Source: Saccharospirillum sp.
GTDB taxonomy: Bacteria; Pseudomonadota; Gammaproteobacteria; Pseudomonadales; Natronospirillaceae
Assembly: GCA_035704555.1 (NCBI GenBank)
Contig: DASSWT010000226.1
Coordinates: 1,414 to 65,413, forward strand
Reading direction: 5' to 3'
DNA length: 64,000 nucleotides
In this document: positions 1 to 64,000 of the stretch, one piece after another
Numbering within the stretch: the stretch's first letter is position 1
Layout: each line of letters begins with the position of its first letter
The notes under the pieces: generated by a model
What the model was told of the DNA's origin: nothing
Seen by the model: only the letters and a program-made list of their open reading frames with translations
The model's database searches: none
Position numbers and translations under genes: made by a program

Positions 1-987
1 CTCTGCGCTCATCAGTAATTTCACCTGCCGATCATAGAACTCATCAACCAGATTAATGAAGCGACGAGCCTTGTCATCATTCTTGCCATGGAAAACGGGC
101 ACCTTGCTGATCAGCACTGCATGAAAACACTGGGCAATTTCGATGTAGTCATTCTGACTTCTGGGGCCGTCACACAGGGCATCGAAATCAAACCAGACGA
201 CATCTTCACACATTCTCAGCGTTTTTATACTGCGCCCCAGTACATCAAGCGGTTGCTTCTCTTCGACTTCTTCCAGGTCTGGCGCCAGTCTTTCAAAGCT
301 TGAAGCCAGGGATGCCTCGGCTTCTTCATCAGCTGGCGTATGGAAAATCTTCACCTGAGTCAGGGTACGCAATCGGTAGTCGATACCGCCATCCACGTTC
401 ATCACCCGGGTGTATTTCTTGACCAGATCGATGGCGGGCAGGAACAGGGCTCGTTGCAGGCCATCCTTGTAAAGGCCATCCGGCTCGATATTGGAAGTGG
501 CGACCAGCGTCACACCTCGCTGGAACAGCGCCCGGAGCAAATTGGCGAGTATCATGGCATCGCCAATGTCGGATACAAAAAACTCGTCAAAACACAGCAC
601 CCGGGCTTCCTGGCTTATTTCCTCCGCCACACCCTCAAGCGGATTAGCCTGCCCGCGGTGATCCTTCAACCCCTGATGAACGCGGCGCATAAAGTGGTGA
701 AAGTGCATTCGCCGCTTGTCATCAAATGGCAGAGTGTCGAAAAACGTATCCATCAGATAGGTTTTGCCACGGCCAACACCGCCCCAGAAATACAGCCCGG
801 TTACCGGTTCGTTTTGCTTGCGAAACAGGCGAGTCAGGCGTCCGGTGAGGCTGGCTTCATCGGCGCGCTGGGCAATCAATTGGTCGTAAAGTTGCTGCAA
901 TGCCTTGACGGCTTCCTCCTGAGCCGGATCATGGGAGAAACCTTCTTTACTAAGGTCGGCCTGATAACGTGTCCAGGGTGTAGTCAT
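1..987 (-). CDS. zapE: Cell division ATPase ZapE / AFG1 family, running off the window start (partial)
   Basis: Manual translation from ATG at 987 gives MTTPWTRYQADLSKEGFSHDPAQEEAVKALQQLYDQLI, typical of the AFG1/ZapE N-terminus. It is missing from the ORF track, consistent with its stop lying outside the window. It is divergent from yhcB, the usual arrangement. Confidence 0.85.
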   Translation of the reverse strand, partial: MTTPWTRYQADLSKEGFSHDPAQEEAVKALQQLYDQLIAQRADEASLTGRLTRLFRKQNEPVTGLYFWGGVGRGKTYLMDTFFDTLPFDDKRRMHFHHFMRRVHQGLKDHRGQANPLEGVAEEISQEARVLCFDEFFVSDIGDAMILANLLRALFQRGVTLVATSNIEPDGLYKDGLQRALFLPAIDLVKKYTRVMNVDGGIDYRLRTLTQVKIFHTPADEEAEASLASSFERLAPDLEEVEEKQPLDVLGRSIKTLRMCEDVVWFDFDALCDGPRSQNDYIEIAQCFHAVLISKVPVFHGKNDDKARRFINLVDEFYDRQVKLLMSAE

Positions 988-1173
988 CCGGTGCTCCGGG
1001 CAGGGTATGGAGGGGTCGAAATTTTACGGGAACCATTGTCACAATCAATGACTGACAGGCACAAATGTTTCTCATACCACGCCTTTTTAAAGGCTTTATA
1101 CTGATATCACTGTCCGTCAGGGCAGAACGACGGGCACCTTGCTTCATCTATACTGTGTCTGAGTAGAAGCTTA

Positions 1174-1692
1174 ATGGAGAACACAATGCTGCAACTGGAC
1201 TGGATTACTCTCATCGTCATCATCGTCATAGCGCTGCTCGCCGGAGCCGTGCTAAGCCGATTGTGGAGCAAGGCGCAAGGAGAAGATTCAAGCGGCCTGA
1301 AGCGTCAGCTGGAGGAATTGAAGCGTCAGCATCAGAACTATCAGATCAACGTAACCGAGCATTTCAACCGCACCACCGAGCTGATTGACAACCTGAACCA
1401 GAGCTACGCCAGCATCCGGGATCACCTGAATCAGGGTGCCGACCAGTTGGTGGCCCCTGAATATCGCCTGGAATCGGCCCGCGCCGGCGGCGAAGACCTC
1501 CAGGATCTGGCCCCGCAGCCCGCCAAAAACACCGATGAGTTTGACATGCCCCGGGATTACGCCACCAAAACCCCGAAAGACGTTGGCATGCTGTCTGAAT
1601 CCTTCGGGTTCTCACGAGTAGAAGAAAGCACTGCGACGCCGGACCCCGACTCTGAGCCGAAGAAGGGAACGGCTTCGAAAAAGTCGCGATAG
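1174..1692 (+). CDS. yhcB: YhcB/ZapG (DUF1043) inner-membrane protein
   Basis: N-terminal TM helix, then a coiled coil with the V..HF..T..L...L...Y..I..HL..GA..L pattern. Divergent from zapE. Confidence 0.8.
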
Positions 1693-1727
1693 GTCTATTC
1701 CTAAACGATCTTAAAAGCCTGATAACA

Positions 1728-1750
1728 ATAACAAAAAGCTTTGTTATAGT
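1728..1750 (+). promoter_or_regulatory. AT-rich palindrome ATAACAAA-N4-TTTGTTAT overlapping an extended -10 (TGnTATAGT) upstream of cysD
   Basis: The palindrome is at 1728-1747 and TATAGT at 1745-1750. Confidence 0.4.
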
Positions 1751-1781
1751 TCGTCCAGATCACTTCTGTACTGGACGAACT

Positions 1782-2690
1782 ATGTCACACGACGTATTTA
1801 CCCATCTCAAACAGCTTGAAGCCGAGAGCATTCACATCATTCGTGAAGTAGCAGCCGAGTTCGATAACCCGGTCATGCTCTACTCCATCGGTAAAGACTC
1901 TGCGGTCATGCTGCACCTGGCCCGCAAAGCCTTCTTCCCCGGACGCCTGCCATTCAAGCTGATGCATGTTGATACTGGCTGGAAGTTCAAGGAAATGTAT
2001 GAATTCCGGGACCGGCTGGTAAAAGAGTATGAGCTCGACCTGATCGTCCATCGCAATGAAGACGGCGTGCGTCAGGGCATTAATCCGTTTGATCACGGCA
2101 GTGCCAAACACACCGATATCATGAAGACTCAGGCGCTCAAGCAAGCTCTGGATCTGCACCGCTTTGACGCGGCTTTCGGCGGCGCCCGGCGTGATGAGGA
2201 AAAATCCCGGGCCAAAGAGCGGGTCTACTCCTTTCGCGACCGCAACCACCGCTGGGACCCTAAGAACCAGCGGCCGGAGCTGTGGAACATCTACAACGGC
2301 AAGATCAACCGGGGGGAGAGCATCCGGGTATTTCCGCTGTCCAACTGGACTGAGCTGGATATCTGGCAGTACATCCACCTGGAGTCGATCCCCATCGTCC
2401 CGCTGTACTACTCGGCCGAACGCCCGGTGGTGGAGCGCGATGGCATGCTGCTGAACGTCAACGACGAGCGCATGAAACTGCGCCCCGGCGAAGAAGTTCA
2501 GCATAAGCAGGTGCGTTTCAGAACGCTGGGCTGCTACCCGCTGACCGGGGCCGTTGAGTCGACGGCCACCACACTGCCCGAGATTATTCAGGAAATGTTG
2601 CTGACCACCACCAGCGAACGTCAGGGCCGTGCCATCGACCACGATTCATCGGGTTCCATGGAGAAGAAAAAGCAGGAAGGCTATTTCTGA
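1782..2690 (+). CDS. cysD: Sulfate adenylyltransferase subunit 2
   Basis: Motifs [24 protein letters not shown] and [13 protein letters not shown]. Confidence 0.97.
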
Positions 2691-2769
2691 TTCAAACGGC
2701 AAACCCCCGAACGATTTCCGTTGAGCGCCGGCAGGCATCACCGACGCACAGTATGAGGAAGCAAGACCC

Positions 2770-4389
2770 ATGGCACACCAGTCCGATTTGATTGCTCAAG
2801 ACATTGATGAGTATCTGAAACAACACGAACAGAAAGAACTGCTGCGTTTTCTGACCTGCGGCAGTGTCGACGATGGCAAGTCCACCCTGATCGGGCGGCT
2901 GCTGCACGACTCGAAGATGATCTACGAAGATCAGTTGGCGGCGATCGAGAAAGACAGCCGCAAATCCGGCACCACCGGTGAAAAGATTGACCTGGCCCTG
3001 CTGGTAGACGGCCTGCAGGCGGAGCGCGAGCAAGGCATCACCATTGATGTCGCCTACCGCTATTTCTCAACCAACAAGCGCAAATTCATCATTGCCGACA
3101 CCCCGGGGCACGAGCAGTACACCCGGAACATGGCCACCGGTGCCTCCACCAGTGACCTGGCGATCATCCTGATCGATGCGCGCTACGGCGTACAAACACA
3201 AACCCGCCGGCACAGCTACATTGCCAGCCTGCTGGGTCTGAAACACGTGATCGTGGCCGTCAACAAGATGGACCTGGTGGATTTCAGCCAGGAACGCTAC
3301 GAGGAAATTCAGGCAGACTACCTGACGTTTACCGAGCAGCTGAACCTGCCCGATATTCGTTTTGTGCCCATATCGGCACTCGACGGTGACAATGTGGTCA
3401 CGCTGAGCGAGCGCTCTAGCTGGTACGCCGGCCCGACACTGATCGAACTGCTCGAAACGCTCGAGATCAATCGCGACAGCGACCAGAGCCAGTTCCGGTT
3501 ACCGGTGCAGTACGTGAACAGGCCCGACCTCAATTTTCGCGGCTTTGCCGGTACCATTGCCTCGGGTGAGATCAAACCCGGTGACCGCATCAGCGTGCTG
3601 CCCAGCGGCCTGTCATCAACCGTTGAACGCATCGTAACTTTTGACGGCGACCTTGACCGCGCGCATGCCGGCCAGGCAGTGACACTGACGCTGACCGACG
3701 AAATTGATATCAGCCGCGGCGATATGCTGGTGGGGGCAAATCAGTCACCTCTTGTTGCCCAGGCCTTTCAGGCCAAACTGGTGTGGATGCACGACGACGC
3801 CATGGTGCCCGGTCGACAGTATGATTTTAAAGTCGGCGCCCAGACCGCCACCGGCCAGTTTACCCGGCTAGATCGTCAGATCGATGTGAACAGTCTGAAT
3901 ACAATCTCGACAGACACCCTGCCACTGAACGGCATTGGCGACGTCAGACTGCAATTGAACAAAACCATCGTCGCCGACCCCTATCGCAGTCATCGGGCGA
4001 CAGGTGCTTTCATTGTGATCGACCGGCTGAGCAACATAACCGTCGGTGCCGGTATGATCGAAAGCGCGGCTGACGTTTCAGATGCTCACCCGGTCAGTGA
4101 AACGGAACGCCGGGCACGCTACCGCCAGCAACCGGTCTCACTGGTCCTGGCGGTCGACAATGCGGCCGAGCAAGCGGTTAAGATCGAGCGTGCCCTGTTC
4201 GACCTGGGCCACGTCAGTGCGATTATCCGCCCCGAGGATGCGCTGGCTGTAGCGCCTTATCTGGAAGCGGCCGGGTTAATCGCCATCATCGCTGGCGAAT
4301 CGGACGCGCCCTTTGGCATCAAGATCAAAGATGCCAACCCGAGGGCAGTGATTGCGTTATTGCGCGAGGAAGGCGTGATCGAAGACTGA
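2770..4389 (+). CDS. cysN: Sulfate adenylyltransferase subunit 1 (GTPase) with a degenerate C-terminal extension
   Basis: Motifs [31 protein letters not shown] and NKMD. Confidence 0.96.
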
Positions 4390-4396
4390 AGCGTGC

Positions 4397-4427
4397 GGGA
4401 GGTTGCCGGGTTTTACCGGCACCTCCC
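4397..4427. terminator. Hairpin between convergent cysN and nif3 genes
   Basis: GGGAGGTTGCCGG / CCGGCACCTCCC stem with one bulge. Confidence 0.5.
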
Positions 4428-4442
4428 ACATTCACGGTTTCG

Positions 4443-5225
4443 TTAAACCGGGATGGGCAGATCGATGAATTCCACCGAAAGCCCAAAGCGTTGTGCCAGA
4501 TGCACCCCCAGGGCAGCAGGTCCGCCCCGCTCGGTCGCATGGTGCCCTGCCGAAAAATAATGGACACCGCTCTCACGGGCCAGATGCACCGTCGGCTCGC
4601 TGATTTCGCCGGACACAAAGGCGTCTACCCCGGCATCAATCGCCTGTTGCAAAAACCCCTGTGCCGCCCCGGTACACCAGGCGATGGTTTCAATCGGGTC
4701 TTCCGATTCACCAATGTGCAGCACATCATATTCCAGCGCTTCGGCCAGTTGCTGACGCAGACTCGCGCCAGTGTGCTCGCCGTCGACCTCACCCAGCATC
4801 ACCAGGCTGTTATCGATCTGACCGGTGACATTCCACCCCATCAAACGGGCCAACTGAGCGTTATTGCCCACCTCCGGATGGGCATCCAGCGGTAAATGGT
4901 AAGCATAGAGATTGATGTTGTTTGCCAGCAAGGCTGCCAACCGGTTGCGTTTGATGCCGGTCAGCGCCGCAGGCTCCCCTTTCCAGAAGTAGCCGTGGTG
5001 GACCAGAATGGCATCGGCCTGACGATCAATGGCTTCGTCGATCAGGCGCTGGCTGGCGGTCACGCCGGTTACCAGACGACGGATGTCGGTCTTACCCTCG
5101 ACTTGCAGGCCATTGGGGCAATAGTCGCTGAACTGAGGCACGGCCAGATAATCCTTCAGGTAGTCAGTCAGTTCGTCTCGGTGCAAGGTCATCTCGATCA
5201 ACTCTGCCGGGTAATAAACGGACAC
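4443..5225 (-). CDS. ybgI: Nif3-like dinuclear metal-centre hexameric protein (YbgI family); true start probably at MTLHRDEL
   Basis: Motifs DYCPNGLQVEG, HHGYFW, YHLPLDAHPEVGNN and AGHHATE. Confidence 0.92.
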   Translation of the reverse strand: MSVYYPAELIEMTLHRDELTDYLKDYLAVPQFSDYCPNGLQVEGKTDIRRLVTGVTASQRLIDEAIDRQADAILVHHGYFWKGEPAALTGIKRNRLAALLANNINLYAYHLPLDAHPEVGNNAQLARLMGWNVTGQIDNSLVMLGEVDGEHTGASLRQQLAEALEYDVLHIGESEDPIETIAWCTGAAQGFLQQAIDAGVDAFVSGEISEPTVHLARESGVHYFSAGHHATERGGPAALGVHLAQRFGLSVEFIDLPIPV

Positions 5226-5244
5226 TCAGTGTACACCAATTCGA

Positions 5245-7056
5245 TCAATTCTCAGACCGGGCCCAGAGCACGATTGATTCGGCCGCCAGCGATAAGGTCC
5301 AGCCCAGATCATGGCGATTCAGGTCGCCATTCCCTGCCTGAAGTTGCCAGTCTGACGACAGGGGTAATAGCGAATCATCAACCTCAATGTCGCAAGCCTT
5401 GCCTCTATTGACAGCAACCAGGCACTGGGCATGCTCCAGAACCCGGGCAAACACCATGACCTCACCGGCAGCATAAAGTGGCACCAGAGCACCGGTTTGC
5501 AGGGCGGGCAATTGTTTGCGCAGCCGGATCCAGGTTTGGGTAAACGCCAGAGTGTCAGCCTGCCATTCGCTTTCATCCCAGGGAAAGCAGCGCCGGCAAT
5601 CCGGGTCATCGCCACCCGGCAGCCCGATTTCATTGCCGTAATAGAGACAGGGCGTTCCGATGTAGGTGAGCAGCAGCCCGAGCGCTATCCGGTACCGTGG
5701 CTGATGACCGTTCAGCAGCGTGATAAAGCGACGCGTGTCGTGGCTATCGAGCTGGTTCAATTGCGCCAGTTGCTGGGCAAAGGGAAGGCGGGACCGGGCG
5801 CGGGTCAGCCATTGTTCAAGCTCCCGGGCATCCAGTTGCACCGGATCATAACGGTTGTCGCAGCCGGCCAGAAAAGCACGCACCGGGTGGGTAAAACCGT
5901 AGTAATTCATCGCCCCGTCTTCCTGGTCGCCTTGCAACCAGGAGGTGGCTTCAAAAAAATGCTCGCCCAGCAGATAGGCCTCGGGGTTCTCCGACTTGAT
6001 CGCCTGGCGAACAGTGCGCACCGTGTCGGCGTTATTGGCGGCACCCGGCCCGTGTCCCATCATATGGATCACATCCATACGCCAGCCGTCGATGGCATAG
6101 GGAGGGCGCAGCCAGTGCTTGATGACGGCCGAGTCACCGGTCAGCAGGTCATGCTGGTTGGGTAGATGGGCCATATCCAGCACCGGCAAACTGGAATGCC
6201 CTTTCCAACTGATGTAATCCGTCGGCTGGTCTCCGGTGAAAACATAGCGGGCGCGGGCGCCGGGTTCATTCTGTTGCGCCGCTTCAAACCAGGGGTGAAA
6301 CACACTGGTGTGGTTGAATACCGCATCCAGTACCAGCCGCATACCCCGCTGATGAAGCTGTGCAGACAAATCGGCCAGAGCCGCATCACCCCCCAGATGG
6401 GCGTCAACGGCACCATAATCCTGAGTGTCGTATTTGTGATTGCTGCGTGAACTGAACACCGGGTTCAGATACAGGGCAGTAACGCCCAGGGTCTGCTGCA
6501 GGTAATCCAGTTTCTGCACAATACCCGGCAGGTCGCCACCAAAAAATTCGATCCCACCCTGCTCTGCCCTGGGTAGCTCGCCCCAGGTGCGACGAACCGT
6601 GGCCTGGCCGTCCAGGTAGGCATACTGATCGGTTTGGGGGGTCAGCTGGTCATCACCACAATGAAACCGATCTGGAAATATCTGATAAAACACCTGCGCC
6701 GATACCCAGCCCGGCACCGGGTGATGCCGCGATACGCGAAAAGCGTCAGTCAGCGGTGGCATCGCGGTACTCAACCCGGCAGCACCAAGCCAACAGGAAC
6801 GATCCGGCCAGACCAGCTTGAATGCATACAGCGTGGCATCCTGATGCCCGGCCCAGTTACTCTCAGCCCGGTACCAGGTCCAGCCCCCCTCAGTGCGCAC
6901 GGCACTCATGGTGCACAGCAGCTCCTCGTTGTCTGGCTCGGTGCGCAAATAGACAGCGGCTGGCTGGTCACCCTTTACCGCCAGGGTTACGTTCAGAGTG
7001 GCCCCGGAACGGTCAAGATAACCCGGAATGGCCTGGTGAAACGCGAAAACGGTCAT
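5245..7056 (-). CDS. malZ: Maltodextrin glucosidase (GH13)
   Basis: Motifs FYQIFPDRF, HKYDTQDY, DAVFNH, DGWRMDV, GEHF and SHD. ATG at 7056 gives about 603 aa; the ORF track extends further upstream. Confidence 0.88.
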   Translation of the reverse strand: MTVFAFHQAIPGYLDRSGATLNVTLAVKGDQPAAVYLRTEPDNEELLCTMSAVRTEGGWTWYRAESNWAGHQDATLYAFKLVWPDRSCWLGAAGLSTAMPPLTDAFRVSRHHPVPGWVSAQVFYQIFPDRFHCGDDQLTPQTDQYAYLDGQATVRRTWGELPRAEQGGIEFFGGDLPGIVQKLDYLQQTLGVTALYLNPVFSSRSNHKYDTQDYGAVDAHLGGDAALADLSAQLHQRGMRLVLDAVFNHTSVFHPWFEAAQQNEPGARARYVFTGDQPTDYISWKGHSSLPVLDMAHLPNQHDLLTGDSAVIKHWLRPPYAIDGWRMDVIHMMGHGPGAANNADTVRTVRQAIKSENPEAYLLGEHFFEATSWLQGDQEDGAMNYYGFTHPVRAFLAGCDNRYDPVQLDARELEQWLTRARSRLPFAQQLAQLNQLDSHDTRRFITLLNGHQPRYRIALGLLLTYIGTPCLYYGNEIGLPGGDDPDCRRCFPWDESEWQADTLAFTQTWIRLRKQLPALQTGALVPLYAAGEVMVFARVLEHAQCLVAVNRGKACDIEVDDSLLPLSSDWQLQAGNGDLNRHDLGWTLSLAAESIVLWARSEN

Positions 7057-7144
7057 GAAAACGGCATCCTCATACTTCAATCGGGACATTAGACCAGAGA
7101 GCCTGCAAAAAGCGCAGAGGGAAAAACCTGAAGGGAGGAAATGA

Positions 7145-7164
7145 CGCCGGGTCGAACCCCGGCG
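7145..7164 (-). terminator. Hairpin just downstream of hisC
   Basis: CGCCGGG-6nt-CCCGGCG stem with only a weak T-tract. Confidence 0.4.
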
Positions 7165-7177
7165 CAATAAAGACGGC

Positions 7178-8281
7178 TCAGGCGGTCAGCAGGTGCTGCT
7201 CCAAGGCCGTTAACATTCGCCGATTTTCCGCGTCAAAAGACACAGTAATACGCACGCAATCGGCCAGCAGTGGATGACTGCCATCCAGTTTCTTGATCAG
7301 AATGCCGGCGTCTTTCAACGCAGCGTGCAACGCTGCAGCGCGACCGGGCTCGGTACGCACCAGCAAAAAGTTGGCCTGGCTGTCGTAAACCGTCAGCCCT
7401 GGCAGCTTCGCCAGCTGTTGCTGCAAGACACTGCGCTGACGCGTCAGTTCAGCAGTCTGCTGTTCGAAAACGTCAAAATGATCCAACGCAAAACGCGCCG
7501 ATATTTGCGTCAGATTATTGATGTTATAGGGCAAGCGCAGCTTGTTGATTTGCTCAAGCCAGGCTGGATCGCCAATCAGAATGCCAAGCCGTAGCCCGGC
7601 CAACCCAACCTTGGAGAGGGTGCGCATGATCAGCAGGTTTGGGTAATCGTCGAGCCAGTTCAGATAATCCGCATCGGTAAAGGCGGTGTAGGCTTCATCC
7701 ATCACCACCAGGCCGGGGGCCGCTTCAATAATACGGCGCAGCTTTTCATCCCCCCAGAGGTTACCAGTCGGGTTATTCGGCTGGGCCAGAAACACAACGG
7801 CAGGCTGTTCCGTTTCAATGCGGCTGAGCATGAGTTCAAGGTCCAGCTCAAAGGCGGCGGTCAGCGGCACGCCAACATAGTCCATACCCAGAAAACGCGT
7901 AATCATCCGGTACATGACAAAGCTGGGCTCTGGCGCCAGCACGGTGCGATCCGCCCCGGAGACCGCCATGGCGATCAACTGAATCAGTTCGTCGGAGCCG
8001 TTACCAAGCAGAATATCCCAGCGCGGATCGATCTTCATCACCGTGCGCAACCCGGCTTTAACCTCGGGCGCATCCGGATGCGGGTAGCGGTTGATATGCG
8101 CATCCGCCAGGGCGTCATGCCATGGCGCAGTCAGCGCCTGCGGCCAGCCATAGGGGTTTTCCATGGCATCCAGTTTCAACATACCGGTCGAATCCGGCAC
8201 CGGGTAGGCTGCCAGACTGGCTATGTCGGGGCGAATCCAGCGATGAATCTGAGCATCTACCTGATCACGCACATCAGTCAT
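7178..8281 (-). CDS. hisC: Histidinol-phosphate aminotransferase
   Basis: Motifs [25 protein letters not shown] and [14 protein letters not shown]. Confidence 0.95.
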
Positions 8282-9581
8282 TCAAACGCTTCTCCGCACT
8301 GCGGGCGTGAGCGGTCAGCAACTCGCCGCGCGCCAGCACCGAGGCAACTGCACCCAGGGTTTGGGCACCCTCGGGCGAGACGCCAATGATGGAACTGCGT
8401 TTTTGAAAATCGTAAACACCCAGGGGTGAAAAGAACCGCGCCGTACCGCTGGTCGGCAATACATGATTTGGGCCGGCACAGTAGTCACCCAGCGCTTCTG
8501 GCGTGTGGCGGCCAAGAAAAATGGCGCCGGCGTGGCGTATACGGGGCAGCCAGGCCTTGGGGTCTTCAATAGACAGTTCCAGGTGTTCGGGCGCGATGTG
8601 ATTGATCAGTTCGATGGCGTCGTCCAGCGCATCAACTTTGATGAAAGCACCGCGCGCGTTCAGCGACTCGCGAATGATATCGGCCCGCTCCAGCGTCGGT
8701 AGCAGCCGCTGAATCGCCGCCTCGACCGCGTCGAGATAGTCCGCATCCTGGCTAATCAGAATGGCCTGGGCATCCGGGTCGTGTTCGGCCTGGGAGAACA
8801 GATCGAGTGCGATCCACTCGGGGTCGGTTTTGCCATCGCACACCACCAGAATTTCACTGGGGCCGGCAATCATATCGATACCCACTTTGCCGAATACCTG
8901 CTTCTTGGCGGTGGCAACAAAAATATTTCCCGGGCCGACAATTTTATCGACGGCGGGAACGGTGTCGGTGCCATAGGCCAGCGCAGCAATCGCCTGAGCG
9001 CCACCCATCAAAAATACCCGGTCTATTTTGGCAACGTGCGCCGCACCCAAAACAAAGTCATTAACCTGACCATCAGGTGCGGGCGTGGCCATCACCACTT
9101 CCCGGACACCAGCCACTTTGGCCGGCATGGCATTCATGATCACCGATGACGCCAGTGGCGCTGTTCCGCCCGGCACGTAAATGCCGACACGATCCATCGC
9201 CGTGACCTGCTGGCCGAGCATGGTGCCATCCGCTTCGGTATAGCTCCAGCTCTCACTGAGCTGACGCTGGTGATAGGTTTCTACCCGCTCGGCAGCGATG
9301 TTGAGCGCTTGCTGTTGCTCGGCTGGCAACCGGTTGTAACCGGCTTCAATCGCGGCTTTGTCCAGTACCAGGTCCGCAGCATTAGAAACATCAAAGCGGT
9401 CGAACTGGCGTGAATACTCCAGCAGCGCCTCGTCACCCCGATGTCGGATTTGATCGATCACTTTGGCGACGGTTTGCTGCACGTCGGCGTCTGAAACAGA
9501 CTCCCACGACAACAAGGCATCCAGTTGCTGGTTAAACTGACCGGCAGACGCCTCCAGGCGCCGTAAGGTGATCTCGGACAT
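8274..9581 (-). CDS. hisD: Histidinol dehydrogenase
   Basis: Motifs [28 protein letters not shown] and [13 protein letters not shown]. Confidence 0.97.
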
Positions 9582-9655
9582 GCGGTTAACGCCTCTGTAA
9601 GTTTTACCGACTCGGCTATCCCGCTGCGCACAGGCGGCAGCGGTTGCCCTGATGA

Positions 9656-10324
9656 TCAGGGCCTGGCTGTCGTCTTTTGCACGGCGCCAGCCAAGGTTTC
9701 AATGATGGGGTTGATGCGATCATCTTTCAATTTAAGCGCCAGGCGGCTGGCCACCAGACGACTGCTGATATCGGCAATATGCTCTTCAACCACCAGACCA
9801 TTGGCTTTCAAAGTGTTGCCGGTATCGACAATATCGACAATGCAATCGGCCAGCTTCATGATCGGGGCCAGCTCCATACCGCCGTAAAGCTTGATCAGAT
9901 CAACCTGGCGGCCCTGCTCTGAAAAGTACTGCTTGGCTACCCGCACAAACTTGGTCGCCACCTTCATTCGGCCGGTGACCTCAGGGGCATCCTTCAGGCG
10001 TGCAGTCATCAGCCGGCAACGCGCAATGTGCAGATCCAGCACCTCGTACATTTCTTCAGCACCATGCTCCATCAGCACATCCTTACCCGCCACGCCCAGA
10101 TCAGCCACGCCGTATTCCACATAGGTGGGCACATCGGTAGCGCGAATAACGATAAACTGAACATCGGGCCGGGAGGTTTCGAAAATCAGCTTGCGTGAGG
10201 TATGAATGTCCTCGAGCGGCTCGATACCGGCGGCTGCGAATAACGGCAGGGTTTCCTTGAGAATGCGCCCCTTGGACAGGGCGATGGTAATGATATCCGA
10301 CGGAGACGATTGACGGTTTTGCAC
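9656..10324 (-). CDS. hisG: ATP phosphoribosyltransferase, short form
   Basis: Motifs [21 protein letters not shown] and [14 protein letters not shown]. There is no C-terminal ACT domain. Confidence 0.95.
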
Positions 10325-10411
10325 TGCGTTGTCCTGTTTTTGGATCCCGGTTCTCGGCGTCAGAGCCGACAGCCGAAAGCAACGGCTGCGGGCTCTGCTG
10401 GGACAGGCGGT

Positions 10412-11677
<1,266 letters not shown>

Positions 11678-11920
11678 TCACTTCTCCTGGTCGGACCATT
11701 CTTCCGGGGTATACAGCGCCATGGACACTGCGTGAATGTCGCCCGAAGTGATTTTCTCATTCAACACCCCATAGACCAGCTGCTGGCGCTGGACCGGACG
11801 CTTGCCGGAAAACACCTCGGCGATGATCCGAACCGTAAATTTGGCACCGCCCCCGTCAACATCGACGGTTGCGCCGGGAAAAGCAGCGGCGAGCAAGGCC
11901 TTAACTTCGTCTGCGGACAT
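11678..11920 (-). CDS. ibaG: BolA/IbaG family protein
   Basis: Motifs F.G...VQRQQLVY and IHAVSM. It lies directly upstream of murA. Confidence 0.9.
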   Translation of the reverse strand: MSADEVKALLAAAFPGATVDVDGGGAKFTVRIIAEVFSGKRPVQRQQLVYGVLNEKITSGDIHAVSMALYTPEEWSDQEK

Positions 11921-11962
11921 GGGTACTTCCTGCTGTCTGGGAATGAATGTAAAGGGGCGGGG

Positions 11963-11991
11963 ATTATACGGAAAACGCAGCCAAATCGAAA
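11963..11991 (-). promoter_or_regulatory. Putative sigma70 promoter for ibaG-murA-his
   Basis: Perfect TATAAT (11968-11963) followed by a GC-rich discriminator CCCCGCCCC. The -35 (TTTCGA, 17 nt upstream) is weak. Confidence 0.5.
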
Positions 11992-12058
11992 TGATCCGGC
12001 GCGCAAAACAGGGGCCGGTCCGTCAGACCGACCCTAGGGAGCCTGTTGAATTCAGGGC

Positions 12059-12721
12059 TCACTGGAACTGCTCTTCATCGAACGATGCTGCGGTAGCGCG
12101 TTCCCACTCATCAATGGTGGCATCCAGATCGCCCCCGGTATCACGGTAAATCTGATCAAACTGGGATTTGAAGGTAACCCCCAGGTTCACGCCGTTGACA
12201 ATCACGTTCTGCATTTTCCAGTCATCGGCTTCACGACTGTAATAAACGCTCTGCACCATGGGGTATTCCTGGCCATCCGGCGAAATCACGTTCAAATTCA
12301 CGCGGGTATTGCGTACGGTGTTTTCGCTCTCATTTTCGCTGGGCAGCAATTCAACCTCAAAGGAGCCAAAGTTATATAACCCACCGGCATAGGTGTTGAT
12401 CATGCTTCGCTTGAACACCTCGAGAAAGCGCAGCTTTTGTTCCCGGGTAGACGATTCCAGCAACTCAGGACCCATAATGCGACTGACGATAACGGTATAA
12501 CCGATCAGAGGCTCCAGAACTTCACCGACTTCTTCCAGGTACGCCTGCCGGTCCCCCTCAGAGCCGTTCTGGTTGTATTTCTTAACAACTTCGAGCACCG
12601 CGTTGACGCCGTCCATCACGCTTTCTCCGGCTGGTTTGCTGGGTGTAAAGGCCTGTACCTGGCCTACCGCCAACAGAATACCAGCCAGCATTAAACCGCG
12701 TATCCAAGCAATTCGTTTCAT
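12059..12721 (-). CDS. mlaC: MlaC/Ttg2D family periplasmic phospholipid-binding protein
   Basis: Signal peptide, then F...F..SMINTY and WKMQNVIVNGVNLG.TFKSQF, typical of Ttg2D. An AAGGAG RBS precedes ATG 12721. Confidence 0.82.
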   Translation of the reverse strand: MKRIAWIRGLMLAGILLAVGQVQAFTPSKPAGESVMDGVNAVLEVVKKYNQNGSEGDRQAYLEEVGEVLEPLIGYTVIVSRIMGPELLESSTREQKLRFLEVFKRSMINTYAGGLYNFGSFEVELLPSENESENTVRNTRVNLNVISPDGQEYPMVQSVYYSREADDWKMQNVIVNGVNLGVTFKSQFDQIYRDTGGDLDATIDEWERATAASFDEEQFQ

Positions 12722-12941
12722 AAACAAGGCTCCTTGTGTCCTTTGCATTACCAACATACAGCTTAGGCCTGAATGATGCCTGAATCGATCCCCCATCAGT
12801 CATAACCCAGTGTAAATAAAGCAAAAATCACCCGCGCAGCAGGCGGGCGCCACCACTTCAGACTGGCCACCGATGTGGTATTCTACCGGCCTGATAACCC
12901 TGACTTAACCGTGTTCGACCGGACCAGGCAGCCTAAATACG

Positions 12942-13913
12942 ATGAAACCGCAGTTAAACTATCTGACCTCAGCACGCCGCACGCTCGATCTTGAGATCCA
13001 GGCCCTGCAAGGTCTGACCAAACACCTCGATAGCGCCTTCGAGCAAGCCTGTGAGCTGGTATTGGCCTGTACCGGAAGGGTGGTGGTCACTGGTATGGGC
13101 AAGTCCGGCCATATTGGCAACAAACTGGCAGCCACTCTGGCCAGCACCGGTACGCCGGCGTTTTTCGTCCATCCGGGAGAAGCCAGCCACGGTGATATGG
13201 GCATGATTACCGAACAGGATGTAGTCATCGCGCTGTCCAACTCCGGTGAGGTGACCGAAGTGGTCACCCTGATACCCCTGATAAAACGGCTCGGCGCCGG
13301 CCTGATCGGCATGACCGGCAACCCCGACAGCACCCTGGGCCGTTCCGCCGACGCCCACATATACTGCGGTGTCGAACAGGAAGCTTGCCCGCTCAATCTG
13401 GCTCCGACCTCCTCCACAACCGCCGCCCTGGTGATGGGCGACGCGCTGGCCATTGCTCTGCTCGAGGCCAGAGGCTTTACCGCCGATGATTTCGCGTTCT
13501 CCCACCCCGGTGGCAGCCTGGGCCGCAAGTTGTTGCTGAAAATTGCCGACATCATGCATACCGGAACCGACATCCCCGTGGTCGAGCCGGATACCCTGCT
13601 GCGCGATGCCCTGCTGGAAATGACGCGTAAGGGTCTGGGCATGACGACCATCATCAGCGCCGATGGCGACTTACTGGGCGTGTTCACAGACGGCGACTTG
13701 CGCCGCACCCTGGACCAGGGCATCGACATCCTGACCACACCGATCCGGGCCGTCATGCACAGTGGCGCCTACACCATGCGCCCCGATCAGCTGGCCGCCC
13801 AGGCGCTGTATGAAATGGAAGAACGCAAGATCACCTCGCTGGTGATCGTCGACGCTGGCAAGACAGCCGGGGTCATTCACCTGCACGACATTCTTCGCGC
13901 CGGGGTTGCCTGA
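12942..13913 (+). CDS. kdsD: Arabinose-5-phosphate isomerase (KpsF/GutQ, SIS + CBS domains)
   Basis: Motifs VTGMGKSGHIG, HPGEASHGDMG, APTSSTT and HPGGSLG. Confidence 0.96.
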   Translation: MKPQLNYLTSARRTLDLEIQALQGLTKHLDSAFEQACELVLACTGRVVVTGMGKSGHIGNKLAATLASTGTPAFFVHPGEASHGDMGMITEQDVVIALSNSGEVTEVVTLIPLIKRLGAGLIGMTGNPDSTLGRSADAHIYCGVEQEACPLNLAPTSSTTAALVMGDALAIALLEARGFTADDFAFSHPGGSLGRKLLLKIADIMHTGTDIPVVEPDTLLRDALLEMTRKGLGMTTIISADGDLLGVFTDGDLRRTLDQGIDILTTPIRAVMHSGAYTMRPDQLAAQALYEMEERKITSLVIVDAGKTAGVIHLHDILRAGVA

Positions 13914-14479
13914 TGGCCAACCGGCGTCGCACCCTGATCGTCGCTGGTAGCCTGGGGCTCATTGCTCTGGCCATCTGGTGGCAGACGGATCGGGAGCAGA
14001 CGGCCGGCCAGGCCAGGCTGGAACTGCCAGAGAACGCGCCAGACCTGTACATCGAAAGCCCACGCCAGGTCCGCTTCGACGCCCAGGGCCAACCCGAGCT
14101 TCGCGCACAAGCCGAATCATTGGCCTATTATGAAAGCAATGGCGAAAGCCTGATGACAGAGCCGGTGATGACGCTGCTGTCCAATCCGGATCAGCCCTGG
14201 CAAATTACCTCCGATCACGCCACCCTGTTCAATGACGGTAGCGCCAATTTTGAACAGAATGTAGAAGTCATTGAGCAGCAAGCGGTGGGCGGCATGCAGC
14301 TGTACACAGACTGGTTGCGCGTCGAGCAGAATGGCCGCTTCGTCACAACGCCCAGGCCTGTTAAACTGCTGCAACCTGGCCAGGAGGCCCGGGGTGTCGG
14401 TATGGACGCCATTCTGACCGGGGAGGATTCCGACATAACGCTCAAATCAGAGGTATCGATTCGCTATGACGCGAACTGA
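13913..14479 (+). CDS. lptC: LPS export protein LptC
   Basis: N-terminal TM anchor, predicted beta-jellyroll pattern, and position before lptA/lptB. Confidence 0.8.
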   Translation: MANRRRTLIVAGSLGLIALAIWWQTDREQTAGQARLELPENAPDLYIESPRQVRFDAQGQPELRAQAESLAYYESNGESLMTEPVMTLLSNPDQPWQITSDHATLFNDGSANFEQNVEVIEQQAVGGMQLYTDWLRVEQNGRFVTTPRPVKLLQPGQEARGVGMDAILTGEDSDITLKSEVSIRYDAN

Positions 14480-15023
14480 GACAAGCTGCTTACCTGCCCG
14501 CCCCTTTGTTCGGGCGATGCTACTGGTATTAATGGTACCGGTATTAGCCTGTCAGGCTGTCTGGGCACTGCCCGGAGATCGCGACCAGCCGATGACCATT
14601 ACCGCCGATCAAGGTAACTTTAAAAGCAGCCGCGGTGAGGCGACGTTCACCGGCAATGTGTACCTGAAGCAGGGAACCCTCGAAGTCTGGGCCGATACGC
14701 TGGAAGTGCGCCGCGACCCTGAAACCGGCGATATCACCTTTCTGGAAGCCAGGGGCGAACCCGCCCGCTATCAGGAACTGCCCAGCGAAGAGGACGGCCT
14801 GATCGAAGTACGCGGCATGCGCATTGAATACCGACCCGACGAGGACCTGATCATCACCGAAGGCGAAGGCCATCTGACCCAGGCAGGCAGCGACATAAAA
14901 GCCGATTACATCCGCTACAACCTGATTGATGAGTCTCTGGACGTGCGGTCCCTGCGCAGCAGCACCGACACGGAAGATGCGCCTCAGGCCACCTGGATAC
15001 TGCAACCCGGAGCGATGGACTGA
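14466..15023 (+). CDS. lptA: LPS transport periplasmic protein LptA
   Basis: ALPGDRDQPMTITAD and FTGNV...QG motifs. Confidence 0.85.
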   Translation: MTRTETSCLPARPFVRAMLLVLMVPVLACQAVWALPGDRDQPMTITADQGNFKSSRGEATFTGNVYLKQGTLEVWADTLEVRRDPETGDITFLEARGEPARYQELPSEEDGLIEVRGMRIEYRPDEDLIITEGEGHLTQAGSDIKADYIRYNLIDESLDVRSLRSSTDTEDAPQATWILQPGAMD

Positions 15024-15749
15024 ATGGCGCTGCTGGAAGCGAGACACCTGGCGAAAAGCTACAAAAAGCGACCCGTTGTGCGCGACGTCAGCCTCAGCGT
15101 TGAAAAAGGTCAGATCGTAGGATTACTGGGCCCCAACGGCGCAGGCAAGACCACCTGCTTTTATATGATTGTCGGCCTGGTCCCGGCCGATAACGGCGAA
15201 GTTATGGTGGGCGACAAAAGCGTCACCCGGCTGCCGATGCATGCCCGGGCCCGGCATGGCATCGGTTATCTGCCCCAGGAAGCATCCATCTTTCGCAAAC
15301 TGACCGTACAGGATAATATTCTGGGCGTTCTGCAAACCCGCAAAGACCTGTCCCGCGCCCAGCAAAAACAACAGTTGGAGTCATTGCTCGGTGAATTTAA
15401 CATTACCCATATTCGTGACAGCCTGGGTATGGCATTGTCAGGTGGTGAACGGCGACGCGTCGAAATCGCCCGGGCATTGGCCATGGAGCCAGCGGTTGTG
15501 CTGCTGGACGAGCCCTTTGCCGGGGTCGACCCCATTTCAGTCGGCGATATAAAAGCTATAATCCATCACTTGAGAGATCGCGGTATTGGTGTCCTGATCA
15601 CTGACCACAACGTCCGGGAGACCCTCGATATCTGCGAAAAAGCCTACATCGTGGGTAACGGCCACATCATTGCAGAAGGGACGGCGGAGGACGTTTTGAA
15701 CAACGCCACCGTTCGTGAAGTGTATTTAGGCGATCAATTCCGCTTATAA
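15024..15749 (+). CDS. lptB: LPS export ABC ATPase
   Basis: Motifs [24 protein letters not shown] and [11 protein letters not shown]. Confidence 0.97.
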
Positions 15750-15777
15750 CCATGGCCAAAGGCACACATAACGCTCT

Positions 15778-17286
15778 ATGAAGACCTCCTTACAACTGAA
15801 AATGAGCCAGCAGCTGACGATGACGCCTCAGCTGCAACAAGCCATTCGCCTGCTGCAACTGTCGACTCTGGATCTGCAACAGGAGATACAGGAGGCACTC
15901 GAAAGCAACCCCATGCTCGAAGTCCGCGAAGACGTCGATGATGGCGGCGCCGGCGATTCGAAAAACAGCCAGTCGATTGACCAGAAAGCTACCAGCGACG
16001 CGGAAAACACCACGAACTCAAACGACACCGACCACCGCGAACTGGAAATCGCCGAGCACATACCGGACGACCTGGCGGTCGACAGTTCCTGGGACGACAT
16101 CTACACCCACGCCCCCACCAGCCATGGTCTGCCTTCCGGTGACGACGACTTCAACTTCGAAAATGTCTACGGCACCACCGATTCACTCTGGGATCACCTG
16201 AACTGGCAGCTCAATCTAACCACCATGACCGAGCGCGACCGGCAAATCGCCGAGAGCATCATCGAAAGCGTCAATGCCGAGGGCTACCTGTCGTCGAGCA
16301 TGGACGATATTTTCGAAGGCCTGACGGCGCATATGGCGAACGACGATGATCCGCTGGAAATAGATGAAGTCGAAGCGGTACTGCACCGCGTTCAGCATTT
16401 CGATCCGCCCGGCGTCTGTGCCCGTGACCTGGCCGATTGTCTGACCATTCAGCTAAACCAGATGAGTGACGACACGCCCTGGCGTGACGCCGCCCTAAGC
16501 GTGGTCAACAACTATCTGGATCTGCTCGCCTCGCGCGATTACAGCCAGCTGATGCGCAAATCCAAACTCAAGGAACCTGAATTACGCGACGTCATCGCGC
16601 TGATTCAGAGCCTCAACCCCCGGCCCGGCAACCAGATCGAAAGCGGTAAAGACGAGTACGTGGTGCCGGATGTCATCGTTCGCAAAGACATCAAGAACAA
16701 TCGCTGGCTGGTTGAGTTGAACCCGGAAATCGCCCCCAAACTGAGAGTCAATGCGTCCTATGCGTCCATGGTCAAACGGGCCGATTCGAGCAGCGACAAC
16801 ACCTATTTGAAAGACCATTTGCAGGAAGCGCGCTGGTTCATCAAAAGCCTGATGAGCCGTAACGAAACCCTGTTGAAAGTAGCCACCAATATTGTCGAAC
16901 ACCAGCGTGGTTTTCTGGAATATGGTGAAGAGGCGATGAAACCCCTGGTACTGCACGACGTCGCAGAAGCGGTCGAGATGCACGAATCAACAATCTCACG
17001 GGTTACAACGCAAAAATACATGCACACGCCACGCGGCATCTTTGAGCTGAAATACTTTTTCAGCAGTCACGTCAGTACCGACAGTGGCGGCGAAGCATCC
17101 AGCACCGCCATTCGCGCCATTATCAAGAAACTCGTTGCGGCGGAAAACCCGCGCAAACCACTGAGCGATTCAAAGATCGCAACGCTGCTGGGAGACAAGG
17201 GCATACAGGTGGCACGTCGCACCATCGCCAAGTACCGTGAAGCCATGATGATTCCTCCGTCAAATGAGCGTAAACGACTGATCTAA
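15778..17286 (+). CDS. rpoN: RNA polymerase sigma-54 factor
   Basis: Region [19 protein letters not shown] and RpoN box [10 protein letters not shown]. Confidence 0.98.
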
Positions 17287-17449
17287 ATCAACTGATTGAG
17301 CTGACCCAAGCTTGAAAGCGGTCGGCGCAAGCGCCAAATTCTGTATTAGGAGCTAGACTGAAAGAGGCAAAGGGAAACCGGATAGAATTGCCCTGCTGAC
17401 ATCCATCGCAACGGATGCTGCAGATCCATCACTGCAAGAGGAGCGGACT

Positions 17450-17755
17450 ATGCAAGTCAACATCAGTGGTCACCATGTGGAAGTTACCGAAGCACTGAAC
17501 GACTATGTCGGTCAGAAACTGGACCGGCTGGAACGACACTTCGACCAGATTGGCAATGTACAAATCACCCTCAGTGTTGAAAAACAGCGGCAAAAGGCCG
17601 AAGCTTCACTCAACATCAAGGGAGCCCAGATTCATGCGGACTCTGAACACGATGACTTGTATGCCGCGATCGATATGATGGCGGATAAACTGGACCGTCA
17701 ACTGCTCAAGCACAAAGAGAAGACAGTTGATCGAATGCACGGGAATTCACGTTAA
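17450..17755 (+). CDS. hpf: Ribosome hibernation promoting factor
   Basis: MQVNISGHHVEVT...DLYAAID...KL.RQL.K.KEK pattern, downstream of rpoN. Confidence 0.95.
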   Translation: MQVNISGHHVEVTEALNDYVGQKLDRLERHFDQIGNVQITLSVEKQRQKAEASLNIKGAQIHADSEHDDLYAAIDMMADKLDRQLLKHKEKTVDRMHGNSR

Positions 17756-17757
17756 TC

Positions 17758-18213
17758 ATGATACCTCTGGACCAAGTCCTGACCGCCGAACGCGTCTTTA
17801 CCGGCACGTTCGGTGCCAGCAAAAAACGGGTACTGCAAACTCTGGCGGAGCGTCTTGCCAATGCAGTGCCAGGCGTCACCGAGCTTGATCTGTTCGATCA
17901 GTTAATCGCCCGGGAGCGGCTTGGTTCAACTGGTCTGGGGCAGGGCATTGCCCTGCCCCACTGCCGCCTCGCTAATATCGACCGTCCTGTCGCTGCACTG
18001 GTGAAACTGGATGAAGCGGTCGATTTCGAATCACCGGACCGTCAACCCGTCGACCTGATGTTTGCACTGGTGGTACCCGAAACCGCCACCGACGAGCATC
18101 TGCAATTGCTGGCCGCCGTGGTTGAACGCTTTAACGATACCGACACGGTGGCCGCCTTGCGCGATAGCCGGGATCCCGACGAACTGTACCGGTTATTCTT
18201 CAAGGGATTCTGA
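17758..18213 (+). CDS. ptsN: PTS EIIA(Ntr)
   Basis: RERLGSTGLGQGIALPHCR phospho-His motif. Confidence 0.93.
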   Translation: MIPLDQVLTAERVFTGTFGASKKRVLQTLAERLANAVPGVTELDLFDQLIARERLGSTGLGQGIALPHCRLANIDRPVAALVKLDEAVDFESPDRQPVDLMFALVVPETATDEHLQLLAAVVERFNDTDTVAALRDSRDPDELYRLFFKGF

Positions 18214-18218
18214 CCACC

Positions 18219-19097
18219 ATGGCGACCAATGCCACTCCATTCAGGCTGATTCTGATCAGCGGTCGTTCCGGCTCGGGCAAAAGTACCGTACTGAACGCGT
18301 TGGAAGACGCCGGTTTTAACTGCATCGATAATCTCCCCCCGGCCATGCTGCCCGAACTGGTGCGCTGGATGTCCGCCAGTAACGATCAGCCTAATACCGC
18401 TGTATGCATCGATGCACGGATGTCGCCTCAGGGGATCTCCCGCTTACCCGAGATTCTGGCGTCACTGCAAACCGATTTGGTTCCGGAAATCCTGTATCTC
18501 GATGCCGACGAAACCATCCTGCTGCAGCGTTTTTCGGCTACGCGTCGCAAACACCCGCTGACCGACCAGCACCGTTCGCTGGCGGAAGCCATTGCTCATG
18601 AAGCCCAGTTGCTGGCACCAGTAGCGGCGCTGTCGCAATTGAAGATAGACACCAGCAGTTTGTCGCTGCAGGAACTGCGCGACCAGATTCGCAACCGGGT
18701 TATTCGCAAACCCCGGGGTATCGCCCTCCAGTTTTTGTCGTTCGGGTTCAAGCACGGCCTGCCCCGCGACGCCGACCTGGTGTTTGATGTTCGTTGCCTG
18801 CCCAACCCTTACTGGGACAAATCCCTGCGGGTTTACACCGGGCGGGATGAGCCGATTCAGGCGTTTTTGCAGCGCGAACCGGCGGTCACGGAAATGTTTG
18901 AAGACATTCGCCGGTTTATCGACCGTTGGTTGCGTCAGTACGAAGCCAACCAGCGGGCCTACCTCACCGTTGCCATCGGCTGTACCGGCGGGCAGCATCG
19001 CAGCGTTTACATTTGCGAACAACTCTATGGTACCTTCTCAGCCAAGCATCCAAGCGTTCAGATCAGACACCGGGACATGGGGCACGACGAAGCGTGA
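18219..19097 (+). CDS. rapZ: RNase adapter protein RapZ
   Basis: Motifs SGRSGSGKS, SFGFKHG, FDVRCLPNPYW and IGCTGGQHRS. Confidence 0.96.
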   Translation: MATNATPFRLILISGRSGSGKSTVLNALEDAGFNCIDNLPPAMLPELVRWMSASNDQPNTAVCIDARMSPQGISRLPEILASLQTDLVPEILYLDADETILLQRFSATRRKHPLTDQHRSLAEAIAHEAQLLAPVAALSQLKIDTSSLSLQELRDQIRNRVIRKPRGIALQFLSFGFKHGLPRDADLVFDVRCLPNPYWDKSLRVYTGRDEPIQAFLQREPAVTEMFEDIRRFIDRWLRQYEANQRAYLTVAIGCTGGQHRSVYICEQLYGTFSAKHPSVQIRHRDMGHDEA

Positions 19098-19363
19098 TTG
19101 ACGAACAACTGACCATCATCAACAAGCTCGGCCTTCATGCACGGGCGGCGGCCAAACTGGTCGGCGTGGCCGGTCAGTTCGAAAGCCGTATTGTGCTGGT
19201 TAAGGAGGGCCGCGAGGCCGACGCCAAGAGCATTATGTCGGTGATGATGCTGGCGGCCAGTCAGGGCACCGAACTGAATGTGCAAATTGAAGGCCCGGAT
19301 GAATCCGAAGCCTGGGGGGCATTACTGACGCTGGTGCAAAATCGATTTGACGAGGCCGAGTAG
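19094..19363 (+). CDS. npr: HPr-family phosphocarrier NPr
   Basis: GTG start overlapping the rapZ stop. Motifs INKLGLHARAA and AKSIMSVMMLAA. Confidence 0.92.
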   Translation: MIDEQLTIINKLGLHARAAAKLVGVAGQFESRIVLVKEGREADAKSIMSVMMLAASQGTELNVQIEGPDESEAWGALLTLVQNRFDEAE

Positions 19364-19505
19364 GCTGTTTCACTGCCACTCTTGAGCCTTTTTCAAGACA
19401 CGATGCCCGTTTAACCCCTTTATCCGTGTTTTAACCAGCGGCTACACTCTCTCCTACCCTTGCAAACCTCGCCTGCAGCCCAGGCTCAGCCCTCAGGGAC
19501 GTTGT

Positions 19506-20864
19506 ATGGCCACTGCACAGAATCAGGATCAACTGGACCAACACCGCCTCACGCTCATCAATGCGCTCGATCAGGGCGATGCGGACCAGGTGCAGCGCCT
19601 CTGTGATGAGGAACTGGCCCCGGTCGAAATTGCTCACATCATGGAATCCACACCCGGGCGAGTGCGCGAATTGCTCTGGCAGTTTCTGGATGAAGACCAG
19701 CAGGGCGAAGTCCTGTCGCATCTGAACGACGACCTGCAGCAGGCGTTTCTGGGTCAGATGTCGGCCTACGAGATCCTGGAGACCACCCAGGATGTCGATC
19801 GCGACGACCTGGCCGATATGCTGCAACAGGTCTCACCCGAGCTGTCCAGTGAAGTGCTCGGCCTGATGCCACCGGAAGAGCGAGCCCGCGTTGAGGGCCT
19901 GCTGGCCTATCCGGAAGATACCGCCGGCGGCCTGATGAATACCGACGTCATCACTGTTCGGGCCGATGTCAGACTTGAGGCCGTGTTGCGCTACCTGAGA
20001 CGACGGGAATTGCCCACTCAGTTGGATGCGCTCTGGGTGGTCGATCGCCAGTTTATCTACGTCGGCACCCTGCCCCTGGTAAAACTGCTGACCCACAGCC
20101 CGGATACCCGGGTTCGGGACATCATGGACAGCGACATCGAAGGCATACCCGCGACCACCGACGAAAACCAGGTCGCCCAGATCTTCGAGCGGCACGACCT
20201 GGTCTCTGCCCCGGTGATCAATGACGACGGCACTCTGCTGGGCCGAATCACCATCGACGACGTGGTCGATGTAATTCGGGATTCAGCCGACCACACCGTG
20301 ATGAGCATGGCCGGCCTGGATGAAGACGAAGACACCTTCTCGCCCGTCATCAAAAGCAGCCGCAACCGCGCCATCTGGCTTGGCCTGAACATGGTCACCG
20401 CCTTCATTGCCGCTGCGGTGATGTCCCGCTTTGAAGCCTCCATTGCCCAGATCGTGGCCCTGGCTGTGCTCAGCCCGGTGGTTGCCAGCATGGGTGGCAT
20501 TGCCGGCAGCCAGACGCTGACACTGATGATTCGCGGTATGGCCACCGGCCACATCAATCGGGACAATCTGCGCTGGCTGGTGCTCCGGGAGCTGGGCGTG
20601 GGCGCCCTGAATGGCCTGCTGTGGGCACTGGTGATCGGTTCTATCACCCTTTTCTGGTATAAAGACCCGTCTCTGGCCCTGGTTATAGGCGCTGCGATCA
20701 CGATCAACCTGATCGTTGCGGTTCTGGCTGGTGCCACCCTGCCCTTTCTTTTAAAATCAATGAACATCGACCCGGCGCTGTCCGGCAGTGTTATTCTAAC
20801 CACCATCACCGACGTGGTTGGTTTCCTGACCTTCCTCAGCCTGGCCACATTCTTTCTGCTTTGA
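19506..20864 (+). CDS. mgtE: Magnesium transporter MgtE
   Basis: YPEDTAGGLM, CBS pair, GGIAGSQ and TTITDVVGF motifs. Confidence 0.95.
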   Translation: MATAQNQDQLDQHRLTLINALDQGDADQVQRLCDEELAPVEIAHIMESTPGRVRELLWQFLDEDQQGEVLSHLNDDLQQAFLGQMSAYEILETTQDVDRDDLADMLQQVSPELSSEVLGLMPPEERARVEGLLAYPEDTAGGLMNTDVITVRADVRLEAVLRYLRRRELPTQLDALWVVDRQFIYVGTLPLVKLLTHSPDTRVRDIMDSDIEGIPATTDENQVAQIFERHDLVSAPVINDDGTLLGRITIDDVVDVIRDSADHTVMSMAGLDEDEDTFSPVIKSSRNRAIWLGLNMVTAFIAAAVMSRFEASIAQIVALAVLSPVVASMGGIAGSQTLTLMIRGMATGHINRDNLRWLVLRELGVGALNGLLWALVIGSITLFWYKDPSLALVIGAAITINLIVAVLAGATLPFLLKSMNIDPALSGSVILTTITDVVGFLTFLSLATFFLL

Positions 20865-20897
20865 CAACGGTCGGGCAGCCATCACCGTAGAGCGCTC

Positions 20898-21425
20898 ATG
20901 ACGCACCCTGAAGAAGACGACAACATCGAATACGAACTGGTCAGCAAATCTGAAATGAAGCGGGAAATGCATCGCTGGCAGGCACTGGGTGAGCGCTTGC
21001 TCACGCTTCGCGCCGACCAGCTGGCTACTATCCCTATGACCGAGCGGCTGATCCAGGCGCTGGCAGAAAGCAAGCGGGTCACCCAGCGCGAAGCCCGTCG
21101 CCGCCATTTGCAATTGATCGGCAAGCTGATGCGCGACAACGACGTCGACGCCATTCGTGAAGCGGTCGACCGGCTCGACCCCAGCAGCGACGTCTACAAG
21201 CGCGATTTACAGCAAGCCGAAGTCTGGCGTGAGCGCCTGATCCGCAACGACAGCGCCGAAAGCGACTGGTTCGAGGCCTATCCGGATACCGACCGGCAAC
21301 CCTTCCGGTCACTGGTGCGTGCGGCACGCAAGGAACAACCGGACGACCCGGCCGAACCCATTCGCGGCGGGAAAAACAGCAAACGCCTGCTGCGCTGGAT
21401 AAAAGAGTCGCTGTCCGGAAAATAA
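20898..21425 (+). CDS. yjgA: Ribosome-associated protein YjgA/DarP (DUF615)
   Basis: SKSEMKREM...LQ.LGE.L and RRHLQLIGKLMR patterns. Confidence 0.9.
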   Translation: MTHPEEDDNIEYELVSKSEMKREMHRWQALGERLLTLRADQLATIPMTERLIQALAESKRVTQREARRRHLQLIGKLMRDNDVDAIREAVDRLDPSSDVYKRDLQQAEVWRERLIRNDSAESDWFEAYPDTDRQPFRSLVRAARKEQPDDPAEPIRGGKNSKRLLRWIKESLSGK

Positions 21426-21435
21426 CCTTTCACGG

Positions 21436-21461
21436 TGATCCGGTTGCCGGGTGCTGACGTA
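21436..21461 (+). promoter_or_regulatory. Putative ECF (RpoE-ChrR type) autoregulatory promoter TGATCC-N16-CGTA
   Basis: TGATCC at 21436-21441 and CGTA at 21458-21461, directly upstream of the sigma gene. Confidence 0.65.
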
Positions 21462-21545
21462 AATTGGCCTGAGACCCCATGTACAGGTTTAAAAATGTCA
21501 GCGGCCAATGTAATCTCGATACTTTCATCGAAAAAAGCACGCACT

Positions 21546-22124
21546 ATGACACAAACGAGCCAAAGCGCCGACGAGTGGGCCGATCTGCTCGAGGCGGTGG
21601 CCCGGCGGCAGGATACCAAAGCCTTTGAGGCTCTGTTCAAGCATTTTGCTCCCCTGATTAAAGCCTTTGCATTGTCCTCTGGTTTACACAGCCAGGGCGA
21701 TCACCTGCCCGAAGAGCTGGTTCAGGACGTGATGCTCGCCATCTGGCGGAAATCGGCGTCCTACGACCGGCGCAAGGCGGCTCCTTCGACCTGGATTTTC
21801 ACCATCGCCCGTAACCAGCGTATCGACATGTTGCGACGGCTCAACAAATACCGGGCCGATGTCTCCGCCGATGCGATCTGGGATCTGGAGTCCGACACTG
21901 AATTGTTCGGTGAAGTCCGTCAGTCGCGCATTCAGGACAAGGTGAAGGCGGGTCTCTGCGATCTTCCGGTCGATCAGCGCCAGGTAATGGCCAAGGTCTT
22001 TCTGGAAGATAAAAGCCACCAGGAGGTTGCCGATGAAATGAAGCTCCCCCTGGGCACCGTCAAGAGCCGGGTTCGCCTGGCCATGAAGAAGATGAAACTT
22101 TCGTTAGAGGCACTCGATCTATGA
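21546..22124 (+). CDS. rpoE: ECF sigma-70 factor, RpoE-ChrR (ECF11) type; alternative start at 21495
   Basis: Region 2 ELVQDVMLAIWRK...STWIFTIARN and region 4 LPLGTVKSRVRLA. The stop overlaps the ChrR-like gene. Confidence 0.88.
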   Translation: MTQTSQSADEWADLLEAVARRQDTKAFEALFKHFAPLIKAFALSSGLHSQGDHLPEELVQDVMLAIWRKSASYDRRKAAPSTWIFTIARNQRIDMLRRLNKYRADVSADAIWDLESDTELFGEVRQSRIQDKVKAGLCDLPVDQRQVMAKVFLEDKSHQEVADEMKLPLGTVKSRVRLAMKKMKLSLEALDL

Positions 22125-22762
22125 GTCAGTGGCACCCGCAACCCGATCAACTTGTGGAATTTGCAGCCGGTACCTGCCACACCGGCATGAGTGTGGCGAT
22201 CTCCGTGCACCTGCATTACTGCCCCCAGTGCCGCGCCGCGTTGAGCGAACTGGAAAGCGCGTCTGCGGTTCTGTTTGAACAACAGGCGGCGGTACCGGTC
22301 GACGATTCCACCTTTGAACAGCTGATGCAACGCATTCAGCATGAGCCAGCGGCTGAACCGGTAACCAAATCGGTCAATACCCGGTTCCCGAAAGCCCTGG
22401 CCAGTCTGATGCCCGAATCGCTGGAAAGCCTGGATTGGCGCCAGCCGATGAAAAACCTGCGCGTCAGCCACCTGATGACCGACGAAAGCGGGATGATTAT
22501 TGGGTTGCACCACATGAAAGCCGGTGGTCGCGTACCCAATCACTACCACCGTGGTGAGGAAATCAGCGTGGTGCTGGAAGGCGGTTTTTCCGACCAGTTG
22601 GGGTCTTATGGCGTGGGTGATTTCATTCTGCGAACGCCGAGTGACACCCACTCACCGCGGGCCGACGCCCATGAAGACTGCCTGATGCTCTCGGTCGTGG
22701 CGGCCCCGGTCAAGTTAACCGGTCCGCTTGGCTGGCTGCTGAACCCCTTCCTGAAAGCCTGA
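22121..22762 (+). CDS. chrR: ChrR-family anti-sigma factor (zinc ASD + cupin)
   Basis: HLHYCPQC zinc motif (HxxxCxxC) and cupin P.HYH.GEE...VLEGGFSD. Confidence 0.9.
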   Translation: MSQWHPQPDQLVEFAAGTCHTGMSVAISVHLHYCPQCRAALSELESASAVLFEQQAAVPVDDSTFEQLMQRIQHEPAAEPVTKSVNTRFPKALASLMPESLESLDWRQPMKNLRVSHLMTDESGMIIGLHHMKAGGRVPNHYHRGEEISVVLEGGFSDQLGSYGVGDFILRTPSDTHSPRADAHEDCLMLSVVAAPVKLTGPLGWLLNPFLKA

Positions 22763-22789
22763 CCGGCAAGCAGTCAACATTACTTCTTT

Positions 22790-22815
22790 AAGCCCTGGCC
22801 CCGCCGGGGCTTTTT
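22790..22815 (+). terminator. Intrinsic terminator after chrR
   Basis: AAGCCCTGGC..GCCGGGGCTT hairpin followed by a T-run. Confidence 0.65.
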
Positions 22816-22819
22816 GGTT

Positions 22820-25633
22820 TTAGGTCGGGCGTGCCGATTGCCGGTCCAGTACCTCAAACAAGGAGAAGTAGGTCAGCCCACTGTGCTGGCTTAGCCCAAT
22901 CTCACAGGTCCGGCTGGTAGAAATGCCATAGAGACAATCGCCCACCGACCCGGCCAGATGTCGCAGCGACGAGGCATTCAATTCCGGTTGCGAAAACCCC
23001 TTGTCACCGGCAAAACCACAACAGGCCATGCCCTCGGGTTGCACCCACTGAGGTGTAATGGCGTTCAATACCCGCTGAAAGCTGGCTTCAATACCCTGTT
23101 TCTGCACGCTGCAGGTCATATGAACCGCGACTTTCCCTGGTTCGGGCTGAATAACCAGCCGGTCCAGCAGAAACCGGTCGATAAAATCGACGCTGTCATA
23201 AAACTGAATGCCACGCGCTTCCGCCTGGGCCCTGACCCGTAAACTGCAGGGGCTGGTATCGGCCAGCACCGGAAAACGGCCGCCACTGGAGACCTCCCAC
23301 AGTTCATCGACCAGTTCCCGACGCTGTTGCTCGGCGACCTCAACATGCCCTTTGGAATGAAACGGCTGACCGCAGCACAAACCACGGGTCGGTTGCGGCA
23401 CCACCGCGGCCAGACCCGCCTTGCGCAAGACGCTCAGGGCAGCGGCGGGCACCGGCTGACGTCCATCGTTCAGCGCCGGCCCCATTGCCTGGGTGACGCA
23501 GGCGGCCCAGTACACCACGGTATCCATATCGGTGGGCCGGCTCTGACGTGTGGGTGCATAGACGGGCCTGGCAGCGCCCGGCGTGGTTGCCGGCCATAAC
23601 GGCGTACGGCCGCCACTGAGTCGCCGCATCGACGCCGAATAACGCTCGAGCCGCTGTGCACCGGCCAGGCGTTGCATGCCCTGGGCCGCCCATAAGCCGC
23701 CGCGCGTCATCGTTGCCAGAGTCGCAAAATGCCGGCCCAGAAAACGCGCCAGGCGATTGTAACGGTGGTTATTGCGCTGGCGCAGACTCAGCACCAGCTC
23801 GCCGGTGTTGATGCCAACCGGGCAGCGCAATTCACACAACCCGGTTGCAGCACAGGTATCGATTCCCTGGTAATTGAAGGCTTTTTGCCAGGCCGGGTCT
23901 ACGCCTTCATTCCGGCTTTGCCGCTGCAGCTCCCGGTACAGGGTAATGCGCTGACGCGGCGTCAGCGTCAGATCCCGGGACGGGCACACCGGCTCGCAAA
24001 AGCCGCATTCAATACAGGTATCGACAATCGGATCAGCCGCGGGCAAGGCCTTCAGGTGCTGGATATGCGCCTTGGGGTCGTCGTTCAGAATCACGCCGGG
24101 GTTGAGAATGCCGGCCGGGTCGAACAACTGTTTGATCCGCTGCATCAGCCCATAGGCGTCTTCGCCCCACTCTTTAACGACAAAAGGCGCCATGTTGCGC
24201 CCGGTACCATGTTCGGCTTTCAGGGAGCCCCCCAGCGTACCGGTCACGACCTCGGCGATGTCTTGCATGAAGGCGTCGTACCGGGCTACTTCGGCCGGGT
24301 CTTCAAAACCCTGGGTAAACACAAAGTGCAGATTGCCTTCCAGCGCATGGCCAAAGATGATCGCCTCGGTGTAGCCATGGCGGTCGAACAGGGCCTGCAG
24401 TGCGGCAACTCCCTCAGCCAGACGTTCAACCGGAAACGCCACATCTTCGATAATAACGGTAGTGCCGGTAGCGCGCATGGCGCCAACCGCCGGAAAGGTT
24501 CCCTTGCGAAGGCTCCAGTACTGGGCAATACGCAGGCTGTCGCGGGTAAAGCCGGTGCTGCGCCAGCCGCCCGAAAACCGTTCCAGCGCCGTCATCACCT
24601 GGTCGCAGTTACCAGACAATGCCTCAGCCTGTTCGGCGCGAACGTCTACCAGTAGCATTCCACCGTTAGCGGGTAACTGGCGCGCGAAATCTGGCAGGCC
24701 TGGCATATGGGCCACCGAGTCGATGGCGCGCCGGTCGAGCAGTTCGACAGCATCTACCGGACAGGACCGCAGCGCAGTGACCGCCTGGGCACACAAATGA
24801 AGGTCATCAAAGCCAATCATCACAGACGCCCGGTGCGGCCAGTCCGGCACGGTATTCAGGCTGACTTCACTGATAAACCCCAGCGTACCTTCGGAGCCCA
24901 CCATCAGGTGAGTCAGAATATCGACCGGGTCGTCAAAATCGAGCAGGGCATTCAGGCCGTAGCCGGTGGTGTTTTTCAACCGGTACTTGTGGCGTACGCG
25001 CTCGGCCAGGGCGGTATTCGCCTTGAGATCAGCCGACAGTTCCGCCAGCTTGTCCAGAAAACAGCCATGGCTGGCGCGAAACTCGGCAATGCTGGCCGGG
25101 TCGCGGCTATCGATGATGCTGCCATCGGCCAGTACGATGCGCATGCCAGCCAGGGTGTGATAGCTGTTGTGGCGGGTGCCACAACACATGCCGCTGGCGT
25201 TGTTGGCCACTATGCCCCCCATTTTGCAGCTGCCGATCGAGGCCGGGTCCGGCCCTATCTTGCGCCCGTATGGCTTGAGCCTCTGGTTGACATCGGCGCC
25301 AATCAGATCCGGCTGCAGATGCACCCGCTCACCCAGCGGATCGATGCGACAGCCGCGCCACTGGTCAGTGAGCACCACCAACACCGAATCGGTCACCGCC
25401 TGGCCGGACAGGCTGGTGCCCGCCGCACGGAAAGTGACCGGCACCTGGCACAATTGGGCCTGCACCAGCAGGTAGCTCAGTTCCGCTTCGGTTTCGACGG
25501 CTACAATCAGTTTTGGGGTCAGGCGGTAGAAGCTGGCATCGGTACCCAGAGCGAAACAGCGCATCGGGTCGGTGGTCAGGCGCGACTCGGGCATGCGGTG
25601 TTTAAGTGCACGAATTAAACGTTCAATCGACAT
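22820..25633 (-). CDS. dld: FAD-binding/(Fe-S) oxidoreductase, Dld-II-type D-lactate dehydrogenase
   Basis: TFRAAGTSLSGQ, GSEGTLGF, SLKAEHGTGRN, CIECGFCEPVCPS and CCG domains. Divergent GntR regulator. Confidence 0.85.
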   Translation of the reverse strand: MSIERLIRALKHRMPESRLTTDPMRCFALGTDASFYRLTPKLIVAVETEAELSYLLVQAQLCQVPVTFRAAGTSLSGQAVTDSVLVVLTDQWRGCRIDPLGERVHLQPDLIGADVNQRLKPYGRKIGPDPASIGSCKMGGIVANNASGMCCGTRHNSYHTLAGMRIVLADGSIIDSRDPASIAEFRASHGCFLDKLAELSADLKANTALAERVRHKYRLKNTTGYGLNALLDFDDPVDILTHLMVGSEGTLGFISEVSLNTVPDWPHRASVMIGFDDLHLCAQAVTALRSCPVDAVELLDRRAIDSVAHMPGLPDFARQLPANGGMLLVDVRAEQAEALSGNCDQVMTALERFSGGWRSTGFTRDSLRIAQYWSLRKGTFPAVGAMRATGTTVIIEDVAFPVERLAEGVAALQALFDRHGYTEAIIFGHALEGNLHFVFTQGFEDPAEVARYDAFMQDIAEVVTGTLGGSLKAEHGTGRNMAPFVVKEWGEDAYGLMQRIKQLFDPAGILNPGVILNDDPKAHIQHLKALPAADPIVDTCIECGFCEPVCPSRDLTLTPRQRITLYRELQRQSRNEGVDPAWQKAFNYQGIDTCAATGLCELRCPVGINTGELVLSLRQRNNHRYNRLARFLGRHFATLATMTRGGLWAAQGMQRLAGAQRLERYSASMRRLSGGRTPLWPATTPGAARPVYAPTRQSRPTDMDTVVYWAACVTQAMGPALNDGRQPVPAAALSVLRKAGLAAVVPQPTRGLCCGQPFHSKGHVEVAEQQRRELVDELWEVSSGGRFPVLADTSPCSLRVRAQAEARGIQFYDSVDFIDRFLLDRLVIQPEPGKVAVHMTCSVQKQGIEASFQRVLNAITPQWVQPEGMACCGFAGDKGFSQPELNASSLRHLAGSVGDCLYGISTSRTCEIGLSQHSGLTYFSLFEVLDRQSARPT

Positions 25634-25784
25634 AACCGGTCCTGTTCTGGCGTTTGTTATTATCATCAAAGACTCGTCGGATAACTAAGGTGCCATCTTC
25701 GCCAACAAAAAACCCTCCCCCGCCAGCACCCCGGGCCGCAAAAAGCCGTAAACTGGGGGCCAGCGAAGGCAAATCTTTTAAAAG

Positions 25785-25795
25785 TGGTCAGACCA
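25785..25795. promoter_or_regulatory. FadR-subfamily (LldR/PdhR/GlcC-like) operator TGGTCAGACCA
   Basis: Palindrome TGGT-CAG-ACCA directly in front of ATG 25796 of the GntR gene, in the divergent dld region. Confidence 0.7.
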
Positions 25796-26527
25796 ATGAC
25801 AATACGCAGGATAGACCGGCTGTGCCAGTTGCTGAACCAGCAACTGCTGGACGGCGACCTTAAACCCGGCGACAAGCTGCCTTCGGAGCGACAGCTCGCC
25901 CTCCGTTATGACACCAGCCGGCCACTGGTGCGCGAAGCTCTGCAGCAGCTCAAAGGGCTGGGCATCATCGAAAGTCGTCAGGGGGGCGGAACCTACGTCT
26001 GCCAGAGTTATGCTGAACCGGCCGGTTCCCCGCTGTCGTCTCTGCTCAGCCAAAGCCAGGACCCGGTGCGGCTCAACGCCGAACTACTGGAATACCGCAT
26101 AACCATTGAAGCCCGGTGCGCGGCCCTGGCGGCAGAGCGCGCCACCGTCGATGACCTGCAGCGGCTGGACCTTGCCTATCAGCATTTGCGCAAAGCCCAT
26201 CAGCAGTGGGACCTTGAACTTGAGGCACAGGCCGATGCCCGGTTTCACCTGGCCATCGCCGCTGCCAGTCACAACCGGGTTTTCCTGCAAACCCTGCAAG
26301 GGCTTTTTGGCCTGCTCAAGAACAACGTCATCACCAATATTGGTGGTCTCAGCAGTCATCCGGATATACGGGCGCGCCTGATGGGCCAGCATGCCCGGCT
26401 GTTTGAAGCGATTTACCAGCGAAAGCCACAGGCAGCACGAGCGGCCGTTGAAGAGCACCTGGATTACGTCAGGGAGTTTTCCGACCGGCTCAGCCGCGAA
26501 CGCCAGCGTCTGAAAGGCAACGCCTGA
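25796..26527 (+). CDS. lldR: GntR/FadR-family regulator (LldR-like)
   Basis: HTH KLPSERQLA..SRPLVREAL and FCD domain DARFHLAIA.ASHN. Confidence 0.8.
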   Translation: MTIRRIDRLCQLLNQQLLDGDLKPGDKLPSERQLALRYDTSRPLVREALQQLKGLGIIESRQGGGTYVCQSYAEPAGSPLSSLLSQSQDPVRLNAELLEYRITIEARCAALAAERATVDDLQRLDLAYQHLRKAHQQWDLELEAQADARFHLAIAAASHNRVFLQTLQGLFGLLKNNVITNIGGLSSHPDIRARLMGQHARLFEAIYQRKPQAARAAVEEHLDYVREFSDRLSRERQRLKGNA

Positions 26528-26528
26528 A

Positions 26529-27011
26529 TCAGACCTGTTCGGGCGAACGCTGCATCCACTGATGTTCAATGTCATCTTCGAGGTAAATATCACCCACCGC
26601 CTCGAAGCCAAACGACTGGTAAAACCTGACCAGATGCGCCTGGGCGCCCAATGCCATGCCATGGCCGGGGAACAGAACCGCCAGCGCCTGAACCGCTTCG
26701 CGCATCAGCTCCTGCCCCAGCCCTTGGCCGCGTGCGTCGGCCCGGGTGACCACCCGACCAATAGCCGGCCAGTCTCCTGCCACACCGGGCGGCAGTAACC
26801 GGGCCACCGCCACCAGCTGACCGGCACGATGCCCAACCAGGTGCCAGGCCTGGTCATCAAGGCCATCGGCATCCTGATAGGGGCAGTTCTGCTCAACCAC
26901 GAACACCGCCGCGCGCAGCGCCAGTACATCATAGAGTGTCCGGGCATCGAGCTGGTCAAAGGTGAGGCACTGCCAGACAACATCCTGACGTGTTACCGGT
27001 TCGTAGATCAT
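26529..27011 (-). CDS. elaA: GNAT acetyltransferase, ElaA family
   Basis: LY..LALR..VFVVEQNCPYQD.DG.D, IGRVV and AQAHL..FY..FGF patterns. Confidence 0.88.
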   Translation of the reverse strand: MIYEPVTRQDVVWQCLTFDQLDARTLYDVLALRAAVFVVEQNCPYQDADGLDDQAWHLVGHRAGQLVAVARLLPPGVAGDWPAIGRVVTRADARGQGLGQELMREAVQALAVLFPGHGMALGAQAHLVRFYQSFGFEAVGDIYLEDDIEHQWMQRSPEQV

Positions 27012-27619
27012 AACTGACCCGCTGCTTTCATCCGGGCCAGGGTGTCGACGATGGCCTGGGTATGGGCATCAAATTCCACGTTCACCTTATCCCCGGGGCG
27101 GGTTTCGCCAAAGGTGGTTACGGCCAGGGTCTCGGGAATCAGGAAGACGTTGAACCGGTCATCACGGACATCGCCTATGGTCAGGCTGCAGCCGTTCAGA
27201 CCGACATAGCCTTTGGGAAAGAGGTAGCGGCGCTGCTCGGCGGTGATGCCGAACCAGAGGATGCAGTTGTTTTCCGGGCGCTCGATCTCCAGAACCGGCA
27301 GGCAGCCGTGAACATGGCCGGACATGACATGCCCGCCAATGTCGTCACCGAAACGAGCCGCGCGTTCGACATTGACCAGATCACCGTCGTTAAGGTCGGC
27401 CAGGTTGGTGACTCTGAGGGTTTCCATCATCACGTCAAAATAGGCGCGACCACCCTCCAGCCGAGTGATCGTCAGGCAAGCACCGTTCAACGCAATACTG
27501 GCCCCGATCGATAAGCCTTCGACTTGCCTGTCAATCAGGGGGACCGACAGGGTCCACAACTGGGGCAAGCGGGCCTCGACGGTAACCGGGGCCCGGTTTT
27601 GCACAATACCAGAAAACAT
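27008..27619 (-). CDS. ribC: Riboflavin synthase (alpha chain)
   Basis: MFSGIVQ, NGACLT, VNVERA..GGHVMSGH and LIPETL motifs. Confidence 0.93.
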   Translation of the reverse strand: MFSGIVQNRAPVTVEARLPQLWTLSVPLIDRQVEGLSIGASIALNGACLTITRLEGGRAYFDVMMETLRVTNLADLNDGDLVNVERAARFGDDIGGHVMSGHVHGCLPVLEIERPENNCILWFGITAEQRRYLFPKGYVGLNGCSLTIGDVRDDRFNVFLIPETLAVTTFGETRPGDKVNVEFDAHTQAIVDTLARMKAAGQL

Positions 27620-27689
27620 GAGATTCCTCGGGATACGAAACAGTCGCCTGTTTTAAGGCTTTCGCATCCCAAAGGCAAGGGAGACCGGC

Positions 27690-28475
27690 CTAATTGGCCG
27701 CATAGAAGGGACGCTGGTCGTATTCGGTCAGCTTATTGTAGGTAATCATTTCTTTCAAAATGCGAATGTACTCTTCACCCCGAGCCGAATAGTCCTCAAG
27801 CCCCCAAACCAGCATCAGCGACGATGCGGGCTCACCCAGATAACGCAGCTCGGACCGAATATTGCGCAATTCGCGGTACGGAGGATGAGTGTTTACATTC
27901 TGAAAATAGGCTTTTACCGACTCAGCCACATTGCTGAACACCTTAACTTCATAATTTTCACCTTCTGGGCGCCCGGCAGGTACCAGGCCGCAGCCTTCGG
28001 CAAAACACCACTGACCAAAGAGGTTATTGCCCTCCACAGCAAAGCGACTGGTGCCCCAGGCGCTCTCGTTAGCCGCCTGGGCAAGTACCAGCGAGGCCGG
28101 AATTACATCGACCCGGTTTAGCATCAGCTCAAAGTAAGCCTCGCTGCCCGGTGTTTCCTCGACCTCATACTCCCGTCCCAGCTCGGCCAGGTAAGATTGC
28201 TGCCATGGAGCCAGGCTATCGCCTTCGGCGATGCGTGTCTGCATCTGCAGCAACCAGACTCGCTCGGCAACAATGCGCTGATTAACGCGCTGAATGATTG
28301 GATTGAGAAAATCGAAAAACACCTGTTTTTTGGTCGCAACGTCGTCAATACTGGCCATATCCGGCAGTTCTGACTGCAACGTTTCCAGTTGCCCGGGCGC
28401 TTCTTCCGCCCAGGTTAGCACCACCGGCACGGCCAGTAGTAATAAAGTCACGACCCAGTTCCTTGGATTCAACAT
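27690..28475 (-). CDS. Glucosaminidase-domain (GH73, Bax-like) exported protein; start uncertain (up to 28556)
   Basis: IPASLVLAQAANESAWGTSRFA..GNNLFG, NLN/TH..Y and YS.RG..Y patterns. Confidence 0.82.
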   Translation of the reverse strand: MLNPRNWVVTLLLLAVPVVLTWAEEAPGQLETLQSELPDMASIDDVATKKQVFFDFLNPIIQRVNQRIVAERVWLLQMQTRIAEGDSLAPWQQSYLAELGREYEVEETPGSEAYFELMLNRVDVIPASLVLAQAANESAWGTSRFAVEGNNLFGQWCFAEGCGLVPAGRPEGENYEVKVFSNVAESVKAYFQNVNTHPPYRELRNIRSELRYLGEPASSLMLVWGLEDYSARGEEYIRILKEMITYNKLTEYDQRPFYAAN

Positions 28476-28671
28476 GTTCGTTCCCGTTGTTAATACTGCG
28501 ATTGATGAATTAAAGAGCCGCGTGAGTATAGAGTGCTTTGTACGTTTTTCAACCAACTCTATATCCGCTCAAGACCGGTTCGCAGCCGTTTCGTCTTTGG
28601 ATCACTTGACAGTCCACTTGCTGGAAGGTGTATACCCAGCCAGTCATAGAACCCGTAGAGAGTAATCCGCC

Positions 28672-29874
28672 ATGAACAGACCAAGCCCCGCACTCTGGAC
28701 TCTGATCGCCATGCAAGCCCTGTCGATGTGTGCTCCACCCATGGTGATTCTCATCGGCGGTTTGATCGGGACGCAGCTGGCGCCAAATCCACAGCTGGCC
28801 ACCCTGCCGCTGTCGGTTCTGGTGGTCGCGACTGCTTTCAGCACCTTCCCGACCGCCATGATCATGCATCATCTGGGGCGCAAGGCGGGCTTTCTGATCG
28901 GCAACCTGGTGTCTGTTGCCGCCTGTGGCCTCGCCATATTGGCAATCTACAGTCACAGTTTTGCCCTGTTGCTGGTGGCCACCGCCGGGCTGGGTTTCAA
29001 CATGGCGTTCGTCAACCAGTTCCGCTTTGCCGCCATGGAACGCGTTGCGCCCGAAGACCAGGGCCAGGCGGTATCCTGGTTACTGTTGGGTGGCATTTTC
29101 GCGGCACTGGTCGGGCCAGAACTCGGTGCCCTGGGTGAATCCCTGTTGAGCGCCCGTTATGCCGGCGCCTTCCTGTTACTGGCCGGGGTTCTGCTGGGGG
29201 TCACGCTGTTGCTGCTCCTCGCCTTTCGCGATCTGCCCTACCAGGCACCGGTCAAGCACGCGGAGGGCAGGCCCTGGGGCTCTTTGCTGCAGCAGCCGGT
29301 CTTGTGGCTGGCGTTGCTGGCCGGTGCCATTTCCTACAGCGTCATGACGCTGGTGATGACGGCCGCGCCGCTGAGCATGCACGACATGGATCAGCACAGC
29401 CTGCAGGCGACCAAAACAGCAATACAGGCCCATATTCTGGCCATGTTCCTGCCTTCATTGGCGACCAGCTGGCTGATCCGGCGCTTTGGCCCGGAACGGC
29501 TGCTAATGTTCGGATTACTGATTTATGCCCTGATGATCGTTGCCGGCCTGAGCGGACGCGGTGTCAGCCACTACACAACCAGCCTGATTCTGCTGGGCAT
29601 TGGCTGGAACTTTCTGTTTGTATCGGGCACAACGCTGCTGCCCCGCGCCTATCAGGATTCGGAGCGATTCAGGGTGCAGGCGGTGAATGAATTTCTGGTA
29701 TTTGGCGCCCAGGCTCTGGCGACACTCGGGGCGGGGTGGTTATTGTTTCAATTTAGCTGGGAGGTGCTGTTATACGCCACCCTGCCGGCACTGGTGGTAT
29801 TGTCTGCCACACTGCTCTGGCATCGTCACCATGTTAAAGCCATGCAGACCGGCCCACAGCCAGACTCGGCTTAG
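28672..29874 (+). CDS. MFS transporter (RfnT-like by motif)
   Basis: About 12 hydrophobic segments with LATLPL, QFRFAA and GIGWNFLF motifs. Confidence 0.8.
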   Translation: MNRPSPALWTLIAMQALSMCAPPMVILIGGLIGTQLAPNPQLATLPLSVLVVATAFSTFPTAMIMHHLGRKAGFLIGNLVSVAACGLAILAIYSHSFALLLVATAGLGFNMAFVNQFRFAAMERVAPEDQGQAVSWLLLGGIFAALVGPELGALGESLLSARYAGAFLLLAGVLLGVTLLLLLAFRDLPYQAPVKHAEGRPWGSLLQQPVLWLALLAGAISYSVMTLVMTAAPLSMHDMDQHSLQATKTAIQAHILAMFLPSLATSWLIRRFGPERLLMFGLLIYALMIVAGLSGRGVSHYTTSLILLGIGWNFLFVSGTTLLPRAYQDSERFRVQAVNEFLVFGAQALATLGAGWLLFQFSWEVLLYATLPALVVLSATLLWHRHHVKAMQTGPQPDSA

Positions 29875-30012
29875 CGGCCAAATAAGTACAGGCGCATTGC
29901 ATCAGGCTAGTGGTAATACAGAATAGGAAGGGATGTAACGGAGAAAAACGATTAAACAGTGGCAGTGAGGCCCGATCCCGGGGCCTCCGTACTCAGGGTA
30001 ACGCATAGGGCG

Positions 30013-30135
30013 TTACCGTCTGCGACGCTCGGTCTCGTCTTCAACCCGAATACGCTCCGGCTTTACCGCCGCACCCTGGCTGTATACCCGCCAGGCAACA
30101 GCCCCCAGCAACATCGTCAACAACAGTACAGTCAT
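30013..30135 (-). CDS. Small 40-aa single-TM protein (below the ORF-track cutoff)
   Basis: MTVLLLTMLLGAVAWRVYSQGAAVKPERIRVEDETERRRR, with GAGGGG RBS 6 nt upstream and two hairpins at or after the stop. Confidence 0.6.
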   Translation of the reverse strand: MTVLLLTMLLGAVAWRVYSQGAAVKPERIRVEDETERRRR

Positions 30136-30288
30136 GGTTTACCCCTCATTACGGGTGTGTTTGCCAACCTGGGTCGGCGCTATCACCTTGGGTGATTGTC
30201 TGAAGTATAGCTGCATTGGCCCTCGCGACCAGTTAAAACACGTGTCGATGTCGTGTAAATACTGGCAAATCCGCAACACAACCGGGCT

Positions 30289-30615
30289 CTAACGCTGTTT
30301 TGAAGGGCCCGACGCCGGGAAGGCAATCACTGGGCCGCCCTTACTGTCACTGATCTTGGCAACACCTTCCTGCTCCACCTCGTCGATCCGGGTGATGGAA
30401 TGCATGGGAATGAAACTGCGTTTGACGCCGCTGAACTCTTTTTTCAGCCGCTCTTCACCCGGGTCTACCAGCAATTGACTGCGCTCCCCGAAAATCAGTT
30501 CCTCAATTTCGATAAAGCCATACAGATCACTCTGATAGACCTGCTCACAATAGACTTCGTACAGCTTGTCCTGATTAATAAAGGACACTCGGTAAATGGC
30601 CTTGGGTTGTTTCAT
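30289..30615 (-). CDS. DUF1820 family protein
   Basis: IYRVSFINQDKLYEVY...FIEIEELIFGERSQLLVDPGEE.L..EF.GV.RS.IPMH pattern, divergent from miaB. Confidence 0.85.
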   Translation of the reverse strand: MKQPKAIYRVSFINQDKLYEVYCEQVYQSDLYGFIEIEELIFGERSQLLVDPGEERLKKEFSGVKRSFIPMHSITRIDEVEQEGVAKISDSKGGPVIAFPASGPSKQR

Positions 30616-30761
30616 TATCGGGTAACGTCCTGACTCTCTGGTTCCGCCAATATGGGCGCAGACCCGCCAGTATTCAATACTGGCAAAGCCCTGATCAGCA
30701 CCCAAAACCCGACTGCTCAAATTCTGTGCTCTGGATGGTTGGGTCGGGGCCGGGTTATGCG

Positions 30762-30776
30762 TATAATCTGCGCCCC
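30762..30776 (+). promoter_or_regulatory. Putative -10 and GC-rich discriminator for miaB
   Basis: TATAAT at 30762-30767 followed by CTGCGCCCC. Confidence 0.5.
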
Positions 30777-30826
30777 TTTCGAGCGTCGGCACCTGAGGCG
30801 CTCCTGTTGAATAAAACTGCAGGCTC

Positions 30827-32191
30827 ATGACCAAAAAACTCTTTATCAAAACGCACGGCTGCCAGATGAATGAATATGACTCGTCTCGCATGGCCGACCT
30901 GTTGGGCGACAGCCACGGTTACACCCTGACCGACAATGCCGATGAAGCCGACGTCCTGCTGCTGAACACCTGTTCAATCCGCGAAAAAGCGCAGGACAAG
31001 GTGTTCCACCAGCTGGGCCGCTGGAAAAAGCTGAAGGCCAAAAACCCGAACCTGAAAATCGGTGTCGGTGGTTGTGTGGCCTCCCAGGAAGGCCAGGCAA
31101 TTTCGGACCGTGCACCCTATGTTGATATGATCTTTGGTCCGCAGACACTGCATCGCTTGCCGCAAATGTTGGATGCCTCAACCGGCCAGATCGCCAACGC
31201 CGCCGGCAACCGCATCGCCATGGTCGACGTGACCTTCCCTGAAATCGAGAAGTTCGACCACCTGCCCGCGCCAAAAAGTGATGGCGTAACCGCCTTCGTA
31301 TCGGTGATGGAAGGTTGTTCCAAATATTGCACCTTCTGCGTGGTGCCTTACACCCGGGGCGAGGAAGTCAGCCGACCGTTCGATGACGTCATTACCGAAG
31401 TCGTGCAACTGGCGGAACAGGGCGTGCGCGAGATCAACTTTCTCGGCCAGAACGTCAACGCCTACCGGGGCCCACGCCACGACGGCGGTGAAGCCGACCT
31501 GGCCGAGCTGATCACCCTGGCAGCGCGCGTCGATGGCATCGACCGCATCCGTTTCACCACCAGCCACCCGGTGGAGTTCACCGACTCCCTGGTCGATGCC
31601 TACCTGGACGTACCGGAACTGGTCAGCCACCTGCACCTGCCGGTACAAAGTGGTTCAGATGCCATTCTGAACGCCATGAAGCGCGGCCACACGGCGGCCG
31701 AATACATCGAGAAGATGGAACGCATCCGGGCCAACCGCCCCGACATCAGCTTCTCGTCAGATTTCATCATCGGCTTCCCGGGCGAAACCGAGGCCGACTT
31801 CGAAGCCACCATGAACCTGATTCAAACCATTGGCTTCGACCACAGCTTCAGCTTCGTTTATAGCCCACGGCCCGGCACACCGGCAGCCAACCTGGAAGAC
31901 ACAACGCCCGAAGCCACCAAAAAGCAACGCCTGGCCATTCTGCAAGACAGAATCATCCAGCAGGCGGCCCAGATCAGCCGTCGCATGGTCGGCAGCACCC
32001 AAACCATCCTGGTCAGCGAACGCTCCAAGCGCAACCCGGCCGAGCTGCAGGGCCGAACCGAAAACAACCGCCCGACGTTCTTCGAACACGATGACGACGA
32101 ATTGATCGGAAAGTTCGTGCAGGTCCGTATTACCGAAGCCTTTGCCAACAGCCTGCGTGGTGAGGTCATCAATACTGACCTGGCTTATTGA
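30827..32191 (+). CDS. miaB: tRNA-2-methylthio-N6-dimethylallyladenosine synthase
   Basis: [11 protein letters not shown], radical [11 protein letters not shown] and TRAM domain. Confidence 0.98.
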
Positions 32192-32226
32192 GGTTCGGTG
32201 GTTGAACCGGGGGTTGAACTTTTTTC

Positions 32227-32352
32227 GCGCCAGGAGCCCGTATCGGGCACCGGGTATACCTATCCGGGGTCGGCGTGAACCCTTCCATGGGGCCTAGACC
32301 GCAGCATCCATGCTGCGGACTTCCCCGGATAGGTATACCCGGCACCCGATAC
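32227..32352 (+). repeat. Nested hairpin element copy R1
   Basis: Perfect 20-bp stem 32250-32269/32323-32342 around the 53-nt core TCGGCGTGAACCCTTCCATGGGGCCTAGACCGCAGCATCCATGCTGCGGACTT. Confidence 0.92.
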
Positions 32353-32361
32353 TCGTTCTGT

Positions 32362-32380
32362 GGTGGCAGATTTAATCTGC
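32362..32380 (+). repeat. Possible single REP-like unit (GTGG + 2 nt + GCAGATT-T-AATCTGC palindrome)
   Basis: The palindrome at 32366-32380 has GTGG shortly upstream and lies between R1 and R2. Confidence 0.35.
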
Positions 32381-32389
32381 AAATAGTAA

Positions 32390-32545
32390 TTCAAGTTATG
32401 GAGTTCGCGGAAGTGACAAGCGGCGGCTGCCGGGGGTACTCCTGTGGGGAAGTCCGCAGCATGGATGCTGCGGCCTAGGCTCAATGGACGGATCTACGCC
32501 GACCCCACAGGAGTACCCCCGGTAGCCGACGCGGATTCCTGGCAC
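32390..32545 (-). repeat. Nested hairpin element copy R2, with one degenerate terminal repeat
   Basis: Perfect 20-bp stem 32430-32449/32503-32522 around an inverted 53-nt core. TTCAAGTTATGGAGTTCG at 32390-32407. Confidence 0.9.
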
Positions 32546-32609
32546 AAAGGTAATAGCAACCGGCATAACGATGGCTGAGTAACAATTCGTTACCGCCGTC
32601 ATCGACTTT

Positions 32610-32637
32610 TTGACATGGCAGGGATGCGGCGTATTCT
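32610..32637 (+). promoter_or_regulatory. sigma70 promoter for phoH-ybeY-corC
   Basis: TTGACA (32610-32615), 16 nt, TATTCT (32632-32637). Confidence 0.6.
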
Positions 32638-32658
32638 TAGCTTATTCCGCTGTTTACA

Positions 32659-33693
32659 GTGCAACGTGAGAGGAACCAGAACACTTTGACTACCCCGTCC
32701 AATCTTGAGGCTGCGACAACAGCTTCCGATCTGCGGCACTTTGAGCTGCAACCTGATAATCCCCAGCGACTGGCCAGCCTGTGCGGCCTGGCTAACGACA
32801 ACCTCCGGCAGATTGAAGATCGCCTCGACATACGGGTCAATAACCGTGGCAATCGCTTTGAACTGGCCGGTGATGGCGGCAGCGTCGCGGCGGCCGAAGA
32901 CATTATCAAGCGGTTGTATCGGGAAACCAAAGGTGGCAAGGACTTATTGCCCGACACGGTTAACCTCTACTTGCAGCAATCTGAAGTCGATTCACTGACC
33001 GAGACCGACGGTTCCCAGCTGCATGAGCACAAACTCTATGTGCTGCATACGCCCAAGTCGGTGGTTAAGCCGCGCGGTCCCAACCAGCGTGCCTATGTGC
33101 ACAGCGTACTGACTCACGATATTAACTTTGGTGTGGGCCCGGCCGGTACCGGCAAGACCTTTCTGGCTGTCGCCTGTGCGGTGCATGCGCTGCAGAAAGA
33201 TCAGGTCAAACGTATTATTCTGGTTCGGCCTGCGGTGGAAGCCGGTGAAAAACTGGGTTTCCTGCCCGGCGACCTGAGCCAGAAAGTCGACCCCTATTTG
33301 CGCCCGCTGTACGACGCACTTTATGAAATGCTGGGCCTGGAGAAAGTCGACCGGCTGATCGAGCGCAACGTCATTGAAGTGGCGCCCCTGGCTTATATGC
33401 GCGGCCGTACGCTGAGCAACGCCTTTATCATTCTCGATGAGAGCCAGAACACCACCAAAGAACAGATGAAAATGTTTCTGACCCGTATTGGCTTTGGCTC
33501 TACTGCCGTGATCAACGGCGACCCGACTCAGGTCGATCTGCCGCGTGGTCAGCAATCGGGGCTGGCGCATGCACTGATGGTGCTCAAGGGTGTCAACGAC
33601 ATCAGCGTGACCCAGTTTGGCTCCAAAGACATTGTGCGTCACCCTCTGGTGCAACGCATCGTCGATGCGTACGACGCCCACGGAGACAACTGA
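32659..33693 (+). CDS. ybeZ: PhoH-like ATPase (YbeZ)
   Basis: Motifs [28 protein letters not shown] and [11 protein letters not shown]. Confidence 0.95.
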
Positions 33694-33701
33694 CCGCCGC
33701 C

Positions 33702-34223
33702 ATGAATGCCAGCACAGACCCCCTTCCTGCCGTCGACCTGGATGTGCAAATTGCATCCGGGGCTGCGAACCTGCCCGATGCCGATGATCTGTTGCTTTGG
33801 GTCGCCACTGCCTTGCAGGGGCAGAAAGACACGGCCAGCCTGACCATCCGGCTGGTCGATGATCCGGAAAGCCAGCAACTCAACAGCGACTACCGCGGTA
33901 AAGACTCGCCTACCAATGTATTGTCCTTCCCCTTTGAGGCACCGCCCGGTATTGACGACCCGGAGATCCAGGCGTTGCTGGGTGATCTGATCATCTGTGC
34001 TCCGGTGGTGGCCCGCGAAGCGGCCGACCAGGGCAAGCCGGTCCGGCATCACTGGGCGCACATGGTGGTCCATGGTACCTTGCATTTGCTGGGGCACGAC
34101 CATATTGAGCCAGCCGACGCCGAGATTATGGAGTCGCTGGAGCGCAGTATATTGGCCAAGCTCGGCATCGCCGACCCGTACTGGCTCGACAACCACTTGC
34201 CGACCGGTACACCCTCCCTATAA
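33702..34223 (+). CDS. ybeY: rRNA maturation endoribonuclease YbeY
   Basis: [13 protein letters not shown] and [11 protein letters not shown] metal motif. Confidence 0.96.
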
Positions 34224-34270
34224 TGGGTGGGCCCGACCGCAGGACTTTTTAGCAGAGGACACGCACTAGC

Positions 34271-35140
34271 ATGAGCGACGAACGACCCACGAGTAGCAGC
34301 CCCGGTAGGAAATCCTGGCTGGAACGCCTGTCGGATGCCTTTACCGGGGAGCCCAAAGATCGCGACGATTTGCTCAGTATCCTGAACAGCGCCCAGGAAA
34401 ACGACATTCTGGACGGTGAGGCCTTCAAAATCATTGAAGGCGCCATGAATGTGTCGGACATGCACGTCCGGGACATCATGATCCCCCGCTCCCAGGTGGT
34501 CAGCCTGGAAACCAACGACAGCATTCAGCACTGGCTGTCACTGATCGTGGAATCCGGTCACTCGCGCTTTCCGGTTCTGGGTGAAAACTCCGATGAAGTC
34601 GTCGGCGTGTTGCTCGCCAAAGACCTGCTGGGTCTCGGCCTGCAAACCCAGTTTGATCTGGACGAAATGAAAAAACGGTTGAACACCATCATTCGCAACG
34701 TCAACTTCGTGCCGGAAAGCAAGCGGCTGAATGTGTTGCTCAAAGACTTCCGCAGCAATCGCAATCACATGGCGGTCGTCGTTGACGAATACGGTCAGAC
34801 CGCCGGCCTGGTCACCATTGAAGACGTGCTGGAAGAGATCGTCGGTGAGATTGAAGACGAACACGACGACACCGTCGACGCCAACATCCGCCCCAACGGC
34901 AATGGCGGCTTTCTGGTGCAGGCACTGACCCCGATCGAAGATTTCAACGAGCATTTCTCGACCGAGCTGAGTGACGAGGAATTCGACACCATCGGTGGCA
35001 TTGTCATGCACCAGTTTGGCAAGGTGCCGCAGCGGGATGAATCCATCACCATGGGCAAGTTGCTGATCCGGGTCGTCAATGCCGATAACCGCCGGGTTCG
35101 CGCTTTTGAAGTGAATCACCTCGAACCCCAGGCCGACTGA
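34271..35140 (+). CDS. corC: HlyC/CorC family CBS-domain protein
   Basis: MIPRSQVV, SGHSRFPV, VVDEYG..AGLVTIEDVLEEIVGEIEDEHD and CorC_HlyC domain. Confidence 0.93.
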   Translation: MSDERPTSSSPGRKSWLERLSDAFTGEPKDRDDLLSILNSAQENDILDGEAFKIIEGAMNVSDMHVRDIMIPRSQVVSLETNDSIQHWLSLIVESGHSRFPVLGENSDEVVGVLLAKDLLGLGLQTQFDLDEMKKRLNTIIRNVNFVPESKRLNVLLKDFRSNRNHMAVVVDEYGQTAGLVTIEDVLEEIVGEIEDEHDDTVDANIRPNGNGGFLVQALTPIEDFNEHFSTELSDEEFDTIGGIVMHQFGKVPQRDESITMGKLLIRVVNADNRRVRAFEVNHLEPQAD

Positions 35141-35215
35141 TCCGCGCGGGTCCGGGGTCCGGATCCGCCACCCTCCCCCTTTTCCCGACCTGCCTGATTG
35201 GACATCCATGTTCCG

Positions 35216-35258
35216 GTAGCAGTCCAATGAAATTCGATGAATTTCATTGGACTGCTAC
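35216..35258. repeat. Perfect 20-bp inverted repeat with 3-nt loop and GTAG ends (REP-doublet-like)
   Basis: GTAGCAGTCCAATGAAATTC-GAT-GAATTTCATTGGACTGCTAC. Confidence 0.8.
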
Positions 35259-35290
35259 AGTGTGTGCAAAACTGAACGAAGGAGGCTTCC

Positions 35291-36667
35291 ATGCGTACTG
35301 AAAAAGACAGCTTTGGCGAACTATCGGTTCCGGACGATGTGCTTTACGGCGCGCAGACCGCGCGTGCCCTGTCCAATTTTGGCTTGTCTGGCGAGGTCAT
35401 GCCGTCCCGGTTCATTGAAGCCTGCCTTGCTATCAAGGCCGCCGCTGCTGCGGCCAATGCTGAACTGGATGTGGTCGCCGAAGATAAGGCCGAGGCTATT
35501 CAGAACGCCTGCCAGGCCGCTCGCGAGCACATCGATGAGCGCCAGTTCCCGGTCGACGTTTACCAGACCGGCTCCGGCACCAGCACCAACATGAACGTCA
35601 ACGAAGTCGTCGCCCATCTGGCCAGCATGGCCAGCGGGCTCGACATCAGCCCGAACGACGACGTCAACGCCAGCCAGAGCAGCAACGATACCATTCCCGC
35701 CGCCATTCAGATCAGCACCGCCCTGGCTCTGGAAGAGGAATTGTTGCCAGCCATTACGGCCCTGAAGAACAGCCTGAGCCAACAGGGTGACACCCATAAG
35801 AAGGTGGTTAAAACCGGTCGAACTCACCTGATGGATGCCATGCCGCTGACGGTGCAGCAGGAGTTTTCAGCCTGGATCGAAGCGCTGGACAGCTGCCAGC
35901 GACGCATCAACCAGTGCCTGCCCCGGCTCAAGGCACTGCCGCTGGGCGGAACCGCCATTGGCACCGGTATCAACGCTCCCAAAGGCTTTGCCGAGTCGGC
36001 TTGCCGGCATCTGAATCAGCGAATCGGTAACGACTTTTGCCCGCACAACAATGCCTTCTACGGCATCAGCACTCAGGATGTGTCAGTCGAGGTCTCGGGC
36101 TTGCTCAAGGGCCTGGCCACCAGCCTGATAAAAATCAGCAACGATCTGCGCTGGATGAACAGTGGCCCGCTGGCAGGTCTGGGCGAAGTGGTATTGCCCG
36201 CGCTGCAACCGGGCAGCAGCATCATGCCGGGCAAGGTTAACCCGGTGATTCCGGAAGCGGTGCTGATGGCGAGTTATCAGGTGATCGGTCACGACACGGC
36301 CATTACGCTGGGGGCGCAATCGGGGAATTTTCAGCTGAATGTCAGCCTGCCACTGATCGCCCGCAACTTGCTAGACAGCATCGCCCTGATGAGCCGCAGC
36401 TGCGAACACCTGGCACACAAGGTGATCGACGATCTGACAGTGAATCATGAAGCGCTGGCCGAACCTTTGCACCGCAATCCGATACTGGTGACAGCACTGA
36501 ACCCGGTACTGGGGTATCTGAAAGCGGCCGAGATCGCAAAAACTGCCTACGCCGACAACCGGCCGATCATCGACGTCGCTCTGGAAAAAACCGACCTGAG
36601 CCGGGAAGAGCTGGAAAACCTGCTCGACCCGGCCCGGCTGGCCCATCCTCACGATCAACACGACTGA
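35291..36667 (+). CDS. fumC: Fumarate hydratase class II
   Basis: QTGSGTSTNMN, KTGRTHLMDA and GSSIMPGKVNP motifs. AAGGAGG RBS. Confidence 0.95.
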   Translation: MRTEKDSFGELSVPDDVLYGAQTARALSNFGLSGEVMPSRFIEACLAIKAAAAAANAELDVVAEDKAEAIQNACQAAREHIDERQFPVDVYQTGSGTSTNMNVNEVVAHLASMASGLDISPNDDVNASQSSNDTIPAAIQISTALALEEELLPAITALKNSLSQQGDTHKKVVKTGRTHLMDAMPLTVQQEFSAWIEALDSCQRRINQCLPRLKALPLGGTAIGTGINAPKGFAESACRHLNQRIGNDFCPHNNAFYGISTQDVSVEVSGLLKGLATSLIKISNDLRWMNSGPLAGLGEVVLPALQPGSSIMPGKVNPVIPEAVLMASYQVIGHDTAITLGAQSGNFQLNVSLPLIARNLLDSIALMSRSCEHLAHKVIDDLTVNHEALAEPLHRNPILVTALNPVLGYLKAAEIAKTAYADNRPIIDVALEKTDLSREELENLLDPARLAHPHDQHD

Positions 36668-36671
36668 CCCG

Positions 36672-39269
36672 TCAGTCGTCGCTGCGATGGTGTCCTTCGA
36701 TGGTTCCAAATGGCCGCGTGAGAACGATCAGGCGCGGCAGCAGGGTCAGTGAGCCGAGCAAGGCCACCGCCATCGCCAGTGCCGTTAACAGACCAAAATA
36801 CAAGGTGGGCCGGAAGTTCGACATCATCAGAATGGAGAAGCCCAGAATGATGGTCAGGGAGGTGTAGAACATCGCCTTGCCAATGGTATTGTGGCTGCGC
36901 GCCAGCGCCCGGACATAGTCGCCATCTTTGGCAAATTCCCGCTGATAACGCACCAGGTAGTGAATGGTGTTGTCGACCGCCATGCCGATGGTAATGCTGG
37001 CAATGGTAATGGTCATCATATCGAGCGGAATACCAAACCAGCCCATTATGCCGAGCACAAAGGTGGCCGCCAACAGGTTGGGCGCCATCGCCAGCAAGCT
37101 GAGTTTAAGACTGCGGAACAGAATCAGGAACATCAGCAGGATACCCATGAATACCACGCCCAGGGTCAGAATCTGTGAGCCGAACAAACTTTGCAGCATG
37201 TTGTTGTACAGCACCATCATCCCGGTCAGTTGTACCTGGCCAGGCTCAAAGCCCAGTTTCTCGACCGCATCCCGTTCAATGCGTTGCAGCAAGGCATTGC
37301 GCTTGAGGCCGTCCATCGAATCCAGAATGCGCACGTTCAGTCGTGCCTGGTTGTGCTCAACCGAGACGTAGGGGTCGATAACCAGGTCGCGAAACTCACT
37401 GGGGATAACGGTATACAGCAGCGCCAACTGGACATTGGTTAGCGACTCGCCGCCATTGAACCCTTCTGCGATCTCGATCATCGTCGCCAGTGACAGGACC
37501 TTGCCGATTTCCGGTTGTTCATCCAGATAGCGATGCATCGCCTTGATGCGCGCAACTTTGGACTGGGTATACCAGTATTTTTCGGGGTCATCCACTCCCC
37601 CGAAATCGTCTCTGAAACTGCCTACCGAGGCACCACCACCGAAGCCTTCGTCAACAAACCCATCGTCTTCGGCAGAGCCTTCATCCGCAAACCCCTCGTC
37701 GACGAACCCCTCTGATTCAGGCTCCGCTGGCGCACTGGTGCTGCGCGGCGTAGCGGTATCCTCAAAATTGATCAGAACTTCCAGCGGCGTGGTTCCACCC
37801 AGGCGTTCGTCGATGACCGTCATGCCCTGATAGATGTCCGTGCTCTGGTCGAAATAATCGATAAAGCTGTTTTCCACCACCAGCCGGGTAATACCCACAA
37901 CAGTGAACGCCGCCAGCGCCAGGCTGGTTACCAGAACCGCATTGCCGGATTTCAGGGTGATGCGCGCGAGTAATCGAGTGGTTTTTCCGCCAGAGGCTTT
38001 TTCCGCGGTACGCTGATCCTTACCGGCCAGCAGCAACAAGGCTGGAAACAGGGAAAACGTCACGATAAAGGCACAGGTAATCCCCAGCGACATCATCCAG
38101 CCGAAGTTGATGACCGGCCGGATGCCACTGAACAACAGTGACATGAACGCCACACCTGTGGTCAGTGCCATATACAAACAGGGCACCGCGATACGTTTGA
38201 CAGAGGTCATCACCAGTTGTGCCTGATCCCAGTCGTGGTGTTTGCGCAGTAGCTCGCGGTAACGCACGATCAGGTGAATCGACATCGACAGCGTTAGAAT
38301 CAGCAACAGCGAAATAAAGTTGCTGGAGATCACCGTCACCGGCCATCGCCCCAGCCCCAGAATACCAAGCATGGTGACGACCACGGCACCGCAGCACAAC
38401 AGAGGCATGATCACCCAGCGCGGTTGCCGGAAAATCACCGTCAATGTCGCTATCAATAAAAACAGTACGCCCAGCCCAAAGGTGATCAGGTCATTGCGCA
38501 CAAAGGTAATGATGTCGTCCGCGATCATGGGCACACCGCCCAGAAACAACTGGGCGTCGTCCTGGTGGTCTGCCATCACCTCACGGACAGAGGCTATTGT
38601 ATCGTGGACCATGGCCGCGCGTCGGTTGCTTTGCTCTTCCAGCATAATCCCGACGCGCTCAAGATCAGCCGCGATCGACGCTCGAACATCACCAGAACCA
38701 GCCTGTTCTGTCAGTGACTCTTGTAATGTCAGCAATTGCTCCCGAGTTGTGTCTCGTGGCAGATTAATCTGCAGCGCCGTAGTGTTTTCTTCCAGATTAA
38801 GCAGCAAGTTGACATAGAGAGGGCTGTTGGCGAGTTCGGTTCGCGCCAGGTCGACATCCGTTTCCGGATCTTCCAGCGTTTTGATATTGGAGACCAACTC
38901 TGTCATTGGAACCGGCGGATTCGACAACAGCGGTACGTCCAGAACGGTCAGGACCGAATCGACTCCCCGGATCTGACGCAGATCATTGCGCAGAGATTCG
39001 AGCCCGGCCAGTGATGTCTCGGAGAACAGAGGGGTCGGTGGTGTGTAGGTCATCACCAGAAAATCCTGAGCGCCATAACGCTCAGCGGTCTCGCGGAACA
39101 GGGCCAGGTCTTCATCGTCTTCGAGCAACAAAGCATCTGCAGAGGCATCGAGACTGAAATGCCGGGCCTGGGTAGCCAGCAGCCCAATGACCACCACCAA
39201 CCCGATCAATACCCAGAGGGTGTAACCGGTCAGGATGCGCTGGTAAAGCGTCCACATTCGCTGGCCCAT
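36672..39269 (-). CDS. MMPL/RND-family (HpnN-like) transporter
   Basis: Two TM clusters with large periplasmic loops, GGVPMI..D and GMAVDNTIH motifs. Confidence 0.85.
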   Translation of the reverse strand: MGQRMWTLYQRILTGYTLWVLIGLVVVIGLLATQARHFSLDASADALLLEDDEDLALFRETAERYGAQDFLVMTYTPPTPLFSETSLAGLESLRNDLRQIRGVDSVLTVLDVPLLSNPPVPMTELVSNIKTLEDPETDVDLARTELANSPLYVNLLLNLEENTTALQINLPRDTTREQLLTLQESLTEQAGSGDVRASIAADLERVGIMLEEQSNRRAAMVHDTIASVREVMADHQDDAQLFLGGVPMIADDIITFVRNDLITFGLGVLFLLIATLTVIFRQPRWVIMPLLCCGAVVVTMLGILGLGRWPVTVISSNFISLLLILTLSMSIHLIVRYRELLRKHHDWDQAQLVMTSVKRIAVPCLYMALTTGVAFMSLLFSGIRPVINFGWMMSLGITCAFIVTFSLFPALLLLAGKDQRTAEKASGGKTTRLLARITLKSGNAVLVTSLALAAFTVVGITRLVVENSFIDYFDQSTDIYQGMTVIDERLGGTTPLEVLINFEDTATPRSTSAPAEPESEGFVDEGFADEGSAEDDGFVDEGFGGGASVGSFRDDFGGVDDPEKYWYTQSKVARIKAMHRYLDEQPEIGKVLSLATMIEIAEGFNGGESLTNVQLALLYTVIPSEFRDLVIDPYVSVEHNQARLNVRILDSMDGLKRNALLQRIERDAVEKLGFEPGQVQLTGMMVLYNNMLQSLFGSQILTLGVVFMGILLMFLILFRSLKLSLLAMAPNLLAATFVLGIMGWFGIPLDMMTITIASITIGMAVDNTIHYLVRYQREFAKDGDYVRALARSHNTIGKAMFYTSLTIILGFSILMMSNFRPTLYFGLLTALAMAVALLGSLTLLPRLIVLTRPFGTIEGHHRSDD

Positions 39270-39322
39270 ATAGGCTCCCTGTTAATGTTTCAATAACCCG
39301 CCTGTCGTCTCGTCACGCGGTT

Positions 39323-39775
39323 TCACAGCCAGCGACGCACCCGCTGGCAATAGGCGACATAGGCCTGACCATGTTGCTTGTACAGGCGTTCTTCCTCAGG
39401 CCGGACAAAAAGCCACTGCAAGGCTACCACAAAGACCGGCAATACTACCCAGGAAGACAGTGTTCCCACCCAAATCGCCAGGCCCGCCGCAATCATCAGT
39501 TGCCCCAGATACATGGGGTTGCGGCTGATCCGGTAAACGCCACGTTCCACCAGTGGCCCCCGAACCTCGCCAAAATCCACCGAGGCCCCTGCACGTTGCA
39601 GTTCCCGGTCAGCAATCAGATTCAGAGCGGCGCCAAACACCACGGGAATCAGACCCAGAAAATTCCACGGATACGGAAACAGCAGAGCCAGAGGCTTGAT
39701 GAAATGCAGTGAAAAGATGGCCAGCATGACCAGAAGACCGAGCGCCGGGGGTAAAAAAGGCGGCTTGTGAGACAT
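39323..39775 (-). CDS. Isoprenylcysteine carboxylmethyltransferase / PEMT-family membrane protein
   Basis: LV..GVYRISRNPMYLG and EE..L...HG.AY..Y...VRRWL motifs. Confidence 0.85.
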   Translation of the reverse strand: MSHKPPFLPPALGLLVMLAIFSLHFIKPLALLFPYPWNFLGLIPVVFGAALNLIADRELQRAGASVDFGEVRGPLVERGVYRISRNPMYLGQLMIAAGLAIWVGTLSSWVVLPVFVVALQWLFVRPEEERLYKQHGQAYVAYCQRVRRWL

Positions 39776-39899
39776 GAAACACCACTTGATTACAGAGTCA
39801 AAGCCTGAAAAGGCACGGTTTGGCGTCTTGGTCACGCCTGAGCAGAACAGACCCCAGTGTAATAGGCCCGGTCTCCAGTTACAGCCGTCGAAAGTCACC

Positions 39900-40520
39900 T
39901 TATTGACCGCTTAACTGAAAGGATTCCGCTTCACGCTGGCACTCCCGATAGCTGTGACATGAGGTTAGGTGATCCATCACCAGGCCGGTTGCCTGCATAA
40001 ACGCATAGCAAATGGTTGGCCCGACAAAGTTGAACCCGCGTTGCTTCAGTGCTTTGGACATAGAGCGGCTTTCATCGGTTTCGGTGGGTATCTGCGCCAG
40101 TTCCGACCGGCTATTGATCAGTGGCTTGCCGCCGACAAAGCCCCACAGAAACCGCGAAAAATCCTCACCGGCATCACGCATGGCGACGTAGGCGCGCGCA
40201 TTACGGATCACGGATTGAATTTTCAGACGGTTGCGGACAATGCCCGGATCGCCCATCAGCCTTTCGACATCCGCCTCGGTAAAGTGAATCAGGGCGTCTG
40301 GGTCAAACCCGGCGAACGCCGCTTCGTAGCCCGACTGTTTGCGCAGTATGGTGATCCAGCTCAAACCGGCCTGTTGCCCGTCCAGACAGAGCTTGGCAAA
40401 CAATGACTGGCCATCGGCCACCGGGCGACCCCAAACCTCATCGTGATACGCCTGATAGAGCGGATCCTGACTACACCATCCACACCGGTTCAGGTCGGTA
40501 TTGCGATTATCGTCGACCAA
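39900..40520 (-). CDS. tag: DNA-3-methyladenine glycosylase I
   Basis: RCGWC...Y..YHDEVWG, QAGLSWITIL, IVRNRLKI and FVGPTICYAFMQA motifs. Confidence 0.95.
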   Translation of the reverse strand: MVDDNRNTDLNRCGWCSQDPLYQAYHDEVWGRPVADGQSLFAKLCLDGQQAGLSWITILRKQSGYEAAFAGFDPDALIHFTEADVERLMGDPGIVRNRLKIQSVIRNARAYVAMRDAGEDFSRFLWGFVGGKPLINSRSELAQIPTETDESRSMSKALKQRGFNFVGPTICYAFMQATGLVMDHLTSCHSYRECQREAESFQLSGQ

Positions 40521-40541
40521 GCATCATCTCCCTGTGTCTTT

Positions 40542-41693
40542 TCAAAGCAGAACCAGGTTGTCCCGGTGTACCAGCTCCGGCTCATCCACGAACCCCAGAA
40601 TTGTCTCAAAGCTTGCCGATGGCTGACGGCACAACCGAATGGCGTCGTCGCGGTCGTAATTCACCAGGCCGCGGCCAATGGCAACGCCCTGCTCGGTCAC
40701 CAGTGAAACACATTCACCGCGCCGGAACATCCCTTTGGCATCGGTCACGCCCACCGCCAGCAGGCTCTTGCCCTGTTCGGTCAAGGCGCGCACCGCACCG
40801 GCATCGAGCACCAGCTCGCCGCGAGTTTGCAATTGGCCTGCCAGCCACTGCTTGCGCGCCGCCAGGGGTTCCAGCTCAGGGGTCAGTTGGGTGCCGAGCA
40901 CCTCGCCCTGACGCAACCGCGTCAGCACATTGTCGTTACGCCCACCCGCAATCACCGTCACCGCGCCGCTGCGGGAGGCCAGGCTGGCCGCCCTAACCTT
41001 GGTCACCATACCGCCGCGACCCAAAGCACCACCACCCGTCGCCATCTGCCGCAAGGCGGGGTCACTGGCCGAAGCCTGGCTGATCAGACGGGCATCCGGA
41101 TTAGAGCGTGGATCCGCGCTGTAGAGACCATCCTGATCGGTCAGCAATATCAACGCATCCGCCTCAACCAGGTTGGCCACCAGGGCACCCAGGGTATCGT
41201 TATCGCCAAAGCGAATTTCGTCGGTCACTACGGTGTCGTTTTCATTGACGATGGGAATCACCGGCAACGGCAACAGCGCGCGCAGAGTACTGCGGGCATT
41301 CAGATAACGACGCCGGTCGGACAGGTCTTCATGCGTCAGCAGGATTTGGGCGGTATGTAACTGGTGGTGCTGAAACATATCTTCATAGGTTTGCACCAGC
41401 TTGGTCTGCCCGACCGCGGCCGCCGCCTGCAACAACTCCATCGACTCCGGTCGCTGGCTCCAGCCAAGGCGGTGCATCCCAGCCGCCACCGCGCCTGAAG
41501 ACACCAGAATCAACTCAACGCCACTGGCCCGCAGCGCCGCCATCTGGTCGACCCACTGGCGAATGCGAACCACATCGAGGCCACGACCGTCATCGGTCAG
41601 CAATGCCGACCCGATCTTAACCACCCAACGCTGCCCTGCCGTAATGGCCGGATGCCTAACCACGCCTTCAGACACACCTGTATCCTTCTTCAA
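40542..41693 (-). CDS. proB: Glutamate 5-kinase
   Basis: [25 protein letters not shown]...FGDND and PUA domain. Confidence 0.97.
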
Positions 41694-41723
41694 TGTTGCG
41701 ACCTACCAAGCTGACCAAATGGA

Positions 41724-42956
<1,233 letters not shown>

Positions 42957-43068
42957 TCACCTGAACCGGCCCCAAAAATTGGGTTGTTTGCTCGGCGGCT
43001 TTTGCCACGAAGCGTCAATATAGCATTTGTACTAACCACGATGGCGCTTGATACCCAAGCCTGGAGTC

Positions 43069-43260
43069 AGAACTCAAGTTTCGGAGTTCGGGTTGCCTTT
43101 GAGGCATTGGCCCGCGCCGGATACCGGGTGTACCCCTGTGGGGTCGGCGTAAATCCATCCATGGAGCCTAGACCGCAGCATCCATGCTGCGGACTCCCCC
43201 ACAGAGGCACACCCGGCACCCGCCGCTCGTCACCTCAGCGAACTCCGAAACTTGAGTTCT
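43069..43260 (+). mobile_element. MITE-like element: 22-bp perfect terminal inverted repeats enclosing hairpin copy R3
   Basis: AGAACTCAAGTTTCGGAGTTCG at 43069-43090 and its reverse complement at 43239-43260. Stem 43124-43143/43197-43216, core 43144-43196. Confidence 0.8.
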
Positions 43261-43307
43261 AAATTTGCACCTGTGGCCGAAGCAACAACGACAACAAGTA
43301 CCGGTGG

Positions 43308-43472
43308 CTGGGTAGGCCTGTCCGGGGTAGTCTGAGGCATGGACTAAAACGCCAGGAGCGTTTTAGCACGAGCAACAGCGAGCCCGAAGGGTGAATCCCA
43401 TGGACGGGATTCATATCCCGAAGCCTAGGCCCCATGGACGGGTTAACGCCGGCCCCGGATAGGCCTACCCGA
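43308..43472 (-). repeat. Hairpin element copy R4 carrying a ~72-nt nested insert
   Basis: Stem 43308-43327/43453-43472. The core spans 125 nt instead of 53. Confidence 0.85.
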
Positions 43473-43516
43473 CCGCCTGCACGCTTTCTGCCACTGAACA
43501 CCATAAAGCCACCCAT

Positions 43517-43544
43517 AAAAAAAGCCCTGCAAGGCAGGGCTTTT
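43517..43544 (-). terminator. Intrinsic terminator of rplU-rpmA
   Basis: AAAAGCCCTGC-AAG-GCAGGGCTTTT hairpin with a minus-strand T-run. Confidence 0.85.
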
Positions 43545-43565
43545 CAGAGTGTGTCAAAGTGCCAA

Positions 43566-43820
43566 TCAGGCAACGATGTTCACAAACTTGCGGCTATGCT
43601 CGCCCTTGGTAACAAATTCGACCTTGCCGTCTGCCTTGGCAAACAGGGTGTGGTCTTTACCGATACCGACGTTGGTGCCAGCGTGAAAACGGGTACCGCG
43701 CTGACGAATGATGATGGAACCGGCTGTGACAGTCTGACCACCGAAGGCTTTCACGCCAAGGCGTTTGCTCTCGGAATCGCGACCGTTACGAGTACTACCA
43801 CCTGCTTTCTTGTGAGCCAT
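43566..43820 (-). CDS. rpmA: 50S ribosomal protein L27
   Basis: [24 protein letters not shown]. Confidence 0.99.
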
Positions 43821-43832
43821 GGTTTCTCTCCG

Positions 43833-44144
43833 TTATGCTGAAATACCAGTGATTTTAACTTCAGTGAACCACTGACGGTGGCCCATTTGCTTCATGTGGT
43901 GCTTACGACGCTTGAACTTCAGGATCTTCACCTTCTTGTGACGACCATGAGCAACCACCTCGGCAGTTACCTTGGCACCCGCAACAACCGGCGCGCCAAT
44001 GTTCACTTTTTCACCGTTAACCACCAACAGGATTTTATCAAAATCAATGCTAGCACCGGTCTCGGCTTCAATTTTTTCCAGCTTCAGCGTCTCGCCTTCG
44101 CTGACGCGGTACTGCTTGCCACCACTTACGATTACAGCGTACAT
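43833..44144 (-). CDS. rplU: 50S ribosomal protein L21
   Basis: [14 protein letters not shown]...[11 protein letters not shown]. Confidence 0.99.
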
Positions 44145-44270
44145 GTATCTCTCCAATGATTAAAACCAATCCGACCCGCAGCGATTCATTACTTAACCTG
44201 TGTCTAAAGGCAACGCCTACGCTGGGAGCACCCTATAACAGGGAATGAAGCAGGTCGATCAGGGCGCGCA

Positions 44271-44299
44271 ATAATACGGATTTCCAGACCCGGAAGCAA
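44271..44299 (-). promoter_or_regulatory. sigma70 promoter for rplU-rpmA with GC-rich discriminator
   Basis: TTGCTT, 17 nt, TATTAT, followed by TGCGCGCCC. Confidence 0.7.
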
Positions 44300-44340
44300 C
44301 CCCTCAGCGTCGTCTGAACGCTCGCCCCGGCTCCCGGTTC

Positions 44341-44369
44341 TTGACACGACGGCAGGGGCTACCTAGCAT
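44341..44369 (+). promoter_or_regulatory. sigma70 promoter for ispB
   Basis: TTGACA, 17 nt, TAGCAT. Confidence 0.7.
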
Positions 44370-44402
44370 CGCCCGCTGACGTTCACCACAAAGACCCCCC
44401 GC

Positions 44403-45371
44403 ATGGATCAAAAAGCTGTTTTTGCCACCGTCAGTCAGGAATTCGAGGCGGTCAACCAGACCATTCTGTCACAGCTGGAATCCCGGGTGCCGCTGGTGGA
44501 AAAGATTGCTGACTACATTGTCAGCAGCGGTGGCAAGCGGCAGCGTCCCCTGCTGACGCTGCTGGCTGCGGGAGTCAGCGGGGGCATAGAAACCCGCCAT
44601 TACCAGCTGGCAACCGTCATCGAGTTTCTGCATACCGCCACCCTGCTGCATGACGACGTGGTCGACACCTCCGACTTGCGCCGTGGCCGGCCGACAGCGA
44701 ACGCGCGCTGGGGCAACGCCCCCAGCGTGCTGGTCGGTGACTTTTTATACGCCCGGGCCTTTGAATTGCTAGTCGATATCGGCGCCATGCCGGTGATGAA
44801 CCGCCTCGCGGTGGCAACCCGCACCATTGCCGAAGGCGAGGTGCTGCAGCTGATGAACGTGCGCAACCCGGATGCGACCGAAGCCCAGTATATGGACGTG
44901 ATCAAAGGCAAGACCGCCATCCTGTTTCAGGCATCCAGCGAGACGGCCGCCCTGATCAACCAGCAATCTGAAGCCAATACGGAAAAACTGGCAGCCTATG
45001 GGCTGAACCTGGGGCTCGCCTTTCAGCTCATCGACGATGTACTGGATTACGATGGCAATACCGAAACACTGGGCAAGAACGTCGGCGACGATCTGGCGGA
45101 AGGCAAACCCACTCTGCCGCTGATCCATGCCATGCAGAACGCCAGTCCCGATGAAGCCCAGCTGATTCGCCAGGCGATCCGCAAAGGAGGGTTGGAGAAT
45201 CTTGATGCCATCCTCGACATCGTGCACCGCTGTGGTTCCATCGGCTATGTTCGAGACAAGGCGCTGGAGCATGCCGCCATAGCACGTGAGCAACTGGGTG
45301 ATTTTGAGGACTCGGTGTACAAAACGGCGCTGTTGAGTCTGACTGAGATCGCCGTTCAACGCGATTCTTGA
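44403..45371 (+). CDS. ispB: Octaprenyl diphosphate synthase
   Basis: GGKRQRP, LLHDDVVD, LIDDVLDY and GKPTLP motifs. Confidence 0.95.
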   Translation: MDQKAVFATVSQEFEAVNQTILSQLESRVPLVEKIADYIVSSGGKRQRPLLTLLAAGVSGGIETRHYQLATVIEFLHTATLLHDDVVDTSDLRRGRPTANARWGNAPSVLVGDFLYARAFELLVDIGAMPVMNRLAVATRTIAEGEVLQLMNVRNPDATEAQYMDVIKGKTAILFQASSETAALINQQSEANTEKLAAYGLNLGLAFQLIDDVLDYDGNTETLGKNVGDDLAEGKPTLPLIHAMQNASPDEAQLIRQAIRKGGLENLDAILDIVHRCGSIGYVRDKALEHAAIAREQLGDFEDSVYKTALLSLTEIAVQRDS

Positions 45372-45403
45372 TCCAACCCGGGCACTGGCCCGGGCAGATA
45401 ATC

Positions 45404-46141
45404 CTAGCGTTCAGCACCCCGGGCGATCTGAGCATTCACAAAGGCCTGAAGTGCCAGAAAATCCATATCTGAGACAAAGTTAAACTCAATGCCGTAGGCG
45501 GCCATGCTGTTGCTGAGTTCGAACTTATCGAGCTCAGCCCGGATCCGGCTTTCTATGGTAATCACCCGGGTCACATGGCCCACCGTTACCTTGCCGGTCA
45601 ACAGCAGGGTATCCCCGGTTTCACCACAAGGCTGCAAGGTTTCCAGGCGCGCACCGGTTGTCGACAGATCTACAATGGCGCCGAAGGCCCGCTCCTGGCC
45701 GGGCTGACTCTGGTTAACCACCGATACCTGCACGTTTGCCAGCACCCGTTCCGCCTTGCGGATCTCCCCGGCCTCGACCCGGTTTGGCCAGGCCAGATGC
45801 AGATAGGCCGTGGGGATGGAGCACAGGTGCTGTACCTGTGTACGAAAGGCACAGGCGTTCTTGTTGGCGAAGAACCGCAGAATAACCGGCTGCTCCTTAC
45901 GCACCAGCAAGGTACGGCCATCACCGACCACCGGCGTAGTCACCAGCACTGACCGGCCCTGAATATGACCGATAAGCTGGCAATTGTATCGCTTCTCGTC
46001 ACCGGCGATTTCCAGCTTCATACCAAGGCCGACGGGCAGCCTCAACGAGGGGTAATCTACACTGGCCATGGCCAGACATCCTTCAATAAGACCGACAGTA
46101 ACAGACTGGCAATAGTCCGCAGCCGGTTCAGTTTCCACCAT
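45404..46141 (-). CDS. PilZ-domain c-di-GMP-binding (flagellar-brake-like) protein; start may be 46069
   Basis: RKAER (RxxxR) and DLSTTG (DxSxxG) PilZ motifs, with an N-terminal YcgR-like beta domain. Confidence 0.82.
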   Translation of the reverse strand: MVETEPAADYCQSVTVGLIEGCLAMASVDYPSLRLPVGLGMKLEIAGDEKRYNCQLIGHIQGRSVLVTTPVVGDGRTLLVRKEQPVILRFFANKNACAFRTQVQHLCSIPTAYLHLAWPNRVEAGEIRKAERVLANVQVSVVNQSQPGQERAFGAIVDLSTTGARLETLQPCGETGDTLLLTGKVTVGHVTRVITIESRIRAELDKFELSNSMAAYGIEFNFVSDMDFLALQAFVNAQIARGAER

Positions 46142-47350
46142 CTACGTCCCACTGAAATACAACTGCTCACGCGTTGAATCAATGAGTTCGCGCAATTGTC
46201 GCTCGGTCAGTGCCGCACCATTTGACAGCCAGGGCTCCCAGAAAGAACGCGCCGGCATTAAACGGTCATCGGTCGCGGGCCGAAAATCTTTACGGTCCTG
46301 TGCGTCGATTCGCCGCAAATACCCCAGCATTTCCAGCCCGGCGACGTTGGCAACCATATCCTCAGCACTGAAACCAGAGCTGCGCGTTTCGGCATCCGAC
46401 CACTCTTTGTAGATGGTCAGTTCCAGTGCCGCATCCGGGTTCATTTGCGTACCCAGCCACATGGCCAGGGTAAAATGCCGTGCCAGATCATAGCGGCCAT
46501 GCAACGTCAGGCGCTGGCCGGAAAGTTTGGGTAAATCGACGCCAGGCCGCATGCCCGACACCGACCCCAGTGTCGCATAGGAGAGCGCACCAAACACAGC
46601 ACTGCCATCCTGCTCAAAATCCAGGCCGGGGCGCTGAACCAGAGCGGTCAGAACATCCCGCAGCGGAATCCGTTGGCGGCCATCGGCGGCGAAAAAGTCA
46701 TTGATCCACTTTACCTCCTCAACCAAGCGCTCCCGCTGCCCGGTGTCTGACCAGAAAGGCGCGAAGTCCATCATCCAGCCCGACAACTCCGGATCATTCC
46801 ACTTGGTTGAAAACCGTAGGTTTCCATCGCCCAGCTCCACCACCGGGTTCAACGTCTGCCACAGCTGCTCGGCATCTCGCACGGCAGGCAGCTCTGCCAA
46901 TCGTGCATTTAACCAGCTTACCGCCCAGCCCGGCATCGTCACACCGCTCACCCACAAACGCTGCAGGCTGAATGGCTCACCGGGCGTCCAGGTCAGTCGC
47001 AGTGGCAAAAAGCGGTCCAGTATCCGTATCGGGTACCAGGCTTCCAGTTGCAGTTCCTCTGGTGTGATACGTGCCCTGAATTGCGTGTGGGTCAGCGCCG
47101 GCTGGGTAGACGCCAGCAGGATAGCCAGTTTCTGCACATCGTCTTGCTGCACTGTCAGCGAGACCGACTGCCCGGGTTCCAGCCGCGCAGGATGATACTC
47201 ATCCAGCCACTGACGATATTTGCTCAGATCAGAAAAAGGAATGATCGTTCGGGGTGCGCTGTCACCCGGGACCGTCACCGACCAGACAAAAAGTACCAGC
47301 GCCAGTACCAGGATGATCACCGCCAGAGCCAGGCGCCGCATCCAGATCAC
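46142..47350 (-). CDS. Hypothetical membrane-anchored protein
   Basis: 402-aa ORF with an N-terminal TM helix. Its start overlaps the upstream stop (ATGA) and it abuts the PilZ gene. Confidence 0.75.
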   Translation of the reverse strand: MIWMRRLALAVIILVLALVLFVWSVTVPGDSAPRTIIPFSDLSKYRQWLDEYHPARLEPGQSVSLTVQQDDVQKLAILLASTQPALTHTQFRARITPEELQLEAWYPIRILDRFLPLRLTWTPGEPFSLQRLWVSGVTMPGWAVSWLNARLAELPAVRDAEQLWQTLNPVVELGDGNLRFSTKWNDPELSGWMMDFAPFWSDTGQRERLVEEVKWINDFFAADGRQRIPLRDVLTALVQRPGLDFEQDGSAVFGALSYATLGSVSGMRPGVDLPKLSGQRLTLHGRYDLARHFTLAMWLGTQMNPDAALELTIYKEWSDAETRSSGFSAEDMVANVAGLEMLGYLRRIDAQDRKDFRPATDDRLMPARSFWEPWLSNGAALTERQLRELIDSTREQLYFSGT

Positions 47351-48261
47351 GAAGGCACCTCGGTATCGGATGGCTCCACCGGAGGTTCAAAACTGAGTTT
47401 CAGTGCGTCCTGGACACCACGCCGCCAGGGCAGTTGTTTGATGCCAAAGGTGGCCAGAATTTTCTTGGTACTCAGTTCCAGGTTCTGTGGTTTCAGGCTC
47501 TCGTCCTGGCCCGGTGGATAAATAGCTTCGACCGACTCGACTTCAACATCAATGCAGGATTTTGCCGCCTTAACGATGGCTTCGGCGAAAATGTGCCAGT
47601 GGGTCACATCGCTGCCGGCATAGTGGTAAGTCCCCCACAACGGCGGCTCCACATCACAGTCAACCTGCTCCAGCATGGCTATCATCACCCGCGCCAGATC
47701 CGCTGCAGCCGTGGGACAGCCTCGCTGGGTATCTACAACCCGGATGACATCGTGCTGTTGCGCCTCAGCCACAATATGGGTCAGAAAATTAGGGCCGTCG
47801 GCACTAAACACCCAGGAAGAGCGCAGAATCAAATGGCGTTCGCAATGATCGCGCACGGCTTGTTCCGCCAACAGAAAATCACGGCCAGCCGAGGTTACCG
47901 GATGCATCGTATCCTGTTCGGCATAAGCCGTGGCCTTGCTCCCATCAAAGACCTGCTCGCTCGACACCTGCAGCAAGGGGATGCCAGCCTGCTGACAGGC
48001 CCCTGCAAGCACTGCGACACCCTGGTCCATCAGGTGCGGCCAGCGGGAGTCAACCGTAATGTTAGGCATCAGGTCATTGTGCACATAGGCATTGATGACG
48101 TAATCGGGGCGGTGTTCTTTAAGCAGTGCAGCCACGGCCACGGCATCGGTCAGATCCAGCTGGGCATCGGGAACCAGCACGGCCTGGATATTCCGGGCCG
48201 CCACGAGCCGGCCCAGCGCACGCGCCAGTTGCCCCTCGGCGTCAGTAACCAGTAATTTCAC
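47347..48261 (-). CDS. RmlD/RfbD-like sugar-nucleotide-binding SDR protein with degenerate motifs
   Basis: SSEQVFDG, LRSSWVFS, GCPT and GTYHYAG are present. The Rossmann and catalytic motifs are altered. Confidence 0.82.
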   Translation of the reverse strand: MKLLVTDAEGQLARALGRLVAARNIQAVLVPDAQLDLTDAVAVAALLKEHRPDYVINAYVHNDLMPNITVDSRWPHLMDQGVAVLAGACQQAGIPLLQVSSEQVFDGSKATAYAEQDTMHPVTSAGRDFLLAEQAVRDHCERHLILRSSWVFSADGPNFLTHIVAEAQQHDVIRVVDTQRGCPTAAADLARVMIAMLEQVDCDVEPPLWGTYHYAGSDVTHWHIFAEAIVKAAKSCIDVEVESVEAIYPPGQDESLKPQNLELSTKKILATFGIKQLPWRRGVQDALKLSFEPPVEPSDTEVPS

Positions 48262-48273
48262 CCTGATAAAGCC

Positions 48274-48840
48274 TTAAAACGGGATATCGTCGTCAAAATC
48301 GTCGAAGTTATTGGCTGGTTGATGTCCTGTTTGCGGTGCCGGCTGGCTCGGTGCAGGCGCCGGAGAGGGTTTGCCGCCAAAGCCACCCTGAGGCTGACCA
48401 CCAAACCCACCGGAGGACTGGGGTGCATTGCCCTGATAGCCGGTATTCTGGTTGCCCTGACCAGCGAAGCCGCCACTCTGACCCGCACCCGGGTTGTCGC
48501 TGCGACCACCGATAAACTGCATTTCGTTGGCCACAATCTCGGTGCTGTATTTCTCAACACCGTTCTGGTCCTGCCATTTGCGGGTTTGCAGGCGACCTTC
48601 AATATAAACCTGTGAGCCCTTGCGCAGATAGGTCGCCGCGTTCTCAGCCATGCGGCCAAAAATCACAATACGGTGCCATTCGGTGCTGTCGGACCGGTTG
48701 CCCTGCTCGTCGCGGGGCCCCAGTTCATTGGTAGCCACATTCAGGTTGACCACCTGAGTGCCCGAGGCGGTAGCCCGCACGTCCGGGTCCTGCCCAAGGC
48801 GCCCCAGGATAATCACTTTGTTAACTGTTCCGCGTGCCAT
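48274..48840 (-). CDS. ssb: Single-stranded DNA-binding protein
   Basis: VNKVIILGRLGQDP, EGRLQTRKW and C-terminal DDDIPF. Confidence 0.98.
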   Translation of the reverse strand: MARGTVNKVIILGRLGQDPDVRATASGTQVVNLNVATNELGPRDEQGNRSDSTEWHRIVIFGRMAENAATYLRKGSQVYIEGRLQTRKWQDQNGVEKYSTEIVANEMQFIGGRSDNPGAGQSGGFAGQGNQNTGYQGNAPQSSGGFGGQPQGGFGGKPSPAPAPSQPAPQTGHQPANNFDDFDDDIPF

Positions 48841-48978
48841 AGAGTTGCGTCCTATTCTGTAAAAGTCATTTCAGGGAGGCCACCCGTGCACCTGCACCCC
48901 GGTGTTCCCTGCGTCAGTCGTTGTTATCTTTGAACCGCTCATGCGATAAATCAAGGGGCTGTATACCAGCCCGCCTGG

Positions 48979-50211
48979 TTATGAGCGCAGCGACAGGTCC
49001 GGATCATCGCCGCTTGCCTGGCGGCTGGCCGAACCGGCCGATGAACCAGCCACACTCCGATCAAGCGCCCATAGTAACACCATCCACACCAGCATCACTG
49101 CGATGCTGATCATAGCAATGCCCATCATTTCCCATTGCTGGTAGGCCCAACCGCCACAGAGCCCACCCAGGGCCGCACCCAGAAACTGACCGGTTGAAAA
49201 CACGCCCATGGCGGTGCCCCGTGCATGTTCGGGGGCACGACGGCTAATCAGCGACGGCAGGCTGGCTTCGACAAAGTTAAAGCCCACGAAGAACAACCAG
49301 ACCAGGCCGATACTCAGCCAGGCCACTGAACTCAGCCCGAGACCTGCCATGGCCAGGGTGATAAAAGCCCCGGCAAGGATCAAAAACACCCGATGCGCCT
49401 TGCGACGCTCAGCCAGCGCAATCATCGGCACCATGCCTAAAAAGGACAACACCATCACCGGCGCATAAACCCAGCCGAGCTGGTCACCCAGCACGCCTTG
49501 CTGAACCAGCACGACCGGCAACCCGACAAACATCATCGTCATGGTCAGGTGCAATACAAACACACCGATATTCAAGGGCACCAGTTGGCGGTCACGAACC
49601 ACCCTTCCGAGCTGACTGCCCTGCCAGCGACGCTCTTCATGTACTTTCGCTGCCGGTGGAGCCGGTAACCAGAACACGATCACCAGGCCAGCCAGCGCCA
49701 TCAGCGAGGTCGCCCAGAACACCCCGGACAACCCAAACGCACTGGCGATCACCGGGCCAACAATCACCGCCAGCACAAAGGAGCCACCAATAATGGCGCC
49801 AACGATGGCCATCGCCTTGGTACGCTCTTCCGGGCGAGTATAATCGGCCAGCAACGCCAGAATAACACTGGCAATGGCGCCCGCACCCTGTAGAGCACGG
49901 CCAATCACCACACCTAGCACATGCTCGGAAAGGGCTGCGATCACCGACCCGAGGATAAATATCAACAAACCGGCGGCGATAACGGGTTTACGGCCAAACC
50001 GATCAGACAGCATCCCCAGAGGAATCTGCAGCACCGCCTGGGTAATGCCATAGATCCCCAACGCAATACCCAACAGCACGGTGGTGGCACCGGTCAGAGA
50101 CTGGCCATACAAGGTCAGAATCGGCAGTACCATGAAAAGACCGAGCATGCGCGAGGCATACAACAGTGCCAAGCCTGTCAGCGCCTTTTTTTCCAAACTA
50201 TTAAAAGCCAT
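48979..50211 (-). CDS. yajR: MFS transporter, YajR family
   Basis: RMLGLFMVLP, GIYGITQAVLQIP and GRALQGAGA motifs. Conserved uvrA-MFS-ssb order. Confidence 0.85.
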   Translation of the reverse strand: MAFNSLEKKALTGLALLYASRMLGLFMVLPILTLYGQSLTGATTVLLGIALGIYGITQAVLQIPLGMLSDRFGRKPVIAAGLLIFILGSVIAALSEHVLGVVIGRALQGAGAIASVILALLADYTRPEERTKAMAIVGAIIGGSFVLAVIVGPVIASAFGLSGVFWATSLMALAGLVIVFWLPAPPAAKVHEERRWQGSQLGRVVRDRQLVPLNIGVFVLHLTMTMMFVGLPVVLVQQGVLGDQLGWVYAPVMVLSFLGMVPMIALAERRKAHRVFLILAGAFITLAMAGLGLSSVAWLSIGLVWLFFVGFNFVEASLPSLISRRAPEHARGTAMGVFSTGQFLGAALGGLCGGWAYQQWEMMGIAMISIAVMLVWMVLLWALDRSVAGSSAGSASRQASGDDPDLSLRS

Positions 50212-50387
50212 ATATCGGCAGTGTCCGTAATGTCCCAGGTTCAGAGCCCAGGCTGATCAATTGAGTCTGTTAACTAGAGTCGATACAAAGTCGCGCATGG
50301 TACCAGAAATGATTCCGGTTAGGCTTGCCACAGGCGGGTATTTTCCACGTCGGTTGCACTGTATTCGCGGGTTACTTAGTCGACACA

Positions 50388-50510
50388 GCCTGAATCCGTG
50401 CCCGACATCGGGTACGCCCCTGACGGGACGCTGCAAGTACATCCATGTAAGCTCGGCGGTCCCCATCCATGGGGACCGACGCCCGCCAGGGGCGCACCCG
50501 ATGCCAGGCA
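50388..50510 (+). repeat. Hairpin element copy R5 with a variant core
   Basis: Stem 50406-50427/50482-50503, 54-nt core, inner hairpin CGGTCCCCAT-CC-ATGGGGACCG, and arm AATCCGTGCCCGACATCGGG similar to R2 and R6. Confidence 0.8.
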
Positions 50511-50562
50511 CTAGCCTGAGTCGGCAACCTTAGCTATAAAGCGATTCAGGATATTCTGAAAC

Positions 50563-50591
50563 TTGGGTTCTGTACGTTTATACAGTAAACT
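50563..50591 (+). promoter_or_regulatory. LexA (SOS) box CTGT-N8-ACAG inside a putative uvrA sigma70 promoter
   Basis: CTGTACGTTTATACAG at 50570-50585, with TTGGGT (50563-50568), 17 nt, TAAACT (50586-50591). Confidence 0.85.
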
Positions 50592-50606
50592 GGGCCGCTT
50601 GCTTAG

Positions 50607-50790
50607 CTCAAGTTTCGGAGTTCGCCACCAACTGAGTGTCAGGTGCCGGGTATGCCTATCTGGGGAAGCCTGAGGCATGAATGCCGAAGTCTAGGCCCCA
50701 TGGATGGGTTAACGCCGGCCCCAGATAGGCATACCCGGTGCCGGACACGGATTCCTGGCACCAAGTCAAACCCGAACTCCGAAACTTGAG
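50607..50790 (-). mobile_element. MITE-like element enclosing hairpin copy R6
   Basis: CTCAAGTTTCGGAGTTCG at 50607-50624 and its reverse complement at 50773-50790. Perfect stem 50646-50665/50719-50738. Confidence 0.8.
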
Positions 50791-50853
50791 TTGCTTAACT
50801 GCCCAGCCTGGCAGTCGCAACCATCATCGTAACAGCCGGAAAAAGAGGAAGGC

Positions 50854-53703
50854 ATGGACAAGATTTCCGTCCAGGGGGCTCGCACCCATAACCTGAAGAA
50901 CATCGATGTGGACATCCCACGCGATAAACTCGTCGTTATTACCGGCCTGTCCGGGTCGGGCAAATCGTCCCTGGCTTTCGATACTCTCTATGCCGAAGGC
51001 CAGCGTCGCTACGTCGAATCATTATCGACCTATGCCCGCCAGTTCCTGTCGATGATGGAAAAGCCCGATGTCGATCACATCGAAGGGCTGTCGCCGGCCA
51101 TTTCCATCGAGCAGAAGACCACCAGCCATAACCCGCGCTCAACCGTGGGCACCACCACCGAAATTTACGACTATCTGCGCCTGCTGTATGCGCGGGTGGG
51201 CGAACCACGCTGCCCCGAGCACGATGAACCGCTGGAAGCCCAGACCATCAGCCAGATGGTCGACCAGGTGCTGGCGCTGCCCGAGGGCAGCAAGCTGATG
51301 ATGCTGGCGCCAATCATTGATGACCGCAAGGGTGAGCACCTGCATGTATTCAACGAACTGCGCTCTCAGGGGTTCGTGCGGGTGCGGGTCGATGGCACGG
51401 TTATGGACCTCGATGAAGTGCCCGAGCTCGATAAGAAACGCAAGCACAGCATCGAAGCCGTGGTTGACCGCTTCAAGGTACGGGACGATCTGAAATTGCG
51501 CCTGGCGGAATCCTTCGAGACCTGCCTGACGCTCTCTGGCGGCATCGTAAAAATGGTCTACATGGACGGCGACGGGCCTGACATGCTGTTTTCCAACCGC
51601 TTTGCCTGCCCGGTCTGCGGCTATTCCATTGCCGAACTCGAACCGCGTATGTTCTCGTTCAACAACCCGGCCGGTGCCTGCGAGCAGTGCGACGGCCTGG
51701 GCATGAAACAGTATTTCGACGGCAGCAAGGTGGTGCGCGACACGGCCCTGTCGCTGGCCGAAGGGGCGATACCCGGCTGGGACCGGCGCTCGGTCTATTA
51801 TTTCAGTCAGTTGCAATCCCTTGGCGAGCATTACGGCGTCGACATCGACCAGCCGTTCAAAGACCTGCCCAAGCGTTTTCAACGCTATGTACTGGACGGT
51901 ACCGGCAAAACAGAAATCGATTTCTCCTATGTGAACAGCCGAGGCGCCACCTACTCGCGCAGCCATGCCTTTGAAGGCGTGATGCCCAATATGGAGCGCC
52001 GCTACCGGGAAACCGACAGCCAGATGGTGCGCGAAGAATTGTCGAAGTTCCTTACCGAACAGGACTGTCCGGGCTGTCACGGCAGCCGTTTGAAACAAAG
52101 CGCACGCCATGTATTTGTCAAAGGCATCAACTTGCCCGAAGTTACTCACATGGCCATTGGCGACTCCCTGACCTACTTCCAGGAACTGACGCTGACCGGC
52201 TCACGCGCCCAGATCGCCGACAAGATCCTGCGTGAAATTGTTCAGCGCATGACCTTTCTGGTCAACGTCGGGCTCGACTACCTGACGCTCGACCGCAGCG
52301 CCGACACCCTCTCCGGCGGTGAAACCCAGCGCATTCGCCTCGCCAGCCAGATCGGCGCCGGCCTGGTTGGCGTGATGTACATTCTGGACGAACCCTCCAT
52401 CGGTCTGCACCAGCGCGACAACGACCGCCTGCTGGAAACCCTGACCAACCTGCGCGATATGGGCAACACCGTTTTGGTAGTCGAGCACGATGAAGACGCC
52501 ATTCGCGCAGCCGACTTTGTGCTCGACATCGGCCCCGGTGCCGGTATTCATGGCGGGCACATCGTCGCCTCGGGCACCCCGGCCGACATCATGGCCCACC
52601 CCGAGTCGCTGACCGGTCAGTACCTGAGTGGCAAACAGCGCATTGAGGTACCGAAAAAACTAACGCCGATGGACCCGAAGAAACTCATTACCATCACCGG
52701 TGCGCGCGGAAACAACCTCAACGATGTGACCCTGAACCTGCCAGTCGGTCTCTTTACCTGCGTCACCGGGGTATCCGGTTCCGGTAAATCAACACTGATC
52801 AACCAAACACTGCACCCACTGGCGGCTACTGTTCTGAACAAAGCCACCACCCTGACCCCGGCGGCGCATGAGAGCATCAGTGGCCTGGAGCATTTCGACA
52901 AGGCGGTCGACATCGACCAGAGCCCGATCGGCCGTACCCCGCGCTCGAACCCGGCGACCTATACCGGCATATTCACCGCCATCCGCGAACTGTTCGCGGG
53001 CACCCAGGAAGCGCGGTCACGCGGTTACCAGCCGGGGCGGTTCAGCTTTAACGTCAAGGGCGGTCGTTGCGAGGCTTGCCAGGGCGATGGCCTGATCAAG
53101 GTGGAAATGCACTTCCTGGCCGATATCTACGTCCCCTGCGATGTATGCACTGGCAAACGTTACAACCGTGAGACGCTCGACATCCGATACAAAGGCAAGA
53201 ACATTCACGAAGTGCTGGAAATGACCATCGAAGAGGGCCGAGCCTTCTTCGACGCCATTCCGGCGCTGTCACGCAAGCTGCAAACCCTGATTGATGTCGG
53301 CCTGACCTACGTCAAACTGGGGCAAAGCGCGACCACCCTGTCGGGCGGTGAAGCCCAGCGCGTCAAGCTGGCGCGGGAACTGTCGAAGCGCGACACCGGT
53401 AATACGCTGTACATTCTGGATGAGCCCACCACCGGCCTGCATTTTCACGACATCAAGCAATTGCTGGCGGTCCTGCACCGGCTGCGTGACCACGGCAACA
53501 CCGTCGTGGTGATCGAACACAACCTGGATGTCATCAAAACGGCTGACTGGATCATAGATTTGGGACCGGAAGGCGGTAGTCGTGGCGGTTACATCATCGC
53601 CGAGGGCACGCCCAAAGACGTAGCCAATAACAAGGCCTCGGCGACCGGTAAGTACCTGAAGCCGCTGCTGAAAGCCGGCGCAAAAGCCCTGGAAACGGCC
53701 TAA
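50854..53703 (+). CDS. uvrA: Excinuclease ABC subunit A
   Basis: [18 protein letters not shown], two LSGGE signatures and zinc fingers. Confidence 0.99.
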
Positions 53704-53706
53704 CAC

Positions 53707-53732
53707 AAGAACCCCGTTAGCGGGGTTCTTTT
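53707..53732. terminator. Bidirectional terminator between uvrA and mazG, overlapping the last mazG codons
   Basis: AAGAACCCCG-TTAG-CGGGGTTCTT followed by TT. Confidence 0.8.
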
Positions 53733-54538
53733 GCCTTGGCCTGGTTCCAGAACGCATCCAGGCTGTCGAGATTGTGTGCGGACCAGTCACCACCGCCAGC
53801 CTGAACCTGCTGTTCGACCTGACTGAACCGGGATTCAAACTTACGCGCAGCTTTGCGCAGCGCCTGTTCCGGATCAACCTCCAAGTGACGCGACAAGTTG
53901 GCGATCACAAACAACAGATCGCCAAGCTCTTCTTCAGTATGGGCGGCATCGCCCGAAGCTGCGGCCGCACGCAATTCAGCCAGCTCTTCATCAACCTTAT
54001 CGAAAACACCACTGGCATCCGGCCAGTCAAACCCAACCCGGGCAGCCCGCTTCTGCAACTTGCGGGCGCGCAGCAAACCAGGCAATGAACGCGGTACATC
54101 GTCCAGCAGTGACACAGCACGGCCACTGTTCTGCTTCTCAACGTCTTTCAACTGATCCCACTGACCGTTCACCGTACCGGCATCGGTTTGCTGATTCGGG
54201 TCTATTTGGCTTTCAAGCGTACCGGCCGGAAACACATGAGGGTGGCGGCTGATCAGCTTGGCGACCAGATCGTGAACCACATCATCGAGGTCAAAGCGCT
54301 GTTCTTCAGCCGCTATCTGGGCATAAAACACCACCTGAAACACCAGGTCACCCAGCTCCTCCCGAAGGTGTGCGTAGTCGCCCCGCTCAATGGTGTCGAT
54401 CACCTCATACACCTCTTCCAGGGTATGAGGAACAATCGACTCGTAAGTCTGCTCCAGATCCCACGGGCACCCGGTACCCGGCGTGCGCAACCGCTGCATC
54501 AGCGTTTTAAGATCGTGATAATCGTATCGTTGAGTCAA
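53717..54538 (-). CDS. mazG: Nucleoside triphosphate pyrophosphohydrolase
   Basis: LR.P..GCPWD.EQT, EELGDL (twice) and QKRAARVGFDW. TTG start. Confidence 0.95.
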   Translation of the reverse strand: MTQRYDYHDLKTLMQRLRTPGTGCPWDLEQTYESIVPHTLEEVYEVIDTIERGDYAHLREELGDLVFQVVFYAQIAAEEQRFDLDDVVHDLVAKLISRHPHVFPAGTLESQIDPNQQTDAGTVNGQWDQLKDVEKQNSGRAVSLLDDVPRSLPGLLRARKLQKRAARVGFDWPDASGVFDKVDEELAELRAAAASGDAAHTEEELGDLLFVIANLSRHLEVDPEQALRKAARKFESRFSQVEQQVQAGGGDWSAHNLDSLDAFWNQAKAKEPR

Positions 54539-54556
54539 ATTAGTCTGCCTGTTCCT

Positions 54557-54748
54557 AGCTCAAGTTTCGGAGTTCGCGGTTGACTATGTTGCCAGTCGCC
54601 CGCACCGGCCACCAGGTAGGACTATCGAGGGTCGGCGTAAACCCATCCATGGGGCCTGGACCGCAGCATCCCTGCTGCGGACCACCCTCGATAGTCCTAC
54701 CTGGCATCCGGTGCTAACTCTGTGCAAGCGAACTCCGAAACTTGAGCT
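54557..54748 (+). mobile_element. MITE-like element enclosing hairpin copy R7
   Basis: Perfect 21-bp terminal inverted repeat 54557-54577/54728-54748 and perfect stem 54612-54631/54685-54704. Confidence 0.8.
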
Positions 54749-54766
54749 GTAAGCTCCTAAGTGCCA

Positions 54767-57013
54767 TTAATGCTTCACGCGCGGCATTACTCGCCGCACA
54801 TCGGCTACGTTGGCGATTTTGGACAACTGGGCCATGACTTTACCTAAGGAATCGATGTCCTCTATCTCCACCGTCAGCCGCATGTCTGCCTGGCTTTCAT
54901 CCTTGTTCGACAGGGTGTTAACCGAGGTCACGTTAATATTGCTGTTGGCCATGATCATCATGATGTCGCGCAGCAGGCCGGTGCGGTCATAAGCCAGAAT
55001 ATTCAGTTCGACCGGATAGGTGCGGCGGGTCTCACCGCCCCAGCTAACTTCAATGATCCGCTCCGGCTCACGGTCTTTCATTTGCAGCAGATTCACGCAG
55101 TCCTGCCGGTGGATCGAAACGCCCCGACCCAGGGTGATATAACCCACCACCGGATCGCCCGGTACCGGCTTACAGCAGTTGGCAATCTGCGTCATCATGT
55201 TGCCGACGCCGTGAATCATCAGATCGCCACTGGGTTTGAGCTCACTGGCCGTCGACAGCTGAATTTCATCCGGCCGTGCCGGGTTAACCATGGCTTCCGC
55301 CGAATGCACCACCTGCATCAGACGCAAGTCGCCAGCCCCAATGGCCGCGTACATGTCGTCAGCCATTTGAAAGTTTACCCGCTTGGCCAGTTCATCCATA
55401 TCCAGCTTGGGCAGATTGAAGCGTTGCAACTCACGCATCAGCATGGCTTTGCCATCACGCAGGTTCTCGGTCCGGTCCAGTGACTTGAACCAGTGACGAA
55501 TTTTGGCGCGGGCCCGGGAACTGTGTACATAACCCAGGTCCGGGTTCAGCCAGTCGCGGCTGGGCGCCGGATCCCGGCCGGTCAGCACCGACACCTGATC
55601 GCCGATTTTAAGGCGATGGGTCAACGGAACAATACGCCCGTTCACCTTGGCACCCCGACAACGGTTACCGACATCGGTGTGGATCTTATAGGCGAAATCG
55701 ATCGGTGTGGCGCCCTTGACCAGATCAATGACGTGACCTTCAGGCGTCAGCACGTAGATGCGGTCGGTCGCGACATCCGCGCCCCACTCTTCCACCATTT
55801 CATGGATGTCACCGAGTTCATCGTGCCATTCAAGCACCTGGCGCAGCCAATTGACCTTCTCTTCATAACCGCGTGAGTGCGCCTTGCCTTTGGCATCGGT
55901 GCCTTTGTAGACCCAGTGCGCACAGATCCCCAGTTCGGCATCGTCGTGCATCTCATGGGTGCGGATCTGCACTTCCACCACCTTGCCTTCCGGCCCGATA
56001 ACGGCAGTGTGCAATGAGCGATAACCGTTGGATTTGGGCGAGGCGATGTAATCGTCAAATTCGCGGGGAATGTGGCGCCACAGAGAGTGAACAATACCGA
56101 GCACGGTGTAGCAATCGCGCACATCCGGCACCAGCACGCGAAATGCCCGAATGTCGTATACCTGGCTGAAGCTGATGTTCTTGCGCTTCATTTTGCGCCA
56201 GATCGAATAGATGTGCTTCGCCCGCCCCTGAATCTCGGCCTTAATGGCGGCCTTGCTGACTTCTTCCTGGAGAATGTTTTGCACGTTTTCGATGTAGCGC
56301 TGACGGTCCAGGCGCTTTTCATCGAGCAGCTTGGCGATCTTCTTGTAATCGAGGGGTTCGATGTAGCGAAAAGAGAGGTCTTCGAGCTCCCACTTCAGGT
56401 GGCCCACACCCAGGCGATGGGCCAGTGGCGCGTAAATATCGAACACCTCCCGCGCCACCTTGTAGCGACGCTGCGCCGGCGCGTTCTTGACCGCCCGAAT
56501 CGCGCAAGTCCGTTCCGCCAGCTTGATCAGCGCAACGCGAACGTCATCGATCATCGCCACCAGCATCTTGCGCACCGCTTCACCCTGGGTTTCGTGCTGG
56601 CCCAGCACCGCCCGGCGCGTCGACTTGTGTTTGGTATGGATGGCGGCCATGCGCAGCACGCCTTCAATCAGCGTGGCTACCTGCGGGCCGAACTGGTCGC
56701 GAACGGTATCCAGCGGCAGCTCTTCCTCACGCACGGTACGGTAGAGAATGGCTGCGATGATGGCGTCCTGGTCGAGGTTCAGCTCCGACAGGATTTCAGC
56801 CATTTCCAGCCCGGTACGGTAAGCCGACTCACCCTCACCCCAGTGGTTCTTGGGTGTGTCAGTCTCTTCTTCGGCGACTCTGGCAATGCGACAGGCACGC
56901 AGCAGCTCTTCCCGGTCGAGCAAGGGGTTTTGCCGTTCCACGCGGACCAGCCACGACTCGAGGTCCACCGTTCCATCACTGAATACGGGTTGATCTTCGC
57001 GTACCTTAACCAT
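54767..57013 (-). CDS. relA: GTP diphosphokinase ((p)ppGpp synthetase)
   Basis: APLAHRLG, GRAKHIYSIWRKM, YRSLHT and EVQIRT motifs, with TGS and ACT domains. The HD hydrolase motif is absent. Confidence 0.97.
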   Translation of the reverse strand: MVKVREDQPVFSDGTVDLESWLVRVERQNPLLDREELLRACRIARVAEEETDTPKNHWGEGESAYRTGLEMAEILSELNLDQDAIIAAILYRTVREEELPLDTVRDQFGPQVATLIEGVLRMAAIHTKHKSTRRAVLGQHETQGEAVRKMLVAMIDDVRVALIKLAERTCAIRAVKNAPAQRRYKVAREVFDIYAPLAHRLGVGHLKWELEDLSFRYIEPLDYKKIAKLLDEKRLDRQRYIENVQNILQEEVSKAAIKAEIQGRAKHIYSIWRKMKRKNISFSQVYDIRAFRVLVPDVRDCYTVLGIVHSLWRHIPREFDDYIASPKSNGYRSLHTAVIGPEGKVVEVQIRTHEMHDDAELGICAHWVYKGTDAKGKAHSRGYEEKVNWLRQVLEWHDELGDIHEMVEEWGADVATDRIYVLTPEGHVIDLVKGATPIDFAYKIHTDVGNRCRGAKVNGRIVPLTHRLKIGDQVSVLTGRDPAPSRDWLNPDLGYVHSSRARAKIRHWFKSLDRTENLRDGKAMLMRELQRFNLPKLDMDELAKRVNFQMADDMYAAIGAGDLRLMQVVHSAEAMVNPARPDEIQLSTASELKPSGDLMIHGVGNMMTQIANCCKPVPGDPVVGYITLGRGVSIHRQDCVNLLQMKDREPERIIEVSWGGETRRTYPVELNILAYDRTGLLRDIMMIMANSNINVTSVNTLSNKDESQADMRLTVEIEDIDSLGKVMAQLSKIANVADVRRVMPRVKH

Positions 57014-57186
57014 CAGCTACTCTTGTGTTATTCAAATCACGGCATAGCCTGACTATGCCCGGACATCCTGTCATTGGGTCACCCCGAAAACGGGCGCACC
57101 TTAGTCATTGAACCTCGCGGACGCAAGCGGCGTTCCGCAATTGCCTTCTCGCCTTAGCCAGTTTCGGGCCAGGTTGTGCCTTAGGA

Positions 57187-57369
57187 CTCAAGTTTCGGAG
57201 TTCGGTCGACTAGGAGGTATTGGCCCGCACCGGCTACCGGGTATGCCCCTGTGGGGTCGGCGTAGATCCATCCATGGAGCCTAGACCGCAGCATCCATGC
57301 TGCGGACTACCCCACAGGGGCACACCCGGCACCCGCTGCTAGTCTTTTAGGCGAACTCCAAAACTTGCG
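57187..57369 (+). mobile_element. MITE-like element enclosing hairpin copy R8
   Basis: Terminal repeat at 57187-57204, degenerate partner at 57352-57369 abutting the cysM stop. Stem 57237-57256/57310-57329. Confidence 0.78.
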
Positions 57370-58260
57370 TTAGTTAAACACTCCGGTCGACAAATACCGG
57401 TCGCCCCGGTCACAGATAATGGCCACTATTACCGCATTCTCAAGTTGCTTGCTCAGACGCAGGGCACCGGCAACCGAACCGCCGGACGACACGCCGGCAA
57501 AGATCCCTTCTTCTGCTGCCAGACGGCGCATGGTCACTTCGGCCTCATGCTGGCTAATATCCAGCACCTGATCCACCCGGCTGGCATCGTATATTTTCGG
57601 CAGATAAGCCTCGGGCCAGCGGCGAATGCCCGGAATCTGGGAGCCTTCCTCCGGCTGCAGGCCAACAATCTGAACCGCCGGGTTCTGCTCTTTCAGATAG
57701 CGGGATACGCCCATGATCGTGCCAGTCGTGCCCATGGATGACACAAAATGGGTCACCTGACCGGCGGTGTCGCGCCAGATCTCCGGGCCAGTGCTTTCGC
57801 AGTGCGCCAGAGGGTTATCCTGGTTGGCAAACTGATCCAGCACGCGGCCCTTGCCTTCCGATTGCATTTGCAACGCCAGGTCCCGGGCGTATTCCATGCC
57901 CTGCTCCCGGGTCACGCTGATGATTTCGGCACCATAGGCGCGCATGCTGGCGCGACGCTCTTCACTGAGGTTCGCGGGCATGATCAGAATCATCTTATAG
58001 CCCTTGATCGCCGCGGCCATGGCCAGGGCTATGCCGGTATTGCCGCTGGTCGCCTCAATCAGCGTATCGCCGGGTTTGATGTCACCCCGCTCTTCGGCAT
58101 GGCGGATCATGCTGATCGCCGGGCGGTCCTTGACCGAACCGGCCGGATTGTTGCCTTCCAGTTTGAGTAGAATGGTGTTGCTCGTCTCGCCGGCCATGCG
58201 CTGCAGACGGACCAGTGGCGTGTTGCCGACAAAGTCTTCAATCGTCGGATATGAGGGCAT
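57370..58260 (-). CDS. cysM: Cysteine synthase B
   Basis: KLEGNNPAGSVKDRPA, EATSGNTGIA and ICDRGDRYLSTGVF motifs. Confidence 0.96.
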   Translation of the reverse strand: MPSYPTIEDFVGNTPLVRLQRMAGETSNTILLKLEGNNPAGSVKDRPAISMIRHAEERGDIKPGDTLIEATSGNTGIALAMAAAIKGYKMILIMPANLSEERRASMRAYGAEIISVTREQGMEYARDLALQMQSEGKGRVLDQFANQDNPLAHCESTGPEIWRDTAGQVTHFVSSMGTTGTIMGVSRYLKEQNPAVQIVGLQPEEGSQIPGIRRWPEAYLPKIYDASRVDQVLDISQHEAEVTMRRLAAEEGIFAGVSSGGSVAGALRLSKQLENAVIVAIICDRGDRYLSTGVFN

Positions 58261-58470
58261 TGTCTGCCTCCTTTCAAAAAAGTGCCGTTATGATACTGCG
58301 TTCGGGCACCGGTGCGTAATAGCACCTCCTTTTAACCAGTTACCTCAGCGCTATATGGCACCTGGCTGTATCGCTTTGATCACCGCTCCAGCGCGCTCTG
58401 GCGCGGGGTTTCAATTGACCGCTTGCCATGGGCCGATTACAGTTCCTTTACTACAAAGACAGGCAGTCAC

Positions 58471-61332
58471 ATGATTTCCACGGGTATTCAAAACCGTATC
58501 CTTTTTATCGCTCTGGCGCCGGTACTGGTCTTCGGCATTGCCTTTACCGCCTGGTTTACGAAAAATGATATGGCTCAACAGACCAGCGCCTTTAACAACC
58601 GTACAGAAACGGTGGTTAACCGGCTGGGAGACGCCCTGTCACTCCCTTTGCAGGAAGGCCGCACCGAGTTGGTTCATGCCCTGCTACGCCGTGCCCTGAA
58701 CGAGCGCGATGCCCGTGCCGTTCGTTTGTTTGACCCCTTTGGCAGCGAGTGGCTGGAATCCGGCCCGACCATGCAGGGCCCGGCCTACCCCTACTCGATT
58801 CAGGATACCAACCGCCTGACCCGCTACCGCACCCAGTCGACGCTACGCTACCTTATTCCGATCTACCCTCCGGCCGACCTGCAACTGCGCATGAGCACCT
58901 CGGCGCCAACCGGCTGGCTTGAGGTTGAGTTTGACTATGCCAACACCCTGGTCGCGCATTATAGGACATTGCTGATCAACCTGATGCTCCTGGCTCTCGG
59001 CCTGATTGCTGTATCAGGGCTGGCGGTATGGCTCAGCCGCGAAATCAGCCGGCCGGTGCGTAACATGATCGCGACCGTCGATGCGATTCGCGAAGGCAAT
59101 CTCGACGCCCGGGTTGACCTGAAAGCCAATGGCGAGCTGCATGACCTGGAAGTGGGCATCAACTCCATGGCCGAAACCCTGCGCGATGCCTATGAAGAAA
59201 TGCAGAACAGCGTTGAGCAAGCCACCGAAGACCTGCGCGAAACGCTGGAAACCATCGAGATCCAGAACATTGAACTGGATATGGCCCGGCGCGAAGCGCA
59301 ACAGGCAAACCAGGTAAAAACCGAGTTTCTTGCCAACATGAGCCACGAAATTCGCACACCGCTCAACGGCATCATTGGTTTTGCCCGCCTGCTGGCCAAG
59401 TCCAACCTGACGCGCAAGCAGGAAGACTATATTTCCACCATTCTGTCTTCTTCACAGGGTCTGCTGACCATCATCAACGACGTGCTCGACTTCTGTAAGA
59501 TTGAAGCAGGCAAACTGATGCTTGATAACCGCAGCATGAACCTGCGTGAGACCATCGAAGACGTACTGGTGATGCTGGCCCCCGCGTCTCAGGCCAAGCA
59601 GCTGGAAGTCGTCAGCCTGTATTATTCCGACGTACCCGAGCAACTGATCACCGACCCGCTGCGGCTCAAACAGGTACTGACCAATCTGGTCAACAATGCC
59701 ATCAAGTTCACGCCCAAAGGCAGCATCGTTGTCCGCACCATGATCGAGCAGGCTCAGGGCAACAAACTGATGGTGCGCATCAGCGTTACCGATACCGGCA
59801 TCGGCCTGTCCAAAGCTGAGCAGAAAGCCCTGTTCCATGCCTTCACTCAGGCCGATTCATCAACTGCCCGCGAATTCGGTGGCACCGGCCTCGGCCTGGT
59901 TATCTCCAAGCGGTTGGTGGAACAGATGGGTGGGGATATCGGCCTGGAAAGCCAGAAAGATGAAGGCTCCACTTTCTGGTTTAACATCAAGGCCGAAGTG
60001 GCCCCGGCCATTCAACAGCCACCCAAGCTGACTGACCTCAATGGCTTCACCCTGGCCATTGTTGAGCCGCGCGAGATGTCACAGCTGGCCCTGCGCCATC
60101 AGGCCGAACAATGGGGCATGGATTGCCTGGTGATGAGCAAGCTGGACGAATTGCACCAACATCTGAAACAGCCAGACACGGTGCGTCCGGACATGGCCCT
60201 GGTGGACGTCAGCGGCTTCGGTAACGACGATTCCCTGTACCGGCAAATCCTGCACATCGAACGGGAGTTGCACTGCCCTACACTGGTACTGGCCACCACA
60301 AGGGACGAGGACATCAGCTACAAACTGCTGGAGCAGGGAGCCAAACATTACCTGTCGACCCCGGTGCGCTACAGCCAGCTGTACCAAACCCTGGTCACCA
60401 TGCTTCGCCCGGAAAAAGCCGGTAAAACGGAAGAGAGCTCGTCACTGGCCCTGGGTCTGGTGCGTTCAACCGTGCGGGTATTGGCGGTCGACGACAACCC
60501 GGCTAACCTAAAGCTGATCATCACCTTGCTGGAAAGCATCGGCATTCAGGTCGATGGTGCCCGGAACGGCGAAGACGCTGTCGAGGCAGCCCGGCACAAT
60601 CAATACGACCTGATATTTATGGACATTCAGATGCCTGGCATGGACGGCAAACAGGCCACGCGTCGCATACGACAGATGGAACCGGCCCAGGCCCGGGTGC
60701 CGATCATCGCGCTGACGGCGCACGCCCTGGCGGAAGAGCGCCAGAGCATGCTCGACAGCGGTATGGATGACTATCTGACCAAACCTGTCGATGAGGATCA
60801 ATTGCACCGTACCCTGTTCAAATGGACCGGCACCGCCCTGAACTATGAGGATACCCAGTCGATCGCAGCGCCCGCCGACAACGAAGCGCCCGCCTCACTC
60901 GATATGGAAAAACTGCACGGTCTGCCGGTGGTCGATTTCGTCTCCGGTCTGGAAAAAGCCAGCGGCAAGCTCGGGCTGGCACGCGATATGTTCACCATGC
61001 TGATGGACAGTCTGGAAAAGGATCAGCGCCGGATGAATGCGCTGTATCAGCAAGGGGACTACAAGGCTTTGCTGGAAGACGTGCACCGTTTGCACGGGGC
61101 CACTCATTATTGCGGTGTACCCCGCATTCAGATGACCGCCATGTACACCGAATCACTGCTCAAACAGGGCCACTACGCCATTCTGGAAGATGCGCTGTTC
61201 CTGCTGAATGAAGAAATCAATGAACTGCAACACTGGTCGAACGACCATGACTGGGAAAAGGTGCTGGAGCAGGCGGTGAAGGTCTATGCCTATCAGATGC
61301 AGCAAAAATCGGGCAAGCGTCAGCCCAGTTAA
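58471..61332 (+). CDS. gacS: Hybrid sensor histidine kinase GacS/BarA
   Basis: HAMP domain, [25 protein letters not shown] ([10 protein letters not shown]) and Hpt ([12 protein letters not shown]). Divergent from cysM. Confidence 0.9.
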
Positions 61333-61341
61333 TCGAAGCGC

Positions 61342-61710
61342 TCAGGCAATGACGGCGAAGGCCACCACGTAATCCTGCTCATCAGCCAGGCTGATGTGTA
61401 CCCTGGTTGCACCGAGCGCTTGCTGTTTCTTGAGCGCCACGCCATGCAGCTGCGCACACGGGGCGCCATACTCGTCCGGCAATATCTCGATGCCCTGGAA
61501 TGTAACCCCCTGGGCAATCCCGGTTCCCAACGCCTTGGCAATGGCTTCTTTTCCGGCAAAACGATTGGCCAGGAACTTCAGTGGTTTCCCGCGACGCTGA
61601 TACTCACTCTGTTCGGCACTGGTCAGGATACGTCGCAGAAAGCGATCTCCCTGCTGGTCGAGCACCTGCCCGATGCGTTCGATATTAACGATGTCGGTAC
61701 CAATATTCAC
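61342..61710 (-). CDS. acpS: Holo-ACP synthase
   Basis: IGTDIV.IERI, FLA.RFAGKEA..KALGTG and HISLADE patterns. Confidence 0.95.
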   Translation of the reverse strand: MNIGTDIVNIERIGQVLDQQGDRFLRRILTSAEQSEYQRRGKPLKFLANRFAGKEAIAKALGTGIAQGVTFQGIEILPDEYGAPCAQLHGVALKKQQALGATRVHISLADEQDYVVAFAVIA

Positions 61711-61743
61711 AGCCAGAGCCTCAACGGTGGTAGAGCCTGAGTG

Positions 61744-62409
61744 TCAGCATACCCAGTTTTTACTGTGCCAGGAACGCCCTTCCAGTACGTGCTGAATGCG
61801 GCCGGCGTTGATCGTTTTGGCCACAGCCAGCGCACCGGGCTGATGCCAGTCGTTATCCGCTATGGCCAGAATCAAGTGCCCGGGTAACTGATCGGCGCGG
61901 GTGCCCTGGCAAAAACCCCGGGCCGGATCAAAGCGGTAATTGCCCTCGGGCGCTACCCAGTCGCCGGTATCCATCGTCTGGCGATAATCCAGCCCAAAGC
62001 CTGTCGCCTCCAGCAGGCGGCGTTCGAAATAGCGCAATGCGGGTGCCTGCTGGTTCGGCTTGGCCAGCAACAGCAGGGTGCTGGCATAAACGCCAAAAAA
62101 TCCTTCATCGACCTGAAACCGGGGCACCAGACGGACACAGAGTTCGTTGATATAGAGCCCCTGAACCAGAGCCGCGCCATAGTGCACGGGCACCGCGCCC
62201 TGATAGCGCCAGTCACTCAGCTGTTTCAGTTCGGAGTTGCCATGGGTTCGGACCAGACAGGGGCAAAACAGGGCGGGACGGGAGGTTCGGCCGACGGCGG
62301 TAAACCGCCCGTGATCCGGCGTGAGCAGCTCCAGTAACCAGTGAGACTCGCGAAACGGGCGGGCATGCAACACATAGGCGGGCTGATCTGGCGCTCGCCG
62401 TCCGCTCAT
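61744..62409 (-). CDS. recO: DNA repair protein RecO
   Basis: AYVLHARPFRESH, GLYINEL..RL and LRYFERRLL patterns, downstream of era. Confidence 0.9.
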   Translation of the reverse strand: MSGRRAPDQPAYVLHARPFRESHWLLELLTPDHGRFTAVGRTSRPALFCPCLVRTHGNSELKQLSDWRYQGAVPVHYGAALVQGLYINELCVRLVPRFQVDEGFFGVYASTLLLLAKPNQQAPALRYFERRLLEATGFGLDYRQTMDTGDWVAPEGNYRFDPARGFCQGTRADQLPGHLILAIADNDWHQPGALAVAKTINAGRIQHVLEGRSWHSKNWVC

Positions 62410-62422
62410 GATTCACTCCCGG

Positions 62423-63334
62423 TCATGGCTCGTTAAAGTAGCCCAGGCTTTTTAGCGCACGTTCGTCATCCGCCCAACCGCCTTTCACCTTAACCCAGAG
62501 GTTCAGCATGACTTTGGCGTTGAACAGCTGTTCCATATCCAGCCGGGCATCGTGGCCGACTTTTTTGATACGACTGCCCTTGTCGCCGATGACGATTTTC
62601 TTCTGGCCCTGACGCTCCACCAGAATCAGGCCATGAATATGCAGTACCCGGTCTTCAAATTTAAACTGTTCGATCTCAACCGCCATCGAATAAGGCAGTT
62701 CGGCACCGAGCTGACGCATCAGCTTTTCCCGGATCATCTCGGCCGCCATAAAGCGCTCGGTCCGGTCGGTAATCTGATCTTCGGGAAAGTAGAACAGACT
62801 CTTGGGCAGGCGTTTGGCGACCTGTTCTACCAGGGCATCAAGATTGTTGCCTCTCAGCGCCGACAGGGGCACCACTTCGGCGAAGTCGAACTGCTCCGCC
62901 AAGCGCTGCATGTGCGGCAGCAGGCTTTGCTTGTCTTCGAGGTGATCCACCTTATTGATCGCCAGTATGACCGGTGCTTTGTTCGCTTTTAGTTTGTCCA
63001 GAACCCACTGATCCTCATCGGTCCAGACGGTGCGGTCGACGACCAGTATGATCACATCGACATCCGCCAACGCCGAGTCCGCGGCCCGGTTCATATAGCG
63101 ATTGATGGCCTTCTCTTCGCCACGGTGCATCCCCGGGGTATCGACGAAGATCATCTGCACATCGTTTTCGCTGTGAATGCCCATCACCCGATGCCGAGTA
63201 GTCTGAGGCTTGCGAGAGGTAATGGATACTTTCTGGCCCAGAACGTGGTTCATCAGCGTCGATTTACCAACATTTGGCCGGCCCACGATGGCGACAAAGC
63301 CACAACGGGTATTTAATTCGTAGGGTTCATTCAC
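62423..63334 (-). CDS. era: GTPase Era
   Basis: [18 protein letters not shown] and KH domain. Confidence 0.98.
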
Positions 63335-64000
63335 TTGGCATGCTCTCCGAGCGCTTTCAGGGCCGCGCGCGCGGCTTCCTGTTCCGCAATACGACGACTG
63401 TTACCGGCACCGACGGTCGGTTGCTCCAGACCCTCGACTTCACAATCAACGGTAAAGGTCTGATCGTGCGCCTCGCCGCTCACGTCGCGCACACTGTACT
63501 GCGGTAAGGGGGCTTTTCGGGATTGCAAAAACTCCTGCAGGCGGGTTTTGGAATCCTTGATGTTGTCGCTCAGGTTCAGTTCCTGCAACCGTTGCTCGAA
63601 CCATTGAACGATGACGCTCTGTGCCGCGTCCAGTGATTGATCCAGACTGATGGCACCGATGATGGCTTCGATCGCGTCGGCAAGAATGCTATCACGCCGG
63701 AAACCGCCGCTTTTCAATTCGCCGCTGCCCAGGCGCAAACACTCACCGAGTTCGAATTCGCGGCCCAGTTCTGCCAGTGTTTCGCCTTTTACCAGGTGTG
63801 CCCTTAACCGGGACAACTGGCCTTCACGCGCCTTGGGAAAACGATCGTACAACTGCTGGGCAATGGTACAGTTGAGAATGGCATCCCCGAGAAACTCGAG
63901 TCGCTCATTATTTTTTCGGGAGAAGCTGCGATGCGTCAGCGCCTGTTGCAATAGCGCTACGTCGTTAAACTGATAACCCAGCCGCTGACTGAGTCGTTCA
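63331..64000 (-). CDS. rnc: Ribonuclease III, 5' end outside the window (partial)
   Basis: [18 protein letters not shown] and dsRBD. The frame stays open to the window end ([11 protein letters not shown]...). Confidence 0.97.

Follow-up and report, generated by a model that had tools for sequence, protein, structure and literature searches.

Intergenic hairpin repeats in a Saccharospirillum-like bacterium are probably miniature insertion elements of the Yersinia YPAL/RU-2 type

The window (the whole stretch of 64,000 nucleotides analysed) carries housekeeping genes of a Saccharospirillum-like bacterium, amid which lie eight copies (R1 to R8) of a hairpin-forming repeat of about 184 bp. All eight are intergenic. 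Of the 53 predicted genes, 50 were scanned with Pfam; those with a family match are all ordinary chromosomal genes (four of the 50 have no match at E 1e-10), and a BarA/GacS-like kinase is encoded among the window genes. An earlier note had placed eight copies at these positions, and pattern search, nhmmer and a covariance model agree with it. The model, a check which that note had proposed, was built from 43 copies from other genomes and gives exactly eight matches in the window (85-148 bits, E 1e-21 to 1e-38), accompanied by weaker echoes on the opposite strand. The same eight copies, and none further in the window, are recovered by nhmmer, and a 37-nt core pattern with at most 3 mismatches has 5 matches there vs 0 in 100 shuffles. 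The features are as follows (CM, covariance model).

32230..32362, minus strand (the strand with the GGA loops): R1, central hairpin with decayed termini; CM 147.6 bits
32388..32554, plus strand: R2, central hairpin and one decayed terminus; CM 137.7 bits, nhmmer
43073..43256, minus strand: R3, complete 184-bp CTCAAG...CTTGAG copy between obg and rpmA; CM 138.5 bits
43288..43492, plus strand: R4, with a 74-nt module in the loop of hairpin A; CM 85.5 bits over 205 nt, alignment
43344..43417, plus strand: module inside R4, CTAAAACGCC-AGGA-GCGTTTTAG ... GAATCCC-ATGGAC-GGGATTC
50365..50569, minus strand: R5, divergent subfamily; CM core 50388-50521, 95.7 bits; nhmmer
50599..50606, no strand: left copy of the direct repeat flanking R6, TTGCTTAG, 8 bp; read from the sequence and flank analysis
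50607..50790, plus strand: R6, complete 184-bp copy; CM 124 bits
54559..54746, minus strand: R7, complete 188-bp copy; CM 138.6 bits
57187..57369, minus strand: R8, complete 183-bp copy; CM 139 bits

Full-length copies (183-188 bp, mostly 184) form a single long hairpin with the ends CTCAAG...CTTGAG. R3, R6, R7 and R8 are complete; one or both termini are lost in R1, R2, R4 and R5. R1 is made up of a stem of about 30 bp, a 53-nt core and the stem again. In R2 the model matches 32410-32542 and the decayed terminus corresponds to 32388-32408 (AATTCAAGTTATGGAGTTCGC); both termini of R4 are decayed, and of the right terminus of R5 a remnant is left at about 50553-50570. The core was said to be exactly 53 nt in R1, R2, R3, R6, R7 and R8, which is the case; R4 carries the 74-nt insertion and the R5 match spans 134 nt rather than 133. 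However, the stem is longer than the ~20 bp first described, since contiguous pairing extends over about 30 bp and reaches the extreme ends. Similarly, the second copy of the octamer CATCCATG does lie at a hairpin tip as proposed, but so does the first. Three inverted pairs are formed (R1 and R2, R3 and R4, R5 and R6). R6 lies 63 nt before the start codon of uvrA. Its right direct-repeat copy (50791-50798) reads TTGCTTAA; the 8-bp repeats around it are probably a target-site duplication. R7 sits 20 nt from the relA stop codon and 20 nt from the mazG start codon. R8 adjoins the stop codon (57370-57372) of a PALP (cysM-like) gene and lies 173 nt before the start codon of relA.

The arms of the hairpin covary from the termini inward and are capped by a conserved platform, the 53-nt core, which includes two small hairpins. 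In the alignment, compensatory changes occur in 36 of 45 pairs, 97.3% of the cells are paired (80.3% in shuffles) and 328 are changed on both sides (83 in shuffles). None of 500 shuffles matches the observed pairing and covariation values. The single-stranded fold is therefore under strong constraint. For R7 it extends end to end over 196 nt (MFE -135.1 kcal/mol, z -16.2).

This fold is maintained on one strand, reading ...CAUGGAUG...CAUGGAUG..., which is the opposite of the consensus strand given in the earlier note. The GGA strand can form 318 G·U pairs vs 128 for the other, has the lower MFE in 111 of 117 copies and conserves G·U pairing between alignment columns 20 and 114. Six strictly orthologous pairs show 34 compensated and 8 disruptive changes, and their single changes giving G·U are 12 on the GGA strand vs 1 on the other (p = 0.003). 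Between R1 and its ortholog in MAG M30B14, where R2 also has one, 5 pairs have compensated changes and there is 1 G·U change. The strand-specific fold is kept in situ at orthologous loci whatever the direction of the neighbouring genes, and old copies with decayed termini still preserve it. On the GGA strand each of the two small hairpins bears an invariant A-N-GGA-N hexaloop closed by C-G, the two being 23 nt apart in each core. Their A and GGA positions are conserved in 116-117 of 117 copies, whereas in each loop one N is free to vary; between orthologs none of 48 A and GGA positions has changed, compared with 7 of 24 N positions.

Complementary arms might also be expected of a selfish DNA palindrome with no single-strand function, in which intramolecular template switching or gene conversion between copies restores the match. 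Quasi-palindrome correction is an established mutational process, each genome offers hundreds of donor copies, and blocks compensated at several bases (ATA/TAT to TGG/CCA, R1 vs its ortholog) could be single conversions. However, a strand-symmetric process acting on DNA gives no reason to expect a 12:1 excess of G·U-compatible single changes on one strand, the conserved G·U pair, or strict conservation of loop A and GGA beside free N positions, and we consider this explanation unlikely.

The module of R4 belongs to a type of 71-74 nt found in 19 elements, always immediately 3' of the CAUGGA of hairpin A, and brings two more hairpins with GGA loops. Near-identical orthologous elements differ by its presence or absence. 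The larger variants of ERIC (also IRU or RU-1) likewise owe their size to insertions of about 70 bp, which occur at set positions within the element. The two families also share an imperfect palindrome, a location in transcribed intergenic regions in either orientation and a copy number that differs widely among species. However, ERIC has a length of 127 bp, is richer in A+T and carries a terminal TA. No similarity in sequence or model was seen, the score for an E. coli copy being 5.9 bits.

The closest named relative lies elsewhere. YPAL/RU-2 are palindromic sequences of Yersinia (De Gregorio et al. 2006; Delihas 2007). As judged from the alignment, the 53-nt core is homologous to the central core of this 168-bp element: RU-2 (sequence from PMC2759123) aligns to the family HMM across the whole core, GTCCGCGCCAAGGATGGCGCGGCTCGAGCCTACATGGATGTATTTACGGCG, with E = 5e-4 in a set comprising RU-2 and 2000 shuffles thereof, of which none was reported at E ≤ 10. 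R5 has the core closest to YPAL (GAGCTTACATGGATGTACTTGCAGCGT), and its subfamily shares with RU-2 the stretch CGAGCCTACATGGATGTATTYACGGCGT with a few mismatches per copy at most. RU-2 adopts the same overall fold and its GGA strand is again the stabler (-68.1 vs -59.4 kcal/mol). In Rfam the best match other than miRNAs is Ysr224 (RF02770), whose printed consensus corresponds to RU-2 on the opposite strand, although at 19 bits it is far under the curated threshold of 70. Both families form a single long G+C-rich hairpin of 170-190 nt centred on a core of about 50 nt with two small hairpins tipped (A/U)CA-N-GGA-N-G, a linker and UUYACGNCG. Both are intergenic, lie near stop codons, have short target duplications of variable length and differ between relatives in filled and empty sites. 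No similarity to YPAL was found in arms, termini or length (184 vs 167-168 bp), so the homology rests on about 50 nt and the common architecture. Furthermore, YPAL occurs in Yersinia and Pectobacterium rather than Oceanospirillales and is described with internal inverted repeats only, whereas the present family has terminal ones (CTCAAG...CTTGAG) and the optional module. The repeats, which the earlier note could not assign to a named family, thus probably correspond to YPAL/RU-2-type miniature insertion elements: MITE-like, non-coding, non-autonomous, hairpin-forming and spread in trans. That note had also said that a match to a described repeat would remove the novelty, and much of it is indeed gone.

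The family is found in Oceanospirillales (Saccharospirillum, Nitrincola, Natronospirillum) and is abundant in Saccharospirillum and its neighbours. A genome scan identified at least 99 8-kb blocks with matches, nearly all from Saccharospirillum, and a rough estimate gives several hundred copies per genome. Placements like that of R8 are recurrent: many copies abut stop codons, most lie within a few tens of bases of one, and the facing stop codon is at most 20 nt away in 58 of 134 cases. Direct repeats of 5-8 bp occur at the ends of 11 of 36 copies (13% in controls); among complete copies, only some 30% show them. An 83-bp mini-element retains the termini only. Because of these two observations we infer a transposase that makes short staggered cuts; it would be encoded elsewhere. 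Comparison between species, also suggested earlier, shows both filled and empty sites. At the same time R1/R2 and R8 (the latter with an ortholog in MAG CBFGUW) are fixed at orthologous loci across species that have diverged by about 15-25%, and are old residents rather than recent arrivals. The initial description as a non-autonomous mobile or structured-RNA repeat finds support on both sides: the copies are dispersed, non-coding and constrained in their fold, and show signs of mobility. We know of no transposase associated with YPAL. Among the 50 window genes scanned (of 53 predicted) the stated lack of one is borne out: neither a transposase nor a HUH gene was detected in these or between element pairs.

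All 18 adjacent pairs share one relative orientation (head-to-head in the GGA direction), which a cut-and-paste enzyme acting on symmetric ends leaves unexplained. This arrangement would be expected for strand-specific insertion flanking a dyad target by a single-stranded-DNA element of the REP/REPIN-RAYT or IS200/IS605 kind, in which a single folded DNA strand has its loops read by a HUH enzyme and the asymmetry, intrinsic to the element and unaffected by host transcription, is that of the transposed strand. For YPAL, targets at or next to dyad symmetries are reported, with duplications of variable length (PMC2229807). REP, BIME and REPIN sequences are likewise abundant extragenic palindromes found downstream of genes and as inverted doublets. 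However, REPs are 20-40 nt long with a conserved 5' GTAG and flank a single-copy HUH gene to which they are linked, whereas the present unit has 184 bp, no conserved GTAG-like tetranucleotide and no HUH gene in the DNA sampled. Direct repeats of 5-8 bp are not products of IS200/IS605-type enzymes, and orientation shows no bias relative to GC skew (79 vs 64). Copies with decayed termini keep the fold in situ, where its maintenance therefore cannot serve transposition. Such an element seems quite improbable here.

For the YPAL-type elements, transcription within neighbouring transcripts appears the likely route to RNA, and the hairpin RNA may influence stability and processing at 3' ends or between cistrons. 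YPAL is reported to be co-transcribed and to act in this way in Yersinia, influencing the stability of the upstream mRNA (PMC2229807). RNA-level effects of ERIC on neighbouring mRNAs are also reported in Yersinia. The Correia (NEMIS) repeats of Neisseria, MITE-like and co-transcribed, form long RNA hairpins that are RNase III substrates, and the present 60-80-bp duplex would be an obvious one too. Correia elements differ in that they end in conserved inverted repeats of 24-26 bp, duplicate TA and contain an IHF site; a conserved two-hairpin cap is absent from them, and their sequence is not similar to that of the present family. Strand-specific selection blind to host gene direction fits awkwardly with transcription as a mere passenger. 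Its independence of host genes would be expected if the copies were separate small-RNA genes of the CsrB/RsmZ kind, each with its own promoter and terminator, and head-to-head pairs would then avert convergent transcription of complementary RNAs. CsrB, RsmY and RsmZ also present several hairpins with loop GGA fitting the CsrA/RsmE consensus. However, these RNAs come from one or a few dedicated genes that have terminators and GacA/UvrY-dependent promoters, whereas the present copies are dispersed, number several hundred by rough estimate (to our knowledge unprecedented for sRNA genes) and lie inside a long duplex. A scan of the stretch at 42.9-57.5 kb detected neither a sigma-70-like promoter nor an intrinsic terminator inside its six copies, the spacer that precedes R1 and R2 differs between species, and the Rfam search gave no match to any Csr or Rsm RNA. 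This alternative is very improbable.

The loops themselves fit the ANGGAN hexaloop consensus of CsrA/RsmE, and the YPAL and R5-type loop UACAUGGAUGUA agrees at all but one position with the SELEX consensus RUACARGGAUGU (PMC7652899). The conserved tips are thus candidate CsrA docking sites, and the two to four GGA loops of an element might, with somewhat less than even likelihood, dock this global regulator. If so, a testable function would be available for a poorly understood class of repeats. Several points count against it. The stem of hairpin A is G+C-rich with 7 bp, and very stable stems may disfavour CsrA binding (PMC7652899). No csrA gene was found in the DNA sampled. Single copies have no preference for the sense orientation; about half are antisense to the surrounding genes, whose transcripts therefore lack the GGA loops, and the search detected no promoter of their own. 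Moreover, RNase III would be a likelier partner for a long perfect duplex, and loop conservation could equally serve some transposase or other protein. A stronger version, possible but on balance doubtful, is that resident copies are domesticated and chiefly selected as RNAs that offer CsrA two to four sites of high affinity. Acting together, hundreds of them would then form a distributed sponge or bring neighbouring genes under Csr control, mobility being merely their route of arrival. Consistent with this are the perfect hexaloops varying only at N positions, the near-match to the SELEX consensus, the two further loops brought by the module, the survival of the fold in copies with decayed termini and the BarA/GacS-type kinase in the window. 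In addition, Enterobacterales and Oceanospirillales have kept a common core but not common arms, a pattern that recognition of the core by a conserved host protein would be expected to produce.

The hairpin repeats R1 to R8 form a real family of eight copies, as the earlier note had proposed: nhmmer and a covariance model agree on eight, and a pattern search controlled by shuffles confirms the repeat. At a tolerance of 3 mismatches, the 37-nt pattern of the core has 5 matches in the window and none in any of 100 dinucleotide-preserving shuffles. An nhmmer profile of four complete copies recovered the eight listed copies and none besides in the window. The covariance model, built from 43 copies of other genomes, gave exactly eight matches there (85-148 bits), accompanied by weaker echoes on the opposite strand. 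All eight copies are intergenic and their surroundings are ordinary chromosomal genes, in the following order. The window sequence itself is also found in soil metagenomes.

Gene order around the eight copies in the window
R1 and R2: miaB, R1, R2, phoH
R3 and R4: obg, R3, R4, rpmA-rplU
R5 and R6: MFS transporter gene, R5, R6, uvrA
R7 and R8: mazG, R7, relA, R8, cysM-like gene

Complete copies (R3, R6, R7 and R8) run from CTCAAGTTTCGGAGTT to AACTCCGAAACTTGAG and measure 183-188 bp; across genomes most complete copies are exactly 184 bp long. The entire unit is a single hairpin, and its cap is a platform of 53 nt that bears two small hairpins. R7, taken over 196 nt, folds end to end with -135.1 kcal/mol vs -69.9 ± 4.0 kcal/mol for its shuffles (z = -16). 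The G+C content of the window elements is 61-68%. In R1, R2, R4 and R5 one terminus or both are gone, and a central hairpin of about 130 nt remains. R4 carries in addition a 74-nt insertion, and R5 represents a second subfamily (R5-type) in which the stems of the small hairpins differ while the loops are identical. Terminal inverted repeats and non-coding copies of homogeneous size agree with a MITE of the TIR type, a class mobilised by a DDE transposase in trans; the parent transposon of the family was not found. The absence of a transposase from the window, reported previously, holds for the 50 of 53 predicted genes scanned with Pfam, and no Y1 transposase occurs among these 50. Nor was a transposase flanked by two elements found: the 10 genes bracketed in this way are all ordinary chromosomal genes. 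An 83-bp mini-element of S. impatiens (locus L028, 4606-4688) has the termini CTCAAGTTTCGGAATT...AACTCCGAAACTTGAA and a flanking TATATAA repeat, without long stem or core. That it keeps the termini alone suggests that these suffice by themselves for mobilisation.

The family had been considered unassignable to any named one. This does not hold, since its core is homologous to that of the Yersinia palindromic repeat YPAL (RU-2). The family HMM matches RU-2 positions 66-116 with E = 5e-4 in a search set composed of RU-2 and 2000 shuffles, of which no shuffle was reported. The RU-2 centre, GTCCGCGCCAAGGATGGCGCGGCTCGAGCCTACATGGATGTATTTACGGCG, aligns with the family profile over the whole core, and CGAGCCTACATGGATGTATTYACGGCGT is common to R5-type copies and RU-2 with few mismatches per copy. 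RU-2 is built in the same way, and in RU-2 too the strand that bears the GGA loops gives the more stable fold (-68 kcal/mol). The 168-nt Y. pestis repeat is printed in Delihas 2007 (PMC2759123). According to a second account (PMC2229807), YPAL is about 168 bp long, not A+T-rich and recently mobile, with variable target duplications of 3-26 bp and targets at or beside dyad symmetries; it is co-transcribed with upstream genes and possibly affects their stability. Where tested, the window family shares the stable G+C-rich hairpin, the proximity to stop codons and the core. Arms, termini and length differ, the arms being unrelated to those of the Yersinia elements. We conclude that the window family is a miniature insertion element of the YPAL/RU-2 kind with several new, testable features. 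The earlier interpretation, taken as a whole, is partly supported. With this family the YPAL type reaches a distant order of Gammaproteobacteria, and over such a distance conservation is confined to the two-hairpin cap. To our knowledge, intergenic hairpin repeats resembling ERIC or YPAL have been known for decades with no agreed function or mobilising enzyme.

The search of Rfam that had been proposed gave a mixed result. No match was obtained in the window at the curated gathering thresholds. At E-value thresholds only generic long-hairpin miRNA models and a weak match to Ysr224 (RF02770, "Yersinia sRNA 224") appeared, the latter scoring 19.1 bits for R3 (window 43114-43196) and 13.5 bits for R5, below the threshold of 70. 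The printed Ysr224 consensus is the reverse complement of the 168-nt RU-2/YPAL, so that Ysr224 is a dispersed repeat and not a single sRNA gene. Such elements break assemblies and give rise to spurious sRNA calls, of which Ysr224 is one.

Other repeat classes fit less well. Membership in ERIC/RU-1 (consensus length 127 bp) was rejected: the covariance model gives 5.9 bits on an E. coli ERIC copy and only short words are shared by eye. For REP/REPIN-RAYT, GTAG is confined to copies with T in alignment column 41, and no bracketing of a RAYT was seen among the 10 bracketed genes and 50 window genes. Reading the copies as integron attC sites was discarded because they are not in arrays and sit between housekeeping genes. 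A coding ORF was likewise dismissed: covariation is without codon periodicity and CTAG is conserved. BLAST of a central element against a plasmid collection gave no match.

A pattern scan of one genome per species returned at least 99 blocks of 8 kb. The listed blocks belong nearly all to Saccharospirillum (impatiens, alexandrii, salsuginis, HFRX-1 and several MAGs), with one from Nitrincola alkalilacustris and one from a Natronospirillum MAG, and hold at least about 158 elements; rough extrapolation gives several hundred copies per genome. No listed block is a close match to the window, the best, from MAG M30B14, showing 82-85% identity. Elements lie close to stop codons: the distance to the facing stop is at most 20 nt in 58/134 cases (median 30 nt), and convergent gene pairs flank 31% of element-bearing regions vs 20% of all intergenic regions.

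There are signs of past transposition. The comparison of filled and empty sites that the earlier note suggested, made here between species, revealed both kinds, though the species are too diverged for exact insertion points to be read. The obg-proB spacer is 30 nt long in the window (41694-41723) vs 432 nt in S. salsuginis (locus L034, 6450-6882), where it carries an element pair composed of one main-type and one R5/YPAL-type member. One M30B14 element is missing from MAG CBFGUW, and two further MAGs differ in one member of a pair. In 11/36 complete copies the termini are immediately flanked by direct repeats of 5-8 bp, vs 13% in shuffled-pairing controls, in counts that include no recent insertion paired to a matching empty site; examples are TTAAAA, TTGTAA and, for R6, TTGCTTAG/TTGCTTAA. 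Copies would be mobilised in trans by an enzyme making short staggered cuts.

A module of 71-74 nt is found in 19 elements of six genomes, in addition to the window copy (R4, 43344-43417). Its site is fixed in the loop of small hairpin A, where it follows CAUGGA without a gap. R5-type elements carry it as well, every occurrence lies within an element, and its copies are 90-100% identical to each other. Among near-identical orthologous elements one can carry the module and the other not (L014 vs L062; L013 vs L082), which indicates recent and precise gain or loss. The module contributes two more hairpins with GGA in their loops, and its behaviour resembles that of a very small, separate site-specific insertion.

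On the strand opposite the consensus first described, every CATCCATG reads CAUGGAUG, and we call it the GGA strand. The A..GGA loop positions of both small hairpins are conserved in 116-117 of 117 canonical copies, with one N per loop free. Long-stem mismatches are G·U 318 times on the GGA strand vs 128 times on the other, and the former folds better in 111/117 copies (mean -84.9 vs -76.1 kcal/mol). RNAalifold, applied to 43 diverse copies aligned without gaps, predicts 45 pairs, with compensatory double changes in 36 of them. Standard pairs occupy 97.3% of the cells vs 80.3% after shuffling, and cells changed on both sides number 328 vs 83; no shuffle of 500 reaches any observed measure. Pairing falls to 29-43% when partners are slid along the alignment. 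At columns 20/114, G·U is present in 25/43 copies.

Selection in place was assessed on copies at orthologous positions in different species, some copies having been resident for a long time. R1 differs from its ortholog in MAG M30B14 (alignment A2) by 5 compensated pairs and 1 G·U change, and R2 from its own by 6 compensated pairs and 3 wobble changes. The three core changes of R1 fall at loop N positions or at a variable core position, and the five of R2 are not all of this type. The spacer that separates R1 from R2 is only about half identical between the window and M30B14. Over six strictly orthologous element pairs, 213 base pairs are unchanged, 34 compensated and 8 disruptive. Single changes give G·U 12 times on the GGA strand vs once on the other (p = 0.003), and the loop A and GGA positions changed in 0/48 cases vs 7/24 for the N positions. 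Selection on the fold thus acts on resident copies in situ, on one strand, and is purifying: the long hairpin is kept on the GGA strand.

Copies whose GGA strand is sense to the neighbouring genes and copies in which it is antisense show equal strand asymmetry (75:41 and 54:28; ΔMFE -7.4 and -7.2), so that the polarity belongs to the element and not to the host transcript. Single copies show no preferred orientation relative to neighbouring genes, and orientation relative to local GC skew (79 vs 64) is not significant. Adjacent inverted pairs follow a strict rule. All 18 (R1/R2, R3/R4 and R5/R6 in the window and 15 in loci of other genomes, e.g. L004 3161-3485 and L025 6156-6479) are head-to-head in the GGA direction, i.e. 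on the first-described strand + at left and - at right, with spacers of -1 to 144 nt; the reverse is never seen. A transposase recognising symmetric ends does not explain this rule. Together with strand selection blind to gene direction, it points to a polarity intrinsic to the element, which could reflect either transcription of its own or a strand-specific step of insertion.

The loops of the cap have the form ANGGAN / CAGGA(U/A/C)G, two per core and four with the module, as in CsrA-binding RNAs. The SELEX consensus is RUACARGGAUGU with ACA and GGA invariant; the GGA of a CsrA/RsmE site lies in a six-base loop closed by AC/GU pairing, and RsmE contacts the conserved A and GGA of the ANGGAN loop, its N positions being variable (PMC7652899). 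The loop of YPAL and R5-type copies, UACAUGGAUGUA, shows a single departure from the SELEX consensus. In the core, 23 nt separate one GGA triplet from the other. This spacing lies within reach of bridging by a CsrA dimer. To judge from the loop sequences, the elements may be putative docking sites for CsrA, a role that we regard as possible while falling somewhat short of probable. Docking would account for the conservation of the cap alone between Yersinia and Saccharospirillum and for its retention in old copies, but the random orientation of single copies is hard to reconcile with it. Moreover, no consensus of an own promoter or terminator was found inside the scanned elements, which are in this respect unlike the dedicated genes of the CsrB/RsmZ class, and no Rfam Csr/Rsm match was obtained. 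The csrA gene was not found in 841 kb of sampled DNA, which is uninformative. A sigma-54 promoter in the conserved GGCATTGGCCCGCA stretch was rejected for its wrong spacing. Since the conserved loops match the CsrA consensus exactly, what was "function unknown" becomes a question for ordinary bench work.

A broader proposal based on CsrA docking appears rather doubtful to us. YPAL-type repeats would constitute a superfamily common to Enterobacterales and Oceanospirillales whose conserved end provides paired high-affinity CsrA sites. Scattered through each genome in what is roughly estimated as several hundred copies, they would form a genome-wide, transcription-coupled layer of CsrA docking and titration, the module doubling the sites and one-strand RNA selection keeping the resident copies. 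If true, it would be the first known case of mobile elements spreading binding sites for a global post-transcriptional regulator, and would provide a function for a 20-year-old class of orphan repeats.

In the window, elements flank stress and stringent-response genes (relA, mazG, obg and uvrA). Complete R7 and R8 bracket relA (54559-57369), and relative to relA and mazG their GGA strand is the sense one. Regulation of relA by CsrA is reported in E. coli, which may be a coincidence. A 969-aa hybrid sensor kinase (58423-61332, + strand; HAMP-HisKA-HATPase-REC-Hpt) adjoins the cysM-like gene and relA. In domain architecture and in neighbourhood it matches BarA/GacS, the kinase that heads the Gac/Csr cascade, and its presence suggests that the organism possesses this pathway.

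The lack of promoter or terminator consensus inside the scanned copies suggests that the elements are transcribed within neighbouring transcripts. By analogy with YPAL, ERIC and Correia repeats, their RNA would serve as a 3'-end or intercistronic hairpin for stability and processing. RNA runs containing elements consist of unstranded contigs, and in two metatranscriptomes the elements reach a high word depth; from three stranded metatranscriptomes of raw reads, 0-2 reads per run were obtained. When contigs of the runs X25 and X26 are compared with window 53700-58300 and with L025 4400-6600, word depth of the core is well above that of neighbouring genes. In X26 it reaches at most about 737 vs 61 for glnA, on contigs without strand. 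This excess may correspond to transcription of many copies, to their collapse into one contig or to DNA carry-over.

Two local signals lie beside window pairs. Between the rpmA stop codon and R4, at 43516-43547, stands a clean intrinsic terminator that can be read on both strands (AAAAAAGCCCTGCAAGGCAGGGCTTTTC). The R3/R4 pair is therefore located beyond the rplU-rpmA terminator, upstream of obg. A sigma-70-like promoter for phoH (32605-32640; TTGACA, 17 nt, TATTCT), strongly conserved in MAG M30B14, lies 3' of R2. R1 and R2 are consequently not in the phoH leader and stand between the miaB stop codon and the phoH promoter.

Follow-up and report, generated by a model that had tools for sequence, protein, structure and literature searches.

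Eight copies of a folded repeat

The window, a stretch of 64,000 nt of Saccharospirillum sp. DNA, contains eight copies of one repeat as judged from a covariance-model scan. They are listed here with their scores in that model; P1 denotes the closing stem of the fold and TIR a terminal inverted repeat.

Copy 1 (R1), 32238..32354, minus strand: 134.7 bits; exact inner arms; inner 20 bp perfect and two G·U pairs in the outer stem (pair map); loops CAUGGAUG (hairpin 1) and CAUGGAAG (hairpin 2)
Copy 2 (R2), 32418..32534, plus strand: 125.5 bits; exact arms; diverged from copy 1
Copy 3, complete MITE, 43069..43260, minus strand: inverted-repeat and TIR matches; 128.2 bits; fold 43112-43228; perfect 22-bp TIR; two G·U pairs in the inner stem
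Copy 4, 'long variant', 43298..43482, plus strand: partial covariance-model match at 43324-43456; P1 arms 43298-43327 and 43453-43482, complementary at 24/30 positions; hairpin 2 within 43425-43451; hairpin 1 split by a 71-nt insert
Insert of copy 4, 43344..43414, plus strand: 71 nt, directly after the GGA of the hairpin-1 loop
Copy 5, 50396..50513, minus strand: 92.2 bits; diverged core GGUCCCCAUGGAUGGGGACC and UUACAUGGAUGUA; four G·U and zero A·C pairs in P1 (pair map)
Left target-site duplication of copy 6, 50599..50606: 8 bp, TTGCTTAG
Copy 6 (R6), complete 184-bp MITE, 50607..50790, plus strand: 115.7 bits; TIR matches; fold 50634-50750; perfect 18-bp TIRs CTCAAGTTTCGGAGTTCG; GAA in place of GGA in the hairpin-1 loop
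Right target-site duplication of copy 6, 50791-50798: 8 bp, TTGCTTAA
Copy 7 (R7), complete MITE, 54557..54748, minus strand: 126.7 bits; RF01731 at 31 bits; fold 54600-54716; perfect 21-bp TIR
Copy 8, MITE, 57187..57369, minus strand: inverted-repeat and TIR matches; 127.5 bits; fold 57225-57341; TIR slightly decayed; one G·U pair in the inner stem

The repeat folds over 117 nt into a three-way junction that consists of P1 and two short hairpins, the loops of which both read CANGGANG. Fold energies of -127 and -135 kcal/mol were obtained, with z-scores of -13 and -16. The informative strand of the fold is the complement of the one written in an earlier note on this DNA, in which the fold on the opposite strand, the Rfam motif match and the status of the repeat as cargo of a MITE had all been missed. 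The four 20-nt left arms quoted in that note were each located once on the plus strand, with their exact reverse complement 53 nt downstream (arm pairs starting at 32250/32323, 32430/32503, 50646/50719 and 54612/54685; 0 matches expected from shuffles). The stem is longer than the 20 bp given there: the quoted arms are the inner portion of P1, which is continuous over 30 bp. The inner hairpins described in the note were likewise recovered, CCGCAGCAT/ATGCTGCGG in several copies, GGCAT/ATGCC at 50672-50687 and CGGTCCCCAT/ATGGGGACCG in the diverged copy 5. The folds of copies 1 and 2 are separated by 63 nt.

For comparison, sets of 97 to 111 copies from Saccharospirillum genomes were used, depending on the count. 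In these, 93-99% of P1 cells were paired per helix, and GGA was present in 107/109 hairpin-1 loops and 108/109 hairpin-2 loops, the two GGA loops being ~23 nt apart. The hairpin-2 loop is nearly always CAUGGA(U/C/A)GG (109 copies). The hairpin-1 loop is AUGGAU in ~62 of 109 copies and mostly A(G/A)GGAU in the remainder; the Y of the AYGGAY motif is not strict at this position. Left arms are variable, with 93 distinct ones among 111 copies, and the layout of the repeat is one of variable arms around a conserved asymmetric centre. The proposal of the earlier note that a conserved core might be recognised together with shape is supported by both loop motifs being nearly invariant.

The fold is carried by a MITE

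The 117-nt fold is the cargo of a MITE of ~184 bp with 18-22-bp TIRs and an 8-bp target duplication. TIRs of this type (CTCAAGTTTCGGAGTTCG) were found at four window copies. The TIR-to-TIR length of the element is 182-188 nt. At the site of copy 6, the related contig L100 has an empty site with a single ATACGCAA (read on the window's minus strand), and 192 nt, corresponding to 184 + 8, are missing from a metagenome contig in run X5. The target duplication is decayed and unreadable at most other copies. Contig L100 retains only a ~80-nt, internally deleted remnant at the site of copy 7 and lacks copy 8. Of 111 copies, 18 had both TIRs recognisable and 22 had one; in the other 71 both had decayed. 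No ORF is present inside the MITE. Read depth over the core in four metagenomes was 115-380x the single-copy depth, and the copy number amounts, as an order of magnitude, to ~100-400 per genome equivalent.

With respect to neighbouring genes, 25 copies are in sense and 24 in antisense orientation in co-directional contexts (crude ORF calls). Given this random orientation, about half the copies would need a promoter of their own; inspection by eye of the aligned flanks revealed no convincing conserved promoter or U-tract terminator. The only RNA data are unstranded metatranscriptome contigs, in which copy number inflates the depth seen at the repeat.

The 71-nt insert of copy 4 contributes two further hairpins, one of 10 bp with a GGA-containing loop (AGGA here, GGGA mostly) and one of 7 bp with an AUGGAC loop, and the long variant has four GGA loops. 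About 19 elements carry the insert at the identical position while their P1 and hairpin-1 stems differ, and none was found outside that position in 840 kb. Its presence is polymorphic at two orthologous sites, and the ortholog of copy 4 in L036 is without it. According to passages in PMC3116915, IS1397 and ISKpn1 insert specifically into loops of REP/PU palindromes. The 71-nt insert resembles them as a second element placed in the loop of a repeated hairpin; it differs in being short and non-coding, whereas IS1397 and ISKpn1 are complete insertion sequences with a transposase gene.

Covariation of the stems

Covariation was assessed in 97 copies from Saccharospirillum genomes that had been picked by their core alone, with the stem disregarded. 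Standard pairs occupied 97.3% of pair cells, as compared to 82.3% in shuffled controls (0/500 shuffles reached the observed value) and 28-47% when partners were slid, a control in which relatedness is retained. Cells with a double change numbered 668, versus 184 in shuffles, and compensatory change was detected at 32 of 43 pairs; the counting tool tallies sequences rather than evolutionary events. The covariation claimed in the earlier note from a few copies thus persists in the larger alignment, and the strong structural selection proposed there is supported. Perfect pairing, in contrast, holds for the quoted copies and not in general. In 109-111 copies, the inner stem is perfect at 20/20 positions in only 44%, 33-35% have exactly one non-Watson-Crick pair and the remainder have more; within the window, G·U pairs interrupt the inner stems of copies 3 and 8. 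At two outer-stem positions, G·U or U·G occurs in 38-57% of copies.

A few subfamilies with different stems, each multiply copied, could mimic covariation. In line with this, two major stem haplotypes exist (e.g. ...TCCGGGG vs ...TGTGGGG) that are partly linked to the state of hairpin 2 (C-G in 49 vs U-A in 47), and counts by sequence rather than by event favour such an artefact. Against it stand the diversity of left arms, the drop in pairing with slid partners and the differences between orthologs (see below), which are independent in-place events. As the whole explanation, relatedness is not supported after testing and is most improbable. Subfamily structure and module exchange, as opposed to independent compensation, do make up part of the signal. 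The covariation is real, yet it is not a new kind of phenomenon.

Changes at orthologous sites

When orthologous copies in different species were compared, 240 pair positions comprised 44 two-sided Watson-Crick-to-Watson-Crick changes and 28 one-sided changes. At the observed divergence of 24%, independent change is calculated to give ~14 two-sided and ~88 one-sided changes. The orthologs of copies 1 and 2 in L072 have five and six pairs altered on both sides, respectively, and the spacer between these copies is near saturation across orthologs. The sequence of P1 is nearly free to vary with pairing retained, also in copies resident at one locus since species divergence.

Other events affect larger units. 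Judged against its collinear flanks, the ortholog of copy 5 (L100:12690-12807) is on the other strand; the whole element has therefore been inverted, and recombination between its inverted sequences accordingly occurs. In L028 and L089, hairpin 1 has been swapped whole while P1 is identical. L053 has copy 8 as well, its P1 differing by a compensated 1-bp indel. Neighbouring pairs change as blocks, and roughly one in three double changes is of the transversion type. Whole-module exchange between copies and whole-element inversion thus also contribute to stem diversity.

Strand asymmetry of G·U pairs

Read on the strand of the GGA loops, G·U pairs outnumbered A·C pairs 239:14 over all 30 bp in copies gathered by sequence alone, 57:9 in the inner stem (p = 1.2e-9) and 15:0 in the window's own copies. 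One-sided differences between orthologs gave 20:3 (one-sided binomial 2.4e-4), and one-sided Watson-Crick-to-G·U differences were common (20 events). No gene-context class lacked the G·U excess, which was seen even where a copy runs antisense to both neighbours (9:2), and copies showed no bias with respect to replication strand (57:54). The asymmetry follows the element's own core, not gene direction. As it is independent of gene and replication direction, it points to selection on a single-stranded sense-strand molecule, also at orthologous sites, the simplest case being RNA transcribed from every copy.

These data bear on the suggestion, made in the earlier note, that one of the arms serves as template for its partner, in which case repair on an extruded hairpin, or gene conversion or recombination between the inverted arms, would keep them complementary without structural selection. 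The inverted element, the compensated indel between the window and L053, the block-wise changes and the share of transversions are what such copying would leave behind, and in a weaker form the suggestion stands. As the main cause it is improbable: 56% of copies contain non-Watson-Crick pairs, copying at the DNA level has no reason to produce a strand asymmetry, and it would erase the G·U and U·G pairs kept at the two outer-stem positions. The one-sided changes to G·U between orthologs are those predicted by stepwise compensation. Arm-to-arm copying leaves the asymmetry, the conserved outer pairs and the imperfect stems unexplained and need not be invoked as the principal cause.

It was also considered that the repeat is purely selfish DNA, the hairpin being recognised by a mobilising enzyme as single-stranded or cruciform DNA, as modelled on IS200/IS605 ends, REP/RAYT and integron attC sites; covariation would then reflect transposition competence. 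DNA hairpins tolerate G·T wobble too, G·T is the least harmful mismatch in single-stranded DNA as well, and a strand-specific DNA intermediate is possible. The repeat is truly inserted, as the 8-bp duplication and the empty sites show, is present in hundreds of copies and is oriented at random relative to genes, all of which agrees with this account; in REPINs, too, compensatory changes across the hairpin are common (Bertels & Rainey 2011, PMC3116915). However, the replication strand is unbiased, contrary to what is usual in single-strand transposition, and copies that have stayed in place since the species split, most of them without TIRs, still have their pairing and loops; the inner fold therefore outlives mobility. 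Moreover, the TIRs and the fixed-length duplication point to cut-and-paste transposition of the DDE type, for which the element ends are needed but neither GGA loops nor a 30-bp hairpin inside the element. Selfish DNA as the sole explanation is hence rather unlikely, although better placed than copying between arms.

Comparison with known repeats

Correia/NEMIS elements of Neisseria and ERIC/YPAL elements of enterobacteria are MITE-like intergenic repeats of 100-170 bp with TIRs. They are co-transcribed with neighbouring genes into long RNA hairpins, with RNase III processing or altered mRNA stability as a consequence; their stems are conserved, and what they do to a gene varies with their orientation to it. 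To our knowledge, they have no conserved protein-binding loops. In the repeat studied here, by contrast, the asymmetry tracks the element core and not gene direction.

In integron attC sites, structure is conserved while sequence is not, and one specific strand functions when folded as a hairpin, which are features shared with the present repeat. However, attC sites lie in cassette arrays beside an integrase and have R/L core sites and extrahelical bases, none of which was seen here, and we know of no conserved central module in them.

REPINs are similar to the repeat in being short, non-coding, high-copy intergenic sequences that form a long hairpin and persist over long times within a lineage. 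They are symmetric REP doublets with conserved arms, a variable spacer and no target duplication, and their RAYT, encoded by a single-copy gene, is thought to mobilise them through single-stranded DNA, whereas here the arms vary around a conserved asymmetric centre and TIRs and an 8-bp duplication are present. Membership in the REPIN/RAYT group was rejected on account of the variable arms, the asymmetric conserved centre and the duplication.

Relation to TwoAYGGAY and CsrA-binding RNAs

A scan with Rfam E-values gave a match to RF01731 (TwoAYGGAY) at 54594-54722 on the minus strand, with 31 bits (E = 0.0027) as compared to a gathering score of 43 bits. No match at gathering level was obtained in the whole window or in 18 loci holding >20 copies. 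The repeat is a distant, sub-threshold relative of TwoAYGGAY with the same architecture: the Rfam model can be aligned in full to the window copy, strand for strand, both have two hairpins with AYGGAY/GGA terminal loops closed by a very long, nearly perfect P1, and both occur in Gammaproteobacteria. Covariation was already noted by the discoverers of TwoAYGGAY, who gave as an example a P1 of 24 bp containing 2 mismatches (Weinberg et al. 2010, PMC2864571). The present repeat differs in that hairpin 2 has 6 bp and a 5-nt bulge instead of ~15 bp, the inner closing helix is absent, about one third of the hairpin-1 loops read ARGGAU instead of AYGGAY, and the motif is the cargo of a MITE with TIRs and target duplication in hundreds of copies. 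Such a MITE-borne state is not described in the literature consulted for the family.

TwoAYGGAY is an uncharacterised RNA motif predicted to bind CsrA (PMC4333381), and the CsrA-binding motif is described as GGA displayed by short hairpin loops that usually come in pairs (PMC4383904). The loops of the repeat resemble those of CsrB/CsrC and of RsmX/RsmY/RsmZ in this respect. These sponge RNAs have 5-22 GGA sites and are each encoded by a single-copy gene that has a regulated promoter and a terminator of its own, whereas the repeat has two GGA sites per copy in hundreds of dispersed copies. By motif resemblance, CsrA/RsmA would be the obvious candidate partner; no csrA gene is present in the sequence examined.

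Proposed role of the closing helix

The covarying stems form P1, the closing helix of a dispersed mobile Saccharospirillum repeat. Taken together, we consider it probable, at roughly 0.6, that they act as the clamp of a putative CsrA-type GGA-loop RNA. Three processes may have generated the stem diversity: stepwise compensation with G·U as the intermediate, exchange of entire modules among copies and, now and then, inversion between the two inverted arms. Each copy would be transcribed into a sense-strand RNA, in which the 20-30-bp duplex might also be a substrate for RNase III, and P1 would serve as a sequence-independent clamp that presents the two GGA loops to a dimeric RNA-binding protein.

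Copies of the repeat in the window

A scan with the covariance model detected eight copies of the repeat in the 64-kb window, numbered here in coordinate order.

Repeat copies detected by the covariance model
32238-32354, - strand, fold of copy 1
32418-32534, + strand, fold of copy 2
43112-43228, - strand, fold of copy 3
43298-43482, + strand, copy 4, the long variant
50396-50513, - strand, fold of copy 5, diverged
50634-50750, + strand, fold of copy 6
54600-54716, - strand, fold of copy 7
57225-57341, - strand, fold of copy 8

The conserved core and the outer 18-nt terminal repeat both recur across the region. All copies neighbour housekeeping genes (miaB, phoH, obgE, ispB, uvrA, relA, cysM) of the host, a gammaproteobacterium with 58% GC. 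Each of the four 20-nt stem arms quoted in the earlier note (copies 1, 2, 6 and 7) was found in its place with an exact reverse complement 53 nt downstream, where shuffles are expected to give none, and the quoted inner hairpins were likewise present. The miaB-phoH interval holds copies 1 and 2 (32238-32534) in head-to-head arrangement, their sense strands diverging and their folds separated by 63 nt. An inverted repeat with no relation to the family occupies 35216-35258, flanked by two + strand ORFs (34271-35140 and 35291-36667); its two 20-bp arms (GTAGCAGTCCAATGAAATTC / GAATTTCATTGGACTGCTAC) match perfectly around a 3-nt loop, and its GC content is 43% compared with 58% for the genome.

Covariation of the stems

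One genome per species was scanned with a core-only pattern, which yielded at least 99 loci. As copies were chosen without reference to their stems, the stem statistics are unbiased. Among the matches listed, nearly all were from Saccharospirillum species, S. impatiens DSM 12546, S. salsuginis KCTC 22169 and S. alexandrii among them; single ones, found with the core pattern only, occurred in Nitrincola (locus L047, N. alkalilacustris) and Natronospirillum (locus L063, a MAG).

There were 93 distinct left arms among 111 copies. The inner 20-bp stem of these copies was perfect in 49, had one non-Watson-Crick pair in 39 and more in 23; the corresponding numbers in a 109-copy sample obtained with a sequence-only profile were 48, 36 and 25. 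P1 forms a continuous 30-bp helix. The earlier note had proposed that the stems covary and had called for a larger alignment, and there the proposal held: RNAalifold predicted 43 pairs in an alignment of 97 copies, 32 of them with compensatory change. Standard pairs filled 97.3% of the cells as compared to 82.3% after shuffling (none of 500 shuffles was as high) and 28-47% when partners were slid, and 668 cells showed double changes versus 184 in shuffles. Covariation was seen in five of the seven pairs of hairpin 1, and one pair of hairpin 2 was split between C-G (49 copies) and U-A (47).

Similarity to the TwoAYGGAY motif

In a permissive Rfam scan, TwoAYGGAY (RF01731) aligned with the element from end to end (31 bits, E = 0.0027) on the strand opposite to the one written in the earlier note. 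On this strand the core reads GUCCGCAGCAUGGAUGCUGCGG-UCUAGGC-CCCAUGGAUGGG-UUUACGCCGA and comprises two hairpins with AUGGAU loops, which are closed by the stems noted earlier. Both strands of the element fold far better than shuffled sequences (z-scores of -13 and -16). At the Rfam gathering threshold, the whole window and 18 other loci gave no match. Since no copy in these sequences reaches the gathering score, the repeat family is a distant, unannotated relative of TwoAYGGAY. Weak permissive matches to Ysr224, miRNA precursors and tRNA-Sec reflect the long hairpin only and were set aside.

Weinberg et al. (2010, PMC2864571) reported TwoAYGGAY as a candidate RNA in Gammaproteobacteria, Clostridiales and human gut metagenomes and already flagged its covariation. 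Binding of CsrA via its two GGA loops was predicted by Gardner and Eldai (PMC4333381). In the repeat family, the loop consensus is CA(U/G/A)GGAUG for hairpin 1, with GGA in 107 of 109 copies, and CAUGGA(U/C/A)GG for hairpin 2, with GGA in 108 of 109; the two GGAs are about 23 nt apart. These nearly invariant hairpin loops match the described CsrA-binding motif, a GGA hosted by a short hairpin and as a rule found in pairs (PMC4383904).

Two loci, L008 (~930-1010) and L051 (- strand, ~2370-2450 in + coordinates), contain UGAGUGGGCGGCAUCCCGCCCGA in place of the UUUACGCCGA segment 3' of hairpin 2. This extra GC hairpin is another modular variant, present in some copies. A terminator was dismissed, as the aligned copies show no U tract after P1. 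The recurrent TGGCAC 3' of P1 was also considered as part of a sigma-54 promoter and this was rejected, as those window copies that were inspected by eye had no TTGC at the right spacing; being complementary to GTGCCA on the 5' side, TGGCAC is part of the outer stem.

Strand asymmetry of mismatched pairs

Transitions that hit a Watson-Crick pair are as likely to produce G·U as A·C. On the GGA-loop (sense) strand, the inner stem contained 57 G·U versus 9 A·C pairs (p = 1.2e-9); the ratio was 239:14 over the whole 30 bp in the 109-copy sample and 15:0 in the window's own copies. At two outer-stem positions, 38-57% of the copies have G·U or U·G. Given the equal chance of the two products, this excess indicates that pairing is assessed on a single strand. 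The bias was independent of host-gene direction, with G·U:A·C ratios of 16:3 (sense), 9:2 (antisense), 16:1 (divergent genes) and 6:2 (convergent genes) based on crude ORF calls. The best reading of this sequence pattern is that the selected molecule would be the sense-strand RNA; a strand-specific DNA intermediate is a possible alternative.

Elements showed no preferred orientation relative to neighbouring genes (25 versus 24, crude ORF calls), which argues against co-transcription or a cis-regulatory role, and their orientation was balanced with respect to local GC skew (57:54), which argues against a replication-linked explanation. In RNA sequencing runs, 5-7% of the sampled 31-letter words from window positions 54000-57400 were present, in contigs that are strandless. 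Contigs of X25, a soil metatranscriptome, had a depth of about 30 over 54570-54683 and 57192-57305 as compared to 1-7 over relA; this depth carries no strand, is inflated by copy number and is by itself no evidence of transcription.

Evolution in place and exchange of modules

Orthologous copies were defined by collinear flanks. Five pairs differ between copy 1 and its ortholog in locus L072, all of them on both sides, and six pairs differ between copy 2 and its L072 ortholog. L072 keeps the pair although the 63 nt separating its members are almost saturated with changes in this comparison. Copy 8 and its L053 counterpart differ by a compensated 1-bp indel. In eight ortholog comparisons (240 pair positions), 168 positions were unchanged, 28 differed on one side and 44 on both, whereas about 88 one-sided and 14 two-sided differences are expected if changes are independent at the observed nucleotide divergence of 24%. 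Divergence is 24% in P1 and 12.5% in the core, a roughly twofold difference in rate. The one-sided differences, which are independent in-place events, comprised 20 with G·U and 3 with A·C (one-sided binomial 2.4e-4).

Covariation, strand asymmetry and near-invariant loops together support selection on structure plus conserved core, the first of two alternatives in the earlier note. The second, copying of one arm from the other, found no support as the main cause: stems are often imperfect, their imperfections are strand-asymmetric, and there are conserved G·U positions. Recombination within and between copies does occur. Loci L028 and L089 have flanks that are 92% identical and an identical P1, while hairpin 1 was swapped as a whole (CUUAGGCAUGGAUGCCGAAG versus CCGCAACAUGGAUGUUGCGG); both forms recur in the family. 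Moreover, adjacent pairs change block-wise among orthologs, and roughly one in three double changes is of the transversion type. These three features indicate that module exchange between copies contributes, and stem diversity is not all due to stepwise compensation.

Mobility of the element

Complete copies carry terminal inverted repeats of 18-22 bp (CTCAAGTTTCGGAGTTCG) about 184 nt apart. An empty site was found in L100, a metagenome contig of a close relative (RelA 98% identical, DNA 84-89% identical), which lacks the copy upstream of uvrA: the window has TTAAGCAA-[element]-CTAAGCAA and L100 a single ATACGCAA, which indicates an 8-bp target duplication. At the same site, a contig of the soil metagenome X5 lacks exactly 192 nt (184 + 8). 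A YTAR-like 4-bp target had first been suspected, and the empty-site comparison gave 8 bp. A consistent duplication across all copies with terminal repeats is not readable from flanks alone. L100 also lacks the cysM-relA copy, yet the more distant L053 has it. At the site downstream of relA (window 54557-54748), an internal deletion has removed the hairpin and core in L100. What is left there is about 80 nt (8751-8831), made up of a partial left terminal repeat, the final portion of the right P1 arm and the right terminal repeat. Among 80 other-genus metagenome loci around relA, L100 alone had a copy. Core read depth was 115-380 times single-copy depth in four metagenomes, which fits the eight copies counted in the 64-kb window. 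In most copies the terminal repeats have been lost and the inner fold is retained.

Copy 5 (50396-50513) and its ortholog in L100 (12690-12807) lie on opposite strands relative to their collinear flanks, and G·U pairs are on the GGA-loop strand in both, which indicates that the whole element flipped. Such inversion would also account for copies being randomly oriented. In agreement with this flip, 50332 is connected to 50489 of the opposite strand in an X5 contig.

The 71-nt insert of the long variant

In the long variant, an insert located exactly after the GGA of the hairpin-1 loop interrupts an otherwise standard element.

43344-43414, + strand, 71-nt insert, CTAAAACGCCGGGAGCGTTTTAG...GAATCCCATGGATGGGATTCATA; also at about 18 loci, e.g. 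L014:4370-4440 and L009:7314-7384

The insert thus occupies the same position in about 19 elements, whose P1 and hairpin-1 stems differ, and adds two GGA loops. It was present or absent at two orthologous sites (L014 versus L064, window versus L036), and none was found outside a hairpin-1 loop in 840 kb. It resembles either a mini-insertion specific to this loop or a module that recombination has spread.

Interpretation

The phenomenon is known in kind: TwoAYGGAY already has a long covarying P1, and compensatory changes across the hairpin are common in REPINs (PMC3116915). The repeat family is a new GC-rich variant of TwoAYGGAY that is not captured by Rfam, shown here riding in a MITE.

Tentatively, with a probability of roughly one in five, the element may propagate itself and, in doing so, carry along an RNA module that binds protein. 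The MITE would have seeded hundreds of loci with a candidate site whose two GGA loops act as a decoy for, or recruit, CsrA/RsmA or some other RNA-binding protein that is dimeric; its own sense strand would be transcribed in either orientation relative to the host gene, the host would preserve the function of the module in place, and the 71-nt parasite or add-on would home to the GGA loop of hairpin 1. In such a carrier, the fold would outlive the transposon ends owing to upkeep of the module by the host. No csrA was present in 840 kb of scattered 8-kb pieces, an uninformative sample.

For annotation, a whole GC-rich clade of the TwoAYGGAY motif is missed by the Rfam threshold. TwoAYGGAY was described as a candidate RNA in 2010 and has stayed an orphan ever since, and the repeat family provides natural variants by the hundred in marine and saline bacteria that can be cultured, together with orthologs showing in-place compensation, a clear strand call and a tie to a mobile shell. 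It thereby becomes testable whether this is a CsrA/RsmA-binding RNA and how it spreads. If the sense strand is transcribed regardless of context, the family would exemplify how a transposable element can spread a protein-binding RNA module across the genome of a bacterium.

Follow-up and report, generated by a model that had tools for sequence, protein, structure and literature searches.

Hairpin copies and outer repeats in the Saccharospirillum window

The window, i.e. the whole 64,000-nt stretch of Saccharospirillum sp. contig DASSWT010000226.1 analysed here, contains four intergenic elements of 183-188 bp, bounded by an 18-bp repeat (CTCAAGTTTCGGAGTTCG) and its reverse complement. Element R3 (184 bp; 43073-43256, + strand) lies in the obgE-rpmA spacer, with its terminal inverted repeats (TIRs) at 43073-43090 and 43239-43256 (both 18/18) and its hairpin core on the + strand; complementarity of its ends extends to 22 bp (43069-43260), and the same site is filled in a related strain (L100). 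R6 (184 bp; 50607-50790, - strand, core also on the - strand) is located in the uvrA leader, 63 bp upstream of the ATG, with TIRs beginning at 50607 and 50773 (18/18 each). R7 (188 bp; 54559-54746, + strand; TIRs from 54559 and 54729, 18/18 each) is separated by 20 bp from the relA stop and by 20 bp from the mazG start, while the right end of R8 (183 bp; 57187-57369, + strand; TIRs from 57187 and 57352) adjoins the cysM stop codon and carries two mismatches (left TIR 18/18, right TIR 16/18). The sequence-only reading of this DNA had described a shell around exactly these four copies, with a degenerate right end in R8, and the 18-mer pairs bear this out; the reach of end complementarity (18 bp in R6, 20 bp in R7, or 21 bp counting a G-T pair) is close to the repeat lengths claimed. 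The repeat is far from a chance occurrence: nine matches with at most three mismatches were found in the window, against 0.04 expected, and none of 100 shuffles yielded nine.

Further copies of the hairpin core have decayed ends or none. R2 (32390-32560, - strand) retains one recognisable end (32390-32407, 15/18), which is the degenerate solo end noticed earlier at 32390; its opposite end is decayed (at best 9/18). No intact shell surrounds R1 (32217-32384, + strand), R4 (43300-43480, - strand) or R5 (a variant-core copy, 50388-50510, + strand), as had been stated, their best 18-mer matches being 9-12/18. A faint left-end trace of R1 is visible at 32187 (11/18) and a possible decayed right end of R5 at 50550-50567 (12/18). 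These values, as well as the result for R4, come from ungapped scans, since gapped alignment of the decayed R1, R2, R4 and R5 ends inflated the match counts and was discarded. The ends of R1, R4 and R5 were either lost or never present. R4 additionally holds a nested mini-element of approximately 72 nt, which the orthologous copy in L100 lacks.

No gene was assigned inside the window elements, which would be without coding capacity, the overlapping ORFs being taken as spurious. With R3, R7 and R8 placed between co-directional genes and R6 in a leader, transcription of all four would be expected. In four metagenome runs the contigs part exactly at the outer repeat ends (loose ends at 43258, 50607, 54559 and 57367), and over the elements the summed contig depth exceeds the single-copy depth by a factor of tens.

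Target sites, hosts and interiors of the shells

Exact, flush target-site duplications (TSDs) of 5-8 bp flank 27 of the 78 non-redundant shells, which come from about a dozen genera of Gammaproteobacteria, against an expectation of approximately 1.0 by chance. They include 14 duplications of 6 bp, 11 of 7 bp and one of 8 bp, with an A+T content of 86%, and they define the exact ends of the element. The earlier statement that there is no consistent TSD is thus correct inside the window but does not hold for the family, in which exact 6-7-bp duplications are common elsewhere. The sequence-only reading had assigned a flanking GCTT to R6 only. R6 is indeed the one window copy that keeps its TSD, but the repeat is longer, a 7-bp TTGCTTA present at 50599-50605, with one G (50606) between it and the TIR, and at 50791-50797, flush with the TIR. 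R3, R7 and R8 show TSD remnants of 3-4 nt only. This lack of an intact TSD in three of the four shelled window copies, despite perfect TIRs (16/18 at the right end of R8), is an observation that counts against a MITE origin.

Comparison of filled and empty sites recovered no empty allele, the contigs being interrupted at the repeats and every orthologous site seen being filled. When empty sites were sought through identical flanking proteins (RelA and L27), contigs ended within the repeats and the single long relative was filled.

The exact 18-mer occurs in Saccharospirillum, Reinekea, Microbulbifer, Marinimicrobium, Cellvibrionaceae, Sedimenticola, Thiodiazotropha and tubeworm symbionts, as well as in Thiotrichales, Ectothiorhodospiraceae, Nitrincola, Psychromonas and Parashewanella, mostly as inverted pairs spaced by 44-474 bp. 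Because these loci were picked by an exact match to the 18-mer, the repeat seems more conserved across genera than it is. The shells enclose 22 unrelated interior families, the hairpin module being the commonest, and the hairpin is therefore cargo. In Saccharospirillum-like genomes this cargo is a long covarying hairpin with a conserved core of about 53 nt; in other genera it consists of REPIN-like palindromes, A+T-rich sequence or nearly nothing. Pairs of the type GTAGGGTGCGC...GCGCACCCTAC, which are REPIN-like, reside inside shells of Sedimenticola, Thiodiazotropha and tubeworm symbionts, and the short shells of Microbulbifer are deletion derivatives of a long form. A literature search for the repeat sequence, for MITEs in these genera and for ISPepr1-derived MITEs found nothing relevant.

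The full-length partner and its family

The sequence-only reading had proposed looking for a transposase ORF flanked by the repeat, and elements of 1.66 kb with precisely this structure, encoding a single DDE transposase of 494-510 aa, were identified. Two of them (L170, 5504-7163, 1660 bp; L122, 127-1804, 1678 bp) have a left end matching at 18/18 and a right end at 17/18 positions and contain a single ORF that encodes 494 or 497 aa. The copies recovered on the basis of protein identity (L189-L202) are 1661-1664 bp long, with ends of 16-17/18 where both were found, and three of these are flanked by the TSDs TTATGA, TTATTGA and TTATGA. The full-length elements therefore generate duplications of the same kind as the shells.

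The transposase matches Pfam DDE_5 (2e-22) and DDE_Tnp_1 (4e-16) and scores 280 and 270 bits against the IS4-family model NCBIfam NF049925 (curated cut-off 250). In 11 sequences the residues D237, Y364, R367, E371 and K378 are invariant and D131/D132 (the VLDD motif, 131-132) is present in at least 90% of rows, which gives a complete Y(2)R(3)E(6)K signature; the spacings of the triad D132, D237 and E371 (104 and 133) are inside the IS4 ranges. The published criteria for this family are D(60-110)D(100-150)E spacings together with the Y(2)R(3)E(6)K motif, and the ISPepr1 subgroup is characterised by ends of the type YT-AA-YTT---A with a 5'-CT start, A+T-rich targets, direct repeats of 7-8 bp and a length of 1500-1600 bp (PMC2266710; De Palmenaer, Siguier and Mahillon 2008). 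In the comparison with IS-family ends, also suggested earlier, CTCAAGTTTCGGA agrees with YT-AA-YTT---A at 9/9 fixed positions. The ends of ISBf8 (CTAAAGTTTCCCACC) and ISTeha4 (CTAAAACTTGAAAGTT), both relatives named by PGAP annotation, also follow this pattern.

Judged from its ends and motifs, the ~1.66-kb clade is placed in the IS4 family, probably in its ISPepr1 subgroup. It shares with this subgroup a DDE transposase with Y(2)R(3)E(6)K, a single ORF, CT-starting ends and short A+T-rich TSDs, and the ISBf8 record (1665 bp) is of the same length. The transposase is, however, only 25-30% identical to those of ISBf8 and ISTeha4, the hosts are marine and saline Gammaproteobacteria, and the window elements are 184-bp derivatives without a gene. 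Moreover, the TSDs, mostly of 6-7 bp, overlap the published range but are shorter, and 1.66 kb is slightly above the published size; these two deviations were counted against the assignment.

The partner was found neither in the window, nor in any Saccharospirillum locus fetched, nor in the four metagenomes holding this genome (at ≥80% nucleotide likeness), and mobilisation in trans in the organism of the window is therefore putative. No recurrent ORF accompanies the repeat across 98 genome loci, and a candidate Reinekea interior proved to be without a transposase. Searches of plasmids with the end sequence produced chance matches only, viral contigs gave one match, to a fragment of the transposase C-terminus, and a PDB sequence search with the transposase gave no match. 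Fragments of IS110 and IS200 near a solo end in Parashewanella were judged to be unrelated nested insertions.

Origin and possible retention of the elements

Taken at a probability of about 0.88, the outer repeat represents the TIRs of a MITE derived from the ~1.66-kb IS clade of the IS4 family, ISPepr1 subgroup. This reading is built on directly observed features, i.e. the shared ends, the transposase, the TSDs, the preference for A+T-rich targets and the diversity of interiors. From the anatomy of the elements and by analogy with IS10 and IS50, which are IS4-family elements of established mechanism, binding, cleavage chemistry and mobilisation in trans may be envisaged as follows. A full-length copy would supply the 494-510-aa DDE transposase, which would bind the 18-bp ends, bring them together and excise the element; integration at an A+T-rich TTA..TAA-type site with cuts staggered by 6-7 bp would then, upon repair, leave a TSD. 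Only the ends would be required, and any sequence between them would travel along. All four shelled copies of the window date from old insertions; their TSDs have largely eroded, and R3 also occurs in a related strain. Of the earlier proposal of a separate MITE that captured the hairpin module, the MITE shell stands on its partner, ends and TSDs; the capture is only one possible order of events, also because the short Microbulbifer shells derive from the long form by deletion.

Bacterial MITEs such as the Correia elements of Neisseria and the ERIC/IRU sequences of enterobacteria are similar in being 100-250 bp long, with TIRs, target duplication and many copies per genome, and in occupying intergenic, often co-transcribed positions and folding into long hairpins. 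The elements described here differ in having an identified autonomous partner with the same ends, in that a single pair of ends is combined with at least 22 unrelated interiors in several orders, and in the conserved core and covarying arms of their commonest interior. REP/REPIN elements, which are mobilised by RAYT tyrosine transposases, are likewise intergenic palindromic repeats, but they have conserved arms and variable loops and are not known to have a TSD or a comparable TIR, whereas the present shell has DDE-type TSDs, a DDE partner, and variable arms around a conserved core; a REPIN/RAYT interpretation of the shell was rejected on these grounds.

The sequence-only reading had alternatively seen in the repeat the basal stem of a larger structure. 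The TIR pairs are nearly invariant and show almost no covariation, unlike the inner 20-bp stem, in which 15 of the 20 pairs carry compensatory changes. A repeat fixed in sequence next to a covarying inner stem fits a transposase-binding end and not an RNA basal stem, and this alternative is disfavoured.

A different possibility is that the host now retains a former transposon end along with the hairpin and core, and that this end closes the stem of, or binds a protein in, a structured intergenic element (e.g. one stabilising or punctuating operon transcripts). We regard this as improbable, although several observations favour it. In orthologous copies the TIRs, arms and core are 90-97% identical, compared with 72-85% for flanks and linkers; in two orthologous pairs the identities are 70/72 for TIRs, 141/181 for flanks and 88/112 for linkers (Fisher p = 3e-5). 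The whole element folds as one rod (z = -8.8 as DNA, -13.9 as RNA), the positions of R3, R6, R7 and R8 imply transcription, and core copies outlast their TIRs, 8 of 20 bystander core-bearing copies being without a recognisable end. However, only two orthologous pairs are concerned, and gene conversion among approximately 100 copies would produce this pattern in the absence of selection. The near absence of covariation in the TIRs means that any constraint acts on sequence and not on pairing, and the same repeat encloses 22 unrelated interiors and a transposase. Furthermore, Rfam gave no match at gathering score over the whole window (only chance-level hairpin matches, E 0.08-4), and the sparse RNA data do not suffice to demonstrate transcripts. 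Conservation of the TIRs in place at orthologous sites is, as such, unexpected for a dead MITE and counts against a MITE origin.

That the repeat pair is also a DNA-inversion site, making the element a small invertible switch, is hardly credible: at one orthologous site (L053 and L070; flanks ~93% identical, same arm subfamily) the whole interior lies in opposite orientation, but this single case is explained equally well by excision and re-insertion or by two insertions that took place independently at a preferred TTAATTA site, the elements have no linked invertase gene, and flipping a nearly palindromic element alters little.

On a broader and rather speculative view, which we consider unlikely, the shell would be more than selfish DNA: selection at individual loci would maintain its ends together with the covarying 20-bp stem and the ~53-nt core, and the MITE would have spread a structured module, regulatory or protein-binding, among operons in several orders of Gammaproteobacteria, with small elements entering hairpin loops and occasional flipping between the ends.

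Identification of the outer repeat as MITE ends explains the outer layer of a nested repeat family as the ends of a transposon whose family is named, whose partner gene is known and whose target is defined, and narrows the questions left to the hairpin cargo. It bears on annotation and assembly, as the 18-mer is a simple search key and short-read assemblies of Saccharospirillum, Microbulbifer, Sedimenticola and Thiodiazotropha break exactly at the repeat. Should it be confirmed, the fact that orthologous sites conserve these ends would merit closer study. Elements residing in operon spacers and 5' leaders (e.g. relA-mazG and uvrA) could affect expression of these genes. Finally, the occurrence of one end pair around at least 22 unrelated interiors in several orders shows that little of a MITE needs conserving.

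Inverted-repeat shells in the window and in other genomes

Using the 18-mer CTCAAGTTTCGGAGTTCG, we found nine matches in the window at up to three mismatches (0.04 expected), eight of which pair up as four inverted pairs. This confirms the shell of terminal inverted repeats (TIRs) that the sequence-only reading had drawn around four copies of the hairpin-core element, R3, R6, R7 and R8. All four are intergenic: R3 (43073-43256) lies between obgE and rpmA, R6 (50607-50790) is placed 63 bp before uvrA, R7 (54559-54746) fills the mazG-relA spacer with 20 bp remaining on each side, and R8 (57187-57369), whose right end carries 2 mismatches, abuts the cysM stop codon. The degenerate solo end noticed at 32390 is real; it is the ninth match (15/18) and the sole recognisable end of R2. 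The conserved hairpin core is present in seven copies in the window, plus R5 as a variant-core copy. R1, R4 and R5 were correctly described as shell-less, their best ungapped matches at the expected places being 9-12/18, with no intact ends. The same ungapped scan of the window left faint end traces at 32187 and 50550; the latter (GATATTCTGAAACTTGGG, 12/18) may be what is left of the right TIR of R5, and the palindrome CTGTACGTTTATACAG follows it directly (both within 50550-50585). Metagenome contigs from four runs containing the window's genome diverge exactly at the outer repeat ends. Contig depth summed across the elements exceeds that of single-copy sequence by a factor of tens, which roughly indicates a high copy number without giving a count.

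An exact scan for the 18-mer in one genome per species returned at least 98 loci. Among the matches listed, the elements closest to those of the window occur in Saccharospirillum, and the repeat is also carried by Reinekea, Nitrincola, Microbulbifer, Marinimicrobium and Cellvibrionaceae, by Sedimenticola, Thiodiazotropha and tubeworm symbionts, and by Thiotrichales/Leucothrix, Ectothiorhodospiraceae, Psychromonas and Parashewanella. A few matches beyond the Gammaproteobacteria are unpaired and look like chance. Inverted pairs constitute the majority of the matches listed; in many seeming singletons a contig end cuts the element or the partner end is more degenerate. In S. salsuginis, a member of a different subfamily (L052:741-924) lies in another flanking context just upstream of a uvrA-like gene (compare R6, 50607-50790 in the window), and is probably an independent insertion.

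Pooling genome and metagenome loci gave 78 non-redundant shells among the matches listed, of 44-474 bp (mode 184 bp), whose interiors form 22 families, without detectable mutual similarity. The hairpin-core type is the largest of these families (47 members among the matches listed) and occurs in Saccharospirillum, Microbulbifer, Cellvibrionaceae, Ectothiorhodospiraceae and others. In other shells, from Sedimenticola, Thiodiazotropha, tubeworm symbionts and one Microbulbifer (loci L001, L014, L018, L020, L026, L027, L028, L042, L047, L048 and L097), the interior contains inverted GTAGGGTGCGC...GCGCACCCTAC pairs that resemble REPINs, so that the MITE has a second type of palindromic repeat nested within it.

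Exact, flush direct repeats of 5-8 bp border both ends of 27 of the 78 shells (6 bp in 14 cases, 7 bp in 11, 5 bp and 8 bp in one each; among the matches listed), against a chance level of about 1.0 in 78 obtained by re-pairing left and right flanks at random. The first shell sample had given 23 of 58, with 0.8 expected (among the matches listed). The duplicated target bases are 86% A+T in host genomes of about 55-58% G+C, and follow roughly the pattern TTA(W)TAA (e.g. TTAATAC, TCTTGAA, TACATAA, TTAATTA and TTATAA). The earlier statement that there is no consistent target-site duplication (TSD) holds within the window, where R6 still has TTGCTTA on either side (the left copy offset by one base) and the flanks of R3, R7 and R8 match over 3-4 bases only, but not for the shells elsewhere; the duplications escaped notice because the copies in the window are old.

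A full-length IS with the same ends

The transposase gene that was to be sought between such repeats was found in metagenome loci. Scanning metagenomes with the same 18-mer revealed loci whose two ends are about 1.66 kb apart, the full-length elements of 1660 bp (L170, 5504-7163) and 1678 bp (L122, 127-1804), in which the left end matches at 18/18 and the right end at 17/18 positions and a single ORF encodes 494 or 497 aa. The protein matches DDE_5 (2e-22) and DDE_Tnp_1 (4e-16) in Pfam, as well as the NCBIfam model NF049925, 'IS4 family transposase' (280 and 270 bits; curated cut-off 250). It has at least 1407 relatives; most lie on contigs measuring about 1.6-2 kb, in keeping with a repeated IS. 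Copies retrieved via the protein and not via the repeat (L189-L202, 72-74% identical) offer an unbiased view: these elements are 1661-1664 bp long, their ends match at 16-17/18 wherever both were located, and three copies have flush TSDs (TTATGA, TTATTGA and TTATGA). In L115, L135, L156 and L137, the last being a 1039-bp deletion derivative, an exact 18-mer likewise adjoins a transposase gene, whole or fragmentary, of 25-51% identity. The 'solo' end of Parashewanella hymeniacidonis belongs to a degraded IS copy (L081:5959-7232) that keeps its right TIR, which is this end, and a C-terminal transposase fragment. Immediately upstream in this locus are an IS110-like fragment and a gene for an IS200-like Y1 transposase, apparently nested in the degraded copy.

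The defining features of the IS4 family are D(60-110)D(100-150)E and Y(2)R(3)E(6)K (PMC2266710). In our alignment of 11 transposases, VLDD (131-132), D237 and Y364-x2-R367-x3-E371-x6-K378 are conserved, with DDE spacings of 104 and 133 residues, and all of these are invariant except D131/D132, which are conserved in at least 90% of rows. Elements of the ISPepr1 subgroup measure 1500-1600 bp, have ends of the type YT-AA-YTT---A with 5'-CT, insert at A+T-rich targets and are flanked by direct repeats of 7-8 bp (PMC2266710). CTCAAGTTTCGGA agrees with this end consensus at 9/9 fixed positions. The TSDs of 6-7 bp and the size of 1.66 kb deviate a little from the ranges given there. Among annotated elements in plasmid records, the closest relatives, ISBf8 and ISTeha4 (25-30% identity), have inverted ends, located in this analysis (CTAAAGTTTCCCACC and CTAAAACTTGAAAGTT, respectively), of the same pattern as the shell repeat. 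Membership of the IS clade in the ISPepr1 subgroup is well supported though not complete.

Transposon ends versus a structural stem

The sequence-only reading had offered two explanations of the shell, a MITE that captured the hairpin or the basal stem of a larger structure. The transposase with the same ends, the agreement with the end consensus and the TSDs support a MITE, and the shelled elements make up a MITE family that belongs to an IS4 element of the ISPepr1 type. A MITE family with these ends was not found described in the literature searched. The entire element folds into a single long rod (z = -8.8 as DNA, -13.9 as RNA), which by itself would fit a stem as well as transposon ends. 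In an alignment of 30 hairpin-type copies, however, the 13 predicted TIR pairs are near-invariant, with double changes in two pairs only (in 4 and 2 sequences); the constraint on the ends is therefore one of sequence, as a protein-binding site would require. In the inner stem, compensatory changes occur in 15/20 pairs, in up to 12/30 sequences, so that here the constraint is on pairing; the small hairpins of the core likewise covary. Since, moreover, a transposase gene and unrelated interiors are found between the same ends, a basal stem is disfavoured as the primary explanation.

The hairpin module and the history of the elements

Among 20 core-bearing copies chosen without exact-end selection, 12 retain one or both ends with 12 or more of 18 positions matching, where about 6% would be expected by chance for both ends together (1.6% and 4.9% separately). 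The other eight lack a recognisable end, so that shell-less copies like R1, R4 and R5 are common; such copies may have lost their ends by decay, or the hairpin might occur independently of the shell as well. Shells of 63-87 bp (Microbulbifer L009, L035, L044, L051 and L060; L023:4042-4125) retain, by direct reading, a remnant of the right hairpin arm, which marks them as derivatives of the long form that arose by deletion and not as empty precursors. Some copies (L053:7849, L096:467) carry on the 5' side of the core an insertion of about 20 nt, GGGCGG(G/A)ATGCCGCCCACTCA, in place of GGCGTAA; in run X23, a possible RNA contig adjacent to a core match has the same variant in its loose end.

Three features fit poorly with a dead MITE. 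In the two usable orthologous pairs (R3 of the window with its counterpart in the related strain L100, and L032 with L082), the TIRs are identical at 70/72 positions, compared with 141/181 in the flanks and 88/112 in the linkers (Fisher p = 3e-5); arms and cores are 93% and 90% identical. From these two pairs, conservation of the TIRs in place points to either purifying selection or gene conversion among many copies. At an orthologous site in two Saccharospirillum genomes (L053:7764-7965 and L070:1371-1558; flanks about 93% identical, same arm subfamily), the entire interior between the TIRs is in opposite orientation; it could have flipped in situ, or been excised and then re-inserted. Finally, the inner hairpin of the core in R4 (43336-43420) holds in its loop a mini-element of about 72 nt that the orthologous copy in L100 lacks; L086 likewise has it and the orthologous L095 does not. 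The mini-element therefore represents a separately mobile layer. L071 was also listed as a locus of this mini-element.

A transposase gene was found neither in the window nor in the Saccharospirillum loci fetched, and in the four metagenomes containing the window's genome the L122 element was matched, at 80% or higher nucleotide likeness, by its ends alone, a divergent copy being possible. The copies in the window may be orphans of a past burst.
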